DNA from: a virus
Direction: 5' to 3' (one strand)
DNA: 64,000 bases
Virus record (IMG/VR): IMGVR_UViG_3300021335_000011
Location: 1 to 64,000 of that record
Positions within the stretch are counted from its first letter, which is position 1. Every line of letters begins with the position of its first letter. The notes beneath the pieces are model-generated. The model did not search any database. It was not told the origin of the DNA and worked only from the letters and a program-made list of their open reading frames with translations. Below, piece after piece: positions 1 through 64,000 of the stretch. Both the position numbers and the translations under genes were made by a program.

Positions 1-459
1 GCAGCATTGTTATTTACTAAACCTAAAAAATTAATTGGCATTGATGTACAACCGCATTTCTTTACGCCATACCAAAAGCATTTTGAAAAGTATGCAGAAG
101 AGAATAATATAGAGTTTGAATATCGAGAACAGTCAAGCCATGATCCTAAGGGAGTTGAACCGTGTGATGTACTACATATTGATTCACTACATAAAGCTCC
201 ACATCTTGCCAAAGAATTAGAGATGCATGCGCCGCATGTACGTAAATACATTGTTTTTCATGATACAGCAGAATATAAAAATACTCATGGACTATTTCCA
301 GTAATTGCTAAATACATTACACAAGTTGAGCAAAAATGGCAAGTAGTAGATCATTACATTCATAGAGTTGGATATACTGTTATCAAACGAGTTGATCGTA
401 AAGAAGCGGTGTGGAATGATAAAAAAAAAGATCTAATTAATCTGAGCGCTTATCAATGA
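1..459 (+). CDS. Class I SAM-dependent methyltransferase-like protein, 5'-truncated by the window edge
   Basis: Frame is open from position 1. Motifs LIGID, DVLHIDSLH and YIVFHDT resemble Methyltransf_24-type proteins. Confidence 0.6.
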   Translation, partial: AALLFTKPKKLIGIDVQPHFFTPYQKHFEKYAEENNIEFEYREQSSHDPKGVEPCDVLHIDSLHKAPHLAKELEMHAPHVRKYIVFHDTAEYKNTHGLFPVIAKYITQVEQKWQVVDHYIHRVGYTVIKRVDRKEAVWNDKKKDLINLSAYQ

Positions 460-1013
460 AAATTTGGAAATATGAATCATATGATGATTACGTAAAAGCT
501 CAAACAAAGGCTAACGTAAAAAAAATCAAAAAAGTATTGGTTCAAAAATCTACTATTAAACAGATATACAATAGAATTCCTATGGCTGCTAATATACTTT
601 GTCATGGTACACGTAATGCTGCAGAACAAAAATATTTTTCTGATATGTATCCTATGGCTAATATTGTTGGAACAGAGATTTCTTATACTGCATCAGATTT
701 TCCAATGACAGTGCAGCATGATTTTCATGAGGTTGTTAATGATTGGATTGGAGAATTCGATATTGTGTATTCAAATTCTTTTGATCATAGCTACGATCCA
801 GAAAAATGTATGTCGACATGGGCTAACCAATTAACTAAAATTGGAACTTTATGTATAGAATTACAGTGTGGCGAAAATAATAGATCAAAAGCTACTGATC
901 CATTAGAATTAACTTATAATGATTTAATTGAATTGGCATCTCAAAGCGGATTATGGTTATCACACAAATTAAAACTAGAAAACAATGATATGTTGTGTAT
1001 GTTTAGAAAATGA
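456..1013 (+). CDS. SAM-dependent methyltransferase-like protein
   Basis: ILCHGTRN motif-I-like stretch, IVGTEIS and FDIVYSNSFDH. ATGA overlap with the upstream gene. Confidence 0.55.
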   Translation: MKIWKYESYDDYVKAQTKANVKKIKKVLVQKSTIKQIYNRIPMAANILCHGTRNAAEQKYFSDMYPMANIVGTEISYTASDFPMTVQHDFHEVVNDWIGEFDIVYSNSFDHSYDPEKCMSTWANQLTKIGTLCIELQCGENNRSKATDPLELTYNDLIELASQSGLWLSHKLKLENNDMLCMFRK

Positions 1014-1696
1014 AATCATATATTATAAAAATCAAAGGTCATGCCAAGTCAGAAGAACAGGCAGAAAAATGCATTAATTCTACAATGTTATATGGGTTTG
1101 ACTCTGAATTTTTTAATGGTACAACTCCTAAAACATTAGCTGATGCTGAAAAGATACATAACTTTGGTATAATGAAACCGAGTAGAGTTTTTAATTTTAG
1201 AGTAGAAAACTTAAAAAAATATCTTACTAAAAAATCTTGTTTTATGAATCATGTTATTCTATGGAATAAATGCCTAGAAATAAACGAACCTATTGTAGTA
1301 TTAGAGCATGATGCATTAGCTATACGAAAATGGGATAATGCTACCTTTAAAGAAGTTTTAATTCTTAATATTAATTCAGCAAAAAAACATAATCGTAACG
1401 TTGGTTCACGTATGGGTAAATACGAATATAAACAAGAAGGTCATACTGAAATACATGAATTAAATTATCCGTTTAGGTATAAGATGGAAAATATTTGGAA
1501 GGGTGGATGTCTGATGCCTGGAACTGCAGCCTATGCTATTACTCCTGCGGGGGCCACTAAACTTTTAGATTCTCTCTATAAAAACGGTTGGGATCAAAGT
1601 GATTTTTTTATCAATAGTAAAAATGTACATATAGAATACGCATCACCAGAATATTTTGGATTTAATGGAAAGAATCTAAATACAAGTAAAGGTTAA
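1010..1696 (+). CDS. GT25-family glycosyltransferase
   Basis: SCFMNHVILW...EPIVVLEHDA and GTAAYAITP, typical GT25 motifs. Confidence 0.8.
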   Translation: MKSYIIKIKGHAKSEEQAEKCINSTMLYGFDSEFFNGTTPKTLADAEKIHNFGIMKPSRVFNFRVENLKKYLTKKSCFMNHVILWNKCLEINEPIVVLEHDALAIRKWDNATFKEVLILNINSAKKHNRNVGSRMGKYEYKQEGHTEIHELNYPFRYKMENIWKGGCLMPGTAAYAITPAGATKLLDSLYKNGWDQSDFFINSKNVHIEYASPEYFGFNGKNLNTSKG

Positions 1697-1698
1697 TT

Positions 1699-2394
1699 AT
1701 GAAAGCGCATATAATAACAATATTAGGACATACACTTTCTGAAGCAGGTGCAGAAAATTGTATTAAGTCTTCAGAAGAATTAAATAATCCATTTGAAATT
1801 AAAAGATTTGAAGCTTGTACACCAATCGATGTCGGTGATGTAATGAATGAATATGGCCTTGAATGGAATTTTCCTTGGGAAGGTCAAGTTCGAGATATAA
1901 AATCTGGATTAACTCTCAATGCATATAGAACTCAAGATCATTTAGCCCGAATGGCATGTGCATTAAGTCATTATGTGCTATGGCAAAAATGCCAGAATGA
2001 AAATGAACCACTACTAATTCTTGAACACGATGCTATCTTTAGGCATCGTCTTGATCCTACATTTATCTTGAAATCTAAATATAATGTTGTCGGACTTAAT
2101 GATCCTATTGGTGCTACTCGAAAGGCGAACCTGTTTAAAACAAAAGTTGAAAATTCTGAAAAAGATATTGTTTCTGTACCTCATGTTGATTCGTTTGAAA
2201 TCCCACAAGGTTTAGCTGGAAACAGCGCATATATAATTAAACCAACTGGAGCTACAGCGTTAATTGCAGCTATAGAAGAATATGGATTATGGCCAAATGA
2301 TGCTATTATGTGTAGGCAATTAATTAAAAAATTAGGTGTAACTCGTAAGTTTTACACATTAGTTCAAGGTTTACCATCAACTACTACGGAATAA
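1699..2394 (+). CDS. GT25-family glycosyltransferase
   Basis: ACALSHYVLW...EPLLILEHDA and GNSAYIIKP. Confidence 0.8.
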   Translation: MKAHIITILGHTLSEAGAENCIKSSEELNNPFEIKRFEACTPIDVGDVMNEYGLEWNFPWEGQVRDIKSGLTLNAYRTQDHLARMACALSHYVLWQKCQNENEPLLILEHDAIFRHRLDPTFILKSKYNVVGLNDPIGATRKANLFKTKVENSEKDIVSVPHVDSFEIPQGLAGNSAYIIKPTGATALIAAIEEYGLWPNDAIMCRQLIKKLGVTRKFYTLVQGLPSTTTE

Positions 2395-2396
2395 AA

Positions 2397-3050
2397 ATGA
2401 AAGCTTTTGTAATTACTATACCATCGCACGAATTGTCTGTAATGTCAGCAAAAAAGTGTATTCGAAGTGCAGCTAAATTTGGTTTAACTGTAGAAACGTG
2501 GAATGCTACCACACCGAAAGATCGACCAGCAGAGATCTTAGAATCAAAGGGTATTCCAACTCAACCGTTTGACGAGATCTATTCTCGTACTCAAAATTGT
2601 ATGGCAGCGTTTTGTTCTCATATGAGTTTATGGGAACATAGCATTGAAATTAATGAGCCAGTCGTTATCTTTGAACATGATGCTGTAATGACTGGATCTT
2701 TACCAGAGGATCTTGAATTTGATAAAGTAATCACGTTTTCAAAACCTTCATATGGCAATTTTAATACTCCAGTAGATATAGGAGTTGTTCCTCTTATTCA
2801 AAAACCATATTTTGGCGGAGCACATGGTTACATTGTAAAACCAGAAGGAGCTGTTGAATTAATTGAAGTCGCTAGAGAAAATCCTCTTTCTACAGACGTT
2901 TTTCTTAATGTAAATAACTTCCCTTGGTTAGAAGAATATTACCCGTGGGTTTGTATTGCAGCTGATAACTTTACTACAATTCAACAAGAAGCGGGTTGTA
3001 AAGCTAAACATCGTTATGGAGAAACTTATGCAATCGAAAATATTAGATAA
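2397..3050 (+). CDS. GT25-family glycosyltransferase
   Basis: AAFCSHMSLW...EPVVIFEHDA and GAHGYIVKP. Confidence 0.8.
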   Translation: MKAFVITIPSHELSVMSAKKCIRSAAKFGLTVETWNATTPKDRPAEILESKGIPTQPFDEIYSRTQNCMAAFCSHMSLWEHSIEINEPVVIFEHDAVMTGSLPEDLEFDKVITFSKPSYGNFNTPVDIGVVPLIQKPYFGGAHGYIVKPEGAVELIEVARENPLSTDVFLNVNNFPWLEEYYPWVCIAADNFTTIQQEAGCKAKHRYGETYAIENIR

Positions 3051-3690
3051 GACATTTTTAACTGGTTGTGATCAAAAAACTGAGTGGCAGCTACCGTTTT
3101 TTCTTGATAAGTTTTTAGAGTTTAAACATAAAACTAAACTTATTGTTTGTGACTTTGGTATGTCAGAGGAAATGCGCAATAAAGTTGTTATGCATAAAGC
3201 AGTTGAAGCTGTAATGAATATGGTATTAGATGGACCAGAAACTGGATGGTTTCTAAAACCTAAATCTATGCTGCATTGTCCATCGAATGCTACTATCTGG
3301 CTTGATACTGATTGCGAGATTAGAACAAATATTGATGATTTATTTACTAAATTAGTACCAAATAAATTAAATATGGTTGAAGACAGGCCATGGACAAAAC
3401 GTCGTGGTGAAGTATGGTTTAATTCAGGTGTTGTTGGATTTATTGGTAAACCAGCAATCTTGCGCTTGTGGGTAGAAAGCACAGAAAAGAATCAAACAAT
3501 TGGTGATCAAGAAGTATTGCATGATATATTAAACCCTATTACACAATTGACTTGGATTAATCCTTTGCCTAATGCATATAATGTGCTACGTTTGCAAACT
3601 GAACACGATAAATATGAAGGTAAAATTAAAGTTATGCACTGGACAGGTGCGAAGGGTAATGAGTCTATTAGGAGTATGATGAATGAGTAG
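3028..3690 (+). CDS. GT-A fold glycosyltransferase (GT8-like)
   Basis: WLDTD (DxD), FNSGVV, GDQEVL and MHWTG. Start moved to ATG 3028, which follows GGAG. Confidence 0.75.
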   Translation: MQSKILDKTFLTGCDQKTEWQLPFFLDKFLEFKHKTKLIVCDFGMSEEMRNKVVMHKAVEAVMNMVLDGPETGWFLKPKSMLHCPSNATIWLDTDCEIRTNIDDLFTKLVPNKLNMVEDRPWTKRRGEVWFNSGVVGFIGKPAILRLWVESTEKNQTIGDQEVLHDILNPITQLTWINPLPNAYNVLRLQTEHDKYEGKIKVMHWTGAKGNESIRSMMNE

Positions 3691-4288
3691 AGTTGTACAC
3701 GTAATTGGAAACGGTGATAGTGCAGCATTTTATCAAAAAGAGCCTCGTAAAGGTTTAAAGCTTACTTGCAATATTCCTCCTTTTGAGGTAAAAGCATATG
3801 CTACTTGTATAGTAGATTTTAAAATGATGAAAGCTATTGATAAGGGAGAGGTAACTCTTGGTGGTGAATGGATTGTAGGAGCAAGGCCAAAAGAATATTG
3901 CGCAAGAAATCCTAAATTTCATATGAAAATTGCACATCATATTAAAGAATTCTATACTAAGATTCCTAAGTATGCTCCTAATTATACTGATTTTAACTGC
4001 GGTATGATGGCAGTTTATTATGCTGCACAAAAGTTAAAAGCCGATGAAATCAATATGTGGGGATTTGATACTATCTTTGATTTCAATATGAGAAGCTATA
4101 CTGATCTAGTAATTGAATCAGATAGGGGAAATATGAATAACAATCGGCTAATCAATAATTGGAGGCCGGTATGGATGAATATGTTTAAAGATAAAAACTT
4201 CAAAGAAATTAAGTTCAATCTACATCATAAACATTCAGCTATCAAATTTAAAATTCCAAGCAATGTAGAAATTATTACACATCAATAG
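3683..4288 (+). CDS. Glycosyltransferase-like protein (sialyltransferase/Maf-like)
   Basis: N-terminal VIGNGDS, NCGMMAV and INMWGFD resemble GT29/GT42/DUF115-type motifs. Confidence 0.5.
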   Translation: MSRVVHVIGNGDSAAFYQKEPRKGLKLTCNIPPFEVKAYATCIVDFKMMKAIDKGEVTLGGEWIVGARPKEYCARNPKFHMKIAHHIKEFYTKIPKYAPNYTDFNCGMMAVYYAAQKLKADEINMWGFDTIFDFNMRSYTDLVIESDRGNMNNNRLINNWRPVWMNMFKDKNFKEIKFNLHHKHSAIKFKIPSNVEIITHQ

Positions 4289-4290
4289 CA

Positions 4291-4319
4291 TTTACTTTTT
4301 AATATAAATATGGTATAAT
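4291..4319 (+). promoter_or_regulatory. Sigma70-like promoter with a nested T4-type late promoter
   Basis: TTTACT (4291-4296), 17 nt, TATAAT (4314-4319) with a TG extension. TATAAATA at 4303-4310 lies inside the spacer. Confidence 0.65.
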
Positions 4320-4325
4320 GGTACC

Positions 4326-4748
4326 ATGAATATAATAGAGATAGATGGTGGAACAATAGTAGAACGTAAAGTGGCTGAAAAAGCAATTGATTTTGCTATT
4401 AAAAAATTAATGCCACGAATTCAGACACTTGATATTAGTTTACAAATCATGAAGATTGAAGATAAAGTTGATGGTTATTGCCTTTGTATTGATAACAGAA
4501 CATTTGAAATAGAGATACAAAGCGGTATACATTATGAAGATTTTGTAACAGCCATATTCCATGAAATGGTGCACGTTAAACAACATGTGCGTAAAGAGCT
4601 TGTAGATAAAGGTTTTATAAAAATATGGAAAGGCGAGGATTGGATTAGCATGTTTACAACTGTTGATGAATATATGCGATTTCCATGGGAAGCTGAAGCA
4701 TACAGACTACAAGAAGAATTGTTTGAGGAGTACACAAATGCTAGTTGA
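4326..4748 (+). CDS. Zinc metallopeptidase-like phage protein
   Basis: HEMVH (HExxH) followed by PWEAEA. Confidence 0.65.
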   Translation: MNIIEIDGGTIVERKVAEKAIDFAIKKLMPRIQTLDISLQIMKIEDKVDGYCLCIDNRTFEIEIQSGIHYEDFVTAIFHEMVHVKQHVRKELVDKGFIKIWKGEDWISMFTTVDEYMRFPWEAEAYRLQEELFEEYTNAS

Positions 4749-5517
4749 ATGGGATAGATTTGACAAATTGCGGCTCATAGTTCCTATATGGACACATAGC
4801 ATGCTAGTGTATTTTTTATACACTTTTCAGTGGTGGTATCTTATACCATTTATTTTTGTTAATTACTTAATGAATACCACACAGACGGTATTCTTACATA
4901 AAACTTTAGCTCATAGAAATTTTAGTTACAATTCTAAGGTTATTGATCATCTTTTTTCATTTATAGTTATGTTAAACTTTATGGGTGGTCCGATACAGTG
5001 GGCAATTATGCATAGATTACACCATAAGTATACAGATAAATTTGAAGATCCGCATTCTCCATCAATTGTAGGTTCGCTAATTTCTCATTTTCATTTATGG
5101 AAAAAGCCTCCAATAGATACAACAAAAAAAGTTGTGATTCGCGATTTATTCAGAGATTATAAGCATTTAATAATCTATATTAGATACCAGTGGCTTTCAT
5201 CAATTTTAGCATGGCTAATTATTGGTGTATTGTTTGGTATAGAAGGATTAGCTATTGTAGGTGCTGCATCTTGTTGGCAACTGCACACATTAGGAATTAT
5301 CGACAGCTGGGTACATCGTAAGGGAAATGGTGCAATTACAAATGTTAGCAGCTGGGTGACTGCATTGAGCATGGCTTCACCTGAAGCTATAGAACATGAT
5401 AAGCACCATAAAAGCCCATGGATATATACACACATCGATGGTTGGTTTGATTACCATTCAAGAGTAATGGAAATTTTGGCTAAATACGGGTTGGTAAAAA
5501 TAAATGTTGTTAAATAA
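4738..5517 (+). CDS. Membrane fatty-acid desaturase (delta-9/DesC-like)
   Basis: His boxes HKTLAH, HRLHH and HDKHH, DPHSP motif and hydrophobic segments. ATG 4738 follows GAGGAG. Confidence 0.85.
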   Translation: MLVEWDRFDKLRLIVPIWTHSMLVYFLYTFQWWYLIPFIFVNYLMNTTQTVFLHKTLAHRNFSYNSKVIDHLFSFIVMLNFMGGPIQWAIMHRLHHKYTDKFEDPHSPSIVGSLISHFHLWKKPPIDTTKKVVIRDLFRDYKHLIIYIRYQWLSSILAWLIIGVLFGIEGLAIVGAASCWQLHTLGIIDSWVHRKGNGAITNVSSWVTALSMASPEAIEHDKHHKSPWIYTHIDGWFDYHSRVMEILAKYGLVKINVVK

Positions 5518-6295
5518 AATATCTTGGCTTAGATTGACATATAATCTATTATTACAATTTGTTGGATTATACGCTCTATATTTCATTTTTAGTACTGAAC
5601 AATATATGCTTTTAATTCCAGCATTGTTAATCATGTTCTTTACGCAATTTACAATTTATGCGCATTATCATATGGTAGTAACACATCAATCATGGAAGTT
5701 TAATTATAAATTATTTGACCATATTTTTTCTGTATCAGGAATTTTAATGGGTATGGGATCTCCTATCCCTTGGGCTATTATACATCGTTTGCATCATAAA
5801 CATACTGATACAGAAGATGATCCACATTCACCATCATATTATGGTTTGTTTATCACACATTTTCATGCATGGAAAGCACCAGATATTATAAATGCAAAAG
5901 TACCTAAAAAAGATTTACTTAGAAATTTTAGTCATCTAAGTGTATATAACAATGCAATTTCAATAGGTATTATAAACATATTGACATGGACTATTTTATA
6001 TTACTTATTTGGTCTAGGAGGAATTTTAGTCACAGCACTGGGTTTAGCTATTACTAATAATAATATTGGTATTACAAATGGTTGGACTCATAGATTAGGA
6101 GATGGTAAAGTAGATAAACCCAACTTACTTATTTGGGCACTAATGTTGGGATCACCTGAAGCATACTTTCATAAAGAACATCACGAAAAGCCATTTAAAT
6201 ATAAACATTCTGAATCATGGTTTGAATGGCATGCACGATTAGTTGAAATATTTGATAAAGTTGGCTTAGTTACTATTCATGATAAAAAAATTTAA
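5504..6295 (+). CDS. Membrane fatty-acid desaturase (second paralog)
   Basis: His boxes HMVVTH, HRLHH and HKEHH, plus DPHSP. Confidence 0.85.
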   Translation: MLLNKISWLRLTYNLLLQFVGLYALYFIFSTEQYMLLIPALLIMFFTQFTIYAHYHMVVTHQSWKFNYKLFDHIFSVSGILMGMGSPIPWAIIHRLHHKHTDTEDDPHSPSYYGLFITHFHAWKAPDIINAKVPKKDLLRNFSHLSVYNNAISIGIINILTWTILYYLFGLGGILVTALGLAITNNNIGITNGWTHRLGDGKVDKPNLLIWALMLGSPEAYFHKEHHEKPFKYKHSESWFEWHARLVEIFDKVGLVTIHDKKI

Positions 6296-7349
6296 TGGAT
6301 TAATACCTAATCACCAGCGCGATGTTCATGTAGCTCACACACGCTGGGAATTTGGTTATATTATTGATGGTCAAAAAATTATAGATCCATTTTTAGGATT
6401 AGGTCAATTCAATCTTGGTTTTAAAAGACAGGATATAATAGATTATGTTTGTAAAAATCTTTCAAATAATATTTTTGAATCCGCCGAAGATTTAAATAAT
6501 CTAGTTGATACTAATATATATTTGCATGATATTTCATTTAAATTAAATAATGATTTATATGAAGAGACTGGTTATTATAATTTTTCGTCCCTTTCTGGGA
6601 GTGATGCAAACGAAGGTGCATTAAAATTATCAGCTGCATATCATAAATTAAAAGGCAATAATAAATCTAAAATTATTAGCTTTGACGGTAGCTACCATGG
6701 TAGTACATATTTAAATTATAGCATGGGTGATGAAAGCATATTTTCAAATCCATTTTATAATATGCCAAGACCAGATTTTATTGAACGCATAAGACATGAA
6801 GATCTTACTAAGATTAAATGGAATGACGTTATGTGTTTAATCATTGAACCTTGGCAATGGGCAGTAGGATCACCAGGACCTTCAGCTAAATTTTGGGATA
6901 CATTGAAAACAATTAGAACTACATACGATGTTCTAATAATTATAGACGATATATTTACTGGTGGGGGTAAAACAGGTGATTGGTGCGGATGGAAATCAAC
7001 ACCAATAACTCCTGATATTTTTACTCAAGGTAAAGCAATTACCGGTGGATATTTCCCTCTTTCTCTAACATATTACTCAGAACAAGTAAATTCTGTTTTA
7101 CCAAATGATTTTTTATGGGAACATGGATTTACAAATAGTTTTAGTTCTTCTGGCACATTAAGCTGCTTAGCTTATAGAGAAGCATATAAAAAATATGATT
7201 ATTGGTCTGTTAATAAAATGGCTATAGATATTTTTGGAGAAAGAATCATAGCTCAATTTGGTAATATTTTTACTGTTGAAGGTTTAGGACTAATACAAAT
7301 ACCAATAAATGCTACTGATGAATATTTTGATTTGTTAAAAAAAATTTAA
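6279..7349 (+). CDS. Class-III PLP-dependent aminotransferase
   Basis: SGSDANEGALK, GSYHGST, IIDDIFTGGGKTG and PDIFTQGKAITGG (PLP lysine). Confidence 0.85.
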   Translation: MIKKFNGLIPNHQRDVHVAHTRWEFGYIIDGQKIIDPFLGLGQFNLGFKRQDIIDYVCKNLSNNIFESAEDLNNLVDTNIYLHDISFKLNNDLYEETGYYNFSSLSGSDANEGALKLSAAYHKLKGNNKSKIISFDGSYHGSTYLNYSMGDESIFSNPFYNMPRPDFIERIRHEDLTKIKWNDVMCLIIEPWQWAVGSPGPSAKFWDTLKTIRTTYDVLIIIDDIFTGGGKTGDWCGWKSTPITPDIFTQGKAITGGYFPLSLTYYSEQVNSVLPNDFLWEHGFTNSFSSSGTLSCLAYREAYKKYDYWSVNKMAIDIFGERIIAQFGNIFTVEGLGLIQIPINATDEYFDLLKKI

Positions 7350-7367
7350 AAAAGTGCGTTTTAGGCA

Positions 7368-7396
7368 TGTACAAACTAGTAAAAACAGGGTATAAT
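7368..7396 (+). promoter_or_regulatory. Phage early-type promoter
   Basis: TGTACA (7368-7373), 17 nt, TATAAT (7391-7396). The motif recurs at 9548, 12829, 13368 and 51152 (minus). Confidence 0.8.
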
Positions 7397-7429
7397 GGTC
7401 CTATAATAAAGAAGGAAGAGGAGCCTTAC

Positions 7430-7780
7430 ATGTTTACTAAATCACAAATCGAATTGCAAGCCCACATCGAAGCTAAAAATGCTGAAGGTAAGAAGTGGAT
7501 GGATGAAAATCCTGGTTCTTACTACGGCATGACCGTAACTGACCCAGCGCATTGGGCAGAGCAGGGTATTACTACTGTCGAGCAGTATGAGTACCAAATG
7601 GAGTACTATGGTCTGTTTGACTATATTGCTGGTTTAACGTCAAAGGGCAATGCTCGGTATTTGCTGAGTCTTTGTACCACCATGGATGATTTGAATGCTG
7701 TGTATTCAGATTTCGGTGCTCAAATGGATATTGATGAAGCCTGGGAAGTAGAAAAGGCATGGTGTGAGGATGCAGCATAA
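7430..7780 (+). CDS. Hypothetical early protein
   Basis: ATG 7430 follows GAGGAG. The longer start in the ORF track overlaps the promoter. Confidence 0.7.
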   Translation: MFTKSQIELQAHIEAKNAEGKKWMDENPGSYYGMTVTDPAHWAEQGITTVEQYEYQMEYYGLFDYIAGLTSKGNARYLLSLCTTMDDLNAVYSDFGAQMDIDEAWEVEKAWCEDAA

Positions 7781-8013
7781 TGGAAAAAACTACAGAAATT
7801 TTAGGTTCTTATTTTACAACACATCCATACGACGAGTATAATGGTGATGGTGTAAGTTTAACAGATAAGTTTGCAATATTAAGAGAAGAGTATACCAAAT
7901 CTGGTAAAAAGATTATTAATATGAAAACTTATTATAATAGTGGATTTAATCATACGACTCAACAAGACGAAGCAGAACCAGAATTTGGTGTTGAGATTGA
8001 GTGGATATGGTAG
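7780..8013 (+). CDS. Hypothetical protein
   Basis: TAATG coupling to the upstream gene, with a GAGG RBS. Confidence 0.6.
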   Translation: MEKTTEILGSYFTTHPYDEYNGDGVSLTDKFAILREEYTKSGKKIINMKTYYNSGFNHTTQQDEAEPEFGVEIEWIW

Positions 8014-8016
8014 AGT

Positions 8017-8069
8017 TTAGCAAAATCGCTCCTGTCTCGCTCCTCTCTCAGTCGATGCGATTTTGCTAA
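8017..8069 (+). ncRNA. Candidate hairpin RNA with a pyrimidine-rich anti-SD loop
   Basis: Perfect 13-bp inverted repeat TTAGCAAAATCGC/GCGATTTTGCTAA around a 27-nt loop, with CTCCT at 8029-8033 and 8040-8044. Confidence 0.5.
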
Positions 8070-8177
8070 TCCAATAGTCGAGCGGTATAACGCGGTTAAG
8101 CCAGTAAACGACTTTAAATTTAAGACGCTGGTGGGAAATTATAGAGCGCCCTCATTAGAAAGACTCACCTTATTGGA
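8070..8177 (+). ncRNA. Candidate multi-stem structured RNA or cis-regulatory leader
   Basis: Closing stem TCCAATA/TATTGGA. Inner stems AGTCG/CGACT and GGTGGG/CTCACC. Intergenic and GC-rich for this genome. Confidence 0.45.
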
Positions 8178-8183
8178 GTAATT

Positions 8184-8966
8184 ATGAGTTGGAATAAAGC
8201 AGGTTTTGATCGAGGTAAATCTCTCGATATTGAATACGGTACTGGAAAACCTATTCGTGCGTTATACAGTAACAATCATGAAAAGATGCGGTGGATGGCA
8301 ACTTACACAAAGGAACCAGACACTTTATGGTGGATTTCACAGTTTGAAAAAAATAAAGTATTCTATGATATAGGAGCAAATATTGGATTATTCAGTTTTG
8401 TAGCTGCAAAGCATGGTGTTAAAGTAATAGCTTTTGAACCCGAAAGCCAGAACTTTGCATCTCTACAAAGAAATATACATGCCAATCCAACGTATGATAT
8501 TACGGCCTATTGCATAGGAGTTACAAATGAGAGATCTTTTTCTACGCTTTATTGTTCTAGTATGGGTGCTGGCTCTTCTTATCATGAGTTAGGTGTAAAA
8601 AATAAAAGAACAACATACAAACAAGGTAGTTATGGATTATCTCTTGATGAAATAACAAAGAGTTTACCAGTTCCTAATTACATCAAAATAGATGTTGACG
8701 GTATTGAGAGATTAGTAATAGACGGATATTCTCATTGGGATCAATTAGATTCGTTTTTAGTGGAAATGAATGACGATAAAGATAAAACATATATTACTCA
8801 AAAAATTTTACCATTAGGATTTAAAAATGTTTCTGTTAGCAATAATGTTATCTTTTATAAAAAGGGATTTGATGCATCATTCTTAACTGTAAAAAATTAT
8901 GCACGTGGTACCGCAGCCCAACAGATGTACAAAATAATAAATAAAGATGGGTTGGTCGCCAAATAG
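8184..8966 (+). CDS. FkbM-family methyltransferase
   Basis: FYDIGANIG, VIAFEPE and YIKIDVDGIE. Confidence 0.85.
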   Translation: MSWNKAGFDRGKSLDIEYGTGKPIRALYSNNHEKMRWMATYTKEPDTLWWISQFEKNKVFYDIGANIGLFSFVAAKHGVKVIAFEPESQNFASLQRNIHANPTYDITAYCIGVTNERSFSTLYCSSMGAGSSYHELGVKNKRTTYKQGSYGLSLDEITKSLPVPNYIKIDVDGIERLVIDGYSHWDQLDSFLVEMNDDKDKTYITQKILPLGFKNVSVSNNVIFYKKGFDASFLTVKNYARGTAAQQMYKIINKDGLVAK

Positions 8967-9070
8967 ACCCGCAAGTCCTTACTGTTAGGGACTATAACAA
9001 AGGAGAACCGCATCCAGCAATTATAAGTTGGCTCTGCTTTATAAGGGAGAGGTAATATATTGCCTCTCCT
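8946..9070 (+). ncRNA. Candidate ~125-nt structured RNA
   Basis: Several short stems (GGTC/GACC, GTCCTT/AGGGAC, CCAGC/GTTGG), a late-promoter-like AATAAATA at 8936-8943 and a terminal hairpin. Confidence 0.4.
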
Positions 9071-9074
9071 ACTT
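9045..9074 (+). terminator. Terminator-like hairpin
   Basis: GGGAGAGGTAA-TATA-TTGCCTCTCCT, an 11-bp stem with a weak U-tail. Confidence 0.5.
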
Positions 9075-9085
9075 AAAGGATTTAA

Positions 9086-9229
9086 ATGTTAAAATGGTAT
9101 GACCATATTATGGTTTCAATGTTTGCTTGGGTTATATCTCAAGGATTAATTCATAATCTTTTTTGGGCTGTATTAGGTTATGCGGTATTTGTAAATTATA
9201 TGGCACAAAGGAGAGATGGAAATGTCTGA
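9086..9229 (+). CDS. Small hydrophobic protein (47 aa, not in the ORF track)
   Basis: AAGGA RBS. MLKWYDHIMVSMFAWVISQGLIHNLFWAVLGYAVFVNYMAQRRDGNV. Confidence 0.55.
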   Translation: MLKWYDHIMVSMFAWVISQGLIHNLFWAVLGYAVFVNYMAQRRDGNV

Positions 9230-9485
9230 TGATTTCTTTGATTTCGGTTTTACAGCTGTAGATGAAACAGAACTACAAGCCGTGCAAGATGCAGAAAAGG
9301 CAAAAGGAGATGTCGAAGTAAAGGCTAATACTAATCAAGAAAAACTCGATAAGTTATACAATGCTATTACTCCTCTGCTTAATAATCTAAAGAAAAATCC
9401 TGAAAAAGATTATATTTTATGGCCAAATCGTGTAGAAAAGGTAGATCAGTTCGAAGATATGCTTCGCAAAATCTATCAGTCTTAA
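9216..9485 (+). CDS. Hypothetical phage protein
   Basis: AGGAG RBS, FDFGFTAVDE N-terminus and a coiled-coil-like middle. The start may be 9222. Confidence 0.7.
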   Translation: MEMSDDFFDFGFTAVDETELQAVQDAEKAKGDVEVKANTNQEKLDKLYNAITPLLNNLKKNPEKDYILWPNRVEKVDQFEDMLRKIYQS

Positions 9486-9511
9486 AAATTATTTTAAAAA
9501 AAATGACAAGC

Positions 9512-9546
9512 CTTTGTTTTTATTCGAAAACAAAGTGCGTTTTTTT
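9512..9546 (+). terminator. Terminator-like hairpin just upstream of an early promoter
   Basis: CTTTGTTTTT-ATTC-GAAAACAAAG followed by TGCG and a T-run. Confidence 0.45.
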
Positions 9547-9547
9547 G

Positions 9548-9576
9548 TGTACAAACCTAAAAAAACAGGGTATAAT
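9548..9576 (+). promoter_or_regulatory. Phage early-type promoter
   Basis: TGTACA-N17-TATAAT followed by the conserved leader AGATCTATAAAATGAAGAAAGCTGAGGAGC. Confidence 0.8.
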
Positions 9577-9611
9577 AGATCTATAAAATGAAGAAAGCTG
9601 AGGAGCAAAAA

Positions 9612-9884
9612 ATGTTTTTAAAGAATCTTACAAAGTTAGAACAGAACCTTTGGAAGTCTCACGTTGAATTTATGGGCGTTGACAACGATATGGCTGAAAT
9701 GTATGCTGAAGATCGCAATGATGTCATAGAAGCTAAGTATCGTTTCAACAAAGGTCATATGGGTTCACTTCGTCACTTCATCGATCGTATGGATACACAT
9801 CCGCGCGAAGGTGTGGTAATGGCTTTTGCTGCTGATCTTGGTGAAGATTGGGTTTATGATAATCTTGGTTATGAGGTACGCTAA
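9612..9884 (+). CDS. Hypothetical early protein
   Basis: ATG 9612 follows GAGGAG. Confidence 0.7.
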   Translation: MFLKNLTKLEQNLWKSHVEFMGVDNDMAEMYAEDRNDVIEAKYRFNKGHMGSLRHFIDRMDTHPREGVVMAFAADLGEDWVYDNLGYEVR

Positions 9885-9885
9885 T

Positions 9886-10104
9886 ATGGGTAAGATGAAA
9901 GCATTAGCAATGGATTTTGAAGAGCAACTGTTCGAGCTCGTAAACATCGAAGAGATCATCGGTGAGTGTGAAGACTTTGGTCAGTTCAGCCACAAACTAA
10001 TAATGGCACCAGGTGTGTTGGCTTGGTGGACTGATGTTGGTACACACAACGGTCGTTATATTGTATCAAATATTTGGAATGAGTATTGGGGAGCATACGT
10101 ATGA
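9886..10104 (+). CDS. Hypothetical protein
   Basis: GAGG RBS before ATG 9886 (MGKMKALAMDFEEQL). Resembles the ORF at 10235. Confidence 0.6.
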   Translation: MGKMKALAMDFEEQLFELVNIEEIIGECEDFGQFSHKLIMAPGVLAWWTDVGTHNGRYIVSNIWNEYWGAYV

Positions 10105-10235
10105 GAGTAGTACAAGATGGAGTTGGATTTGAGTTTGAAGGTATTTGGATTGAAAATCCTTATTTGTCAGAGTGTGGTCGGTTTGAAGTAGATCCAAAAG
10201 AATATTATGGAATTGATGTAGAGGAGTCAGAATAA
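10101..10235 (+). CDS. Small acidic protein (44 aa, not in the ORF track)
   Basis: GGGAG RBS, with ATGA and TAATG overlaps at its two ends. Confidence 0.55.
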   Translation: MRVVQDGVGFEFEGIWIENPYLSECGRFEVDPKEYYGIDVEESE

Positions 10236-10441
10236 TGGGTATGTCAAGTTATGTTATGGATATTGAAGAGCAGTTTATTGATAAGTGTGCTGATATTGCA
10301 ATTGATTCAGAATCATTCGAAGAGTATGCTAAGAGAACAGTGAAAGTTCTCAATATGGTACCACATCTAAGTGGTCAAGAAATCTCTGATATTATCGATG
10401 ACGTTTGGTATGAAATGACTGTGCAATTGGGAGGAAATTAA
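10235..10441 (+). CDS. Hypothetical protein
   Basis: GAGGAG RBS and coupled start. Confidence 0.65.
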   Translation: MGMSSYVMDIEEQFIDKCADIAIDSESFEEYAKRTVKVLNMVPHLSGQEISDIIDDVWYEMTVQLGGN

Positions 10442-10442
10442 T

Positions 10443-10688
10443 ATGGGTATTGTTATTACTAAAGAGTCGACTTATGAAGAGCGTATGGATGCTATCCGCG
10501 CAGCATCAAAAAGATTGGCTGCATTGAAGAAGCGTGAAGCTTATTACACTCGCCAAGAAGTCGAACCTAAAAAAGGTCAAGATCTTGATGAGAACTATAA
10601 CCACTGGCAAGATGCGCCACAATATGCGGAGAAATATTATGGCGATAAGATGCGCGATACTGTTGCTATGGATAACGATTGGAACTAG
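10443..10688 (+). CDS. Hypothetical protein
   Basis: GGAGG RBS. Confidence 0.65.
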   Translation: MGIVITKESTYEERMDAIRAASKRLAALKKREAYYTRQEVEPKKGQDLDENYNHWQDAPQYAEKYYGDKMRDTVAMDNDWN

Positions 10689-10917
10689 TGCTTATGCGCA
10701 AGATTGTTTCTATTCGCAGCAGACAACATATTCTGATGGATCGGTTATCAATGATATTAAGAGGTATGATTGCAAATCACCTCCAAAAACAATTATCATT
10801 GAAAAAGAAGTTCCATCAAAAGATCGTGGTTTAGGAGAATTTTTATTTGGTGCTGAAGAAAACAATCAAAGTATCAGTAAGTTGTTTGAAGTAGTGCTAA
10901 GTTTAGGAGTTTTGTAA
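10639..10917 (+). CDS. Putative secreted protein
   Basis: GGAG RBS and a signal-peptide-like N-terminus (MAIRCAILLLWITIGTSAYA-Q). Confidence 0.55.
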   Translation: MAIRCAILLLWITIGTSAYAQDCFYSQQTTYSDGSVINDIKRYDCKSPPKTIIIEKEVPSKDRGLGEFLFGAEENNQSISKLFEVVLSLGVL

Positions 10918-11042
10918 TGTTTAATATTGGTTTAGGAATTGTTATAGGTATAGGTATGACAGTATTTTTTCCAGATATGCAGAACCTATTTGTAGATTCT
11001 GGTTTAAGAGATATTATTGTTGAAAGATTGAATGGAGTATAA
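10917..11042 (+). CDS. Small membrane protein (41 aa, not in the ORF track)
   Basis: AGGAG RBS, TAATG coupling and a hydrophobic N-terminus (MFNIGLGIVIGIGMTVFF). Confidence 0.5.
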   Translation: MFNIGLGIVIGIGMTVFFPDMQNLFVDSGLRDIIVERLNGV

Positions 11043-11043
11043 A

Positions 11044-11667
11044 ATGAGAAGTGTTGTGTTAATGGCAGGTGTATTAGGTCTCTCTGCATGTAGTGATAAG
11101 TTGCCACCAAATTTGGCAATGTCTGAAAAAGAATTTGAATATCGTACTGAACAAGTCGAAAAACAAATTGATGATATGCCTAAGTGGTATACAAATATCC
11201 CAAAAGAAGATGATGCTGTATACGCAGTTGGCACTGCAGTCACACCAGATCTTCAACTCGCGGTAGATATCGCAGTACTATCAGCTAAGACTACTCTGGC
11301 CGATCGTGTTGATAGCCGCATTCGATCTCAACTGAAAACCTTTAAGTCTAAGTTAGGTTCTACTGATTTTGATTCAAACGTTGCTGTTGAGTTTGAACAA
11401 GTTACGCGTAATCTTATTGCAGATGCAGATGTAGCTGGGTACACAGTTAAAGAAAATGTCATTGTCCAGAATGGTACGCAATATCGATCATACGTTTTGC
11501 TTGAGTATAAAAACGAAGTAGCTAATCGAGTGATTCAAACTCGACTTGCCAAGAATAATGTACTGTTGTCTAAGTTTAAGTCTACGAAAGCATGGAAAGA
11601 ACTTGATACAAACGTTGAAGCTCAACAACAAGCAGAAGTAGATACACTAAAGGCATTAGCCGAATGA
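11044..11667 (+). CDS. Lipoprotein (LPP20-like)
   Basis: Lipobox LSAC after a hydrophobic signal, then PKWY and YAVGTA. Confidence 0.7.
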   Translation: MRSVVLMAGVLGLSACSDKLPPNLAMSEKEFEYRTEQVEKQIDDMPKWYTNIPKEDDAVYAVGTAVTPDLQLAVDIAVLSAKTTLADRVDSRIRSQLKTFKSKLGSTDFDSNVAVEFEQVTRNLIADADVAGYTVKENVIVQNGTQYRSYVLLEYKNEVANRVIQTRLAKNNVLLSKFKSTKAWKELDTNVEAQQQAEVDTLKALAE

Positions 11668-12824
11668 TAAAAAGAGTTGCCGTAACTGGTATTGGAATGA
11701 TCGATGCATGTGGTAATAATACTACCATGTGCTTCGATAACGTTTTAAGTAATGAGGACTTTGCAAAGCCAGTTTCTGATTTCTTTACGGCAGTTGATCA
11801 TTTCTCAGATAAAATAAAAGCAGATGCATGTCGATCACCAATCGGATTAGCACCAGACGAAGATTGGATAAACATATCTGATGCTCATAAAACGAAGTAT
11901 ATGCCACGTTATATGCGCTATGGTATTCATGCTGTAGAACAAGCATTAGAAATGTCTGGTGTGTCTATTACACCAAATGTTGGTGTCTTTATATCTAATA
12001 TTACACACAATGAGAATGAATACAACGATTTAATGCAATATAGAATATCGCCATTAAAAGCTGTGAATATTCCACATGACGCTCTATGCGGTTATATCTC
12101 TCAACATTATGGATACACTGGACAAAATATGAGTTTCCAAGCTGCGTGTGCAACAGGTTTGGCAACGATTGATTATGGAATGAAAGTTATTGATCAATAT
12201 GATTATGTAATCGTAGGTGGAGCAGATGCTGGCATTAATCAAATTGATATGGGATTATTTTCTTTCTTGCGCGCGCTTGGCACCGAGTCAAAACCATTTG
12301 ATGAAAATAGAGATGGCTTTATTATGGGTGAAGGTTCTGGTGTATTAATTTTAGAGTCTGAAGAAAAAGCGCGTAAGAGAGGGGCAAATGTAATAGCATG
12401 GTTGCACGAAGCTGGACATGCCTCAGATGCATGGAATAGAACAGCTCCGTCAGGTGAAGGTGCTAAAACTGCAATGTATGATGCTATCTACGCTGGAGGT
12501 TTTCCTGATGTTGTAAATGCGCATGGTACTAGTACTCCAGCTGGCGATGAGGTAGAACATAGAAGCATACGTGAAGTGACAGCTGCTGACATCTACTCAG
12601 TTAAAGGTAAAATTGGACATACATTTGCTGCAGCTGGCATTTTAGAAACGATTTACTCTATCCTATCAATGCAAAACGGAGTAATCCCACCCTGTCACAA
12701 CACGCGTGTACCTGCATTCGATGTTGTAACGAAGCCTACGAGGGGTGAGTTTAAGAAGACATTGAACAATTCTTTTGGCTTTGGTGGTAAATGTATTTCA
12801 CAAATGATCACAATTGGTAAATAA
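11664..12824 (+). CDS. fabF: Beta-ketoacyl-ACP synthase (FabF/FabB-like)
   Basis: RVAVTGIG, AACATG (catalytic Cys), NAHGTST, KGKIGHT and NNSFGFGG. Confidence 0.9.
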   Translation: MIKRVAVTGIGMIDACGNNTTMCFDNVLSNEDFAKPVSDFFTAVDHFSDKIKADACRSPIGLAPDEDWINISDAHKTKYMPRYMRYGIHAVEQALEMSGVSITPNVGVFISNITHNENEYNDLMQYRISPLKAVNIPHDALCGYISQHYGYTGQNMSFQAACATGLATIDYGMKVIDQYDYVIVGGADAGINQIDMGLFSFLRALGTESKPFDENRDGFIMGEGSGVLILESEEKARKRGANVIAWLHEAGHASDAWNRTAPSGEGAKTAMYDAIYAGGFPDVVNAHGTSTPAGDEVEHRSIREVTAADIYSVKGKIGHTFAAAGILETIYSILSMQNGVIPPCHNTRVPAFDVVTKPTRGEFKKTLNNSFGFGGKCISQMITIGK

Positions 12825-12828
12825 AACA

Positions 12829-12857
12829 TGTACAAATGCAAAAAACTATGGTAGAAT
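12829..12857 (+). promoter_or_regulatory. Phage early-type promoter
   Basis: TGTACA-N17-TAGAAT followed by AGATCTA. Confidence 0.75.
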
Positions 12858-12880
12858 AGATCTAGAATAAAGGAGTGATT

Positions 12881-13048
12881 ATGGAACTTTCTGATAAAGA
12901 ACGCATTACTCTTCTTGAACAAAACGTTGCAGAATTACAAGAATCTTTGTATGCTGCATATAAAAGGATAGGAGAACTAAATGAGTGGAATGCATATGAT
13001 TCGGGGGATGTCAAGTCTCAACAAAAAACAGTCAAAGAAGAATCGTAA
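12881..13048 (+). CDS. Small coiled-coil protein (55 aa, not in the ORF track)
   Basis: AAGGAG RBS. MELSDKERITLLEQNVAELQESLYAAYKRIGEL... Confidence 0.6.
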   Translation: MELSDKERITLLEQNVAELQESLYAAYKRIGELNEWNAYDSGDVKSQQKTVKEES

Positions 13049-13343
13049 ACCTGGCTGGGAAAAAGCCAAAACAGAACATGATAAGTGGTTGATGGCACGA
13101 GGTGTTCATCCTACTCAACTCAAACAGAAAGAGAAAGTCCATGTCACGTCACTTCCGAGCTATTCAACAGAATGTACGTCAGTCCCAACGTCGGACGTCG
13201 TCGTTCCAATCGCTGGCAAAAGAGCGGCAAATGAATACTCAGGAGACTACATCGTCGGACTTGCCACTCTCCACAAATCAAACACAGTCCCAGTTGGCAA
13301 AGGTGATTCCCCTGAAGAATACGCCAAAATGAGACGAAATTAA
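12981..13343 (+). CDS. Hypothetical basic protein
   Basis: AGGAG RBS. C-terminal ATLHKSNTVPV. Confidence 0.65.
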   Translation: MSGMHMIRGMSSLNKKQSKKNRKPGWEKAKTEHDKWLMARGVHPTQLKQKEKVHVTSLPSYSTECTSVPTSDVVVPIAGKRAANEYSGDYIVGLATLHKSNTVPVGKGDSPEEYAKMRRN

Positions 13344-13367
13344 TTTTAATAAAACGCGTTTTAGGCA

Positions 13368-13396
13368 TGTACAAACGGCTAAAACTGTGGTAGAAT
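13368..13396 (+). promoter_or_regulatory. Phage early-type promoter
   Basis: TGTACA-N17-TAGAAT with the same leader as the 9548 copy and the same upstream GCGTTTTAGGCA as the 7368 copy. Confidence 0.8.
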
Positions 13397-13432
13397 AGAT
13401 CTATAAAATGAAAAAAGCTGAGGAGCTACAAA

Positions 13433-13627
13433 ATGTCTATTACAAAATCACATGCTTACAAATATGGTGAATTAAAAGTTGCAGCTGAGACTGCAGCTAA
13501 TGCCATGTTAAATTTTAAACATCTCAATGATCGTCTTCTTAGCGACTTCGAAATTGAATTCCTTGAGAGTCGTGCACAATCTGTGCTTAATTTAATTAAA
13601 GAACAAGACGAGCGAGGTGCAGCATAA
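13433..13627 (+). CDS. Hypothetical early protein
   Basis: GAGGAG RBS within the promoter cassette. Confidence 0.65.
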   Translation: MSITKSHAYKYGELKVAAETAANAMLNFKHLNDRLLSDFEIEFLESRAQSVLNLIKEQDERGAA

Positions 13628-14760
13628 TGGCTATGCGTAAAAAACAAAAGAAGTTACCTCGTCGTAATCGGACAGGACTAGCAGCTGCGCCTCTTGAAAA
13701 AGGGTTTGAAGCGGTGCAGTCCTACTTCCAAACAGAAGTATCGAATGCTGATATTTCGAAGGTACTCAAAACTTTTATTCGAGATAAGTTTAAGAATTCA
13801 ATCAATAAAGATTATGTTCTTGCTTGTCCTGAATATAAGTTTACAGCTGTGCCATATCAAGCAGCAACAGCTTTTTGGTTGACCCACACTACGAGAAAGG
13901 ACGATGATTATCGTTCGCGAAGTTATTCAGATGCTTTGACAAAATATTTATCTCAACTCATTGCAATGGGTAAAGATCTTTATTTTGAGAAGCAGGCTAA
14001 ACTAAAAGATTCTGCTGCTGTAAGATCTATTTCTCCTATGGAAAGACTACAGCGTAAGATTAGTAATACTATCATGCAAGATCTTCTTGATCTTGAAGAT
14101 AAATGGATCGAAGGTGAAGATGCTACCTTAGATCTATATCAAGAGTTTAAGCGTCATGGTCTACCATCTTCTGCTACTAAAGCTGTTCGCAATGTAGTAG
14201 ATGGTTGGTTACAAGATTATAATGACGCTTATACGAAGGCGTGTCCAGATGCAGTTGAGGGTTATTCACACTTAAGTCGCGTGCAATTACGCAAACGTGT
14301 ACAAGCATGTGAATCAATGCTCGCTGATCTTGATCGTCTTCAGTCTGCTGCGAAAGCAACACGCAAATCCCGCGTAAAACAACCAAAAGCAGCAGACAAG
14401 CAAGTTGCAAAACTTCAGTATAAGAAAGAGGATAATGACTACAAGATCGTATCTGTAGCTCCTCTCTCGATGATCGGTGGTCATCGCCTCTTTACCTTCA
14501 ATGTGAAAACACGGGTAATTACTGAGTTTGTAACTTCATCCGCAAAAGGCTTCGAAGTCAGTGGTACTACTTTGAAAAATATTGATACATTATTGAGTAG
14601 GTCTACTCGACTTCGAAAGCCCGATGCATTTCTTCCTGTTGTCTTAAAAAAGACTCCTAAACAAATTGATAAGGAATGGAAGACACTCACAACTAAAGCG
14701 ACTGTGCCAAACGGTCGAATTAACAAAGACACAGTCTTACTAAGGGTTATTGATAAATGA
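13627..14760 (+). CDS. Hypothetical protein of T4-like phages
   Basis: 377-aa ORF coupled to gp33, with C-terminal RLRKP and PNGRIN. Function not recognised. Confidence 0.7.
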   Translation: MAMRKKQKKLPRRNRTGLAAAPLEKGFEAVQSYFQTEVSNADISKVLKTFIRDKFKNSINKDYVLACPEYKFTAVPYQAATAFWLTHTTRKDDDYRSRSYSDALTKYLSQLIAMGKDLYFEKQAKLKDSAAVRSISPMERLQRKISNTIMQDLLDLEDKWIEGEDATLDLYQEFKRHGLPSSATKAVRNVVDGWLQDYNDAYTKACPDAVEGYSHLSRVQLRKRVQACESMLADLDRLQSAAKATRKSRVKQPKAADKQVAKLQYKKEDNDYKIVSVAPLSMIGGHRLFTFNVKTRVITEFVTSSAKGFEVSGTTLKNIDTLLSRSTRLRKPDAFLPVVLKKTPKQIDKEWKTLTTKATVPNGRINKDTVLLRVIDK

Positions 14761-14999
14761 CAGTTGAAACACAATTTCTAAACAAATCTCGGTTCTCTAA
14801 ACTCATTGAATCTACAGTCTCTGAATTAAAGATTAGTTATATGGAAGCTATCTTATATTTGTGTGACAAGAATGAGATTGAACCAGAAGATATGAAGAAG
14901 TTTGTATCTCCTATTATTAAAGATAAACTAGAGGCCGAAGCAATGGCTCTTAACTTCTTGCCAAAAACCAATAGTATAGACTCATCTCTTTTTGAATGA
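14757..14999 (+). CDS. gp33: Late transcription co-activator gp33
   Basis: FSKLIE...ISYMEAIL...KDKLEAEAMALNFL, located before gp32. Confidence 0.85.
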   Translation: MTVETQFLNKSRFSKLIESTVSELKISYMEAILYLCDKNEIEPEDMKKFVSPIIKDKLEAEAMALNFLPKTNSIDSSLFE

Positions 15000-15015
15000 G
15001 ATGATTATATATAGA

Positions 15016-15044
15016 TTTACATTACAGCAATACTGTGGTATAAT
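15016..15044 (+). promoter_or_regulatory. Promoter for gp32
   Basis: TTTACA-N17-TATAAT with a TG extension. Confidence 0.7.
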
Positions 15045-15064
15045 ACAGCAATATTTCAGCAATA
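15025..15064 (+). repeat. Three copies of CAGCAATA
   Basis: Copies at 15025, 15046 and 15057. Confidence 0.7.
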
Positions 15065-15077
15065 CAAGGAAACAAAA

Positions 15078-15980
15078 ATGTCATTTGAAAATATGAAACG
15101 CAATCGCGATCAAATCTCTAAACTCGTTCAAGCTGCCGAATCAGTCGGTGGTGGTGAAAAGAAAAACTATGATGATGATCGAGTTTGGAAACCAACTGTA
15201 GATAAAGCGGGAAATGGATATGCAGTCTTACGATTCCTTCCAGCAAAAGAAGGTGAAGATCTACCATGGGTACGATACTGGGACCATGGCTTCAAAGGTC
15301 CTACAGGTCAATGGTATATCGAGAACAGCCTTACTTCTATTGGTCAACCTGACCCTGTTGGCGAACTCAACTCAAGACTGTGGAATTCTGGGGTTGAAGC
15401 CGACAAAGAAAAAGCACGATCACAAAAGCGACGTCTGCATTATGTAGTAAACGCTCTTGTTGTGCAAGATCCATCTGCACCGCATAACGAAGGCCGTGTA
15501 GTTCTATATAAATTTGGTAAGAAAATCTTTGATAAGATTATGGACGTTATGCAGCCTCAATTTGCAGACGAACAGCCAGTAAATCCTTTTGATTTCTGGG
15601 AAGGTGCTGACTTTAAATTGAAGATTCGTCAAGTTGAAGGTTATCGTAACTATGACAAATCAGAATTTGCAAGTCCTTCTGCTATGTCTGATGATGAAGC
15701 ACGTCTTGAAGGTGTGTATAATCAACTGCATTCTCTTTCAGAGTTTACTGAACCAAAAAATTACAAATCATATGATGAGCTAAAAGCCAAGCTATCACGT
15801 GTTCTTGGAGAAGATGCAGGATTTGGTTCACCATTGATGGCAGAAGAGCGCATGATGAATACACCTGTTCTGCAACCTGAAATCCCAGTTGCAGAACCAG
15901 TTACAGCAGAACAAGTAACTAATACTGATGATATGGATGATACGATGTCTTACTTTGCTAAATTGGCAAACGACGACTAA
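15078..15980 (+). CDS. gp32: Single-stranded DNA-binding protein gp32
   Basis: DKAGNGYAVLRFLP, HGFKGPTGQWYIENS, FGKKIFDKI, YRNYDKSEF and an acidic tail ending YFAKLA. Confidence 0.95.
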   Translation: MSFENMKRNRDQISKLVQAAESVGGGEKKNYDDDRVWKPTVDKAGNGYAVLRFLPAKEGEDLPWVRYWDHGFKGPTGQWYIENSLTSIGQPDPVGELNSRLWNSGVEADKEKARSQKRRLHYVVNALVVQDPSAPHNEGRVVLYKFGKKIFDKIMDVMQPQFADEQPVNPFDFWEGADFKLKIRQVEGYRNYDKSEFASPSAMSDDEARLEGVYNQLHSLSEFTEPKNYKSYDELKAKLSRVLGEDAGFGSPLMAEERMMNTPVLQPEIPVAEPVTAEQVTNTDDMDDTMSYFAKLANDD

Positions 15981-17602
15981 GGGCTTAAAAACATATTGTC
16001 TGTTGCATCAACAGAATGTGTAAAGCCTGTAACTAAACCTTGATTCGTTGACGCATCGACATTTGTATTTGTCGGTGCGTTGACTATTTGAGTTCCAGCC
16101 GCTTGAGCTCCCATTGCATGATATGCTGCAGCGTCAGACATTGCTGCACCAGATTGAGGAGTTGCACGACTTACTGTAGATCGACTAGACGGAGTAGATG
16201 ATACAAAATCTGGTACACCTGGTGAAGATGTTCCTAAACTTTGCGCTGGTGTTGCAGTACCTTCTCCGTTTAAAGCATCATTTACTATCTCAGGAAACGC
16301 ATCAACATTTTGGCCAAGTAAGTATTGTGCTAAGCCTTTAGCAATCATATCACCAAAGAAGTAACCTCCCATACCACCGAGTGCACCTAATAGTGGAGAC
16401 ATTACAACTGCAGCAGGACCTGTCAGTCCACCAAGTGCCAAACCAGCTATACCACCTAAAGTACTACCACCTAAACCACCTAATATACCAGACATGCCAG
16501 CAACTTTATCGGTTACAGAACCAGGACTTGTTAGAAGCTGGAAGAGATCTAATGCTGCAAATGCTTGTGCTATACCAGGAACACGCAATAAGTTTTTCAA
16601 TTTAGGAAACTTTTTGCCTATTTCAGTGACATCTGCTGCCTTTACCATTTTACCTTTATCAGTGTGAAATCTACCAGTTTTTTTGTTAAATGTTACTTTA
16701 GTTCCATCTTTTAGTTTTCCTTGTGAGCCTGCAGGACCTTTAGGATCTTTAGTAAGAGCATTTACATCTGTTTTATTTTTACCTAGCATAGCCATTATAC
16801 CAGCTTTTGCCGCAGTAAATGGCAACATAAGACCACGCAATGCTAAGGAGATTGCTTTACCAGGAGCGAATAACGTAAATAATCCTGCCATTGCAATAGC
16901 TACACTATCAATCTCTCCAAGAAAACCGTCAAAGTCACCTTGCAATAATGCATCAATACCATCAAGTGCACTACCTACAGTAGTTGTAATACTTGTTAAT
17001 ATATCTTCTATACTTGGTAATTGTATATTAAACATTGTAAAAAATTTAGTAGATAGAACACCAAAGCTATCTCCAATTTTCTTGATCTTTTCAATATTAT
17101 CGTCAGACAGTACAGCACCAAGTACTGCACCGATAGCAGCAAACTTTGCACCAAATATTAATCCAAGACCACCAATTGATAATGATCTTTCGACCACATC
17201 TCGCATATTTTTACTTACACCGTCTACATTATCAAATACAAAATCAGCGATTTCATCGGCTAGCATAGTAATAATTAAACCTGGAATACCACGCTTCAAT
17301 AATGCACCACCAATACCAGAAAGTGCTCCCATCATACCAGCGCCTGTAAGTCCACCTAAAAATGGTAAACTAAATCCCTTTGACTCTCCGCCTCGAGCTG
17401 TTGATACATTATCTTTTCTTTGTGCTTCTTGCGCTTGGTTACGACCCTCAATATCAGCTTCAAGCGATTCTGATTCTACTTCTCTCAACTCTTGAAAGAA
17501 TTTGTCAAAGCGACGATCAAGTCGTTTTAGCACCCGAGTTTGCGCCTCGTTGCCAGCTTGTTGATCTTCTAAAGATTTATTAATATCAGCTAAAGTTGCC
17601 AT
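15977..17602 (-). CDS. Tape-measure/baseplate hub protein (gp29-like)
   Basis: Gly/Ala/Leu-rich amphipathic 541-aa protein with a C-terminal IVNAPTNTN, downstream of gp26/gp51. Confidence 0.6.
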   Translation of the reverse strand: MATLADINKSLEDQQAGNEAQTRVLKRLDRRFDKFFQELREVESESLEADIEGRNQAQEAQRKDNVSTARGGESKGFSLPFLGGLTGAGMMGALSGIGGALLKRGIPGLIITMLADEIADFVFDNVDGVSKNMRDVVERSLSIGGLGLIFGAKFAAIGAVLGAVLSDDNIEKIKKIGDSFGVLSTKFFTMFNIQLPSIEDILTSITTTVGSALDGIDALLQGDFDGFLGEIDSVAIAMAGLFTLFAPGKAISLALRGLMLPFTAAKAGIMAMLGKNKTDVNALTKDPKGPAGSQGKLKDGTKVTFNKKTGRFHTDKGKMVKAADVTEIGKKFPKLKNLLRVPGIAQAFAALDLFQLLTSPGSVTDKVAGMSGILGGLGGSTLGGIAGLALGGLTGPAAVVMSPLLGALGGMGGYFFGDMIAKGLAQYLLGQNVDAFPEIVNDALNGEGTATPAQSLGTSSPGVPDFVSSTPSSRSTVSRATPQSGAAMSDAAAYHAMGAQAAGTQIVNAPTNTNVDASTNQGLVTGFTHSVDATDNMFLSP

Positions 17603-17603
17603 A

Positions 17604-17789
17604 TTATCCTCGTTGTTGCTGAGCTTGTAATTCTTTTTCTTTCAATTCGTCGAGTAGCATAGTAATGTAGATTTCCCTCTCCCACGGAATCATAGTGTCA
17701 AGATCATATAACGAATAATGGAAATTCTGTAATAACTGGTAGTTTACTCTATAAAAATTCTCGAGACTATCGTGTGAGAGGTTTATTAA
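17604..17789 (-). CDS. gp51: gp51-like baseplate hub assembly protein with no start codon at its 5' end (probably reached by -1 frameshift)
   Basis: Translates LINLSHDSLENFYRVNYQLLQNFHYSLYDLDTMIPWEREIYITMLL. The MxPWEREIY motif is characteristic. Missing from the ORF track. Confidence 0.8.
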   Translation of the reverse strand, partial: LINLSHDSLENFYRVNYQLLQNFHYSLYDLDTMIPWEREIYITMLLDELKEKELQAQQQRG

Positions 17790-18499
17790 AAAAAATCATC
17801 AAGTCCTTTCAATGTTCGTTTGTTAACTGCTTCACATGATTTACATTTAAATTCTATATCTTGAGTCACTGTTGGCATAGCCTCAACCCAAGTTGTAATA
17901 GCCTCAAACTGCGAAGTAGTTAATGAATCTAAAAACCTTTGTACTTCTTCAATTGGTTCATCACTAATTTTAATAGCTTCTTCTTCAGTATAAACTGTAT
18001 CAATGCATGCAATAATAAGATCCATTAATACGTCTGTTCTTGATTTGTTATCATCAAAGAATGTGCCACGATTCATAAAGAAAGAATATGTAGGATGCCT
18101 CAATTTTATCGAGATCTCATCAGTAATTTTAACAGTGTTTTTATCTTCAGTTTGTAGAACTTCGATTTTGTCAAGATTTACTGTTACTTCATTTGATTCT
18201 TCACATTCTTGGCAAGCAATCATAATGTTTGCTGCTTCACCAACAGACTTAGATCTAATTTTAGTAAAAATATAATCTACGTCATACGTTGTTAACTTAT
18301 TTAATTCATAATCACCTATTACACATGTGTCAATAGTATTCATAATAGAATTTACAATTTCTTTTTTATTCTGTGATTCGTATGCTAACATCAATACTTT
18401 TTGTTCTTTAACTAAGAATGGTCTGTATTTAACTTGATTGTTTGTTGATGGAATAACTAAATCATATTGTGGATTGTCATTCAAACGTGGTAGTGCCAT
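17786..18499 (-). CDS. gp26: Baseplate hub assembly chaperone gp26
   Basis: MALP..., YRPFLVKEQKVL, KIRSKSVGE, two CxxC motifs and C-terminal GLDDFF. Confidence 0.9.
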   Translation of the reverse strand: MALPRLNDNPQYDLVIPSTNNQVKYRPFLVKEQKVLMLAYESQNKKEIVNSIMNTIDTCVIGDYELNKLTTYDVDYIFTKIRSKSVGEAANIMIACQECEESNEVTVNLDKIEVLQTEDKNTVKITDEISIKLRHPTYSFFMNRGTFFDDNKSRTDVLMDLIIACIDTVYTEEEAIKISDEPIEEVQRFLDSLTTSQFEAITTWVEAMPTVTQDIEFKCKSCEAVNKRTLKGLDDFF

Positions 18500-18508
18500 T
18501 TATTTCTC

Positions 18509-19177
18509 CTATAAACCCAAAGATCCCAACCCGGCTGAAGCTGAAATCCATCCTTGGCCACTCGATGTATTTTGCCAATTAGTATAAGCTATCGTAACTG
18601 ATACTTGTACTAATCCATCAAGTTCATTATTTAATTCGATTGTTGATACATTAATTGGAAATGCGTCAATAAGTTCTACTGAATATACACTTCCTCCGCC
18701 TAATCCCAGATTTACTCGAATAGGTCCAAGGTTTGCACCTGCACCTATTAACGGTTTTCTTAGTTGATGTATCTTAATACTACGTGCATAATCTTTTTTG
18801 TAATTTGCTTCACCAGGTGTTTCACTAATTGTTATAGAACGCCATTCATCAAAATACTTTACAATTCCATAATCATTCAAACAATAAAAGGTAAGAGTTA
18901 CATCATCAACCGCATAGCCATATGCTACTCTTTGGTTTTCAGCACCAATAGCTCTATCGTGTGTTAATACTCTTTTACCTGGTAATTCAGCTGAAGCACA
19001 GATAATATTCATATCTGCTCCACCTAATAAATTTGACAGTTGTGTAAGTACACCTACTAGACCACCGAGTTGTGGTTTACCTCCAAGATTTGATGGTAGC
19101 TGCACCAAGAACTGATTATTACGGGCGAAACCCATCTTTAATGAAGCTGCTGACTTTAGCTGGTCAATTGATGTCAT
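18509..19177 (-). CDS. Tail-tube-like protein (gp54/gp19-like initiator)
   Basis: ARNNQFLV, CASAELPG, VTLTFY and LIDAFPINV. Confidence 0.7.
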   Translation of the reverse strand: MTSIDQLKSAASLKMGFARNNQFLVQLPSNLGGKPQLGGLVGVLTQLSNLLGGADMNIICASAELPGKRVLTHDRAIGAENQRVAYGYAVDDVTLTFYCLNDYGIVKYFDEWRSITISETPGEANYKKDYARSIKIHQLRKPLIGAGANLGPIRVNLGLGGGSVYSVELIDAFPINVSTIELNNELDGLVQVSVTIAYTNWQNTSSGQGWISASAGLGSLGL

Positions 19178-19758
19178 ACCATACTCCTACTATTTTTATA
19201 TACTTGAGCTTGATTAGATTTTTGCCAATCAGCTGTAGGTAAGAATGTAGCAATCTCCCATTCAGGTGCATGTACTCTTGCAAATCGACTTTTAACATGC
19301 GCAGTAAGATAGTGTTTATAGCAAGGTTTAAAATATCGCATCTTACTTGAAGCATTTAATAATTTATAATTTAATTGAAATTTCGTAGTTTCATCATATG
19401 ATTTATTATTAGTAATATCAAGTAATGTATCTAAAAATTTTGCACGTAAGACTGGAGGTAGATAATGTAAATTCAAACCAAAAAAACCACCAGGTGCAGG
19501 GCCAACTACAATAGCTAGAGGAAACTTATCATAGAATGGTAGAGTGTCTTTATGTTTTGGATCATAAAAAAACATATTCATTGATCCAACTAGCTGACGA
19601 TTAGTAAGTTTAGTCTGATCGTCTTGCATAAGCTCAAGTCTATTAACACGACTTAGACTTTGTGCTTTCTTACGAAACCAATCACGGGCCTCTTGACTAC
19701 GTGGATTAATACCTGCACGAAATGCTTCGTATCCAATTTTTTGAAATAGATTACTCAT
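19174..19758 (-). CDS. gp2: DNA end protector gp2
   Basis: FFYDPKHKDTLPFYDKFPL, GLNLHYL and KPCYKHYL. Confidence 0.9.
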   Translation of the reverse strand: MSNLFQKIGYEAFRAGINPRSQEARDWFRKKAQSLSRVNRLELMQDDQTKLTNRQLVGSMNMFFYDPKHKDTLPFYDKFPLAIVVGPAPGGFFGLNLHYLPPVLRAKFLDTLLDITNNKSYDETTKFQLNYKLLNASSKMRYFKPCYKHYLTAHVKSRFARVHAPEWEIATFLPTADWQKSNQAQVYKNSRSMV

Positions 19759-19763
19759 GAGTC

Positions 19764-19771
19764 TATTTATA
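19764..19771 (-). promoter_or_regulatory. T4-type late promoter
   Basis: TATAAATA on the minus strand, 5 nt before the gp2 ATG. Confidence 0.7.
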
Positions 19772-20269
19772 TCATTTTTTCTTGTTTTTACGATAAGGAG
19801 CTAGAGGTTTAAGTGGTTTCAATTTACCAGGTTGGGCTTTAGGCATGATACCATTTTCACGCAATGTGTTTTCTGTCCAGATTTGGAATTCCCAACCTCT
19901 ATCCTTTGCATATTTATTTGCAGCTTCCCACTTATTCATATTCTTGACATATGTTAGTGATTCTGAAATATATTTTTTAGTACGTTTAGTTCCTGTCGGC
20001 GGTGAAGTTTCTTTATTAGGCTTTATCTCTACAAGCACAGTTTTACCATTCTGAAATGTAATTTTCAGATCTACAAAATATCTATGGTATCTCTTATCGA
20101 CGTCGTAGTAATATGGTACTACAGTCTCTTCAGATGACCATGATTTTACTTCAGGCGTTTTATCGCACCACATAAAGGCATATTTTTCCCACATAGATCG
20201 ATAAACGACCTTGTCAGGATTGCCTTTATACTTTTTAATGTTAGGTCGGTATCTTCCAGAATATGCCAT
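19772..20269 (-). CDS. gp4: Head completion nuclease gp4 (TnsA-like)
   Basis: MAYSGRY..., YRSMWE, WSSEE, HRYFVD and LVEIKP. Start moved to 20269. Confidence 0.9.
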   Translation of the reverse strand: MAYSGRYRPNIKKYKGNPDKVVYRSMWEKYAFMWCDKTPEVKSWSSEETVVPYYYDVDKRYHRYFVDLKITFQNGKTVLVEIKPNKETSPPTGTKRTKKYISESLTYVKNMNKWEAANKYAKDRGWEFQIWTENTLRENGIMPKAQPGKLKPLKPLAPYRKNKKK

Positions 20270-20276
20270 TTTTTGA

Positions 20277-20312
20277 TATAAATAGGTTGTAAGGTGTTCC
20301 ATGATATTTATA
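20277..20312. promoter_or_regulatory. Face-to-face pair of late promoters for gp4 (minus) and gp48 (plus)
   Basis: TATAAATA on plus at 20277-20284 and on minus at 20305-20312. Confidence 0.75.
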
Positions 20313-20322
20313 AGGATAGGAC

Positions 20323-21561
20323 ATGGCAGAACAACAATATAAAATGGTGAAGGCTAAAAACGGAAATTGGAAATCTAAGGATTATAGTCAGCCAATTCCT
20401 AGTGATGGCGATGCACCATCTGCAGCCGGTACAACTACATCAGTAAAAATTGCTGACCCATCTAGTTTGTTTAATCAATTAGGTACAAACGGAGGTAATA
20501 CTAAAGGAGCAATGGGACCACCATTAGTATTAAGATACCCATTAGAAAATCAAGACTATTATAAAGCAGCAATTAAATTTGCATTATATAGTGTCAATCC
20601 ATATGATATTGATGCACAAGCAGCCAAAAATATTATCGATGCACCTTTTTTAGTCAACACATTTGCTGGTAAGAAGGTAACAGAAAATGCCTCAGATCAA
20701 TCGCGATTGGCTGCAGAAGCGGACAATGACGGTGCTATTGGATATGAAGGACAAGATCTAATACCGTCAGATGTTAAAGGTAAAGAACAGCAAGAGGCAT
20801 CATTTACTGGAACTAATATTGATTTAAGTCTTGATCCAACAGCTTTAAACAAAAATATTATATTGTATTTCCCTCCAGGTGTACAACTTAATGATGCAGT
20901 TGTCTATGATACTAATACAAATTTAGGACCTGGCGGTGCAACTGCCCTTGCAGCTTTGCGTAATGGTGAATCATTAGCTGGTTCTGTAGGCACTGGAGTT
21001 ATGGAAGGTATCGCAAACTTATTTAGTTTGTTGAAAGGTGATATTATGAATCAAGAAGCTGCGCAAGTTGCAGCTACTCGAGCATTTAATAAAATGCCTT
21101 CTGGCGGTGTACAAAATATGACTCGTATTGCTTTGCAAAAAATGATTAATCCTAATACACGAACTATGTTTCAGGGTGTACCAATTCGTGAATTTGCATT
21201 TACATTCCGTATGGTTGCAACTTCTGCATCTGAAGCACGAGAGATAGAAAAAATTATAAAAGAATTTAGAACAGAATTATATCCAGAAGCGGTACAGGCT
21301 GGAGGATTGCCTGTTGGCTATAAATTCCCTAATTTATTTAAAATTAATTTTATGTACAACGGAACTACTAATAAAGCAATGCCACAACCTCTTTTGTGCT
21401 ACTTAAGATCAGTACAAACTTCATACAATCCAGGTAATATGGTTTTTCATGCTGATGGCCAACCGACAGAGATTGATCTATCATTAAGCTTTGCAGAATT
21501 CAGAGCACTTACAAAACAAGATATTTTAAAGGGATCATCTGCTTCAGGAGGACCACATTAA
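20323..21561 (+). CDS. gp48: Baseplate tail-tube cap gp48
   Basis: LRYP, INPNTRTMFQG, REFAFTF and CYLRSVQTSY. Confidence 0.8.
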   Translation: MAEQQYKMVKAKNGNWKSKDYSQPIPSDGDAPSAAGTTTSVKIADPSSLFNQLGTNGGNTKGAMGPPLVLRYPLENQDYYKAAIKFALYSVNPYDIDAQAAKNIIDAPFLVNTFAGKKVTENASDQSRLAAEADNDGAIGYEGQDLIPSDVKGKEQQEASFTGTNIDLSLDPTALNKNIILYFPPGVQLNDAVVYDTNTNLGPGGATALAALRNGESLAGSVGTGVMEGIANLFSLLKGDIMNQEAAQVAATRAFNKMPSGGVQNMTRIALQKMINPNTRTMFQGVPIREFAFTFRMVATSASEAREIEKIIKEFRTELYPEAVQAGGLPVGYKFPNLFKINFMYNGTTNKAMPQPLLCYLRSVQTSYNPGNMVFHADGQPTEIDLSLSFAEFRALTKQDILKGSSASGGPH

Positions 21562-22316
21562 TGGATTATTTTAAATATTTTCCATACACTCGATATGTGT
21601 TTGGCAATGAAGCCGAAGAAATTGGCACAGGTAAAGTTATTACTGAGGTAGTACAAGACATATCACGTTATGTCGATGTAATTGATGAAGTAAAGAGAAG
21701 TAAAGCATTTTCTACTCAATACTATATTCAAGAGAATGAACGACCTGATAATGTTTCTCAGTTACTTTATGGTAATCCATCATATCATTGGACATTTTGG
21801 TTAATGAATGACCATATTAGAGAGCAAGGTTGGCCACTTACATATAGGCAAATGCAGAAACAATTGGACAGAGATTTTCCTGGTTATGTTGCAATCACTA
21901 CAACAGATCTTACTGGTCACTATGTTCCTGGTGAGATAGTAACAGGATCTACATCTGGTGCACGTGCTGAAGTAGTGCGTAGAAGACTTGATTTTGGAGC
22001 TATACATCTAAAAATGATTGGCGATCGAAAATTTAATAGCTATGAACGTATAGTCTCAAAATCTCTAAGTGCATTGCAAACACAAGCGGTTAACGCCAAT
22101 ATAATGCTTGAGTATAAGTCGCCACACCATTATGTCAATGGTTCTGGTGATAGGGTTGATATCGATCCGTCATCTGGACCAGGTGCTTTAGTGACTGAGG
22201 TTACTATTGAAGACTATTATCATATACAAAACGATAAACTCAAAGAGATAAACGTTATTAAACCTGATAGCATTGTTGAAGTAGCTAGTCTTTATAGGGA
22301 AGCAATTAGCAGTTAA
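21561..22316 (+). CDS. gp53: Baseplate wedge protein gp53
   Basis: MDYFKYFP and YYIQENERPDNVSQLLYG..YHW (LysM-like). Confidence 0.85.
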   Translation: MDYFKYFPYTRYVFGNEAEEIGTGKVITEVVQDISRYVDVIDEVKRSKAFSTQYYIQENERPDNVSQLLYGNPSYHWTFWLMNDHIREQGWPLTYRQMQKQLDRDFPGYVAITTTDLTGHYVPGEIVTGSTSGARAEVVRRRLDFGAIHLKMIGDRKFNSYERIVSKSLSALQTQAVNANIMLEYKSPHHYVNGSGDRVDIDPSSGPGALVTEVTIEDYYHIQNDKLKEINVIKPDSIVEVASLYREAISS

Positions 22317-23668
22317 TGTCAAATCAATCTTTTCAAAATGATGTAGCTTCATCTGATGTTATTTTTGAAGCGTTAAGTATTTTTTCTTCAAGAATGATAG
22401 AAGCAGTTGACGTGCGGGATTTTAGTCCTGGTTTGCAAATCTTCGAGCATCTTGATAAACCATACTTAACTGGCACATTAGTTATAGCAGACACTACTCG
22501 AATATACGATAGAATGGATTTTCAAGGTGCAGAATATCTTGAAGTAAAACTAAAAAGAAGTCCATCTTCACCAACTTATGTAAAAATGTTTAACATAACT
22601 GAAGTAACAAATACACGAAAAACTAATGACCAGTCAGAAGTTATTACTCTACAAATTGTAGAAGATCTAGCTTATAAGGCAAAGTTACATAATATCAATA
22701 AACATTATTATGGCAAACCTTCGAAGATTATAGAATCTATTGCTAAAGAGTATCTCTATAAAAGTTTAATTACTTCAGAAGAAGCAGATTATCAAGGAGA
22801 TATGAATGTTATTATTCCTAATTTAAATCCTATTGAGACTATGATATGGTTAAAGGAACGTATGACAAATATAGAAGGATTTCCATATTTTCTGTATTCT
22901 ACTATAGGGAAACGTGAATTATTTTTTATAAATTTAGCTGATATGCTTTCTGCACCTGCTATTAACAAAAAAACTCCATTTGTATATTCACAGGCACCTA
23001 CTTCAGTAGAAAATAAAAATAGATTTTTTAATATACAAGATTATAAACATCATAAATCAGAAAACATGTTAAATCTTATATCAAAGGGTTTAGTCGGTGG
23101 TGTGCATAATTTTTATAATACTATGGATGCAAAATATGAAGAAGTTACTTTTGATATAATTAAAGAACTAAATGAAGCTGTATCAACTAAAAACTCAAAT
23201 CAAAAAACAATGGATATTGCAGATGACTTTGAGATTGACGGCGATAAGTTACATAATTATAGGTCAAGATACATATACAGATTAAGCTCGTCAGGTGCAT
23301 ATAGTATTCTCGAAGGATCCGCTAAAAGTTATGACGAAGAATACAATGTTGGAGATCATAAGAAAAAAATTATTAAAGCTGCTTTAAAACAATTGTTAGC
23401 TAGAAGTGCTATAGAAATACGTGTATCAGGTAAAGAATTTTTAGCTGCAGATGGAAGTATGCCTGAACATTATACAATAGGTAATTCAATAAGAATACAA
23501 TTTATGGGAAATGGACCAAATCAAGAAAAGCCATTTCTTGATCCAAAAAAATCAGGTGATTATATTATTTTTGCAGCAAATCATAGTATGTCTGCTGAAA
23601 GATATGATATAACTTTCTTATGCGTTAAAATAGCAAATATTAATAACGCTGAAATTATAGGTGAGTAA
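22316..23668 (+). CDS. Baseplate hub protein (gp27-like)
   Basis: IFEHLDKPYLTG and C-terminal KSGDYII. Lies between gp53 and gp5. Confidence 0.6.
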   Translation: MSNQSFQNDVASSDVIFEALSIFSSRMIEAVDVRDFSPGLQIFEHLDKPYLTGTLVIADTTRIYDRMDFQGAEYLEVKLKRSPSSPTYVKMFNITEVTNTRKTNDQSEVITLQIVEDLAYKAKLHNINKHYYGKPSKIIESIAKEYLYKSLITSEEADYQGDMNVIIPNLNPIETMIWLKERMTNIEGFPYFLYSTIGKRELFFINLADMLSAPAINKKTPFVYSQAPTSVENKNRFFNIQDYKHHKSENMLNLISKGLVGGVHNFYNTMDAKYEEVTFDIIKELNEAVSTKNSNQKTMDIADDFEIDGDKLHNYRSRYIYRLSSSGAYSILEGSAKSYDEEYNVGDHKKKIIKAALKQLLARSAIEIRVSGKEFLAADGSMPEHYTIGNSIRIQFMGNGPNQEKPFLDPKKSGDYIIFAANHSMSAERYDITFLCVKIANINNAEIIGE

Positions 23669-24546
23669 TGATACCAAATAGCAATATTGATTATTATGGA
23701 GATCAAACTCGATGGTTTATTGGTACAGCTATTGATATTAATGATCCATTAGAAATGGGTAGAGTTAAAGTGCGGGTCTATGGTATTCATAGCTCTGATA
23801 CTGGAGACATACCACTTGGCGCATTACCATGGGCTCAAGTAGTATCTCCTATTACTGAAGGTGGTAGTAGTGGTATAGGTGCAAATACTGGTATAAAACC
23901 GATGGCTCAAGTATATGGCATATTTTTAGATGGTAAAAATTCACAGTTACCATTAATTTTAGGATCTATACCTAAATTTGAGCCTGTGCATATTAATCAA
24001 GTAGAATCGAACTTTTCAAGAGACGAGATTCCTAGTCGACCTGATGGAAGTCCAGCAACTCGCAACGTGATAGCAGCATCTATTATCGATGATGAAAAAT
24101 TAATTGGTAGTGATAATAAAGAAAAGTGTTTTAATTTCTTTATATCAGATGAAGTACCTGAAAGATTTCTATCGCATCAAGCTGCAGGTATTGTAGGTAA
24201 TTTAATTGTAGAGAGTGGCAATACAGTAAATCCACTCGCTAAAAATAAAGGTGAAGGATCATTTGGTATTGCGCAATGGAATCCAGCAACCGAAAGATTA
24301 ACAAATTTATATTCATTTGCCCGAAGAAATAATTTACCACCTGAAAGCTTATATGTACAACTTCAGTATATAATACATGAATTATATAAACATTCATATT
24401 TTGGTTTGGCCAAATTACGGGCCGCAGAAGATGTACAAACTGCATCAAATGTATTTGAACAATATTACGAAAGACCAGCTAAAGGCAGTTCATCTCGAAG
24501 AGTTGCTGCATCAAGAGAACTATTAGCTAAGATGGATACAGTATGA
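23668..24546 (+). CDS. gp5: gp5 N-terminal OB domain fused to a tail lysozyme (Phage_lysozyme2-like)
   Basis: DPLEMGRVKVRVYGIH and LPWA in the N-terminal part. AAGIVGNLIVESG, GIAQW and YERP in the C-terminal part. Confidence 0.85.
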   Translation: MIPNSNIDYYGDQTRWFIGTAIDINDPLEMGRVKVRVYGIHSSDTGDIPLGALPWAQVVSPITEGGSSGIGANTGIKPMAQVYGIFLDGKNSQLPLILGSIPKFEPVHINQVESNFSRDEIPSRPDGSPATRNVIAASIIDDEKLIGSDNKEKCFNFFISDEVPERFLSHQAAGIVGNLIVESGNTVNPLAKNKGEGSFGIAQWNPATERLTNLYSFARRNNLPPESLYVQLQYIIHELYKHSYFGLAKLRAAEDVQTASNVFEQYYERPAKGSSSRRVAASRELLAKMDTV

Positions 24547-26359
24547 CAGTTAATAAAGAAGAAATGAAGGCACAAGCTGCACAGGCTATTAATGCGCTAC
24601 AATCAACAGGTTTACTTCCTGCTGAATCAGCCTTAATTTTAAGTGCAATGGCTACAACAACTATTGAAATCGCTGCTGATCTTGAAGAGAAAGGCGGATT
24701 CAAAAAACTTGGTGCACAAGGCGTAACAGGAGAAACTGTTACTGATGGGCCAATGGTTGCTAGACTTACAAATAATGGGCCAGCAAATATCGAAAAAACA
24801 AATACGAAAGTGCAAAGTCAGTCAGATATTACTGGTAAATCTGGTGGCAACGGGCAACTTACAGTTGCTATTAGTCAAGCTACACCAAAGGCACAAAAGA
24901 AGGTATTAGAAGATGTTGTTAAAGCACCAAAGGATGTTATTGATAAAGTAAACAAAGAAACTTCAACAGCTCCAGATGTTGTAAATGAAGAAATCAAAAA
25001 AGATCCAAAGGCTGAACTAGGTAAGTTTATTAAGGCTGCTAAAAAAGCAGAAAACATTGCATAGATAATCCTATTGGTTCTCAGAATAATGAGCTCGGTT
25101 CTATCGGTGCCAAGTTTGGCAATTTAATGGGAACTCTTGCATCTCTTACTCAAGGCACGGGTTCATTTAAAGAAGTTGGAACAGCTATCGCAGATGTAGG
25201 TTCTGAAGCTACAGATCCGGCAACCGGTGAAAAATTCTATACACAAAATGTTGTTGAGAATAATGGTAATACCAACATTGCTAGATCAGTAACTAAAGGT
25301 TCGTCAATCGGAGATCTTGTTTCATCATTCGAATCAATGAATCTTAATCTACTTGCTAAAGGATTTGCCGGAAGACATACGAATACACGATCATATAAAT
25401 TCGAGCCAATCTCAACTCAAGAAGAATTTGAATTAGAGATTACTAATAGTACTCGAGAACTACAAAATATGGTTATTGGTTGGTTAGGAAATGCTGCAGA
25501 TGTTTCATTTACTGTAAAAGAACTGCATCTTAAATTAGCTAACAGTATACCAACCGATGTTGAAGCTATACAATCAGGTATTCAACATCACTATATACTA
25601 ATGCCTGATGGACAGTTAATACGTGGTCGTCCAATTGGATATGAAATGGGCAGTTTTCATGATGAAGCAATTCGAGTTGGTGCATGTAATATCCAAATTA
25701 TGGCAGGATCTACAGAAAGTAAATCAAATCCAAAATGGAAAAGTTATTATAGCGCCAATAGTATAACTCCTGAACAGTGGGAATCAATTGATATGTTAGT
25801 ACAAAGTTGGTTTAGAACTAAACCAGGTGGGGAAGTATTAACTATACAAGATATTCAAGCTGGTAAACTCGAGCCAGGATTTAGTGGTATTGAGTATGTA
25901 AAGAAATTTAATAAAGAAAGCATATATCAAGATTTTACTGCATTTTCTAATGTGCCACAAAAAAGAACAGATGGTACAACACTTGATGTAAAAACTACTA
26001 CAGCAGAAGTTGCAGAGTCTCCTGCACCAGCTAACGTTCAAGGAGTACCCGATCCAACTGTTCCTACATCATTATCTGATTTGAAAAAGAAAGTTATACC
26101 AGAAAAAGTAGATCCTGCTGCTGATCAAGCAAAATTTGATAAAGCTATTGCTGATATGAAAAATGGTAAAGCAGATCTTGATTCTAAGATAGGAGAAGCA
26201 TCAAAGATAGGTACAGGTTTATTTGGTAATTTTGCAAATAATATTAAAAGCTCGAACAATATATTTGAAGCTGCAGCTAAGACTGCAAGTGGAACGAGAC
26301 AAAAGCTGTTAGATAATGGTTACACGTATGATCCTAAAACAAAAGGTTGGAATAAATGA
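24543..26359 (+). CDS. Baseplate-associated protein with a degenerate amidase-like domain, split by a frameshift near 25043-25064
   Basis: ORFs 24543-25064 and 25127-26359 join in the -1 frame, which is open from 25043. The second part has GIQHHYIL..DGQLIRGRP, an Amidase_2-like motif. Confidence 0.55.
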
Positions 26360-27885
26360 GTTACGAAATAGATTTAGACGAAAATTCTGGCACAATAGAG
26401 AATGATGGTTTTAAAGATCCTAAAAAAGTCTTTCCTCGTAAAGAGTATATGGGTCAAGCTACTACTAACTTTGCAGCCCGTGGTATAAAAAGAAATAATC
26501 TCTATATTGGTGGAGGCCACGTTGCATTAGATTTAGGATTACGTGAAGGTCCAATATCGCAATATCCTCTTAATCAGGTAAGAGAATCTATTAGTGGACA
26601 TGTGACAGAAATTGATGATACTCCAGGTAATGAGCGTATGTTGTTTAAACATAAGACTGGTGCAGGAGTCGAATTCCGTGCTGACGGCACAGTAATTGTT
26701 TCATCAGTCAATAACACAATTAGAGTTTCTGGTGGTGATGAAAAAGTAATTATTGAAGGTAATGGAGAACTTTTCTATAATGGTAATTTAAAATTAAATG
26801 TAGCCGGTGATTTTGATTTAAATGTTGGCGGTAATTATAATATTACTACAGGCGGAGATAAAGTCGAGAATGTTAAAGGTGGTGTACGGCAAACAGTAAC
26901 TAAAAACCTTGAGTCAACTATTATTAAAAATAAAACAGAATATGTAGCAGGAAGTATGTCAGAAACTATATTAAAAGATAAGACTTCTATTACTAAAGGT
27001 GCATCTTCTGAATATGTAGAAGGCAATAAAGAAATCTTTGTAGGATATAAAGATCCTGATGACGGCAGTGGCGATCTCGTTGGAGATTTTATTATTACAA
27101 CTGCAAATACATTTACAACAACATCAGATAATATCAATGTGTTAGCAAGAGATTTAACAGCTGTTGGGGATGAAGGTATTATTGGTGGAACTAATATTAT
27201 TATGCATAACTATAACATGTACACTGGACATTCAATAGATGCTGGTGATAATATTACAGTTCCAACCATTTATAACGATACACAAGTAACAACTGGACAT
27301 ATGAATATTCCTGTTGTATATGGCGATTTGCAGGGTACTGCGCATCAGGCAATTACGGCTGACATAACAAATTCTCAGAATTATGCTGATCCATCTTCTC
27401 CTGGTGGAGGTGTAGGTGCTCCTCAGGGTTACACTGTTACTCAAAATAGTAATGCTGATATACCTGTCGATGCGACAACTCGTGTACTCGATGGAACAAA
27501 TTCAACTACTGCAGTAACACGAGTTGATACTGATGGTGCTGATGCATATTTACATCAAGGCGATTTAGGTATTCGTAATGTACGTATTGATATTAGCGAT
27601 GATTTAAAAGATGCAATTGATAAAACAACTCCCTATGGAAACTTATCATCTCGTAAGCTGAGCACACCCGAGATCAGAGCTAAATTAAGAGATGCAGCAA
27701 ATATGAAAAATACAGACTTCACAACTGCACAAAGTAACGAAGGAAAATTATCTGCATCATATGCAGTTCAAACGCCAGATCCCTTTGAAGTTGGAAGAGC
27801 TATAAATGAAAACGATACCAAAGTACGCGGTGTATATGGCTTTCCAAACGCTAAGGGTGTTGGAGTAAAGACGGTGACAAAGTAA
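26356..27885 (+). CDS. gp5 C-terminal (beta-helix needle) homolog
   Basis: QYPLNQVRESISGHVTEIDDTPGNER and VxG repeats. Confidence 0.8.
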   Translation: MSYEIDLDENSGTIENDGFKDPKKVFPRKEYMGQATTNFAARGIKRNNLYIGGGHVALDLGLREGPISQYPLNQVRESISGHVTEIDDTPGNERMLFKHKTGAGVEFRADGTVIVSSVNNTIRVSGGDEKVIIEGNGELFYNGNLKLNVAGDFDLNVGGNYNITTGGDKVENVKGGVRQTVTKNLESTIIKNKTEYVAGSMSETILKDKTSITKGASSEYVEGNKEIFVGYKDPDDGSGDLVGDFIITTANTFTTTSDNINVLARDLTAVGDEGIIGGTNIIMHNYNMYTGHSIDAGDNITVPTIYNDTQVTTGHMNIPVVYGDLQGTAHQAITADITNSQNYADPSSPGGGVGAPQGYTVTQNSNADIPVDATTRVLDGTNSTTAVTRVDTDGADAYLHQGDLGIRNVRIDISDDLKDAIDKTTPYGNLSSRKLSTPEIRAKLRDAANMKNTDFTTAQSNEGKLSASYAVQTPDPFEVGRAINENDTKVRGVYGFPNAKGVGVKTVTK

Positions 27886-28478
27886 TGGCAACTTTTAATA
27901 TTGATCCAGCTTATAATCCAGAACGAGCAGGTAAGATAACTCCGTTTACAAAGCTTGCACCAGGAATTACAATGGCTAAATTTCTTGGTGGATATGGTTC
28001 TGCAGGCAACATGAATCATTTAACTGATGATACTGATAGATTAGAATTAGCTAAAAATTATTCTATACATGCAAGTCTTATGCGTAAGATACAAACAAAT
28101 CAACATACTTTTAATAATCATAGGATGGTTGTAGTAGAAGGTTTATATAAGCCTGCCGATAATGAAGAAATGACTATTGACGATATTAATTTTTTAAAAT
28201 CAAAAGGAAGAGCAGTCGTATATGAACTACGCGGTTTAGATGGTCTTATATCACAAGAGAAAACATTTGACGCTGCAGTTTATCTCAAATCAAATACAGA
28301 GTTTGAAAAACTTATTTTAGGTTATGATAGATTCAATACTGATGGTAGTATGACTACACAATTGACTATTATAACACCTGTTATTATACCGTCATGGGAA
28401 GTAACTTATAAAAATGCATTAGAAACGAGATACAATCATAGCGTTTTAACTACCGGCGAGCTGCAAGAATTATTATAA
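27885..28478 (+). CDS. Hypothetical baseplate-region protein
   Basis: Coupled ORF between gp5-C and gp25. Confidence 0.6.
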   Translation: MATFNIDPAYNPERAGKITPFTKLAPGITMAKFLGGYGSAGNMNHLTDDTDRLELAKNYSIHASLMRKIQTNQHTFNNHRMVVVEGLYKPADNEEMTIDDINFLKSKGRAVVYELRGLDGLISQEKTFDAAVYLKSNTEFEKLILGYDRFNTDGSMTTQLTIITPVIIPSWEVTYKNALETRYNHSVLTTGELQELL

Positions 28479-28481
28479 ATA
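28474..28481 (+). promoter_or_regulatory. T4-type late promoter
   Basis: TATAAATA 22 nt upstream of gp25. Confidence 0.7.
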
Positions 28482-28503
28482 GGTCTATTAGTTAGGAAAT
28501 AAG

Positions 28504-28947
28504 ATGGCCAACAGAGCATATTCAATAGAAGATGGTAATACAACTAGAAGAACTATAAATCAGGCGATTGGTAGATCTTATAGTGATATCGATCTAACAT
28601 TTCAGAATAAGCCATCTGGTGACATATATAAAAAATTAGAAGTTGCTGCAGTTAAACAAGCTGTAAAAAATATTCTTATGACTTCAAATTCAGAAAGGCC
28701 ATTTCAACCAGCATTTGGTGCTAATTTAGGTGCAGCATTATTTGAGTTAGATACTGATTATGATCCTGAATTAATGGCAGAATTAATTGCAAGTTCTATT
28801 AAAAGGTATGAACCAAGGGCGAGGGTTCTTAATATTGATTTTACTACATTTCCAGATAGAAACGAATTACGCGCAACAATAAAATTCGAAGTACAAAACG
28901 TCGGTGAAGTTGTATCTCTCGACGTAGATTTAGCGAGGCTTAGATAA
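28504..28947 (+). CDS. gp25: Baseplate wedge protein gp25
   Basis: YSDIDLTF, AVKQAVKNIL, ERPFQPAFG and YEPR. Confidence 0.9.
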   Translation: MANRAYSIEDGNTTRRTINQAIGRSYSDIDLTFQNKPSGDIYKKLEVAAVKQAVKNILMTSNSERPFQPAFGANLGAALFELDTDYDPELMAELIASSIKRYEPRARVLNIDFTTFPDRNELRATIKFEVQNVGEVVSLDVDLARLR

Positions 28948-30789
28948 ATGGCTACTACAATTAAATCATCAGATTTAGACTTTGAAAATATTAAAGGAAG
29001 GTTAAAAACCTATTTTCAGGCTAAACCCGAATATGCTGATTATGATTTTAATGCGGCTGGTCTAAATAATATCTTAGACGTTCTAGCCTATAATACTCAT
29101 GTAAATGGACTTACAGCCAACTTTGCATTGAATGAAGCTTTCCTTAATACAGCTCAATTAAGAAGTTCAGTTGTATCTCATGCTGAGGCTTTAGGTTATG
29201 ATGTTCGATCGAAGGTTGCATCACGAGCTTTACTTACAATAACATTCAATTTAACTGGTGTTACAAATAGGCCAACTACTGTTTTAGTTCCTCGCGGATT
29301 AACATTTAGTACACAAATTGATAGTATCTCATATACGTTTAGAACGTTAGAAACGTACACAGCTAGAGATGATGGCACTGGAAATTATACTCTTGAGACT
29401 TCTACTGGATCAACTGATATTCCAGTGTTCGAAGGTAAAGAAATGACAAAAACATTTCTTGTAGGAGAAAAAGAAGAACGTCAGATCTACGTCATACCTG
29501 ATGAAAATATGGATAAATCTACAGCAATTATTGAGGTATACGATACTGCAAGTTCGTCGAACTTTACTAGCTATTCACCAGTAAAAGATGCAGTACGCAT
29601 TACACCTGATTCTGAATTATTTACTATTCGTGAATCACCTAATGGATATTATGAAGTAAACTTCGGTGATGGTATTTCTTTTGGTAAATCACCAGAACCT
29701 GGTAATAAAATTGTTATTACTTATCTCTCATCTGGTGGACCAACTGGTAACGATGGCGCAGTATTTACACCTACTAGCACTGTCACTGTATTAGGGGTTG
29801 TGTATCCTACATCTTGTGTAACAGTATCAGTATCAACGGGTGGGGCTGAAAAGCAATCAATTGAATCAATTAAAAACTTAGCACCATATGCATATGCTAC
29901 ACAACAACGACTAGTTACATCGCTTGATTACAAAGCTACAATACAAAGTAATTATACAGATATTAAAGATGTGACTGTATGGAGCGGAGATCAAAACGTA
30001 CCGATTGATTATGGCGCAGCGTATGTCTCTATTAAATATAGTACTGGAACACCACAAAGCACAAAGACACAAATACAAAATAGCATTGTAAATAACTTTA
30101 CAGACAATCTATCAGTGATGTCTATTACTACTAAATTTGTTGAACCTATTGAAGTATTTTTAGAATTAAATACTGTGTTTAACTTTGATCCTGCATTAAC
30201 TGGAAGAACTTTGGCTTCTGTGGAACAAGATATATACAATTTCCAAACTAGTTATTTCGCAAATAATCTAGGAACATTTGATGCTGTTTTCCGTAGATCA
30301 AATATGCTCACAGAAATTGATGCATTTAATGCTGCAATCTTGTCATCTCGATCTGATGTACGGGCGCAATTAAGATTTGTTCCTACAGTAGGTCAAGTTA
30401 CATCTCATCAACTTAAATTCCCTATGCGTATTGCAGATCCCGATGATGTTGAAGCTCAAATAATTAGTGACACATTCCAGTTTAGAGGAGTAGTTGCTCA
30501 GCTACGTAATAAATTAAGTGATACAAAATTGCAAATATATGATCTTTCTGGTAATGTACTTGCTGATAACGTTGGCCAATATAATGCTGCAACAGGCGTA
30601 GTATCTATTATTGGATTTAATCCGCAAAAGCTTTTATTTGGATATAACTATATTAAAGTATCTGTTTATCCAGAGAATCAAAGCTTTGTAAAACCGCTAC
30701 GTAACTATGTTCTTGGCCTTGATCCTAATAATTCTTCTGCATCTGCAATTATTGATAGACAAACAACGACACTTGAAGTTGATAACTAA
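28948..30789 (+). CDS. gp6: Baseplate wedge protein gp6
   Basis: LDFENIK, LDVLAYNTH, NEAFLNTAQLRSSVVSHA, FGDG and RLVTSLDY. Confidence 0.95.
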   Translation: MATTIKSSDLDFENIKGRLKTYFQAKPEYADYDFNAAGLNNILDVLAYNTHVNGLTANFALNEAFLNTAQLRSSVVSHAEALGYDVRSKVASRALLTITFNLTGVTNRPTTVLVPRGLTFSTQIDSISYTFRTLETYTARDDGTGNYTLETSTGSTDIPVFEGKEMTKTFLVGEKEERQIYVIPDENMDKSTAIIEVYDTASSSNFTSYSPVKDAVRITPDSELFTIRESPNGYYEVNFGDGISFGKSPEPGNKIVITYLSSGGPTGNDGAVFTPTSTVTVLGVVYPTSCVTVSVSTGGAEKQSIESIKNLAPYAYATQQRLVTSLDYKATIQSNYTDIKDVTVWSGDQNVPIDYGAAYVSIKYSTGTPQSTKTQIQNSIVNNFTDNLSVMSITTKFVEPIEVFLELNTVFNFDPALTGRTLASVEQDIYNFQTSYFANNLGTFDAVFRRSNMLTEIDAFNAAILSSRSDVRAQLRFVPTVGQVTSHQLKFPMRIADPDDVEAQIISDTFQFRGVVAQLRNKLSDTKLQIYDLSGNVLADNVGQYNAATGVVSIIGFNPQKLLFGYNYIKVSVYPENQSFVKPLRNYVLGLDPNNSSASAIIDRQTTTLEVDN

Positions 30790-31874
30790 TGGCATCTAAC
30801 GAATCCCAAAAACACTACGATAGGATTGGTATCAATTTTAGGCGTGGTCTTATAGATGAAGTATTACCTGAATATTTCCTCGAAGACTATCCTAATTTAG
30901 TTACATTTCTAGAAGGTTACTACGAGTTTTTAGATTCAGATACTAACTTTGATGGGATTATACACGAACTTAATACGATTAAAGATGTTGAAGATGCAAG
31001 CCTAGCTCGTCTTGATCAGATGTTTGATACCCTTGCCCTTGGAATATCAGCTGGTCGGTTTAAGTTTCCTCGTGAAGCTATACGAAACTTTGGTAATTTT
31101 TTTAGAGTTAAAGGATCCCAATATTCTGGTGAAGGTTTCTTTAGAGCTTTCTTTGATGCTGAAGTCGAAATTAAATTTCCTAAAGATGAATTATTTAATG
31201 TAGGCGAATCTTTTATTGGTACTGAATACAATAAAAGAATTCAAGACGGTGGCGTGTATCAAATATTTTCTATTCTTATCAAAGGTCCTTTATCATTTAA
31301 AGATTGGGAACAGTTGTGGAGAAAGTATGTCCATCCTACTGGATTCCATCTTGCCAATGAGGTATCAATTGAAGGCATAGATACCATTAAAATGGTGACT
31401 GATGAATCTATACCAGATCCATTTAAAAATATTTTCTTTGTTATTGACAGCGCTGCAGCAATTCAAATTCATAGTCCGCCTCAGGCCCAAGGCGAAGTAT
31501 CTCATCTTAATAATACCAGTTATGGACCTAAAGCTCTTATTCAAAATAAGTTTCTTATCAATGATCCGCAGTTTAGAACAAATCCATATCGACTTATTAA
31601 TATGTTTGCAGATTCTGATGCTGCAGTTGCGGTTGGTAGTAAGCTATACCCAACAATTCAAGATGTTATGGGTGTTTATAAGAATCTTAAAGAATGGTCA
31701 GATTGGGGTGTAACTTATGATAACCTCGATTCGGCTACTGTAGCTATTACGTTTGATAATACTTTTGAAACATATGATATGAGAAAGTTCGATACATATA
31801 GAAGAATATATATCGAAGAAGATTACGTAGCCCGCGGTTACCACGTAGATAATAAACTACCGTCAAATGTCTAA
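30789..31874 (+). CDS. Baseplate wedge protein (short gp7-like)
   Basis: LPEYF..DYPNLVTFLEGYYEFL, YQIFS and VHPTGF. Confidence 0.7.
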   Translation: MASNESQKHYDRIGINFRRGLIDEVLPEYFLEDYPNLVTFLEGYYEFLDSDTNFDGIIHELNTIKDVEDASLARLDQMFDTLALGISAGRFKFPREAIRNFGNFFRVKGSQYSGEGFFRAFFDAEVEIKFPKDELFNVGESFIGTEYNKRIQDGGVYQIFSILIKGPLSFKDWEQLWRKYVHPTGFHLANEVSIEGIDTIKMVTDESIPDPFKNIFFVIDSAAAIQIHSPPQAQGEVSHLNNTSYGPKALIQNKFLINDPQFRTNPYRLINMFADSDAAVAVGSKLYPTIQDVMGVYKNLKEWSDWGVTYDNLDSATVAITFDNTFETYDMRKFDTYRRIYIEEDYVARGYHVDNKLPSNV

Positions 31875-31891
31875 TTAATTAGATCAACTTA

Positions 31892-31899
31892 TATAAATA
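31892..31899 (+). promoter_or_regulatory. T4-type late promoter
   Basis: TATAAATA upstream of ORF 31925. Confidence 0.7.
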
Positions 31900-31924
31900 A
31901 GAATAATCGATTTGTAGGAAAAAA

Positions 31925-33754
31925 ATGGCACAGCAAACAGTAAATACAGGTACAGTTGGTAACGATGGTCTCGGTGACGATCTTCGAACTGGTGCTACTA
32001 AAATCAATGCTAACTTTACTGAAATCTATTCTAATATCACTGCTTTATCGCTGCAGCTAAATTTAGCGAGTGTTAATAGTAACGGTATTGGTTTTGGTGG
32101 TGATGGTATTCTTTTTGATGGAGCTACTAAAGATTCATTTACAACTGTCACTCGCCTTGTTCCTGAGGATCCTACACAAATTAATGTTGTTACCATACCA
32201 GATAGTACAGGTACATTATCTTTAATTAGTGATATTAAAAATGTGGCAGATAGAGACTATGTCTTAGGAATTCGTGGTTTAGGAACTGCACTATTAGATT
32301 CTGCTACTGCTATTCAAACAATGTTCGCAAGAGGATTTCTTGATTCTGCTCGTATGGTAAGAATTTCACTAGACTCTGCAGATGTAACAGCCTATATCGA
32401 TAGCGATTATGTCCAACAACGGCAAGCCGGTGGATTAGATTCTGCTCGTGCTTTAAATCTATTTTTAACTCCTATACAAATTGATTCTAATATTGATTCA
32501 AATTTTGCGCGGGACATTGCTTCTCGTGATGTACGATTAGACAATCTAGATTCGTCTCTCACTCTAATTACTAATTTTAAAACTGATAATATTCCAGAAG
32601 ATTCTGCACTCTCAAACGGTGGTTCAGGACCAGGTAATTTATACTTCACAACAACAAGAGCTAATACAGCAATTGATAATAGAGTTGATATAAACTTTAT
32701 TAACAATTTGAATGTAGATGCTGAAACACTTGGTGGTCAAACTTTAGCTAATATTCAAGCAGATTATCAAGATGCTACTGAAGTACAAACCATAATTAAT
32801 AATAACTTTGATGCAGTTAGTAGAGATTTTGTACCAGCCACTGACGAAACATACGATCTTGGTACAGCTACTAAAAAATGGAAAGACTTGCATCTTAGCG
32901 GTACTACTATCTTCCTTGGTGGTGGTGAGCTTAAATTTGAAAACAGTGAATTTAGATTTGGTGGTGGTACATTAGGTATTAATGATGCTGTTGTCCTTGA
33001 TCCAACGCAAAGGCTCTTCTTTGATTCTGCGGCTGGTGCACCAAATATTACTAAGTCAGATGCCGTACAACCAAACGGTTTGGTAATTAGCGCTAATGCT
33101 CTTTCATTACGAACAGTAGACGATGTAAGTGCAGATTGGTTTGTAAGAACAAATACACCAGCAGGTGGTACAATGTCTCGCTTCGGTGAAGGTGGTTTGG
33201 TTATGCTACCGCATAACACTGATACCGAGAGAACGCAATATCACACAAATGCATTTTATAATACAACATACCGTAAAGGTGCAATGCACTATAATACGGA
33301 TCAAAACAAATTTGAATTTGCAGACTCAGATGGTTGGTATGCAATTGATCGAGCTGCTGTAGCTTCGGCTGCAGTAAACGCCCAATATTTACAGTTTGGA
33401 TTAAATGGAACTGTTAGTGGAGCCTCAAGTGCTGTAGACTTAGTAGGTGCAAATGGAGCTTCGATGTTAAGCGGCGTTGTTATGCCAGTTGCAGGTACTA
33501 TATTAAGAATTACTATGTCTTCAAATGCAGCTGCACATAGTTCTGGCAGCTTGACACATCAAATAAATATATACAAGAATGGCTCATCAGTTGCAACTCC
33601 ATCAGTCGAAGTAACATCAACTGGAGAAATAACTCTAAACTCTGCATTAAGTATAGCCTTTGCAGCAGGCGATAGATTAAAAATAGCAGTTGATAATGAT
33701 ACTGGTCTTGATACTGAAGACCATAATGTTGTAGTCAGATTTGTAGAAAGTTAA
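31925..33754 (+). CDS. Baseplate fibre/connector with a gp9/gp10-like N-terminus
   Basis: MAQQTVNTG..NDGLGDDLRTGATKINANF, then fibre motifs NLYFT and YDLGTATKKWKDLHLS. Confidence 0.75.
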   Translation: MAQQTVNTGTVGNDGLGDDLRTGATKINANFTEIYSNITALSLQLNLASVNSNGIGFGGDGILFDGATKDSFTTVTRLVPEDPTQINVVTIPDSTGTLSLISDIKNVADRDYVLGIRGLGTALLDSATAIQTMFARGFLDSARMVRISLDSADVTAYIDSDYVQQRQAGGLDSARALNLFLTPIQIDSNIDSNFARDIASRDVRLDNLDSSLTLITNFKTDNIPEDSALSNGGSGPGNLYFTTTRANTAIDNRVDINFINNLNVDAETLGGQTLANIQADYQDATEVQTIINNNFDAVSRDFVPATDETYDLGTATKKWKDLHLSGTTIFLGGGELKFENSEFRFGGGTLGINDAVVLDPTQRLFFDSAAGAPNITKSDAVQPNGLVISANALSLRTVDDVSADWFVRTNTPAGGTMSRFGEGGLVMLPHNTDTERTQYHTNAFYNTTYRKGAMHYNTDQNKFEFADSDGWYAIDRAAVASAAVNAQYLQFGLNGTVSGASSAVDLVGANGASMLSGVVMPVAGTILRITMSSNAAAHSSGSLTHQINIYKNGSSVATPSVEVTSTGEITLNSALSIAFAAGDRLKIAVDNDTGLDTEDHNVVVRFVES

Positions 33755-33764
33755 GGAATAAACT

Positions 33765-35117
33765 ATGCCAGCTATTGTAACCGACGCACTTAGAACCCTA
33801 CTTGCTAGACAATTTTTTGATCAGTTTGCTAATCAAACTGCACGCTACTATATCGGTATTGGTAGATCAGAAATTTGGGATAGCTCTGATGCAGTTCCTA
33901 CACCTCAAAATACACCAGGTGAAGTAGCAGCTGCCCGTGCACAAATGCAATCAGTTAAGAAAGTGCAAGCTACATCTCTAGTTGTTCCGCGCAATAACTG
34001 GTCAAACGGTACACTCTATTCACAATATGACAATACTGTGTCAGGTTACCCAACTGAACCATATTATGTTATGAATGATAACAACAACGTTTATATTTGC
34101 CTAGAAACTGGCAGAAATAATGCTGGTGTTGCTGTAGCATCAACTGTAGAACCAACTGGATCAAATAATGATTCATTTAGACTTTCTGATGGCTATGTAT
34201 GGAAATTCTTATTTACTGTAAGTGCATCTCGTGCAAATAGCTTTATGTCTTCTAACTTCTTGCCAGTTAAAAAGCAAGATCCTACAGATTCATCGTCTAC
34301 TGGTATTCAATTAAAACAAGAAGAAATTCAAGACACCGCATTGGTTGGCGCAGTCACATCAGTAATTATTACTAATGTTGGTTCTGGTTACACCTCAAAT
34401 CCTAATGTACAAATTATTGGTGCAGGTGGATTAGGTACTGGTGCAGCTGCTAGAACAAGAATTGATTCAGCAACAGGCACATTAGCTTATATCAAAATGG
34501 TTGATAGTGGTACAACTCAAAAACTTGGTAGTGGATATACTCGCGCTGAAGTTGTAATTAGTGGTGGCGGAGGTAATGGAGCCAAAGCAAGAGCAGTACT
34601 TGGACCAGACTCTGGTGTTGGTGCTGATGCACGTGTTGATTTAAAATCAGCAGCTATCATGTTCCATTCGAGAATTGAAGGCACAGATAGTAACTTTATT
34701 ATTGATCAGGACTTTAGACAAGTAACACTTATTAAAGATATTAAAGATAACAACGGTGTTATTTTTACTGGTACTACTGGTAATACTCTTTCTAAAATGA
34801 CCCTTGCAAGTACAGTACAAGCATTTACTAAAGACAAGATCATTCGTGGACAAATTACGCTTGCTGAAGCCTATATCGATAATATTGATTCAAACGAAAT
34901 TTATTATCATCAAACTAGTGAAACAGGATTCACAGCTTTCCAAGATGGAGAAGTAATTAACGAAACTAATGGTGTTGGTCAAGGTATTGTTGATTCTGCA
35001 GTAATTCCGCCTGAAGTTGATCCAAATACCGGTGATATATTATACATAGATAATAGAGCTGCTGTTGCTCGATCTAACGTACAAGCAGAAGATGTAAAAG
35101 TTATCATTCAGTTCTAA
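33765..35117 (+). CDS. gp8: Baseplate wedge protein gp8
   Basis: YYVMN..NVYICL, DGYVWKFLF, DFRQV and GDILYIDNR...EDVKVIIQF. Confidence 0.85.
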   Translation: MPAIVTDALRTLLARQFFDQFANQTARYYIGIGRSEIWDSSDAVPTPQNTPGEVAAARAQMQSVKKVQATSLVVPRNNWSNGTLYSQYDNTVSGYPTEPYYVMNDNNNVYICLETGRNNAGVAVASTVEPTGSNNDSFRLSDGYVWKFLFTVSASRANSFMSSNFLPVKKQDPTDSSSTGIQLKQEEIQDTALVGAVTSVIITNVGSGYTSNPNVQIIGAGGLGTGAAARTRIDSATGTLAYIKMVDSGTTQKLGSGYTRAEVVISGGGGNGAKARAVLGPDSGVGADARVDLKSAAIMFHSRIEGTDSNFIIDQDFRQVTLIKDIKDNNGVIFTGTTGNTLSKMTLASTVQAFTKDKIIRGQITLAEAYIDNIDSNEIYYHQTSETGFTAFQDGEVINETNGVGQGIVDSAVIPPEVDPNTGDILYIDNRAAVARSNVQAEDVKVIIQF

Positions 35118-35126
35118 GGATACGAA

Positions 35127-38100
35127 ATGCCTAATACGTTCACTACTAGCTCATTTGCTACTACATATAAAGACGATTTTAAAGATAGTGATCACTATCA
35201 TCGTATCTTATTTAATAGCGGTAAACAACTGCAAGCGCGTGAACTTACGCAGATGCAGACTATTATACAAAAAGAAATTGAAAGATTCGGCCGTAACATC
35301 TTTAGAGAAGGAGCTTCAGTTGTACCAGGTGGTATGACTGTTAATAATAAGTACGAATTTATTAAGATCGCTGCATCTACCAATTTACCATCTGACACAT
35401 CATCAATGATTGGTGATACATTTACAGGTCAAACTTCAGGAGTTGCGTGTAAAATCCTAGAAGTTATAGCAGCTACTGGTAGTGATCCTGCAACTATTTA
35501 TGTTCAGTACACAAATCGTAGTTCAGTCGCAATCAGTGGTGCTGCTATTCGTATGTCACCTGCAGAAAACATTGTTGGTGCATCGAGCGGCGTAACACTT
35601 ACTGTACAAGCTACTAACACATCTTCTAATAGAGCAATTGGTCGTGGTACCAAAGCATCTATGCAAACAGGAACATTCTTTACTCAAGGTCATTTTGTGC
35701 AAGCAGATGAACAAGAAGTAATGATTTCTAAATATGATTCTGCACCAGACGAAAATGTTGGGTTTGTAGTTAATCAAGATATTGTCACAGTATCAGACAC
35801 TTTAGCACTATATGATAATCAAGGTACATTACCCAATCTTACTGCACCTGGTGCCGATAGATATCGTATTCAATTGACTCTTACTACTGAATCAGAAAAA
35901 GATGCTGCAGACACATTCGTATTCTATGGTAAGATACGTGATGGATTATTGATTGAAACCGTTACAGGTACAGATGAATATAATAAAATTGCTCAATTCG
36001 ATGCTATCAAAACGAAGGAAATTAACGGTGACTTTATTAAGAAGCCGTTTAAGATCCATTATGATTCTGCTTCAGGTACCGAATTTAATATTAATATTTC
36101 TCCTGGTACAGCTTATGTAAATGGATACAGAGCTAATAAATCAGATCCAACAGTTATTAAAGTTGACAAAGCTTTAACCGCAGTTACTTTGCAAAATGAG
36201 CCTATCTCAGCTGAATTTGGTAACTATGTTATTATTAATGAGGTTAATGGTCTACCTAATATTGAAGACTTTGAGAGTCAAGATTTGCGGGATGATAGCG
36301 GATTTGGTGGAGCTACTATTGGTACAGCACGAGTAAAATCTGTAGAAGAAGACGGTGCTAATTGGCGGTATTATTTGATGGACATTCAAATGAATGCTGG
36401 CGAAAACTTTAGAAATGTTAAATCACTTGGAACATCGGCTACTGCATTTGGTAATCTTGAACTTGAAAATACTATTGCTGTAATTAAAGATGCTGCAAAT
36501 AATAATTTGCTCTTCGGTTTTCCACAATCTCGTGTAAAAAGTATTTCTGATGTTGTACTAACAACTCAACGGCGATTGACTGCAACTGCCGATAATAATG
36601 GTAATGCAACATTTCCTGGACTTGGAACTAACGAAGCGTTCGAAAATAGTAATCAGTGGGTATTTTCTCGTGTGGCTGGTGGATCATTTTCTCCAACTAG
36701 TATTACTGGTAACGGTACACAAGCAGCATCTATCACAGGAGCGCCTGCTAATACTGCTATCGAAGTTATTGCACAAGTTCAGAAAACTGGTATTTTACGA
36801 AATAAAGTATTAACAGAAACAACTATAACATCTACAGTGAATACTCCTGCTACAGGCGCGCCATTCGTTAGTTTAGGAAAGGCAGATGTTTATTCAGTAG
36901 ATCGTATTCGCGCAGTTGATTCTGACGGTGCTGATTTATTTGCGGACTTCCTTGCTGATAATGGAGCTAGAGATAATTTCTATGATGTTGGTAAGATTAT
37001 TCTAAAATCAAATGCAAAAAGCCCAGTTGGTAATATCTTTGTACGATTTAAATATTTTGATCATACCACACCTGGACATTATTTTGCAGCCAACTCATAC
37101 ACAGGTCAACTTGATTACGGAGATATTCCAACCCATACCTTAGCTGATGGTGTTACTAGAATTCCATTAACTGACGTAATTGATTTTAGATCTCGTAAAG
37201 ATGACGCTGGAGTAGGATTTAGCGCAGGTACAGCCCGCGTAAATGAATTACCTGTAAATACAAGCCTTATTACAATTGATGCCGAATACTATATGCCTCG
37301 GTTTGATAAACTGGTTGTTGATCAAGAAGCAAATCTTAGTATTGTTACTGGTGCACCGTCGCTTACTCCACAGTATGCACCTACACCTCAAAACACCTTA
37401 GAGCTTTATCGAATTGAAATGAATGCAGGCTCAAAGGATGAAGAAGACATGGTAATGCGGAATATTGAATCCAAGGGATTCACAATGTCCGATATTCAGC
37501 GTCTCGAAGAAAGAGTAGATCGATTAGAAGAAGCAACAGCTCTTAGCTTGCTAGAAGTTGATGTTAATAACTTGGCAGTATTTGACTCTGCAGGAAATGA
37601 TCGTTCAAAGTCAGGATTCTTGGTCGATAACTTTAGTGACCACTCATCATCATTTACTAATAATCCTGAGTTTAGATCATCAATTGATCCGCTAGATCGT
37701 GTATTGCGACCAACATTTAACGAAGAAAATGTTAGACTTATTTACGATTCAGATCTTTCGACTAATGCTATTCTAAAAGGTGATAACGTCTATATTAAAT
37801 ACACTGAACAAACGTTTATCGATCAGCCAGAAGTATCACAGACAATTAATATTAATCCATTTGCGGTCATTACACATCAAGGAAACTTGACACTTTCACC
37901 GTCATCTGATGAATGGAAAGAAACAGTATACATTGCACCACGAGTTATCAATGGTGGTATACGACTTAATACTAACCAAGCCTTCTTGTTTAACAACTGG
38001 AATTGGGCATGGCAAGGCAATAACGTAAATAACTTACGATTAGGTCAAGTTACAAATTCTCGTACTACACGAGCTGGTAACCGTATTACTACTCAGCGTA

Positions 38101-40172
38101 ATAGAGTTGTACAAGACGAAACTATCCGTCAAGTAATTGGCGATCGTGTAGTTAACATCGCTATCATTCCATTCATGAGATCTAAAAAGATCTTCTTTAA
38201 AGCAGAAGGTTTAGCACCTAATGTTCAGATGTGGGCAAGATTTGATGGTGTACCTGTAAATGACTGGGTACGTGCAGAATCTTTCCAAAGGTTTGCAGCT
38301 ACAGAAGCAGAATACGGTAATAGAACTAATAACATTACTCAACACCCTGAAAATCCATCTACATTATTTAGTAATGCTAATGGAGTCTTAGAAGGTTCAT
38401 TCTTTATTCCATCTCAGAGAACTGGACTAAGATTTAGAACTGGTGAACGTGAGTTCAAGCTTATGGATATTACTGGTATAAATGAGCGTGATGCGCTGTC
38501 AATTGCAAAAGAAACATTTGAAGCAAATGGCGTAATTGAAACACGTCAACGTGATATTTTATCAACTCGTCATATTACTGTACGTGGCCAAACATCAGTA
38601 CGTATTCACGATCCAGTTGCTCAGTCATTCTTTGTAGATAAGAAAGATGGTATCTATTTAACTCGACTAAGGTTATTCTTTGCATCAAAAGATAGCACAG
38701 TTCCTGTTCAAGTAGAAATTCGGCCTATGGTTAATGGACATCCATCATCTGATACTGTGTTGCCTGGTTCAATTAAATTTATGAATCCAGCAAATATTAT
38801 TACTACTAATGATGCAACTAGTCCATCAGATTTTGTATTTGACGAGCCAGTATTCTTACAACCATTTACTGAGTACGCATTTGTTGTAAAAGCTGAATCA
38901 ACTAATTATAACATTTACATCGCTGAGACAGAGCAGTTCTTCTTAAATTCAACTGAAAAGAAAATTACTAAACAGCCTACACTCGGTTCATTGTTCTTAT
39001 CGCAAAATTCTACTACATGGGAACCAGCACAAACAAAAGATGCTATGTTCAGACTTTTCCATGCACAGTTCGATACATCTGGTGCAACTGTAGTATTAGA
39101 AAATGCTCCAATATCTACTAAGCTCGCACCGACTAATCCAGTTATTTTTGATTCATCGAGCAGTCGTATTATTATTAATCAACCGAATCACGGCTTTACA
39201 GCTGGCGACGAAGTTTCTATAACTGGACTTGATTCTGCTACAAACTACGGACAGAATCTATTAGGTGAAGATGTAATGGGTGCAAGAACAATCATTGATG
39301 TTGATGAGGATAACTTTACATTTACCGCTGGCGGAAGTAAATCAAACAACGCTGGAAGATTCGCATTTGGTGGTAACGACGTAATCACAACTCGCAATAT
39401 AATGTTTGAAACAGTTGTACCGTTCCTTGAGCCGCTACAGCCGCAGAATACTGGGATTTCTCTTGCTGGTAAATTTACTTCTGGTAAATCCCATGCTGGC
39501 ACAGAAACTCCATTCTTAAAAGATGTAGTTGATGTAGATTTAGAATTAAGAGAAAATAACATATTTACAGTTCCAAAAATGATAGGAAATCGTGGTCTTG
39601 AAATTAGCAATTTGGGAGCAGCGGTTAAATCTGCTACATTATCTGTAGGATTATCAACAGCAAATCCAGATGTGTGTCCAATGCTTGATATGCAAAGAGC
39701 TTCAATGTTCTTAATTCATAACCATATTGATCAGCAAGATTCAGCAAATGCACCAGTTAGTGCACCACCACATAATACACCAATCTTCTTTGGAGATGAA
39801 ACAACTGTTACTTCTGGTAGCCATATTGGTAAACACGTAGTGCGACCAGTTACTCTCGAAGAAGCTGCTATTGGTTTAAAAATTCTTATCGGCGCGCATC
39901 GGCCATCAGTAGCAGATTTTGATCTTTACTACAAAGTTGCTAACGATGGAGAAAACTTCAACGATATTGTGTGGACAGAAATTGCTAAAGAAGAAAGTTT
40001 ACCATCTGATGAGAATCCTAATGTGTTTAGGGATTATAGATATTTAGTTGGTGGACAAAATGGTCTATCAGCATCATTTACTCGATTTACGATTAAGATT
40101 GTAATGAAGTCATTAAGCTCGGCAAAACCACCGATATTTAGAGATTTGCGAATCATCGCGATGGCGGTATAA
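35127..40172 (+). CDS. Large virion structural protein (VrlC/DUF4815-like)
   Basis: YKDDF..YHRILF..LQARELTQMQ, APGADRY, GFLVDNF and DPVAQSF. Confidence 0.85.
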   Translation: MPNTFTTSSFATTYKDDFKDSDHYHRILFNSGKQLQARELTQMQTIIQKEIERFGRNIFREGASVVPGGMTVNNKYEFIKIAASTNLPSDTSSMIGDTFTGQTSGVACKILEVIAATGSDPATIYVQYTNRSSVAISGAAIRMSPAENIVGASSGVTLTVQATNTSSNRAIGRGTKASMQTGTFFTQGHFVQADEQEVMISKYDSAPDENVGFVVNQDIVTVSDTLALYDNQGTLPNLTAPGADRYRIQLTLTTESEKDAADTFVFYGKIRDGLLIETVTGTDEYNKIAQFDAIKTKEINGDFIKKPFKIHYDSASGTEFNINISPGTAYVNGYRANKSDPTVIKVDKALTAVTLQNEPISAEFGNYVIINEVNGLPNIEDFESQDLRDDSGFGGATIGTARVKSVEEDGANWRYYLMDIQMNAGENFRNVKSLGTSATAFGNLELENTIAVIKDAANNNLLFGFPQSRVKSISDVVLTTQRRLTATADNNGNATFPGLGTNEAFENSNQWVFSRVAGGSFSPTSITGNGTQAASITGAPANTAIEVIAQVQKTGILRNKVLTETTITSTVNTPATGAPFVSLGKADVYSVDRIRAVDSDGADLFADFLADNGARDNFYDVGKIILKSNAKSPVGNIFVRFKYFDHTTPGHYFAANSYTGQLDYGDIPTHTLADGVTRIPLTDVIDFRSRKDDAGVGFSAGTARVNELPVNTSLITIDAEYYMPRFDKLVVDQEANLSIVTGAPSLTPQYAPTPQNTLELYRIEMNAGSKDEEDMVMRNIESKGFTMSDIQRLEERVDRLEEATALSLLEVDVNNLAVFDSAGNDRSKSGFLVDNFSDHSSSFTNNPEFRSSIDPLDRVLRPTFNEENVRLIYDSDLSTNAILKGDNVYIKYTEQTFIDQPEVSQTININPFAVITHQGNLTLSPSSDEWKETVYIAPRVINGGIRLNTNQAFLFNNWNWAWQGNNVNNLRLGQVTNSRTTRAGNRITTQRNRVVQDETIRQVIGDRVVNIAIIPFMRSKKIFFKAEGLAPNVQMWARFDGVPVNDWVRAESFQRFAATEAEYGNRTNNITQHPENPSTLFSNANGVLEGSFFIPSQRTGLRFRTGEREFKLMDITGINERDALSIAKETFEANGVIETRQRDILSTRHITVRGQTSVRIHDPVAQSFFVDKKDGIYLTRLRLFFASKDSTVPVQVEIRPMVNGHPSSDTVLPGSIKFMNPANIITTNDATSPSDFVFDEPVFLQPFTEYAFVVKAESTNYNIYIAETEQFFLNSTEKKITKQPTLGSLFLSQNSTTWEPAQTKDAMFRLFHAQFDTSGATVVLENAPISTKLAPTNPVIFDSSSSRIIINQPNHGFTAGDEVSITGLDSATNYGQNLLGEDVMGARTIIDVDEDNFTFTAGGSKSNNAGRFAFGGNDVITTRNIMFETVVPFLEPLQPQNTGISLAGKFTSGKSHAGTETPFLKDVVDVDLELRENNIFTVPKMIGNRGLEISNLGAAVKSATLSVGLSTANPDVCPMLDMQRASMFLIHNHIDQQDSANAPVSAPPHNTPIFFGDETTVTSGSHIGKHVVRPVTLEEAAIGLKILIGAHRPSVADFDLYYKVANDGENFNDIVWTEIAKEESLPSDENPNVFRDYRYLVGGQNGLSASFTRFTIKIVMKSLSSAKPPIFRDLRIIAMAV

Positions 40173-40378
40173 TGAGAAAGTTTGCAAAGGTAGAAGGATC
40201 ACAGACTTTAGTAAGAGACCTAAATACAGGTGCTATACTAAATACAGATAAATCTACTCTCGACAAAGCAAGGGAAGCAAAAGCTTTAAGGCAAAAGAAA
40301 AATCAAGAATTTGACGAACTTAAAGGTGAAGTCAAAGAAATGAAAGAAATGTTAACTAAACTGATAGAGAAACTATAA
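40172..40378 (+). CDS. Small coiled-coil protein
   Basis: LVRDLNTGAILN, a type of gene I recall following VrlC-like genes in marine T4-like phages. Confidence 0.7.
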   Translation: MRKFAKVEGSQTLVRDLNTGAILNTDKSTLDKAREAKALRQKKNQEFDELKGEVKEMKEMLTKLIEKL

Positions 40379-40932
40379 TGGCACGTTTTATACAAGTCAG
40401 CTTAACTAATCCTATAGGAACATGGGTTCAAAAGACAAATGCACTAAGCGGATTTGTAGGTGATCTTGATGATCTAAATCCAGCAATTAGACAAATTGTT
40501 CCAGCTGTTGACTCCAATGTAGTTACAGTTTTAAACTACCTTGATTCATCTCTTTCACAGATGCAAGATAGTGTGAATATGGAATATATGAAACTGGATT
40601 CAGGTGATTTCGGTTTAATTCGGGTTGATAGCGCTATTATTGGTTACTTGCAAGTAGATAGCGGATACTTTGGGTATCTACAAGCTAACAGCGCAGACAT
40701 CACTTATCTTACTGCAGATAGCGCAACAATTAATGGTGAATTAAGAGTAGAGCGATTAGTTGTATTTGGCACAGATTCTAACAATTCTGTAGTTTTACCG
40801 TATGGTGCTATAGATAGTGCAGAGATCCATGATAGCGCTGTAAGATCTAGACATTTCCAGAACTTAGTAACGACTCTTATTCTAGATTCTCAAGGACAAA
40901 CATTAAAGACAATATTCTCACCAGGTAAATAG
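40378..40932 (+). CDS. Fibre-like structural protein with 10-aa DS repeats
   Basis: KLDSGDFGLI/RVDSAIIGYL/QVDSGYFGYL/QANSADITYL/TADSATINGE. Confidence 0.65.
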   Translation: MARFIQVSLTNPIGTWVQKTNALSGFVGDLDDLNPAIRQIVPAVDSNVVTVLNYLDSSLSQMQDSVNMEYMKLDSGDFGLIRVDSAIIGYLQVDSGYFGYLQANSADITYLTADSATINGELRVERLVVFGTDSNNSVVLPYGAIDSAEIHDSAVRSRHFQNLVTTLILDSQGQTLKTIFSPGK

Positions 40933-40935
40933 ATT

Positions 40936-42192
40936 ATGACATTACGAAGACCTTTATATTATACTGATAGCGGCAATATCAAAGAAATGAGTGATATTGA
41001 ATTAGCTGATGTGCATGCTGAAGCAAAAAGATTCTATTTGAACAATCCACCAGTACAATTAACAGTTGTTAATAGCGGAGGTAATCTAGGCGGCATTAAC
41101 CAACGTCAAGTTATTGCTGGCGCGGCCACGAATAATTCAAGGCGTTTTTCTAGTAATAGTCCTGGAAATATTAGTGTTCAAACAATGACATATTCTAGGA
41201 TTCATGAAACTAAAGCTACGCCACCGTTTGGAGCTAATGGAAATTTTGATCTTACTACACTTAAAGGTAATTTAGGTACTAATTGGCCTGTATATTATAA
41301 TGATAGCGGTAATTTTGAACCATTTACTGATTCAGATTTTATAGATACGTTTGCAAACCCTGTTATCCAAGAGCTTGGTGCAGCTAATACTGATCCATTA
41401 TATGTTATTGGAGAAAGTTCTGGCGTTGTTAGTGGTAGATATACTAAAGTTTCTAATACTCCAGTATACACAGATCTTATTGCAAATATAGCAGCGTATA
41501 CTTCAGGTTCTTTACCAGAAACTAAAAAACAAAGTATAACAGTTCAAAACTGGTATTTGTGGAAATTAAAAAGTAATAGAACAGGTCAAGTGTTTATCGA
41601 TGTTGCTTATAGAGATTCAGCATATAATAGGCCAGTTTTAGGTACAGGCTTTGAGGTTGATTTAGAAAAAAGACCAGGTAGTACTTACATACATTCTATT
41701 AGATCTCCAGGTAGTGGATATGTAATCTCAGATAATTTTATTGTTACTGGCAATAAACTAGGTGGTAAATCACCTGAAAATGATTGGCATTATTATGTTG
41801 ATGCAATTGATTCTTTTGGTGGTGTAACTAATTTATTACCTCATCCATTTAATAATGGTATAGGTAATCGCTATAATCAACCGTTAACTCATACAGATAG
41901 TAGTAGTACACCTCTTGGAGTTCATCTTAGATCTATGAAGAAAACTGATTTTGAAACAATGGTAAATAGTGCTTTGACACATCAAGCAACGACAGAACCA
42001 GGCCAAATGATAGAATTTAAATGGAATCAGGGTGCACAAGTTGGAACTACTATCATTGACACACGTTATACTAATGCGACATCAAATCAACGAGATGAAC
42101 AAGATGCCGATAACTATAGGTCACAGAGAGTGCCAACAGGTGGAAACTTACAAGACGTAGACACGCATTACTTAGGAGTACGAATATTATGA
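40936..42192 (+). CDS. Putative structural protein
   Basis: Located in the late operon, with an internal repeat PLYYTDSGN/PVYYNDSGN. Confidence 0.6.
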   Translation: MTLRRPLYYTDSGNIKEMSDIELADVHAEAKRFYLNNPPVQLTVVNSGGNLGGINQRQVIAGAATNNSRRFSSNSPGNISVQTMTYSRIHETKATPPFGANGNFDLTTLKGNLGTNWPVYYNDSGNFEPFTDSDFIDTFANPVIQELGAANTDPLYVIGESSGVVSGRYTKVSNTPVYTDLIANIAAYTSGSLPETKKQSITVQNWYLWKLKSNRTGQVFIDVAYRDSAYNRPVLGTGFEVDLEKRPGSTYIHSIRSPGSGYVISDNFIVTGNKLGGKSPENDWHYYVDAIDSFGGVTNLLPHPFNNGIGNRYNQPLTHTDSSSTPLGVHLRSMKKTDFETMVNSALTHQATTEPGQMIEFKWNQGAQVGTTIIDTRYTNATSNQRDEQDADNYRSQRVPTGGNLQDVDTHYLGVRIL

Positions 42193-42689
42193 GTATTCAA
42201 ATTACAGAAGCTAACTTAGTTAGCGCAGTATTTATGGATGATGAAGGCAGTTTAATACAAGCAGTTGTTTTAGGTGAAGACGGCTCAAATAATTCATTAA
42301 TTATTAGAACAGATCCTGAAGATTATTTGTTTCAACAATTAATGTTGGTATGTTCAGTGGATCAAATTAATGAATGGTCAGATGAATTTTATGCAATACA
42401 AAGACAGGACATTGAAAATTATCAGCTAAGATTAATAGAAGCTGGTGATGTAAGTTATATGCGGGCAACTGGTGCCGACGACAATGCTAGACTTATGTCA
42501 GAAGTTGCAACTATGCTATTTCAATATGACACTATTAATACCGAACATATTGAAAAGTTATTTAATCTTAAATTAGAAATGTTTGAATTAGCTGCAGTTA
42601 CCAATGCAACAGATGAACAGCGAGAAAGCCTTCGTGAAGCTGAAACTCCTATGGCTGCTATTCATATACTACATGGTATAATGCAGTAA
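42189..42689 (+). CDS. Hypothetical acidic protein
   Basis: AGGAG RBS, last plus-strand gene of the operon. Confidence 0.6.
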   Translation: MSIQITEANLVSAVFMDDEGSLIQAVVLGEDGSNNSLIIRTDPEDYLFQQLMLVCSVDQINEWSDEFYAIQRQDIENYQLRLIEAGDVSYMRATGADDNARLMSEVATMLFQYDTINTEHIEKLFNLKLEMFELAAVTNATDEQRESLREAETPMAAIHILHGIMQ

Positions 42690-43277
42690 TTTAACATCTG
42701 GATTAAATCCATCTAAATAAAAATATTTTCCTGGGTATTTAAGGTTTATTTGAGCTAACCAATCTTTGGTTGGTTCATCTACCCATCTGCCTGTCCAAGT
42801 ATCAGGTACAAATTTAAGATCTAAGTGTTTTTTAACCATGTATTCTACATAGTTTTCTTCTCCGTTTACTGGACCAGGTTTTGCGCCAATATCTATCCAA
42901 TGATTTTCGTATTTTTGTTTATTAGCTATAAACTCATCGTAAATATATTTAGTATCTGAAGGATAAAACTTATAAAAACCCCCGTTTAATTCACATTGCG
43001 AATCTTCCCACCAAGATCTTATACTTAGAAATTCTCCTCTTTTAATTGGGTATTCTAATAATTCCATATAGTTGTTTATTAAATCAATATCAATATCAAG
43101 TACAATAATTGGTTCATCAGACTTTTCTTTAAAAAAATTTAATTTATTCCATTGGAGTTTTAGACCATTATTTTCAGTATGTAGTACATGTAATCGATCA
43201 ATCTTTTCAATAAGATTTATTTCATAATCAAATCCATACTTATCACCAATGCGACACGTGTATACATCTAAACCCAT
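42669..43277 (-). CDS. GT-A fold glycosyltransferase-like protein
   Basis: CRIGDKYG, WNKLNFF, LDIDID and NGGFY. Confidence 0.65.
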   Translation of the reverse strand: MGLDVYTCRIGDKYGFDYEINLIEKIDRLHVLHTENNGLKLQWNKLNFFKEKSDEPIIVLDIDIDLINNYMELLEYPIKRGEFLSIRSWWEDSQCELNGGFYKFYPSDTKYIYDEFIANKQKYENHWIDIGAKPGPVNGEENYVEYMVKKHLDLKFVPDTWTGRWVDEPTKDWLAQINLKYPGKYFYLDGFNPDVKLLHYTM

Positions 43278-44038
43278 AGTTTTTTTACCTGCTCAAATAG
43301 CTTTGCTGCATCATGTAATTCAAAATTAGTTGCGTCGTACTGATCAGTATTAAATACACACATAATTTTATCTTCTCTAATTTTATGTTTCGTTAAGTCA
43401 TCAGGCCATTCACATCCTCTATTAAAACTATAGTACATTGAAGATGGTACGAAGTCAAACAAATCTAAATGCCTTTGACTAATAAAATTGTCTGTACCAC
43501 CAGTAAATAAATGGTATATACGTTCGGCATATATCAGTGCGTCAATCCATATAAGTGCTAATTGCTTATCTTCCCACATATAGAATCCGCCATTATTATG
43601 CGCTCCTCTTCTATGTTTCCAATCAGGCCGTTTTTCGTATTCTCTATTATGCCACCACGATCTGCCAGTTAGGGGTTTATCGAATAAGTCGAGTAAGGGA
43701 GTCATATCATTATGTATGATCATATCTAGATCTAGCGCGATTCTCGTTCCTTTTAACCCCCAACCGTTAGGTTTAAAGTAATTAAGTTTTGGCCTATCCC
43801 ATAATCTTGGTAGACCATTTCTCCAATTATTAGATGCAAACATTTCTTGCGGAGTAGATTCTGGTAAGTCGGTTAAAAAAGGTAAAACTTCAATATCACT
43901 ATCAAGACCATGAGTATTTTCAGTCTGACAATAAAACTTATGTTTTGTTGGTAAGTGCCGTTTAACCATAGTCTTTAATCTATTAGCATATTCAGGGCCG
44001 TACTTATCACCCCACTTACTACATAAAACATGAATCAT
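43268..44038 (-). CDS. GT-A fold glycosyltransferase-like protein
   Basis: CSKWGDKYGPEY, LDLDMII and NGGFYMW. Confidence 0.7.
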   Translation of the reverse strand: MIHVLCSKWGDKYGPEYANRLKTMVKRHLPTKHKFYCQTENTHGLDSDIEVLPFLTDLPESTPQEMFASNNWRNGLPRLWDRPKLNYFKPNGWGLKGTRIALDLDMIIHNDMTPLLDLFDKPLTGRSWWHNREYEKRPDWKHRRGAHNNGGFYMWEDKQLALIWIDALIYAERIYHLFTGGTDNFISQRHLDLFDFVPSSMYYSFNRGCEWPDDLTKHKIREDKIMCVFNTDQYDATNFELHDAAKLFEQVKKLWV

Positions 44039-44655
44039 TGTCGACCTATAATCATAAATCTTTTACAGTCATTATAATTATCAAATGGTTTTTCACCCTG
44101 ATAATACACATCAGTAATAGCAGTTTGTTCTTTAAATTCTTCTAAGCTATGTGCACAATTTACGTGTGCATCTTCTTGAGTAAAATCATTTGATTGAAAT
44201 GCGCATAAGCCTTCAAAGTTTATATCTTTCATATGCCACATATGTTCGCATGAAGTATTGATTATAATATCTGCTTTCATATCTCTTATATCAAAACTAA
44301 TATCTTTTACTTCAGTCGTAATATCTTTATTCATCCATTTTGCTATTTTCATAGCTTCGATATCGTAGTCAATAAGATGTATATTTGATATATCAGTTAA
44401 ATAATATTTTAATAACGGTACTAAAACGGTGCCATACCATGATCCTAAAACTACAATCTTTTTATTTTTAATAGATGCAGCTGGAGACATAGATAATTGT
44501 TCTACTAACCATGATTTAGCCATAACTTGATTTTGAGAAAATGATTTCGCAAAGTCTTTTATCCTATGTGGATAATAATGATTTATATGTAGCATTGCAT
44601 TTGAAAATTCCCAAAACGGAATAGGAAATTTATGCATTGTTCGTGTAGTACTCAA
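44035..44655 (-). CDS. SAM-dependent methyltransferase-like protein
   Basis: IVVLGSWYG, LIDYD and IINTSCEH. Confidence 0.65.
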   Translation of the reverse strand: MSTTRTMHKFPIPFWEFSNAMLHINHYYPHRIKDFAKSFSQNQVMAKSWLVEQLSMSPAASIKNKKIVVLGSWYGTVLVPLLKYYLTDISNIHLIDYDIEAMKIAKWMNKDITTEVKDISFDIRDMKADIIINTSCEHMWHMKDINFEGLCAFQSNDFTQEDAHVNCAHSLEEFKEQTAITDVYYQGEKPFDNYNDCKRFMIIGRQ

Positions 44656-45400
44656 AACTTTCTTTTCCTAATACTTGACCATTTACATTACAACTTAAAC
44701 ACGGACTCATATCTCTACGATTTTTAGCTAACATATTTCGATATGAGTTCATATAACTAGATTCCCAAATTTTATGTATAGGTTCTCTGTTTACATTACC
44801 CATAACTTTAGATACATTCCAATCATTACTACATAACCCGACATCGCCATTCCAATTTATAAACATTTTGTAAAACGGTAAAAAACATGCTTTGTTAATT
44901 TTTAATGATTTTGGTTTTTTCCATAAATCATTTCTATTAACTTCAACTTCTGTAGGCAGTCCATCATAATAATGTTTATAGATTCTTTCTATATCATATT
45001 GTTGTAAAAAAGACTCATAATGTTCTGTCATATCTGCATCATACATTGATACTTTTATGCAATTTATACCCGCGTTGACAAGCCCGCGACTTAAATTAGG
45101 TGTTAAATAATCACCATTAGTTATAAGTTTTATCTGTTTAAATTGTACACTATTTTTAAGAGTTTGTACATAGTTAATTATCTTTTTATGCAATAAAGGT
45201 TCTCCAAAACCAGCTAAGGTTATGGTTCCTGTATAATTAATTTCTCTAAGTGCTGATGAAATAGAGTCAATTGTTTTATGACTCATTTGATTTTTTGTAT
45301 TTTCGAAACCTACTCCGCGAGGGCAAAAACTGCAGGTACGATTGCATATATCAATGAGATTAAGTTCTACTGAAGAAAGCGTGTTCTTTGTCAAGTGCAC
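44630..45400 (-). CDS. Radical SAM protein with a SPASM/twitch domain
   Basis: CNRTCSFC (CxxxCxxC), GFGEPLLH, ITNG and C-terminal CFLPF..CSND..CLSC. Confidence 0.9.
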   Translation of the reverse strand: MHLTKNTLSSVELNLIDICNRTCSFCPRGVGFENTKNQMSHKTIDSISSALREINYTGTITLAGFGEPLLHKKIINYVQTLKNSVQFKQIKLITNGDYLTPNLSRGLVNAGINCIKVSMYDADMTEHYESFLQQYDIERIYKHYYDGLPTEVEVNRNDLWKKPKSLKINKACFLPFYKMFINWNGDVGLCSNDWNVSKVMGNVNREPIHKIWESSYMNSYRNMLAKNRRDMSPCLSCNVNGQVLGKESFEYYTNNA

Positions 45401-46238
45401 TTTTTGTTACCATACTACGATTTATCAATGACATCCGAGCATGATCATCAAACTCTTTTAGATGATAATGTCGAATAAACTTTTCATAATTTTTTATCAA
45501 CACGTAATTAGAGTGTGACTCTATACAATTATAATTCTTTTCTATATATGCTTTAGTTTGATTCATTCTTTTTACATGATGTGGTATTTCATCGAGTATA
45601 GAAACTAAGTTGCGAGTCATACCACCTATGCATACTTGTGCGGGTCTCAAGTTTTGTATTTCATTTATAATAGGCTCATGACCAATGGCCCATCCGAATC
45701 GAGCTCCAGGTAATGCAATAGATTTACTTAACGTTTTTAATATAAGTAATTTACTTGAACCTAGTTTTCTCTCGGGCATATCACAAAAATCGCCATAGGC
45801 TTCATCAACGATAACTAATTTGTGTTTATCTAATAATTTATCGTATGATTCTAATCTTGTACCATTAGTGCCGTGCGGGTTACTTACATAACAGACATCA
45901 TCACCATGCGGTATGTTATATAATTTTTGTATCATATGGATTGGTTTCCATGAATTATGATGTGATGTCATAGATAATCCGCGTTCTTTGATGATTAAAC
46001 CAATACGCATTATTAATTCACTTAATCCTAAACCAATTGCAATTTGACGAGTATTTACTGAATGATAGTCTGCTAATATATTATAACATCTACTAGTATC
46101 AACATAGCTATTTAAGTCAAATTCCCATATAGGGTTTGCTGCATCAAAACATACATTTGTTGATAAATCAATCTTATAATCGTGATGATATTGATCTTCA
46201 TCCCAAGCTGGTCTTAAGCCCAGATTTTTTGTATCCAT
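45360..46238 (-). CDS. Class I/II PLP-dependent enzyme (HisC/CobD-like)
   Basis: SNPHGTNG, VIVDEAYGDF and KTLSKSIALPGARFGW. Confidence 0.85.
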   Translation of the reverse strand: MDTKNLGLRPAWDEDQYHHDYKIDLSTNVCFDAANPIWEFDLNSYVDTSRCYNILADYHSVNTRQIAIGLGLSELIMRIGLIIKERGLSMTSHHNSWKPIHMIQKLYNIPHGDDVCYVSNPHGTNGTRLESYDKLLDKHKLVIVDEAYGDFCDMPERKLGSSKLLILKTLSKSIALPGARFGWAIGHEPIINEIQNLRPAQVCIGGMTRNLVSILDEIPHHVKRMNQTKAYIEKNYNCIESHSNYVLIKNYEKFIRHYHLKEFDDHARMSLINRSMVTKSALDKEHAFFSRT

Positions 46239-46828
46239 TTTTCTTCTCTTAATTCATCTTGCTTCTTTTCTAAGAATATATGAATTTGATCTAATGGTTT
46301 ATCATAGAGTAAGAAATCTTTTGGAAACCTGTGTTCTATGAATGAATCAATACCAGTAAAAATACTCGTTATTTTTTCTTTGTTGTTTATAAAATATTCC
46401 CATATATGGTGTCGCTGTGTATCTTTATTCCACATTAATACCGAAGAATTAATAGAACAATAACGTTGAGTATTGCCAATTGTATCTTTTTTTAACTGAC
46501 TTAAATCTACCCAATCTGTGTGTATAAATTTCATATGTTTACCAGGATTGTAAAAATTGTTTATATCACCTTTAACAAGAATATCTAAATCAAAAAATAT
46601 ACCTGATTCTATAAAACTTTCGTCAAATAAAACCATTTTTGCCCACCATTTTTCTAATCCATAGTCAGGCATTTTAATAGTACGTATATACGAGGGCAAT
46701 GTAGAAGTATCATCAGTGATACAATATAATTTGTAATGTCTGTCATAGCATTGAGAGATCATACTCTCTAACTTAATTACAAATTCATCAGTATACCGAG
46801 TGCCTACCTTCACGCAATAAAAATTCAT
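46214..46828 (-). CDS. GT-A fold glycosyltransferase-like protein
   Basis: CVKVGTRY, WWAKMVLF, FFDLDIL and INSSVLMW. Confidence 0.7.
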   Translation of the reverse strand: MNFYCVKVGTRYTDEFVIKLESMISQCYDRHYKLYCITDDTSTLPSYIRTIKMPDYGLEKWWAKMVLFDESFIESGIFFDLDILVKGDINNFYNPGKHMKFIHTDWVDLSQLKKDTIGNTQRYCSINSSVLMWNKDTQRHHIWEYFINNKEKITSIFTGIDSFIEHRFPKDFLLYDKPLDQIHIFLEKKQDELREEKWIQKIWA

Positions 46829-47426
46829 ATCTGTCTAACCATAAATCTGAGTGTTTAGTATTGCTATATTTATCGTGTAGTGGAACTCCATCTGTAAAAT
46901 GAATACCTTTAGGATTATTGAAATCATAATAACCCTCGAGCGTATTCCATTCTAAAGGCAAATTGCCAATGTGTTTATCATCTAACCAACGGAATTGATG
47001 AAAAAATAGTGGATCTTCGGTACTTAAAGTATACGGAGTTAAAACTTTATTTGCAGGATGAGAACAATTCCATAGCATTAATGATGACCAATTCTTTCTT
47101 TTATACGTGGTCTGCTCTTGGCCAACCATTTTAAGTTTAGATTTCGGTCTATAGTTAGGATGTTTTGCTACACACACTGCATATTTTGAATCTGCATAAT
47201 GTAATAGTTTTCTCAGATCATCTGTAAAATAAAAGTCTGAGTCACAAAATACATGCCAGCCGTCGTACTTCATCATATATGGAACCATGAATCGTGACAT
47301 AGTAAAGGCTGTAGAACCTTTTCTTAAAAACATATTTTGTGTTGGTATAGATTCAACTGACACTGTTGATTCACATACAAGATATTGATCTACGAGATCA
47401 TCATCCCATCCGATTACGCATTTCAT
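46788..47426 (-). CDS. Glycosyltransferase (CDI/GT8-like)
   Basis: FTMSRFMVP, FCDSDF, RKNWSSLMLWNC and HFTDG. Confidence 0.8.
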   Translation of the reverse strand: MKCVIGWDDDLVDQYLVCESTVSVESIPTQNMFLRKGSTAFTMSRFMVPYMMKYDGWHVFCDSDFYFTDDLRKLLHYADSKYAVCVAKHPNYRPKSKLKMVGQEQTTYKRKNWSSLMLWNCSHPANKVLTPYTLSTEDPLFFHQFRWLDDKHIGNLPLEWNTLEGYYDFNNPKGIHFTDGVPLHDKYSNTKHSDLWLDRYEFLLREGRHSVY

Positions 47427-48195
47427 CTTTTAAATCACCTGTATCAATGTTTGTTACACCAGTAAAATATTTTTGTACTATCTTATTATCTTCATAGTGA
47501 CTAACGTTATATGTTAATCCTAAATTTCCATTACCTAATAGTACTGGTCTCATTTCGTTCCCTAAAAACATTTCTAATTTTGGTTTCGAAACAAGTAATA
47601 TCGGTGTACCTGTTAATATTGCTAAACACATAAGCGTAGTTCTTTCGGTAACTACAAACTTAGCATGTATCATACAATTAACTATATCTTCCCATTTATC
47701 GCTATAGCTAAATTCTCTAATATTGTGCTCGTTAATACCATCAAGCTGGATACCTCTTACTTGAGCAGTATATTGATCGAACCCCTTAGACTCTGCTTTA
47801 TATACAGCAATATAGTCTTTATCACCTTTCCATTGTTTTTTAAATGGCCAAATGGATGTCCATGTTTCTATATCAGAAAATGGGACATTATCTACTTCAA
47901 AGATTGTATAATCAACTACGAAATCTGGTTTAGTAAAACTATTAATTAAGTATACTAATCTTTCTAGATTTGTTTCTTTATCTTTATCTTTGAATTTACC
48001 AAGTTTTTTTGAATCTACAATTATACGTATAGACCAAACGCTGATTTTAGAAATTTCATTTAACTTTTGGGCTTTAGTTAGTGATGCAGATAATTGGCCT
48101 GCAGAAACATTAAGATCCCACAGTTCTCGCATAATAATTGTGTCGTGATAAGGAGCGTGCGAAGGGTGGTAATTAACTGAGTAAATTTTCTTCAT
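47401..48195 (-). CDS. Hypothetical protein, possibly GT-B (GT9-like)
   Basis: C-terminal HAKFVVTERTTLMCLAILTGTPILLV resembles the GT9 nucleotide-binding region. Weak match. Confidence 0.4.
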   Translation of the reverse strand: MKKIYSVNYHPSHAPYHDTIIMRELWDLNVSAGQLSASLTKAQKLNEISKISVWSIRIIVDSKKLGKFKDKDKETNLERLVYLINSFTKPDFVVDYTIFEVDNVPFSDIETWTSIWPFKKQWKGDKDYIAVYKAESKGFDQYTAQVRGIQLDGINEHNIREFSYSDKWEDIVNCMIHAKFVVTERTTLMCLAILTGTPILLVSKPKLEMFLGNEMRPVLLGNGNLGLTYNVSHYEDNKIVQKYFTGVTNIDTGDLKDEMRNRMG

Positions 48196-48784
48196 TTAGT
48201 ACCTGATCAATTGCTGCATAATATTGGTTTATATCTCCATCATTGTGTATATGGTAGTCGACAGTATCTCTTAGTTGATCTATGAATTTTTCTCTAGCGT
48301 CTAACTCTTTTTCAATTTCAGGCTTGACCAAATACATGTAATTACTTTTTCCTGCAATTCTTGGATCTGATTCAGAATATTGTGCTACTAATCTTTCAAT
48401 TTGCGTTTCACGAGGAGCTGTAATAAGAACATAAGTATTATCATGATCAGGAAATGTGTTTTGAATATGAACTGTTGTACCAGGACACGGAAAATTACAT
48501 ACTTTAAAAAAAGGTCGATCATACATTTTTTCATACGCAAGTTGATTATTAGGCTGTAACATAGCAACATATTCCCTTGAAAACTCAGCATCTAGTTCAG
48601 CATGCGCTTCAGCTTCACCCATTAAATCTGTTGTAGTTCGACTTGGACCTAATGGCCTTTCGTATGACTCATTAAGTGTTGGGTACTCAAAGTCAAATAT
48701 ATTTTGTGTCGGAACACCGCGAGCAAGTGATCTTTGTAAAAAAGTTTTAACTCCTACTCCTTGTAGACCAGTTAATACAAGCAT
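48173..48784 (-). CDS. P-loop kinase-like protein (NMP/dephospho-CoA kinase fold)
   Basis: LTGLQGVGVKT (atypical Walker A), ITAPRETQIERL and DYHIHNDG. Confidence 0.55.
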   Translation of the reverse strand: MLVLTGLQGVGVKTFLQRSLARGVPTQNIFDFEYPTLNESYERPLGPSRTTTDLMGEAEAHAELDAEFSREYVAMLQPNNQLAYEKMYDRPFFKVCNFPCPGTTVHIQNTFPDHDNTYVLITAPRETQIERLVAQYSESDPRIAGKSNYMYLVKPEIEKELDAREKFIDQLRDTVDYHIHNDGDINQYYAAIDQVLNEENLLS

Positions 48785-49509
48785 TAAATTCTCCTAGACA
48801 TCATAGTGTCGTATGCTGAAATTTTTAATCCTATAAAGAATTGATATATGTTATTACCAATAGCATGTGCCTCATGAACCAAGGACGAATCAAAAATATA
48901 AATTTTACCAGGTTTTATGTTATTTATAATTTTATCGTCCATTTTTAATTGCATTTCTGTTGAAGTTGTTCCCCATAATCTTAAATTAGGAGACGGCACT
49001 ATAACATCTACATGCTTTTTAAAATGGCCCATTGCATCCCAACGCAATATAGCACTGCGACAAAGGTGCTCATCAAAAACTTCAATTAATGGTTTTAAAG
49101 ATGGTAAGCTACATAATTCAGTTTTTACATCAATTTCATGGTCAAATAGTATGTTATCAATATTTTGATGTTCCATAAAGTGCTCATCTAAAGGCATTCT
49201 TGATGGATCGTTTTCTTCATCTAATTTACCGGTAAGATTAACTAAAGGAATTCCGTACCGCGGAAAATGTTTATGTGTATCACCCCAATGACTAAAATTA
49301 TTTTTATAAGTTTCTATTTCTTGTAAGAAATTATCTACATCAATTTCAATGTCGGTTTCTACTATTGGTGCAGTATGTAATTCATTATACTCTGCTGCTT
49401 CAATTGCTGGTTGAGAAATATATTTAAAGATAAATGCCATGAGCTTATCTTCTGGTTGTCCCTTCAAATGCGGGTGAGTAGAAAATAATATGTCTAATGC
49501 TTCTTTCAT
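48784..49509 (-). CDS. 2OG-Fe(II) oxygenase-like protein
   Basis: HxD...H triad in KKHVD and LVHEA. Confidence 0.6.
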   Translation of the reverse strand: MKEALDILFSTHPHLKGQPEDKLMAFIFKYISQPAIEAAEYNELHTAPIVETDIEIDVDNFLQEIETYKNNFSHWGDTHKHFPRYGIPLVNLTGKLDEENDPSRMPLDEHFMEHQNIDNILFDHEIDVKTELCSLPSLKPLIEVFDEHLCRSAILRWDAMGHFKKHVDVIVPSPNLRLWGTTSTEMQLKMDDKIINNIKPGKIYIFDSSLVHEAHAIGNNIYQFFIGLKISAYDTMMSRRI

Positions 49510-50033
49510 TGCACCATCCTTTTGTAAAAATTTGTCAAATCGCTACCGCCACGAAGACAAACTGTAAAATGCAATCGTTCTTCTTTACCAAGATTTATAG
49601 CTGTGTGCTTAAGTGTAGTTTTTAGGCGATACGTACAACCAATATCTGACATGCGAAGTACATTATCTTCAACTAAGAAAATCGCATCTTCATTTGTTTG
49701 TATAGGAATATGAATTCTATCTGTAAGATCGTAGTGATATGAGTAACCTCTAAATTCACTTCCTAACCACATAAATCTTCCACGACAAACGCCATATAAA
49801 TTATCAAGGTCGTTATAGACTTCTTCAACATAAGTATTTTTAAATAAACGATTGACCTTTGTAAAATCATTCTGATCTAGCTTTTGTTTAAACAAATCGC
49901 CAGTCGGTAATTCATAAGTTTCTCCGTCTGGAGAACTAGTATGAATTTGTTGCGCTTTTAGTTTTGAATCTAATAGACAATGTAAAAGTTTCTTAGAATC
50001 ATATCGTTGTTCTAATTTTTCAAGCATTCGCAT
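49506..50033 (-). CDS. Aspartyl/asparaginyl beta-hydroxylase-like 2OG-Fe(II) oxygenase
   Basis: RGRFMWL, YHYD..RIHIPIQTN and KHTAIN...RLH. Confidence 0.7.
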   Translation of the reverse strand: MRMLEKLEQRYDSKKLLHCLLDSKLKAQQIHTSSPDGETYELPTGDLFKQKLDQNDFTKVNRLFKNTYVEEVYNDLDNLYGVCRGRFMWLGSEFRGYSYHYDLTDRIHIPIQTNEDAIFLVEDNVLRMSDIGCTYRLKTTLKHTAINLGKEERLHFTVCLRGGSDLTNFYKRMVQ

Positions 50034-50473
50034 ACTTCCTCATAACTAATATCAAAAAAAGATATTTTGAATAAGTATCTATCTTTCTTCCCAAGATTCA
50101 TAACACCATGTTTAATTGTAGTATTTAATACTGCTGTCGTGTATTTAAAGTCACCTATTCCTGGAAATGATACAGGAGCTGGATTATCACTTAATACGTG
50201 GTTGATGGAACATGTGGTATTATAATCAATATGTGGTAATAATACACTATTTTCTTTTAAAATATAATATCGTGGTTTACCAAGTGGCAAAGAATATACA
50301 TTGCAGAAGTGTTCCATTTCTGCAGTGGCCACATCTAATTTTTCATTTGCTATTTTCCAATTATCTGTTGTACCATGTTTAGGATCAGAATAGCTATTTT
50401 GTTTTTGATTAAATAATTCTGACAATAATAATTCATTATCAAAATCATAATCTATGTTGCAAACGGGTTTCAT
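50012..50473 (-). CDS. 2OG-Fe(II) oxygenase/cupin-like protein
   Basis: PHID..CSIN and KHGVMN...R. Confidence 0.6.
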   Translation of the reverse strand: MKPVCNIDYDFDNELLLSELFNQKQNSYSDPKHGTTDNWKIANEKLDVATAEMEHFCNVYSLPLGKPRYYILKENSVLLPHIDYNTTCSINHVLSDNPAPVSFPGIGDFKYTTAVLNTTIKHGVMNLGKKDRYLFKISFFDISYEEVCECLKN

Positions 50474-51092
50474 AATCCATCCTTAATGCATGTTCGTCAT
50501 ATGACATAACTTTAGGGTTCCAATCTTCGAATTTGTAATCTCCTCTTGTGTAATACATCATATTTTGGTAACAACTTGTTTCTTCACAATTGGCTACTTG
50601 CACTAAACCTTTATCATAGTTTATCCATTCAATATTGTGAAATTCACTCATTAGTTTTACTACAGCTTTCCACCATAGTTGTTGTTTAGCTCTTTTATTT
50701 CTTTGTTGCATGCTTATAAAAATAAGCTTATGATCAACATTTTCTAAAGTAAATTTTAAAAAATCAGAAAATCCATCCATTAGTTCTTTAGAAAACATTG
50801 GCGGTTTTGCTTGATATTTTCTAGTATTTGGAAATGTGTAATGCCGGTTGCAATATCGTAATATATCTTTGTTATATTCTTTTACTCCCGTCATGATAAT
50901 AGGATTTCCATCATGACCATACAAAACACAATAAAAAATGTGGTCAGAGATCTTAAGATTTTCTTTGGTGTAATTATCTCTTAACCAATTATTTTTATCT
51001 GACAAACAAAGCTCGCGCACTCTTTCGAACTCTTTATTATCGTAATCGAAAATCCAAACTGTACCTGCGTTTATTTTAATCTCTCTATCCAT
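50445..51092 (-). CDS. Hypothetical protein (possible GNAT-like fold)
   Basis: First gene of the operon, with an AAGGA RBS. The fold guess is weak. Confidence 0.5.
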   Translation of the reverse strand: MDREIKINAGTVWIFDYDNKEFERVRELCLSDKNNWLRDNYTKENLKISDHIFYCVLYGHDGNPIIMTGVKEYNKDILRYCNRHYTFPNTRKYQAKPPMFSKELMDGFSDFLKFTLENVDHKLIFISMQQRNKRAKQQLWWKAVVKLMSEFHNIEWINYDKGLVQVANCEETSCYQNMMYYTRGDYKFEDWNPKVMSYDEHALRMDYETRLQHRL

Positions 51093-51128
51093 ATGGGTCC
51101 TTTATCCCCTTTTAACTTAATACTACTT

Positions 51129-51157
51129 ATTATACCATATTTTGAGCTGATTGTACA
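51129..51157 (-). promoter_or_regulatory. Early-type promoter driving the inverted operon
   Basis: Minus strand reads TGTACA (51157-51152), N17, TATAAT (51134-51129), with a TG extension. Confidence 0.75.
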
Positions 51158-51159
51158 TG

Positions 51160-51202
51160 TATAAATAGAGTAATAACTCTTAAACAGTTTTATTTATAAA
51201 TA
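51160..51202. promoter_or_regulatory. Cluster of late promoters including the palindrome TATTTATAAATA
   Basis: TATAAATA on plus at 51160-51167 and 51195-51202, and on minus at 51191-51198. Confidence 0.7.
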
Positions 51203-51229
51203 GAACAGAAACATTTGCACGAGTGAACA

Positions 51230-51583
51230 ATGGCACAATACGAGTACTTTACATTTGATCAAGGTTCAGACATCGCAGTTGAGCTTCATCTGCAAGATGC
51301 ATCAGGAAATAAGAAAAATTTAACTAATTACTCAGGCGCTGCCACTATGAAGCGAAGTTATAGTAGCGATAGCGCGGATACGCAATTCTTCGACTTTGCA
51401 ATTCAAGCCCCTCCTACAGATGGCATTGTTACTTTATCGCTGACTAATGCTCAAACTGATGCTATGGAAGCTGGAAAATATGTGTATGACGTAGAGATTT
51501 CTTATGTAGATAGTAACAGTAATACTATTATCGAAAGAATTTTAGAAGGCAAAATAGACCTTACACCTTCTGTAACAACATAA
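51230..51583 (+). CDS. Small virion structural protein
   Basis: DQGSD, LSLTNAQT and GKYVYDVEI...RILEG..LTPSVT. Confidence 0.7.
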   Translation: MAQYEYFTFDQGSDIAVELHLQDASGNKKNLTNYSGAATMKRSYSSDSADTQFFDFAIQAPPTDGIVTLSLTNAQTDAMEAGKYVYDVEISYVDSNSNTIIERILEGKIDLTPSVTT

Positions 51584-51592
51584 GGATCACTT

Positions 51593-51844
51593 ATGGCTCA
51601 ACAAACCTTCGTATCTAGAATTACGGTCAACGAAGACGTAGGACAAACTATTGTCAAAAAGGTAATAGTTGGCTCTCCGATTCGTCGTGTCACAGGTACA
51701 TCAGCTCAAGAATTATGTGATCTTATCGACGTAGTTTGTACCGGAAAAGAAGATGGGGATATAGTTGAATTTGATCTTGTAACAGAAAAGTTTTATATAA
51801 GAAGAGACCCTCGATTACTGATAATTAGAGGGGGTACATTTTAA
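51593..51844 (+). CDS. Small putative structural protein
   Basis: AAGGA RBS, LCDLIDV fibre-like motif and C-terminal GGTF. Confidence 0.55.
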   Translation: MAQQTFVSRITVNEDVGQTIVKKVIVGSPIRRVTGTSAQELCDLIDVVCTGKEDGDIVEFDLVTEKFYIRRDPRLLIIRGGTF

Positions 51845-53994
51845 TGCAGACCACTGGTCACAATAACAGAATACTTATAAAAACCTCTGCTACAACTCCT
51901 AATATTGCGGTATCTGATAATACTTTAATGGTAGGAGAGCTCGGCTATTCATATGCTGGTGCTAATTCAGATGGAGGAGGTAGACTCTTTATAGGTGTAT
52001 CTCTTGTAGAAGGCGATAGCGATTTTGCTACTGCCATTCATGAGATTGGTGGCAAATATTATACAGACATGATGGATCATGATCGTGGTCATGTTGTAGC
52101 CAATTCTGTTCTTATTACCGACAGCGCAAATAAAATAGATTTCTTACAAGTCGATAATCTAATTTTTGATGGTAATACCATAGAGAATGATAATAGTGGG
52201 ATTACAATCGACGGATTTGGCAATGTTACGCTTATAACAAATGGCGCAGGTCATATTGATGTCGATAGTAATCGAATTATAAATGTCGCTAATCCAGTCA
52301 ATCCTATGGATGCGGTTAATAAAAGATTTTTTGTAGATGCAGTAACTAATGTGCGTGCTGACAATAGACAAAGTCAGTGGAATATATTTGATGCGAATGA
52401 CGAATTACATCTTATCGGTGGTAAAAATATTACCACATCTATGGAAGTGCCTAATGCAGGAAATCTTGATGTAACAGTTAAGCTGAATGATAGTGTAGAT
52501 GGCCTTACAAGTATTACTATTGATAATGTTAAAATTGATGGTAACACAATTAAGAGCTTAGTTGGTAATTTAGTTATCGACCCTACCCCTGACGGATCAA
52601 GCGGCACACTAGTAGTTCAAGGAAATTTACAAGTTGAAGGTACAACAACTACCATTAATTCAACTGAATTAACTATTAACGATAAAAATATTGTATTAGG
52701 TGATGGAGCTGCAGACTCAGCACAAGCAGATGGCGGCGGTATTACTCTTGACGGAGCTGATGCTACAATCATATATAATGCATCGACAGATGCATGGGTA
52801 TTTAATAAAGATATAACTGCTCCCAATCTTGATGTTACTGGTGATTTTACATCTACCACATTAACTGGTAAATATCTTGGATTTGATTCTGACCTCCTTA
52901 ATTCTACAACTGATGGTTTACCTGAAGGCAATACTAATCTATATTATACACAAGCCCGGTTTGATTCAGCCTTTAGTGGAAAAACTACATCTGATTTAGC
53001 CGAAGGTTCAAATTTATACTATACAACTGCTAGAGCAGACAGCGATGCACGTAGCGCATTATCAGTTGCAAATCCATCTGGATTTGGTACTTTATCGTAC
53101 GATTCAGCTACAGGTAAATTTACATTTACTGGAGTTTCAACACCTCAGATACGAGCACAATTCTCAGCTGGTGGAGATATTACCTATAATGAATCAACTG
53201 GAACATTTAGTCTTGATGTAGAACAAATTTATACGGCTGATAACTTTGATTCCGATTTTAGAGATAGGTTACAAACCACAACTACTGATTCGATTGGTGA
53301 AGGAACATCGAATCTTTACTATACAAAAACCCGAGTAGATTCAGATTTTGATTCTAAGCTTTTACTAAAAACAACTGACGATCTAGCCGAAGGCTCGACA
53401 AACCTTTATTATACTACAACTCGGGCTGATAGCGATGCACGACATTCAATTAGTGTTGTAGACGGCGGTGGTCCAGGTTCACTTGATTATAATAACAATA
53501 CTGGTGTTATTACTTACATAGGTCCTAGTCCAGCAGAATTAGCTGTAAATATTCGTCCTCAGTTTTCAGCTGAAGGTGATTTGAACTATAATGAATCAAC
53601 CGGTGTATTTAGTATTGATGTTGAGGTTGCATATACAAAGGTTAATTTTGATTCTGACTTAGGCACAGCATCTACAACAGATCTACCAGAAGGCACCAAC
53701 TTATATTATACACAAGGTCGTTTCGATAGTGCACTAGGAGATAAATCTACTGATGATGTAACCGAAGGTACTAATCAATACTTCACAAACGAAAGAGTAG
53801 ATGACCGAGTAAATGATCTCTTAGTTGCTGGCCAAGCGATTGACTTAGTTTATTCTGATGTGTTAAATACTCTTGCTATTGGGGCTGAAATAGCAACAAC
53901 AACCAATTTTGGTGTTTCAAGATATGATTCAGTTGACTTTAGTGTAACTGCAGGAATGGTTGAAATAAACACTATCGATTGCGGTACATATTGA
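51844..53994 (+). CDS. Tail fibre protein
   Basis: GELGYSY N-domain, six EGxxNL/QY(Y/F)T repeats and C-terminal IDCGTY. Confidence 0.8.
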   Translation: MQTTGHNNRILIKTSATTPNIAVSDNTLMVGELGYSYAGANSDGGGRLFIGVSLVEGDSDFATAIHEIGGKYYTDMMDHDRGHVVANSVLITDSANKIDFLQVDNLIFDGNTIENDNSGITIDGFGNVTLITNGAGHIDVDSNRIINVANPVNPMDAVNKRFFVDAVTNVRADNRQSQWNIFDANDELHLIGGKNITTSMEVPNAGNLDVTVKLNDSVDGLTSITIDNVKIDGNTIKSLVGNLVIDPTPDGSSGTLVVQGNLQVEGTTTTINSTELTINDKNIVLGDGAADSAQADGGGITLDGADATIIYNASTDAWVFNKDITAPNLDVTGDFTSTTLTGKYLGFDSDLLNSTTDGLPEGNTNLYYTQARFDSAFSGKTTSDLAEGSNLYYTTARADSDARSALSVANPSGFGTLSYDSATGKFTFTGVSTPQIRAQFSAGGDITYNESTGTFSLDVEQIYTADNFDSDFRDRLQTTTTDSIGEGTSNLYYTKTRVDSDFDSKLLLKTTDDLAEGSTNLYYTTTRADSDARHSISVVDGGGPGSLDYNNNTGVITYIGPSPAELAVNIRPQFSAEGDLNYNESTGVFSIDVEVAYTKVNFDSDLGTASTTDLPEGTNLYYTQGRFDSALGDKSTDDVTEGTNQYFTNERVDDRVNDLLVAGQAIDLVYSDVLNTLAIGAEIATTTNFGVSRYDSVDFSVTAGMVEINTIDCGTY

Positions 53995-54002
53995 TATAAA
54001 TA
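53995..54002 (+). promoter_or_regulatory. T4-type late promoter
   Basis: TATAAATA upstream of the giant fibre gene. Confidence 0.7.
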
Positions 54003-54048
54003 GAATCAAGGTTTTTATCTTGATTACTCATCCTTATTAGGAAGCACT

Positions 54049-57000
54049 ATGACTACACCAAAGGTCCTATTAAAACGTTCATCCGTAGTTGGTCGAGTCC
54101 CTCAATCAGGAGATCTCGATTACGGCGAACTGGCCATCAATTTCGCAGATGGCAAAATATATTATAAAGATAACTCAAATACTATTAAGGCATTTATAGA
54201 TTCAGCACGAACGCAGTCATTAATTGATGCTGTGAATCAAGCTGCAGAGAATCAACTTGATTCTGCAGAAGTAATAGATCTTATTGACTCAGCATATGTA
54301 CAACTAAGACAGTCATATAACGCTTTAACGTTAGGTGGTGATAGTGGTGATTATTATAGGAATTACCATAACCTATATAACAAACCATTAATTTTAGATA
54401 TCGTCGATATACAAAACATTATCGATAATTATGTAAATCAAACCTTTGTCGATAATCTAAATGTAGATGCAGATACTTTAGATGGCCTAAATTCAACTCA
54501 ATTCTTGCGTAGTGATTCTGATACTAGACTAACAGCCGATTTGATAATTGATTCAAACCTTACGGTTGGTGGTGATGCAACATTCAATAATAATGTAACA
54601 CTAAGTGGCAACCTATATGGTCCAGCTACAATGTACATTGATCCAGCAGCGCATGATAGTGATACTGGTCGAGTAATTATTCGTGGTGATCTTCAAGTTG
54701 ATGGTACACAAACAATTGTCAACTCAACGACTGTAAGTATAAATGATAAAAATATTGTTTTAGCTGATAGCGCAACAAATGCTGCTGAAGCTGATGGAGC
54801 TGGTATTACAGTTAACGGCGCAAATGCTAATATAACGTATAATGCAGCCGAAGACGAATGGCAATTTAACAAAAAAACACAAACTCCTAATTTGGAAGTT
54901 ACGAATGTAATTGATGCCACTACTGTTAATACAACAAATATTACAGCCACAACTATTAATACAACTAATATTACTGGTAACTACACAAATTTTGATTCAG
55001 ACTTTGATTCTGCATTAGGTACTAAAACTACTACTGATGTTGCAGAAGGTACAAATCTATATTATACAACTACTCGAGCTGATTCTGATTTTGATGTTCG
55101 TATTACTACAAAAACTACTAATAATCTAACTGAAGGTGACAACCTTTATTATACGACCGCAAGAGCAGATAGTGATGCTCGTAGTGCACTCAGCGCAAAT
55201 AAAGTTAGTGGATTTGGTAATCTAACATATGACTCTGCTGCAGGCAAGTTTTCATACACAGGTATTTCTACTCAAGAAATACGTAATCGATTTGCTGCAC
55301 AAGGTGATTTGTCATATGACTCTGCAACAGGTGTATTTAGTATTGATGTTGAAAATGTTTATACAAAAACAAATTTTGATTCTGATTTAGGAGATGCTAG
55401 TACTACTGATTTGCCAGAAGGTAGTAACTTATACTATACAAAAACCCGTGTAGATTCAGATTTTGATGCTAGATTCGCAGGAAAATCTACTGATAATCTT
55501 GCAGAAGGAAATACTAATCTATATTATACTACAACTCGCCACGATAGTGATACACGAGTTTTAGTTGATTCTGCTTATGTACAAGCAAGAGTTGATTCAT
55601 CATTTATAGCAACAATTGCCGATCTAACATTCTTAGATTCTGGAGATGCATTACAATTAATCGATAGCTCTCATGTCCAATTAAAAGCTAAAGGCCTAGA
55701 TTATAATGTACTGAGTAATAAGCCTGCATTAATTGACTCTACGTTAGTAACACAACTTATTGATTCAACTTATATTAGAGTAACAATCGATTCTGCGCAT
55801 ATTGAAAATGTTATTAACAATTCAACAACTGTTTTTGTTAATAATGTCGATAGCGCATATGTCCAATTAAAAGCTAAAAACTTAGATTATAATGTTCTTT
55901 CTAATAAACCAAATCTTATTGATTCGGGTTTAGTCGAAGGTTTAGTTGATAGCGCATATGTACAACTACACGCTAAAGGATTAAACTATAACGTATTAAG
56001 CAATAAGCCGAATGTACTTGATTCATCAGATATTGTAAGCATTATTGTATCAGAAACTTTAGACTCTGATCTTATTATAAATCTTGTTGACTCTGCATAT
56101 ATTCAATTGCGCGATAGATTCCAAGACTCTGCAGGTGTAAAAGCTGTTATTGATTCTGCTTATGTAAGAGCGCGAGTAAAAACAAACCAAGACTTACGTA
56201 CAACTGATAGTGTTACTTTTGCTGGAATTAATGTTTTAGCTAATAGTATTACCTTTGGTGAATCTGATGCTACAATGACATATTTGCCTGACAGCGATAT
56301 GATTCAATTTAATAAGCCAGTAAAGGGTGATAATGTAGAATTTACTGGAGCTACTATTCAAAGTGACTCAAGTACATTTAATGGTTTATATGTATATGAC
56401 AATAGATTAGGTCAAAAAGATTGGGTTGCAAGATTCTCACGAAGACAAAACGAATATAGCTCTCCAGCTGTCGTTCTAATTTCTACAGACGCAGAAGAAA
56501 GAAGCGATATTGCATTTGAGATACGTGGTAATGCAAACTCAAATCTCTTAGGTCCAGAATTTGATGATAAATTCCATGATGACAGCAATACAAAATTTGC
56601 TATTTACGGATCTGGTCATACACTTATTGGTTATTCTAATTTACCAGGCGGAGTTGGCGCACTATATCCGTATAGTATGCTATCAGGTGATAATAATGTA
56701 AAACTGCAAGTTAACTATGGTATATCTGTTGATTCTAATTTAGTTTTCCATGAAGGCAATTATAAGACTTATATTGATTCTGCATATATTGAAGCACGGC
56801 GACCTGCTGAAACAATATTTTCTGTTGGTGGTGATGGATCAAATTATGTGTTTAGCGGAGATGGTTTCCCATCAAATGCGAATGATCCAACATTATACTT
56901 AACTCGTGGTAAAACATATAAATTTACTAATATTTCTTCTAGCCATCCATTTGAAATTAGATTATCAAATGGTGGAGCAGCTTATAGCGATGGTGTAACA

Positions 57001-60000
57001 AATAACGGAGGTTCGGGTACAGTAGAATTTACAGTACCTATGAATGCTCCAACATCCCTAGTTTATCAGTGTACAGTTCACGGTGGAATGGTTGGCGATA
57101 TTGTTATTAATGCTGCAGCTGGTCTTGATTCTGCACAAATTATTAATTTAATTGATAGCGCCTATGTTCAGCTTCGCGACTCTTCTAGTAGTGGTGGCGG
57201 CGGTGGTGGTGGAGGCGTTGATTCGGCCACAACAATTGCACTTATTGATTCTGCTTATGTTAAAGCAAGAGTCGATCACAATGCTAACGAAGTATTAATT
57301 TTTGGTGATGACCAACAAGTCGCTGGTACACTTGCACAATCTAACACTTCAGTAGTTTCATTCTTTAATAGTATTTATCCTGATGGTCAATTTATAGCAT
57401 CTTACAATTATGCTAGTGGTGGCTTGCCTATTGGTCAATGGTTGTATGCTTATTATTGGGTCAATTCTGGTCATGGTTATTTCCAAGTAGTAAGTAAAAC
57501 AGATCTTGGAAATGGCACATACAGATATTACTGTGAAAATTCAGCAGGAAATCCAGCACCTAACTGGGCCGGCGGTTGGACAAACTACGTTGTTATAGCA
57601 AGTACAGTAGGTGCTAAAGACAAAGCTTTACGAATTAGTCACCAAACAAACGGTGATTACCTTTTCTTTGACGGTCGTAGAAACTTCTATTTCTCACAGA
57701 ATGATAGCGATCAAAGAAACTTTAAGATCGAACTTACTGGAACCTCAGCCCTTGAAATGGTTGGCGGTAAACATATACATTACGGAAATAGTTATGATAG
57801 TGATGGTGATTTTCCAAATGCTTCAGTGTTTAAAGGTATGGTTGCACATGCTAAGAATAATGATGCTTTGTATTATGCGAATGATTCTGGTGTATGGACA
57901 ACAATTGCTGGAACAGGTGCACAAGCATTCCAAGATTCTGCGGTTGTTGTTGGGTTAATCGATTCGGATTATATTCTCAATAAGAAGTTTGTACCTGGTG
58001 ATGCTGAAAGACGATGGAATATTACATCAGCGGCACCTGCTGGAGCACAGGCTGTCGCTGTTGGAGATTATTGGCTTGATCGTGATACCGAAGTTTTATA
58101 TAAACTTACTACTGATACAAATTGGACAACTACTTTACCTGCAGGGACCTTTACTGCAGAAGCAGGATTAACATCAAATAATTGGTTTGCAAATGGAGTT
58201 GGTGGTGATCCAGCCACAATTAATCAGGGTCCTCCTGGTCCAGTTGGTACATTTAACAGAACTTTCTTGATGGGTACTAGCCCATATAATTCTGGTGGTC
58301 GATACACATTTACACAACCAGTTAATTTTGGATATTTTCAGATTGGTAATCTAGCCTCTGGACATATTTACTCTGTCGGATATACCGATGGCTCGTACAT
58401 GGTTTCAAACACTGGTATCAATGGTTCTAAAACCGCAACGCCAAGTTCATATACTTGGTATGACGCAAACGGTGTTTCTTTAGGTCAAACAGTGGCGGCT
58501 GGTAGTGGTTTTAGAAACTATAGTCATCCAAACGGCACATTAGCAACATATATCGTTATTGGTAGAAATAACTATGGTACTCGTGGCTATAGTTGCTATA
58601 TGTTCTTTTCTGGAGCAAGTAGTTGGCAGCGGATAGGTGAAATTTATGATTCAGGTGATATTAAAAATGTTATCGATTCTGCGTATGTTACTGGTATTTC
58701 TGGCAGTGGCGGTAGCGGCAGTGGATTAGATTCAGCTGCAGTCACCACTCTTATCGATTCAGCATATGTACAAGCGAGACAAACAGCTGGTGGTGGAGGC
58801 ACAGACTCTGCAGCAGTACAAACTCTAATTAATGCTGCTATTGATTCTGGTGCTGTACCATTCACCCAAAATTACTTTCATTTTACATCAGATTCTGGAC
58901 ATAAAATATATAGTGGATTCGATGATGATAGTGATAGTTTAACCTACACAACTGGAGCATTAACTGTTTACCTTAACGGTATTTTGCTTGTAGATTCAGT
59001 AGACTATACTGCAACTAATGGAACATCTATTGTATTGACTGATTCTGCAGAATTGGGAGATATTCTTACAGTACAAACATTTGCTGGCAATAGCCTTGGA
59101 CTAGACTCAGCAAAAGCAATCAACTTAATTGACAGTGCATATATCGCTGCAAGAACAACAGCAGGTACAGACTCTGCTGCCATTATCAACCTTATTGATA
59201 GTGCGTATGTTCAAGCTCGGCAAGCAGCTGCTTCTAGCGGTGTTGATTCTGCTGTTGTTATAAGTCTTATAGACAGTGCGTATGTTAATCAAAGGGTTTC
59301 CTTTACAGGACCATCATCATCTAGAACTTCTCTTGGATTAACCGGTGTAACAACCGGATCAAATAATGCAACTTGGACATTTAACACTGATGCATCTGCC
59401 GAGAACTTTAAGTTATTAATTGACGGCGTGTATTTAGCAAGCAGCGCCACAGGTAGCGTATTAGGATTTAAAGATGCTGGTGGAAAATACTTCTCTGTTG
59501 GAGACAATTACAATAGCCATAATTTTACCAGATCAGTTGTTGCTGTTAGAACCAATAATGCAGTAACTCTTAGTTGGTCTGGTGGACTTGCATATAGTTG
59601 GGCTAACTTTACAGATTATAGCGGTGGATTTAGTGCTGCATTCACAGCAAATGGTGGCACATTACCTTTAGTTTCTGTGTATTCACCAAAAATAACAAAT
59701 GGCCAGCCTGGATCATTTACTACTCCATATGTTGTTGGCGATGCAACAACTGGTAATGGAGCTGGTGTATTTGGTACAAACACAACAAACTATGGTGCAC
59801 TAGTAACAGTTGCCGCCTCAGCAACATATTTGTCATTAACAAATGTCATTGATTCTGCTTATGTAGAAGCTCGCGTAAATGCTTTGGATTCAGCAGAAGC
59901 AATTAACCTTATTGATTCCGCTTATGTAAGAGCTAGACAAAACTTTGCGTATAGCGCACTTACTAGTACACCAACAGATCTTAGTGACTTTGATAATGAT

Positions 60001-62391
60001 GTAGGTTATATTACCGATGCATCATTTGATGACTTTGAATCAAGAGAATTTATTGGTAATCAAGGTGGGTTAACAGATAAAGTATATTCATTTATTGTCC
60101 CGGTTGGAGTTACAACTATTTCTGCTGTCGCCATTGCTGGTGGTGGTGGAGGTGGTGAGGCAGCATCTGGCACAGATGGTGTAGGTGGCGGTGGTGGTCT
60201 ATCGTACGATACTTCTCTTGCTGTTACTCCAGGTGAAACACTTACAATTACAGTTGGCCATAGCGGCAATGGCGGTATGGCACCTAGCGATCCACCTAAT
60301 TCTATCGGTACCGGTGACACGGCTAATAACACGACTATTAAAAGAGGTTCTACTGTATTATTGCAAGCCAATGGTGGTACAGGTGGTAGTGGAGGTACTA
60401 ATGGTACCGGTGGATCTGGTGGTACAACTTTATCATACGATGGTGGTGGTAATGGTGGAGTTCGTGGAGCAGGTCAATATACTGGTAACGGTGGATCTTC
60501 AGGATCTGCGAGTCTCTTAGGAACATCAAGTACAGATTATTTGTATGGTGAAGGTGGTGCAGGCTACAGCCATGGCCAAAAGGGTGCAGTAAGAATTATT
60601 TGGGGCACTGGTAGATCTTATCCAGATACAAATATTGTACAAACGTTCTTGAACGTATATAGTAGTGGAATTGATTCAGCTGCTGTTATAAGTCTTATTG
60701 ACTCAAATTATGTAAGACAAAGAGTTACTAAATCTGATCTCGATATGGAAGGGAATAAAGTTCTCTTTGCAAATGTTTATGATTCAACCGGAGCTTTGCC
60801 AAGTGCAACCACTTATCATGGCATGTTTGCTCATGTTCATGCCACTGGTGCAGGATATTTTGCTCACGCTGGTAACTGGACAAGATTAGCTAATCAATCG
60901 GAAGTAAGTTCATACGATTCAACAAATACTATCGGCATAATAGATTCTGCATATGTTCAAGCTAGACAAACATCTGGTGGTGGTGGAACAGTCGATAGTG
61001 CAGATATTATTGCGATTGTTGATAGTGCATATGTTCAAGCTAGACAAACATCTGGTGGCGGAGGCGGAGGCGGAGGCCTAGATTCTGCTCTCGTATCACA
61101 ATTAATTGATTCAGATTATATTGCTACAAAGGTAGACTTTACTCGTGGAGAATTTACTACACAAAGATCGCAGTATACAGCGACAGCATCGCAAACAGTA
61201 TTTAATCATAGCTCAATTGATGCTACTCATCTTGACGTCTATCTTAATGGTATCTTGCAAGTGGTCAATGATGATTACACTGCCAATACATCCGCCGTTA
61301 CCTTCACAACAGGTGTCGACAGCGGATACAGCGTCTCAATTATTGAAAGGCGTGGACGTGTCGCTACCCAACGAGGACTAGTTGAAAGTAAATATTACTT
61401 TACTACACCGACACCAATCACATCAATTACCGGTGTTGATGATAATGGTGTTACACTTGATTACTCAAATGGAAATTTAGATGTCTACTTGAATGGTATT
61501 CTTCTAAAAGATTCAGATGATTATTCTACCAATGCTGGTACTACAGTAACTCTTATATCTGCCACAGATTCAAATGATCTTGTTACTCTTATCAATCGTA
61601 AGGGTGTAGTCGTAACACCAAATGTAGAGAATTATGAATTTACTGCTACCGCTAATCAAACGGTGTTTAGCGGTTCAGACATTAATGGTAATACTTTATC
61701 ATATGCACCTGGTGCAATTCAAGTTTATATGAATGGTATTCTGCTTCGAGCTGTTGATTACACGTCAACAACTGGTTCTAGTATTATACTTGCTACAGCA
61801 GCTGCAGCTAATGATGAAGTTGTTGTATCAGCATTTAGTAATCCTGGTCAGAATATGGAGCTGTATAAGTTTACCGCAGATTCTGGTCAAACCATTTTTA
61901 GCGGTAATGATATTGTAGGTGCTTCACTTGCATATCAGCCTGGTAACATTCAGGTATTCATGAATGGCTTGTTATTAAATGATTCAGATGATTACAACGC
62001 CTTAAACGGTATGTCAGTTGTTCTAACATCTGGCGCCGATGCAAGCGATGAAATTAAAGTTGCATCTTTTGTATCGAATACAAATGCAATTAGAACAAAT
62101 GCATGGACTGCGCCAAGCGGAACACCGGTTGCAGCATCTGCTGGTGATAAGTTATTCATTGATGTTTCATCTTCTGCAAAGACTGTGACACTTCCATCAT
62201 CTGCAAGTATGGGTGATGAGATTCGAATCATTGATGTGACAGGAAATGCAGCAACAAACAATATTACAGTCGCACGAAATGGACATAATATTCAGGGTTC
62301 ATCAAGCGATCTAACTATTAACATTAACAGAGCTGGTATCGGATTGGTTTATTACAATTCCGCTCAAGGTTGGGTACTGATAGAGAACTAA
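54049..62391 (+). CDS. Giant modular tail fibre protein (2780 aa)
   Basis: LKRSS..GELAINFADGKIYYK N-terminus, EGxNLYYT repeats, many IDSAYVxAR repeats, cupredoxin-like and Gly-rich domains, and five V(Y/F)(L/M)NG repeats. Confidence 0.85.
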   Translation: MTTPKVLLKRSSVVGRVPQSGDLDYGELAINFADGKIYYKDNSNTIKAFIDSARTQSLIDAVNQAAENQLDSAEVIDLIDSAYVQLRQSYNALTLGGDSGDYYRNYHNLYNKPLILDIVDIQNIIDNYVNQTFVDNLNVDADTLDGLNSTQFLRSDSDTRLTADLIIDSNLTVGGDATFNNNVTLSGNLYGPATMYIDPAAHDSDTGRVIIRGDLQVDGTQTIVNSTTVSINDKNIVLADSATNAAEADGAGITVNGANANITYNAAEDEWQFNKKTQTPNLEVTNVIDATTVNTTNITATTINTTNITGNYTNFDSDFDSALGTKTTTDVAEGTNLYYTTTRADSDFDVRITTKTTNNLTEGDNLYYTTARADSDARSALSANKVSGFGNLTYDSAAGKFSYTGISTQEIRNRFAAQGDLSYDSATGVFSIDVENVYTKTNFDSDLGDASTTDLPEGSNLYYTKTRVDSDFDARFAGKSTDNLAEGNTNLYYTTTRHDSDTRVLVDSAYVQARVDSSFIATIADLTFLDSGDALQLIDSSHVQLKAKGLDYNVLSNKPALIDSTLVTQLIDSTYIRVTIDSAHIENVINNSTTVFVNNVDSAYVQLKAKNLDYNVLSNKPNLIDSGLVEGLVDSAYVQLHAKGLNYNVLSNKPNVLDSSDIVSIIVSETLDSDLIINLVDSAYIQLRDRFQDSAGVKAVIDSAYVRARVKTNQDLRTTDSVTFAGINVLANSITFGESDATMTYLPDSDMIQFNKPVKGDNVEFTGATIQSDSSTFNGLYVYDNRLGQKDWVARFSRRQNEYSSPAVVLISTDAEERSDIAFEIRGNANSNLLGPEFDDKFHDDSNTKFAIYGSGHTLIGYSNLPGGVGALYPYSMLSGDNNVKLQVNYGISVDSNLVFHEGNYKTYIDSAYIEARRPAETIFSVGGDGSNYVFSGDGFPSNANDPTLYLTRGKTYKFTNISSSHPFEIRLSNGGAAYSDGVTNNGGSGTVEFTVPMNAPTSLVYQCTVHGGMVGDIVINAAAGLDSAQIINLIDSAYVQLRDSSSSGGGGGGGGVDSATTIALIDSAYVKARVDHNANEVLIFGDDQQVAGTLAQSNTSVVSFFNSIYPDGQFIASYNYASGGLPIGQWLYAYYWVNSGHGYFQVVSKTDLGNGTYRYYCENSAGNPAPNWAGGWTNYVVIASTVGAKDKALRISHQTNGDYLFFDGRRNFYFSQNDSDQRNFKIELTGTSALEMVGGKHIHYGNSYDSDGDFPNASVFKGMVAHAKNNDALYYANDSGVWTTIAGTGAQAFQDSAVVVGLIDSDYILNKKFVPGDAERRWNITSAAPAGAQAVAVGDYWLDRDTEVLYKLTTDTNWTTTLPAGTFTAEAGLTSNNWFANGVGGDPATINQGPPGPVGTFNRTFLMGTSPYNSGGRYTFTQPVNFGYFQIGNLASGHIYSVGYTDGSYMVSNTGINGSKTATPSSYTWYDANGVSLGQTVAAGSGFRNYSHPNGTLATYIVIGRNNYGTRGYSCYMFFSGASSWQRIGEIYDSGDIKNVIDSAYVTGISGSGGSGSGLDSAAVTTLIDSAYVQARQTAGGGGTDSAAVQTLINAAIDSGAVPFTQNYFHFTSDSGHKIYSGFDDDSDSLTYTTGALTVYLNGILLVDSVDYTATNGTSIVLTDSAELGDILTVQTFAGNSLGLDSAKAINLIDSAYIAARTTAGTDSAAIINLIDSAYVQARQAAASSGVDSAVVISLIDSAYVNQRVSFTGPSSSRTSLGLTGVTTGSNNATWTFNTDASAENFKLLIDGVYLASSATGSVLGFKDAGGKYFSVGDNYNSHNFTRSVVAVRTNNAVTLSWSGGLAYSWANFTDYSGGFSAAFTANGGTLPLVSVYSPKITNGQPGSFTTPYVVGDATTGNGAGVFGTNTTNYGALVTVAASATYLSLTNVIDSAYVEARVNALDSAEAINLIDSAYVRARQNFAYSALTSTPTDLSDFDNDVGYITDASFDDFESREFIGNQGGLTDKVYSFIVPVGVTTISAVAIAGGGGGGEAASGTDGVGGGGGLSYDTSLAVTPGETLTITVGHSGNGGMAPSDPPNSIGTGDTANNTTIKRGSTVLLQANGGTGGSGGTNGTGGSGGTTLSYDGGGNGGVRGAGQYTGNGGSSGSASLLGTSSTDYLYGEGGAGYSHGQKGAVRIIWGTGRSYPDTNIVQTFLNVYSSGIDSAAVISLIDSNYVRQRVTKSDLDMEGNKVLFANVYDSTGALPSATTYHGMFAHVHATGAGYFAHAGNWTRLANQSEVSSYDSTNTIGIIDSAYVQARQTSGGGGTVDSADIIAIVDSAYVQARQTSGGGGGGGGLDSALVSQLIDSDYIATKVDFTRGEFTTQRSQYTATASQTVFNHSSIDATHLDVYLNGILQVVNDDYTANTSAVTFTTGVDSGYSVSIIERRGRVATQRGLVESKYYFTTPTPITSITGVDDNGVTLDYSNGNLDVYLNGILLKDSDDYSTNAGTTVTLISATDSNDLVTLINRKGVVVTPNVENYEFTATANQTVFSGSDINGNTLSYAPGAIQVYMNGILLRAVDYTSTTGSSIILATAAAANDEVVVSAFSNPGQNMELYKFTADSGQTIFSGNDIVGASLAYQPGNIQVFMNGLLLNDSDDYNALNGMSVVLTSGADASDEIKVASFVSNTNAIRTNAWTAPSGTPVAASAGDKLFIDVSSSAKTVTLPSSASMGDEIRIIDVTGNAATNNITVARNGHNIQGSSSDLTININRAGIGLVYYNSAQGWVLIEN
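60948..61058 (+). repeat. 33-bp direct repeat within the fibre gene
   Basis: TGCATATGTTCAAGCTAGACAAACATCTGGTGG at 60948 and 61026. Confidence 0.8.
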
Positions 62392-62392
62392 T

Positions 62393-64000
62393 ATGACAAA
62401 TTTAACTGACATTAGAAGTAATGCAATATCAGCGGCAGGTGCCGGATTAACTGTATATGCAACAAAAGAAGATCTACCATCAAGTGGATTAACTTCTGGT
62501 GATCAGGCTTATGTGACTGCTAACTCTCGTCTGTATGTTTCAAACGGTTCTGGTTGGTATAACATTGCACTGATTAACGCAACTCCGTCTCTGTCAATTG
62601 ATCCTACTGGTGTTATAGCACTTGCGAAAGATGGTTCAACACCAACAGTAATTACTCTTACAGCTACTGACTCTGATAATGCTGTATCTGGATTAACATT
62701 TACCGTTGATTCAGATGGAAGCTTTGGCGGTATGGCCACGATTAGCCAAGATTCGAGTGTATTTACTATCACACCGTTAAGTGAAGATAGCGCCACGACT
62801 TCATCAGCAACGTTGACATTCAAGGCATCAGATGGTATTAACTTTGGATCTGGTGATAGAACACTTACTCTACTTTTTGAAATTCCTAATTCCCAATATA
62901 CTACCTTTTTACTTCAAACTGATGCATCTCAATCAGATACACAAATCGATGCTTCTACTAATGCACATACACTAACACAATATAATAATGTAACTTCTGA
63001 TGCATTTACTCCATATCATCCTGGTGGATACGCAACGTATTTTGGCTCAGCTACAGATGGTATCACAACAGATCTTTCTCCAGCAACTGGAGATTGGACA
63101 ATAGAAGGATGGGTTTGTCACACAGCAAACACCGGTACAGGAAATCAAAATAGAATATTTGGCGCTGGTACGAATGATCCACTTTTGAATAACACAGGTT
63201 TAAATGGTCATAATTTTACAATCGGAAATAACCAGAAATTCAGTGTAAGTCAAAATTTTGCTATCGGTCAATGGTATCATTTTGCCATTGTAAGAACCAT
63301 ATCAGATACGACAATAAGATTTTATGTTGATGGAGTAGAAAAGGCATCACATACTGCTGCAAGTGGCCATGATATACCAACTAAATCGGCATTTTCTGTA
63401 GGTCGTGATAATGGATTTACTAGTTATGGAATGACAGGCCTTATTAAAGATTTTAGATATGTAATTGGCACTGCAGTATATACATCAGCATTTACTCCGC
63501 CAACTCAGCCTTTAACTGCGATTAGTGGAACAGATCTACTATTATGTAGTTTGCCCTATATAGCTGACGCGTCTGGTAATGATAATGCAATTACACAAAC
63601 AAGTTCAGTATTTACGCAAGTCAGCACCCCATATCCATTAGGATCTGCATACAATAGAGATACACACCTTGGTTCTACAATATTTGATGGAACTGATGAT
63701 TATATCGAAGGTCCTTCTGTAGACTTAATGGGAGATGGCGCATTTACAGTTGAATGTTGGACAAAAGTGAATTCAAGTGGTGGCACTTATACAGATGCAT
63801 TCTTAGCACAATACCAAACAAATAATAAATTTATCTTAGGTGTAAAATCAAATGTCACTCGAGTTTGGATGGGTGGATCTGAGGTTAGAGTAGGTACTAC
63901 TAACATTGTTGGTGGAGATTGGAATCATATTGCATTAGTTAGAAATGCAAGTAACTCATGTCAACTTTATGTTAATGGTAAGGCTGATGGCGCAGCATTT
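62393..64000 (+). CDS. LamG/concanavalin-A-like fibre or receptor-binding protein, 3'-truncated
   Basis: ATG 62393 (MTNLTDIRSNAISAAG...). Motifs GDWTIEGW, WYHFAIVR, FTVECW and WNHIALVR. No stop seen before the window end. Confidence 0.8.
   Translation, partial: MTNLTDIRSNAISAAGAGLTVYATKEDLPSSGLTSGDQAYVTANSRLYVSNGSGWYNIALINATPSLSIDPTGVIALAKDGSTPTVITLTATDSDNAVSGLTFTVDSDGSFGGMATISQDSSVFTITPLSEDSATTSSATLTFKASDGINFGSGDRTLTLLFEIPNSQYTTFLLQTDASQSDTQIDASTNAHTLTQYNNVTSDAFTPYHPGGYATYFGSATDGITTDLSPATGDWTIEGWVCHTANTGTGNQNRIFGAGTNDPLLNNTGLNGHNFTIGNNQKFSVSQNFAIGQWYHFAIVRTISDTTIRFYVDGVEKASHTAASGHDIPTKSAFSVGRDNGFTSYGMTGLIKDFRYVIGTAVYTSAFTPPTQPLTAISGTDLLLCSLPYIADASGNDNAITQTSSVFTQVSTPYPLGSAYNRDTHLGSTIFDGTDDYIEGPSVDLMGDGAFTVECWTKVNSSGGTYTDAFLAQYQTNNKFILGVKSNVTRVWMGGSEVRVGTTNIVGGDWNHIALVRNASNSCQLYVNGKADGAAF

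What the first reader, a model, noticed from the sequence alone, without database searches (positions are those of the whole stretch)
30789..64000. Asp-Ser sequon enrichment confined to peripheral virion proteins: candidate phage-encoded virion O-glycosylation system
Seen: by-eye DS counts are about 80 in the 2780-aa fibre (mostly DSA, DSD, DSG), about 17 in the 716-aa fibre, 13 in ORF 31925, 11 in the 184-aa ORF 40378, 9 in gp8 and 4 within ~40 aa of ORF 62393. I see none in gp32, FabF, gp48 or the tape-measure protein, and only 2 in gp6. The motif occurs in unrelated folds and uses both TCN and AGY Ser codons, so the pattern is at protein level and is not a DNA repeat. About 10 glycosyltransferase-like genes lie in the window, five of them within the fibre region. 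Known: D-(S/T)-(A/I/L/V/M/T) is the Bacteroidota protein O-glycosylation sequon, and some phages glycosylate their virions. Inference: the phage decorates its baseplate periphery and fibres at DS sites. The SD and sigma70 signals argue against a Bacteroidota host supplying the machinery.
Basis: partly seen in the sequence, partly recalled or inferred. Interest (0 to 1): 0.88.

Follow-up and report, generated by a model that had tools for sequence, protein, structure and literature searches.

The report
Conserved Asp-Ser motif on phage fibres
An uncultured group of marine T4-like phages carries a strictly conserved Asp-Ser-small-residue motif all over its outer baseplate and tail-fibre proteins, which may mark sites of chemical decoration such as sugar attachment, though this remains unproven.

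Summary
In 13 outer-virion ORFs of the 72-kb contig, DS occurs 201 times against 72.2 expected. The real motif is D-S-[A/G/S/D/N]: 179 against 31.3. DS is the top dipeptide of 400 (z 14.2), DT is depleted, and Ser codon use is ordinary. Inner virion proteins have 0 D-S-small against 6.3.

The motif is specific to one clade. All 27 IMG/VR relatives show it. C48C1, HTVC008M, Melnitz and Mosig do not.

Sites are far better conserved than other D or S, and are lost outright rather than changed to DT, ES or NS. In gp8, nine sites replace unrelated residues of outgroup orthologues.

About a third of sites sit in 9-10-residue arrays of a predicted intertwined trimeric shaft.

It is not the Bacteroidota sequon.

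The neighbouring island is the known "host recognition cluster". It holds 3 GT-A-like genes, not 5. That GT family also occurs in phages without the motif.

Odds: Ser modification site 0.40; purely structural corner motif 0.30; ion or partner docking 0.18. Nothing shows a modification directly.

The parts
30789..31874 (+). Baseplate wedge protein in the gp7 position. DS 4 vs 1.7, and all four are D-S-[A/D].
   Evidence: Pfam PF23786 at 1.5e-14. Counts. 16 of 16 DS pairs are kept in 4 relatives.
31925..33754 (+). gp9/gp10-like baseplate-fibre connector. DS 13 vs 4.4, with a DS array at residues 125-191.
   Evidence: Pfam PF07880 N-terminal domain. 0 of 20,000 shuffles reach the count. Column identity is D 0.85 and S 0.79, against about 0.55 for the flanks.
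33765..35117 (+). gp8 baseplate wedge protein. It has nine DS sites (2.5 expected), at clade-specific positions.
   Evidence: Pfam PF09215 and PF25691. Foldseek matches T4 gp8 (1n7z, 5hx2) at E 1e-5 to 9e-5. Column identity is D 0.96 and S 0.98 against flanks of 0.57-0.74, in 23 sequences. Outgroup orthologues carry unrelated residues at these sites.
35127..40172 (+). VrlC/DUF4815 giant baseplate protein. The DS count is not enriched (11 vs 8.2), but 10 of 11 sites are D-S-small.
   Evidence: Pfam PF16075 at 7e-55. Counts.
40378..40932 (+). 184-aa protein with 11 DS (1.65 expected) in a repeat of about 10 residues. Predicted to form an intertwined homotrimeric shaft.
   Evidence: Trimer model ipSAE 0.82 against a best control of 0.00. 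No Pfam or PDB relative.
40936..42192 (+). 418-aa structural protein of unknown family. DS 6 vs 2.0.
   Evidence: 173 of 20,000 shuffles reach the count. Its distant homologues have 0-1 DS.
42669..43277 (-). Island gene, a possible nucleotide-diphospho-sugar transferase. This is a lead only.
   Evidence: No HMM hit. Nearest Atlas clusters (0.98) are named nucleotide-diphospho-sugar transferase. hhalign gives 69% to 43268.
43268..44038 (-). Island gene, GT-A-like, paralogue of 46214, with an invariant DLD motif.
   Evidence: BLAST 2.5e-7. hhalign 95%. Alignment A3.
44035..44655 (-). Island gene of unknown family that travels next to the GT-like gene in distant relatives. Its Mosig homologue is annotated as a putative methyltransferase.
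   Evidence: No Pfam, PHROG or NCBIfam hit.
44630..45400 (-). Short (256 aa) radical SAM protein with a SPASM/twitch domain. Found only in the close relatives.
   Evidence: Pfam PF04055 and PF13186. All NCBIfam hits fall far below their cut-offs. Distribution.
45360..46238 (-). Class I/II PLP aminotransferase-like protein.
   Evidence: Pfam PF00155 at 4e-13. HisC/CobD-like hits fall below the cut-offs.
46214..46828 (-). GT-A-like glycosyltransferase of the island.
   Evidence: PHROG 1962 'glycosyltransferase' at 5e-10. Nearest named Atlas clusters are Nucleotid_trans/GT8 at 0.94-0.95. DLD motif.
46788..51092 (-). Seven further island genes, mostly unknown. Weak hints point to GT2 (46788), a 2OG oxygenase (48784) and an Asp/Asn hydroxylase-type cupin (49506).
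   Evidence: all these hints fall below the curated cut-offs. Syntenic in close relatives.
51230..51583 (+). Tail-fibre assembly (chaperone)-like protein, just upstream of the fibre genes.
   Evidence: PHROG 3304 at 1e-16. 67-70% identical in distant relatives.
51844..53994 (+). 716-aa fibre. DS 17 vs 6.4 and DT 0 vs 9.5.
   Evidence: Shares a 54%-identical stretch with the next fibre.
54049..62391 (+). 2780-aa beads-on-a-string fibre. DS 82 vs 22.6. 41 sites have a neighbouring DS 9 or 10 residues away, and G(L/V)DSAxxxxLIDSAYVxAR linkers lie between globular domains.
   Evidence: Pfam Gly_rich_2. The C-terminal 80 aa resemble part of a tailspike (PDB 7rfv, 7rej, 7rfo).
62393..64000 (+). Laminin_G_3 (ConA-like lectin fold) fibre protein, which runs to 64831 in the contig. 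DS is not enriched (4 vs 5.3 over the whole protein).
   Evidence: Pfam PF13385 at 3e-27..

Best explanation
The outer virion proteins of this uncultured clade of marine T4-like phages carry a selected tripeptide. It reads (hydrophobic)-Asp-Ser-(Ala/Asp/Gly/Asn/Ser). It sits at turns, strand ends and the corners of trimeric shaft repeats.

My leading reading is that the Ser is the acceptor of an enzymatic modification made in the cytoplasm before or during assembly. O-glycosylation by the small GT-A-type transferases of the fibre-region island is the first candidate. The small residue after Ser and the hydrophobic residue before Asp pack inward, while Asp and Ser point outward. In the shafts, sites are spaced at 9-10 residues.

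Shown here: the motif, its strength, its restriction to outer proteins, its clade specificity, its conservation and its all-or-none substitution.

Inferred: that Ser is modified at all, that the modification is a sugar, and which enzyme makes it.
For: 1. Strength. D-S-small is 179 vs 31.3 expected in 13 outer ORFs (O/E 5.7). D-S-other is 22 vs 40.8. Inner virion proteins have 0 vs 6.3 D-S-small.

2. Specificity to Asp and Ser. DT is 29 vs 59.3, ES 16 vs 20.9 and NS 40 vs 51.9.

3. Protein level. Ser codon use is ordinary.

4. Unrelated contexts share the rule. The 78 singleton sites have a small residue after Ser in 82%, against a 43% background. DS sites in the rest of the window show 29%.

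5. Clade specificity. All 27 loci with an ORF40378 homologue have DS O/E 1.9-3.1. 13 of the 27 were examined and all have D-S-small O/E 4.0-6.4. Outer proteins of HTVC008M, Melnitz, Mosig and C48C1 (apart from its gp10-like repeats) have DS near expectation, with 44-55% small after Ser against a 39-44% background.

6. gp8. Its nine sites replace unrelated residues, or sit in an insertion, relative to outgroup orthologues. Column identity is 0.96 and 0.98 against 0.57-0.74 for the flanks.

7. All-or-none loss. Ser of DS is identical in 374 of 439 cells, and only 6 of the 65 changes are to Thr. Other Ser is identical in 1072 of 1979 cells, with 237 of 907 changes to Thr. When Asp of DS changes, Asn and Glu are absent from the seven commonest replacements, the seventh counting 3 of 59. 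For other Asp, 228 of 611 changes are to Asn or Glu.

8. Outward orientation in the ORF40378 trimer model. The score is 0.82, with the best of 3 controls at 0.00. The mark was reached by 20 of 30 proteins solved as pairs of one chain and by 1 of 23 solved as single chains. The runs agree in at least 96% of contacts, and pLDDT is at least 86. The 25 residues in the best-defined inter-chain contacts are at positions -1, +2, +4 and +6 to +9 relative to Asp. None is the Asp or the Ser.

9. Neighbouring enzymes. Three GT-A-like genes lie in the island between the baseplate and fibre genes. A GT-like gene next to a 44035 homologue recurs in each of the 5 distant relatives mapped that keep DNA between the 40936 homologue and the fibres.

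10. Precedents. Ser next to Asp is glycosylated by cytoplasmic SdgA/SdgB (abstracts of PMC3794999 and PMC8561734). Phage-encoded virion glycosylation is reported in mycobacteriophages (passage in PMC12619734 citing Freeman 2023).
Against: - No direct evidence of any modification exists.
- 63 of 201 sites have a neighbouring DS at 9 or 10 residues. These lie in a predicted intertwined trimer, where a purely structural Asp/Ser corner ladder would explain them.
- Internal repeats inflate the count: 100 clusters from 201 sites.
- Positions in gp8 are fixed, with no turnover. This is as typical of structural or binding residues as of modification sites.
- The GT family is much wider than the motif. 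Mosig and C48C1 hold homologues. Of the 70 GT-anchored IMG/VR loci that hold at least 1,500 aa of long ORFs (80 were fetched), 43 show no signal. Four of these (L068, L080, L099, L102) hold both the GT and a 44035 homologue.
- The association seen (22 of 39 loci with a 44035 homologue against 5 of 31 without) is confounded by relatedness and by which genes fall in the stored flank.
- The published reading of GTs in this island is host O-chain modification (passages of PMC7029224).
- C48C1 has DS-led repeats in its gp10-like protein (31 vs 17.7) without the general trait. So shaft-type DS can exist without the wider pattern.
- Depletion of plain DS in inner proteins is also seen in phages without the trait (C48C1 10 vs 17.7). 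It is therefore not a specific avoidance signal.
Confidence: 0.4

Rival explanations
1. A purely structural motif. Asp-Ser-small would be the corner or turn element of a 9-10-residue trimeric beta shaft repeat and of beta-hairpins. It would be amplified by repeat duplication and exchange among fibre genes, with no chemical modification. Asp and Ser would cap the turn through side-chain to backbone hydrogen bonds, and the small residue would allow tight packing.
For: - The gap between consecutive DS is 9 residues in 29 cases and 10 in 5. 63 of 201 sites have a neighbour at 9 or 10.
- The ORF40378 trimer model is intertwined, with contacts between residue i and residue i+5. Positions -1, +2 and +4 lie in the inter-chain contacts. 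This explains the hydrophobic and small flanks.
- The AF2 monomer predicts strands across the repeats, at low confidence.
- In the confidently modelled part of gp8, DS lies at strand ends or loops at residues 234, 247, 308 and 375, and within a strand at 410.
- C48C1's gp10-like protein has DS-led repeats without the general trait.
- Half of the sites collapse into repeat families.
Against: - Orthologous folds in HTVC008M, Melnitz, Mosig and C48C1 do without the motif.
- Nine separate gains in globular gp8, and the same rule in 78 unrelated singleton contexts, are hard to explain by fold requirements alone.
- Turn and cap positions normally tolerate D/N and S/T exchange, which is almost absent here. 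DT is depleted.
- Asp and Ser are absent from the best-defined inter-chain contacts of the model.
Confidence: 0.3
2. A docking or ion-binding motif. The exposed Asp carboxylate and Ser hydroxyl would form a repeated site for a divalent cation of seawater, or for a common partner. That partner could be another fibre or baseplate protein, an assembly chaperone or a host surface polymer. The effect would be to stiffen or network the outer virion.
For: - It accounts for the same facts as a modification site: clade specificity, exact Asp and Ser requirement, restriction to outer proteins and presence in gp8.
- A fibre-assembly-like gene lies at 51230, and lectin-fold fibre domains are present.
Against: - No partner or ion site is identified.
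- A two-residue site is small for specific protein docking.
- Nothing in the tools tested this reading.
Confidence: 0.18
3. Host-type Bacteroidota general O-glycosylation at D-(S/T)-(A/I/L/V/M/T), carried out by the host's own machinery.
For: 107 of 201 sites fit D-S-[AILVMT], mostly as DSA. The motif itself is as given in the abstract of PMC8550257.
Against: - DT is depleted: 29 vs 59.3, and only 12 D-T-[AILVMT].
- 94 of 201 sites have a residue after Ser that does not conform.
- Shine-Dalgarno-like motifs lie upstream of 27 of 63 ORFs.
- The nearest cultured relatives infect SAR11, OM43 and cyanobacteria.
- From my own knowledge: that system acts outside the cytoplasm, whereas tailed-phage virions assemble inside it.
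Confidence: 0.02
4. A compositional, low-complexity or DNA-level artefact, for example selection for GANTC sites, which GAY-TCN codon pairs create.
For: GANTC is 60 vs 20.3 expected in 54-60 kb. Many sites lie in repeats.
Against: - 29% of DS serines use AGY codons, which make no GANTC. The TCN share equals that of other serines.
- Composition-preserving shuffles never reach the counts.
- 78 singleton contexts obey the same rule.
- Conservation is at residue level.
Confidence: 0.01

Closest known systems
Bacteroidota general protein O-glycosylation, motif D-(S/T)-(A/I/L/V/M/T)
   Same: Asp immediately before the hydroxyl residue. Ala is the commonest following residue here. Many unrelated surface proteins carry the motif.
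   Different: Thr is avoided here. D, G, N or S follow Ser in about half of the sites. The substrates are virion proteins with no sign of export. Shine-Dalgarno use argues against a Bacteroidota host. The motif is as stated in the abstract of PMC8550257.
Staphylococcal SdgA/SdgB glycosylation of Ser-Asp repeat adhesins
   Same: Cytoplasmic glycosyltransferases modify Ser flanked by Asp on fibrous surface proteins. D-S-D is the second commonest form here (34 of 157 sites).
   Different: Those substrates are long uninterrupted SD dipeptide runs, and from my own recall the enzymes are GT-B/GT4. Here the sites are single tripeptides spaced 9 or more residues apart, only one DSDS occurs, and the candidate enzymes are small GT-A-like proteins. 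I saw abstracts only.
Mycobacteriophage virion glycosylation (Freeman et al. 2023)
   Same: Phage-encoded glycosyltransferases decorate virion proteins.
   Different: That system is reported at the C-termini of capsid and tail-tube subunits, not at a dispersed sequon on baseplate and fibres, and in a different phage lineage. I know it only through a passage and reference lists in PMC12619734 and PMC12801897. I did not read the paper itself.
Host recognition cluster (HRC) of pelagi- and cyanomyophages (Zaragoza-Solas et al. 2020, PMC7029224)
   Same: A hypervariable island downstream of VrlC holding tail fibres, GT8-type glycosyltransferases and radical SAM cassettes. Mosig and HTVC008M show the same layout.
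   Different: In the passages I saw, the paper reads the GTs as host O-chain modifiers and mentions no DS motif. Cultured members lack the motif.
Autotransporter hyper-heptosylation (AIDA-I/TibA by AAH/TibC)
   Same: A cytoplasmic transferase modifies Ser at regular positions of a repetitive beta-helical surface protein.
   Different: This is recalled from memory and no call tested it. The enzyme family, sugar and repeat differ.

Membership tests
Bacteroidota O-glycosylation sequon D-(S/T)-(A/I/L/V/M/T) | Ser and Thr both serve as acceptor after Asp | tested here: not met
   DT is 29 vs 59.3 (z -3.9) while DS is 157 vs 53.4. D-T-[AILVMT] occurs only 12 times in 13 ORFs.
Bacteroidota O-glycosylation sequon D-(S/T)-(A/I/L/V/M/T) | The residue after Ser/Thr is A, I, L, V, M or T | tested here: not met
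   107 of 201 sites conform. 94 carry other residues after Ser, mostly D, G, N or S. The rule actually observed is 'small', at 89%.
Bacteroidota O-glycosylation sequon D-(S/T)-(A/I/L/V/M/T) | Bacteroidota host, and substrates exported to the periplasm | tested here: inconclusive
   Shine-Dalgarno-like motifs lie upstream of 27 of 63 ORFs against a 5.3% background. Relatives infect SAR11, OM43 and cyanobacteria. Signal peptides were not tested.
SdgA/SdgB Ser-Asp repeat glycosylation | Long tandem SD dipeptide arrays as substrate | tested here: not met
   Only one gap of 2 residues occurs between consecutive DS. The modal gap is 9.
SdgA/SdgB Ser-Asp repeat glycosylation | GT-B (GT4) transferases encoded beside the substrate genes | tested here: not met
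   No GT-B or GT4 family appears in the Pfam, PHROG or NCBIfam scans of the island. The candidates are about 200-aa GT-A-like proteins with a DLD motif.
Phage-encoded virion glycosylation (mycobacteriophage type) | Glycosyltransferase genes in the phage, near the structural genes | tested here: met
   PHROG GT at 46214, its paralogue 43268 and the lead 42669 lie between the baseplate and fibre genes. GT25 x3 lie at 1010-3050.
Phage-encoded virion glycosylation (mycobacteriophage type) | Glycan demonstrated on virion proteins | not testable with these tools
   This needs mass spectrometry or glycan staining of virions or co-expressed proteins.
Host recognition cluster of pelagi-/cyanomyophages | A hypervariable island starting after VrlC that contains tail fibres plus GT and radical SAM genes | tested here: met
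   VrlC lies at 35127-40172, the island at 42669-51092 and fibres from 51844. The definition is from passages of PMC7029224. The gp14 end lies beyond the 72-kb contig.
T4 gp8 baseplate wedge protein | Sequence and fold match to gp8 | tested here: met
   PF09215 scores 35.9 bits (cut-off 25) on residues 4-92. The AF2 model (pLDDT 61.5) matches 1n7z_A and 5hx2_B/C at E 1e-5 to 9e-5, though TM is only 0.26-0.38.
Intertwined trimeric fibre shaft (triple beta-helix-like) | Homotrimer with a short sequence repeat and staggered inter-chain contacts | tested here: inconclusive
   The ESMFold2 trimer scores 0.82, with the best control at 0.00. Contacts run between residue i and i+5 over residues 83-128. 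No coordinates or secondary structure were available. The AF2 monomer has pLDDT 44.5. There is no PDB relative by sequence.

The most novel reading that the evidence does not exclude
An uncultured, widespread clade of marine T4-like phages uses its own cytoplasmic enzymes to modify, most likely O-glycosylate, serine at a dedicated sequon, hydrophobic-Asp-Ser-small. The sequon is written roughly 200 times into the baseplate periphery and tail fibres, including regular arrays along trimeric shafts. The result would be a sugar-coated host-recognition apparatus. It would also mean that at least some 'host recognition cluster' glycosyltransferases act on the virion rather than on host LPS.
Probability: 0.33. 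Interest if true: 0.85.

Novelty: new variant of a known kind. Interest (0 to 1): 0.62.

Why it matters
The glycosyltransferase-rich islands next to the tail-fibre genes of oceanic myophages are common. So far they are explained only by analogy, as host LPS modification. A sequence-readable acceptor motif on the fibres would turn that open question into a direct experiment: co-express one small trimeric protein carrying 11 sites with the island genes and weigh it.

If the sites are modified, sugars or other groups would be added to the determinants of host range and particle stickiness in some of the ocean's most abundant phages.

If they are not modified, the motif still defines a new shaft repeat and a simple marker for this phage clade.

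Tried and rejected
- DNA-level cause (GANTC created by GAY-TCN): rejected, because AGY codons are used in 29% of DS serines, like other serines.
- Compositional artefact: rejected by shuffles.
- 'Generic property of fibre proteins': rejected, because four cultured relatives lack both the excess and the small-residue rule.
- 'Avoidance of DS in inner proteins as a sign of an enzyme': plain DS depletion is also seen in phages without the trait. Only the 0 vs 6.3 for D-S-small stands out, and the numbers are small.
- Co-occurrence with island genes: inconclusive. The association is positive but confounded, and counter-examples exist.
- tblastn of the DS-rich fibre stretch, of ORF40378 and of 43268 against 50,697 phage records: no match. 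BLAST's low-complexity filter may have hidden repeats.
- Megablast of 10 kb of the window: no match.
- Full-text search for the peptide DSAYV: chance matches only.
- Literature searches for glycosylated fibres or virions of marine myophages found nothing relevant. These cover open-access papers and bioRxiv only. Supplements were closed, and supplementary tables of PMC7029224 (Table S4 is cited in its text) may list relevant families.
- AF2 monomer of ORF40378: too poor to use (pLDDT 44.5).
- PDB sequence searches: nothing for the DS modules.
- Radical SAM/SPASM as a Ser-to-formylglycine maturase: I saw no fit of the contexts to the sulfatase motif (recalled as C/S-x-P/A-x-R). The gene is also limited to close relatives.
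- ACP-like 'DSL' phosphopantetheine sites linked to the phage FabF: considered and dropped. No PPTase family appeared in the ORFs scanned, and the fold context is absent.

Full report
WHAT THE WINDOW IS

The window is the first 64 kb of a 72,061-bp contig from a marine T4-like myophage. Megablast of 10 kb finds nothing in 50,697 phage records. The gp6 protein is 40% identical to Phage C48C1 and about 30% identical to Melnitz (OM43 host), HTVC008M and Mosig (SAR11 host) and cyanomyophages. All of these are Kyanoviridae.

Family searches give the following map:
- An auxiliary block on the left: a methyltransferase fragment, GT25 x3 at 1010-3050, a class III aminotransferase at 6279, an FkbM methyltransferase at 8184 and FabF at 11664.
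- gp32 at 15078, then hub, tube, gp48, gp53-like, gp5-like, gp25 and gp6 up to 30789.
- The outer baseplate: a wedge protein at 30789, gp9/10-like at 31925, gp8 at 33765 and VrlC/DUF4815 at 35127.
- Two unassigned structural ORFs at 40378 and 40936.
- A 13-gene minus-strand island at 42669-51092.
- A fibre-assembly-like gene at 51230, then fibres from 51844 onward.

The contig adds more fibre genes, including a 1029-aa one at 64843-67929 with DS 28 vs 7.8.

THE OBSERVATION

Over the nine ORFs of 30789-64000, DS is 157 vs 53.4 expected from each protein's own composition. That is z 14.2, the highest of all 400 dipeptides. DT is 29 vs 59.3 and DD 20 vs 48. The remaining 12,928 aa of the window have DS 31 vs 50.8.

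Per protein, out of 20,000 shuffles, the number reaching the observed count was 0 for 31925, 40378 and the 2780-aa fibre, 1 for the 716-aa fibre and 4 for gp8. VrlC, ORF 62393 and ORF 30789 are not individually significant.

Codon use shows the signal is at protein level. TCN codons make up 71% of DS serines and 67% of other serines. This also rules out selection for GANTC, a site that GAY-TCN codon pairs would create.

THE MOTIF IS LONGER THAN DS

In the 13 outer ORFs of the contig there are 201 DS sites. The next residue is A, G, S, D or N in 89% of them, against a 43% background. It is hydrophobic in only 6%, against 30%. The preceding residue is hydrophobic in 62%.

Counted as a tripeptide, D-S-small is 179 vs 31.3 (O/E 5.7), while D-S-other is 22 vs 40.8. 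The inner virion proteins (17786-30789, 4,283 aa) have 0 D-S-small vs 6.3 expected. DS sites elsewhere in the window show no small-residue preference: 29% against a 31% background.

REPEATS

Many sites are in repeats.
- Gaps between consecutive DS peak at 9 residues (29 cases). 63 of 201 sites have a neighbour at 9 or 10 residues, mostly in the two large fibres and ORF40378.
- The 2780-aa fibre is a string of globular domains joined by Gly-rich linkers. These carry the module G(L/V)DSAxxxxLIDSAYVxAR.
- Greedy clustering of the 11-mers around each site leaves 100 clusters, of which 78 are singletons.
- The singletons still have a small residue after Ser in 82%. So the rule is not just one repeat copied many times.

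STRUCTURE

ORF40378 as a monomer models poorly (AF2 pLDDT 44.5, with strands predicted over the repeats).

As three copies it gives a confident intertwined model. The ipSAE is 0.82, with the best of 3 controls at 0.00. The mark was reached by 20 of 30 proteins solved as pairs of one chain and by 1 of 23 solved as single chains. The three runs agree in at least 96% of contacts, and pLDDT is at least 86. This supports a trimer but does not prove one, and the calibration used two copies, not three.

The best-defined contacts join residue i of one chain to about residue i+5 of the next, over residues 83-128. The 25 residues involved lie at -1, +2, +4 and +6 to +9 relative to each Asp. None of them is the Asp or the Ser. 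I infer that the hydrophobic and small flanks pack inward, while Asp and Ser face outward at each corner. No coordinates were available to measure exposure.

The gp8 model (pLDDT 61.5, good for residues 190-450) matches T4 gp8 by Foldseek. In the confident part, DS lies at strand ends or loops at 234, 247, 308 and 375, and inside a strand at 410. Sites 39 and 282 are in low-confidence loops, and 136 and 175 are in an unmodelled stretch.

CONSERVATION

In four relatives at 54-84% identity, 193 of 216 DS pairs are kept. Other Asp is kept in 593 of 836 cells and other Ser in 542 of 936.

In wider sets, gp8 (23 sequences down to 59% identity) has column identity 0.96 at Asp and 0.98 at Ser, against 0.57-0.74 for the six positions on either side. 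gp10-like shows 0.85 and 0.79 against about 0.55. VrlC shows no peak.

Loss is all-or-none:
- Of 65 changed cells at the Ser of DS, 6 are Thr. At other serines, 237 of 907 are Thr.
- At the Asp of DS, Asn and Glu are missing from the seven commonest replacements, the seventh counting 3 of 59. At other aspartates, Asn and Glu make up 228 of 611 changes.

CLADE SPECIFICITY

All 27 IMG/VR loci that hold a homologue of ORF40378 (99% down to 29% identity) have DS O/E of 1.9-3.1 and z of 4.0-12.4 in their plus-strand ORFs. I examined 13 of the 27 further, and all have D-S-small O/E of 4.0-6.4.

The outer proteins of the cultured relatives do not:
- HTVC008M and Melnitz have per-protein O/E of 0-2.1, none significant.
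- Mosig totals 46 vs 49.1.
- C48C1's gp8 is 3 vs 2.7, its VrlC-like protein 7 vs 10.9 and its 3347-aa fibre 8 vs 14.8.
- In all four, the residue after DS is small in 44-55%, close to the 39-44% background.
- The one exception is C48C1's gp10-like protein, at 31 vs 17.7, in DS-led repeats.

Aligning gp8 with these outgroups shows that the nine sites of the window's clade correspond to unrelated residues, and one sits in a six-residue insertion. One site is DS in Melnitz as well.

THE ISLAND

Among the 13 minus-strand genes, firm hits are few:
- A 256-aa radical SAM/SPASM protein and a class I/II aminotransferase.
- A PHROG glycosyltransferase at 46214.
- 43268 is its paralogue, and the family has an invariant DLD motif.
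- Atlas searches place 46214 nearest to Nucleotid_trans/GT8 clusters (0.94-0.95) and 42669 nearest to clusters named nucleotide-diphospho-sugar transferase (0.98). Both are leads only.
- GT2, 2OG-oxygenase and Asp/Asn-hydroxylase hints are below threshold.

The whole island is syntenic in the close relatives. I mapped six distant relatives. In the five that keep DNA between the 40936 homologue and the fibres, only a GT-like gene next to a 44035 homologue recurs, and two of them also hold a 42669 homologue. The sixth (L029) shows a fibre ORF only.

The position and content match the 'host recognition cluster' described for pelagi- and cyanomyophages. In the passages I read, its GTs are interpreted as host O-chain modifiers (PMC7029224). 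Mosig and HTVC008M have enzyme islands at the same place.

DOES THE MOTIF TRAVEL WITH THE ENZYMES?

Not cleanly.
- Of the 27 motif-bearing loci, 15 show a GT-family homologue downstream. Of the other 12, nine end within about 1.4 kb of the anchor gene, two have 2.8-4 kb, and one (L029) has a fibre there instead.
- The family is much wider than the motif. Mosig and C48C1 have homologues at 25-27% identity.
- Of 80 IMG/VR loci anchored on the GT, 70 hold at least 1,500 aa of long ORFs. Of those 70, 27 show D-S-small at z of 3 or more and 43 do not.
- The signal is commoner where a 44035 homologue is present (22 of 39 against 5 of 31). It tracks VrlC relatedness equally well (21 of 35 against 6 of 35). 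It also depends on whether fibres fall inside the stored flank.
- L068, L080, L099 and L102 hold both the GT and a 44035 homologue without the signal.

I count this test as inconclusive.

COMPARISON WITH KNOWN SYSTEMS

The Bacteroidota motif is D-(S/T)-(A/I/L/V/M/T) (abstract of PMC8550257). Two of its defining features are tested here and not met, because Thr is avoided and the following residue is small rather than aliphatic. Shine-Dalgarno-like motifs upstream of 27 of 63 ORFs, against a 5.3% background, point away from a Bacteroidota host.

Staphylococcal SdgA/SdgB glycosylate Ser between Asp residues in the cytoplasm (abstracts). Those substrates are uninterrupted SD runs, which are absent here.

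Phage-encoded virion glycosylation is reported for mycobacteriophages, at the C-termini of capsid and tube subunits (a passage in PMC12619734 citing Freeman 2023; I did not read the paper itself).

My searches of open-access papers found no report of modified fibres in marine myophages.

VERDICT

It is a clade-specific, exactly conserved tripeptide on the outer virion only.

Its meaning is open. A modification site on Ser explains all the facts with one cause. I rank it first at 0.40, with glycosylation by the island's GT-A-like enzymes as the leading but weakly supported mechanism.

A purely structural corner motif (0.30) explains the periodic third of the sites well. It explains the gp8 gains, the Thr, Asn and Glu intolerance and the clade restriction poorly.

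Host Bacteroidota-type glycosylation and artefacts are effectively excluded.

Noticed in passing
window 1-12824: An auxiliary gene block upstream of the replication and structural genes. It holds a methyltransferase fragment, three paralogous GT25 genes, two paralogous unknown genes (4663 and 5504, 40% identical), a class III aminotransferase, an FkbM/RfbT-like methyltransferase and a FabF-type ketoacyl synthase. It looks like a sugar or lipid-linked glycan pathway.
   Followed up: partly
window 62143-62382 (residues 2699-2778 of the 2780-aa fibre): The last 80 residues of the giant fibre match residues 96-175 of solved 'tailspike protein' chains 7rfv, 7rej and 7rfo (E 3e-7 to 1e-6). This is the region near the N-terminus of those spikes, here placed at a C-terminus.
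   Followed up: no
window 44630-45400 (-): An unusually short (256 aa) radical SAM protein with a complete SPASM domain match, next to a truncated-looking class I/II aminotransferase (292 aa). Both are present only in the closest relatives of the clade.
   Followed up: partly
L010 (HTVC008M) 8436-29906: The outer proteins of HTVC008M have no DS excess, but 19 of their 55 DS sites are followed by Phe (DSF). This suggests a different repeat motif in that phage.
   Followed up: no
L002 (C48C1) 1306-6012: The gp10-like 'baseplate wedge tail fiber connector' of C48C1 holds a long array of DS-led repeat units (EIRTDSEVNAL, NALIDSKITEF, DLVTDSDITSA, AQLIDSADATA). The rest of that phage lacks the DS trait.
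   Followed up: partly
L017 9259-9987, L024 9326-9988, L021 9142-9987, L031 9093-9977: Distant relatives carry a second DS-rich ORF (8-15 DS against 1.4-2.8 expected) immediately upstream of the ORF40378 homologue. In L017, L024 and L021 it hits ORF40378 by BLAST, but in L031 it does not. The window has a 205-base gap there instead (40173-40377).
   Followed up: no
window 17786-30789: Inner virion proteins (hub, tube, gp48, gp5-like, gp25, gp6) are depleted in DS (5 vs 18.2) and have no D-S-small at all (0 vs 6.3). C48C1 shows a milder version (10 vs 17.7 and 2 vs 5.9). HTVC008M and Melnitz are near expectation.
   Followed up: partly
L033 (Mosig) 9702-28447: Mosig carries a roughly 19-kb enzyme island between its VrlC and fibre genes. 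As annotated in the record, it holds Asp/Arg-hydroxylase-domain proteins, MoaA-like radical SAM proteins, aminotransferases, a carbamoyltransferase, methyltransferases and an epimerase. This shows how far the region can expand.
   Followed up: no
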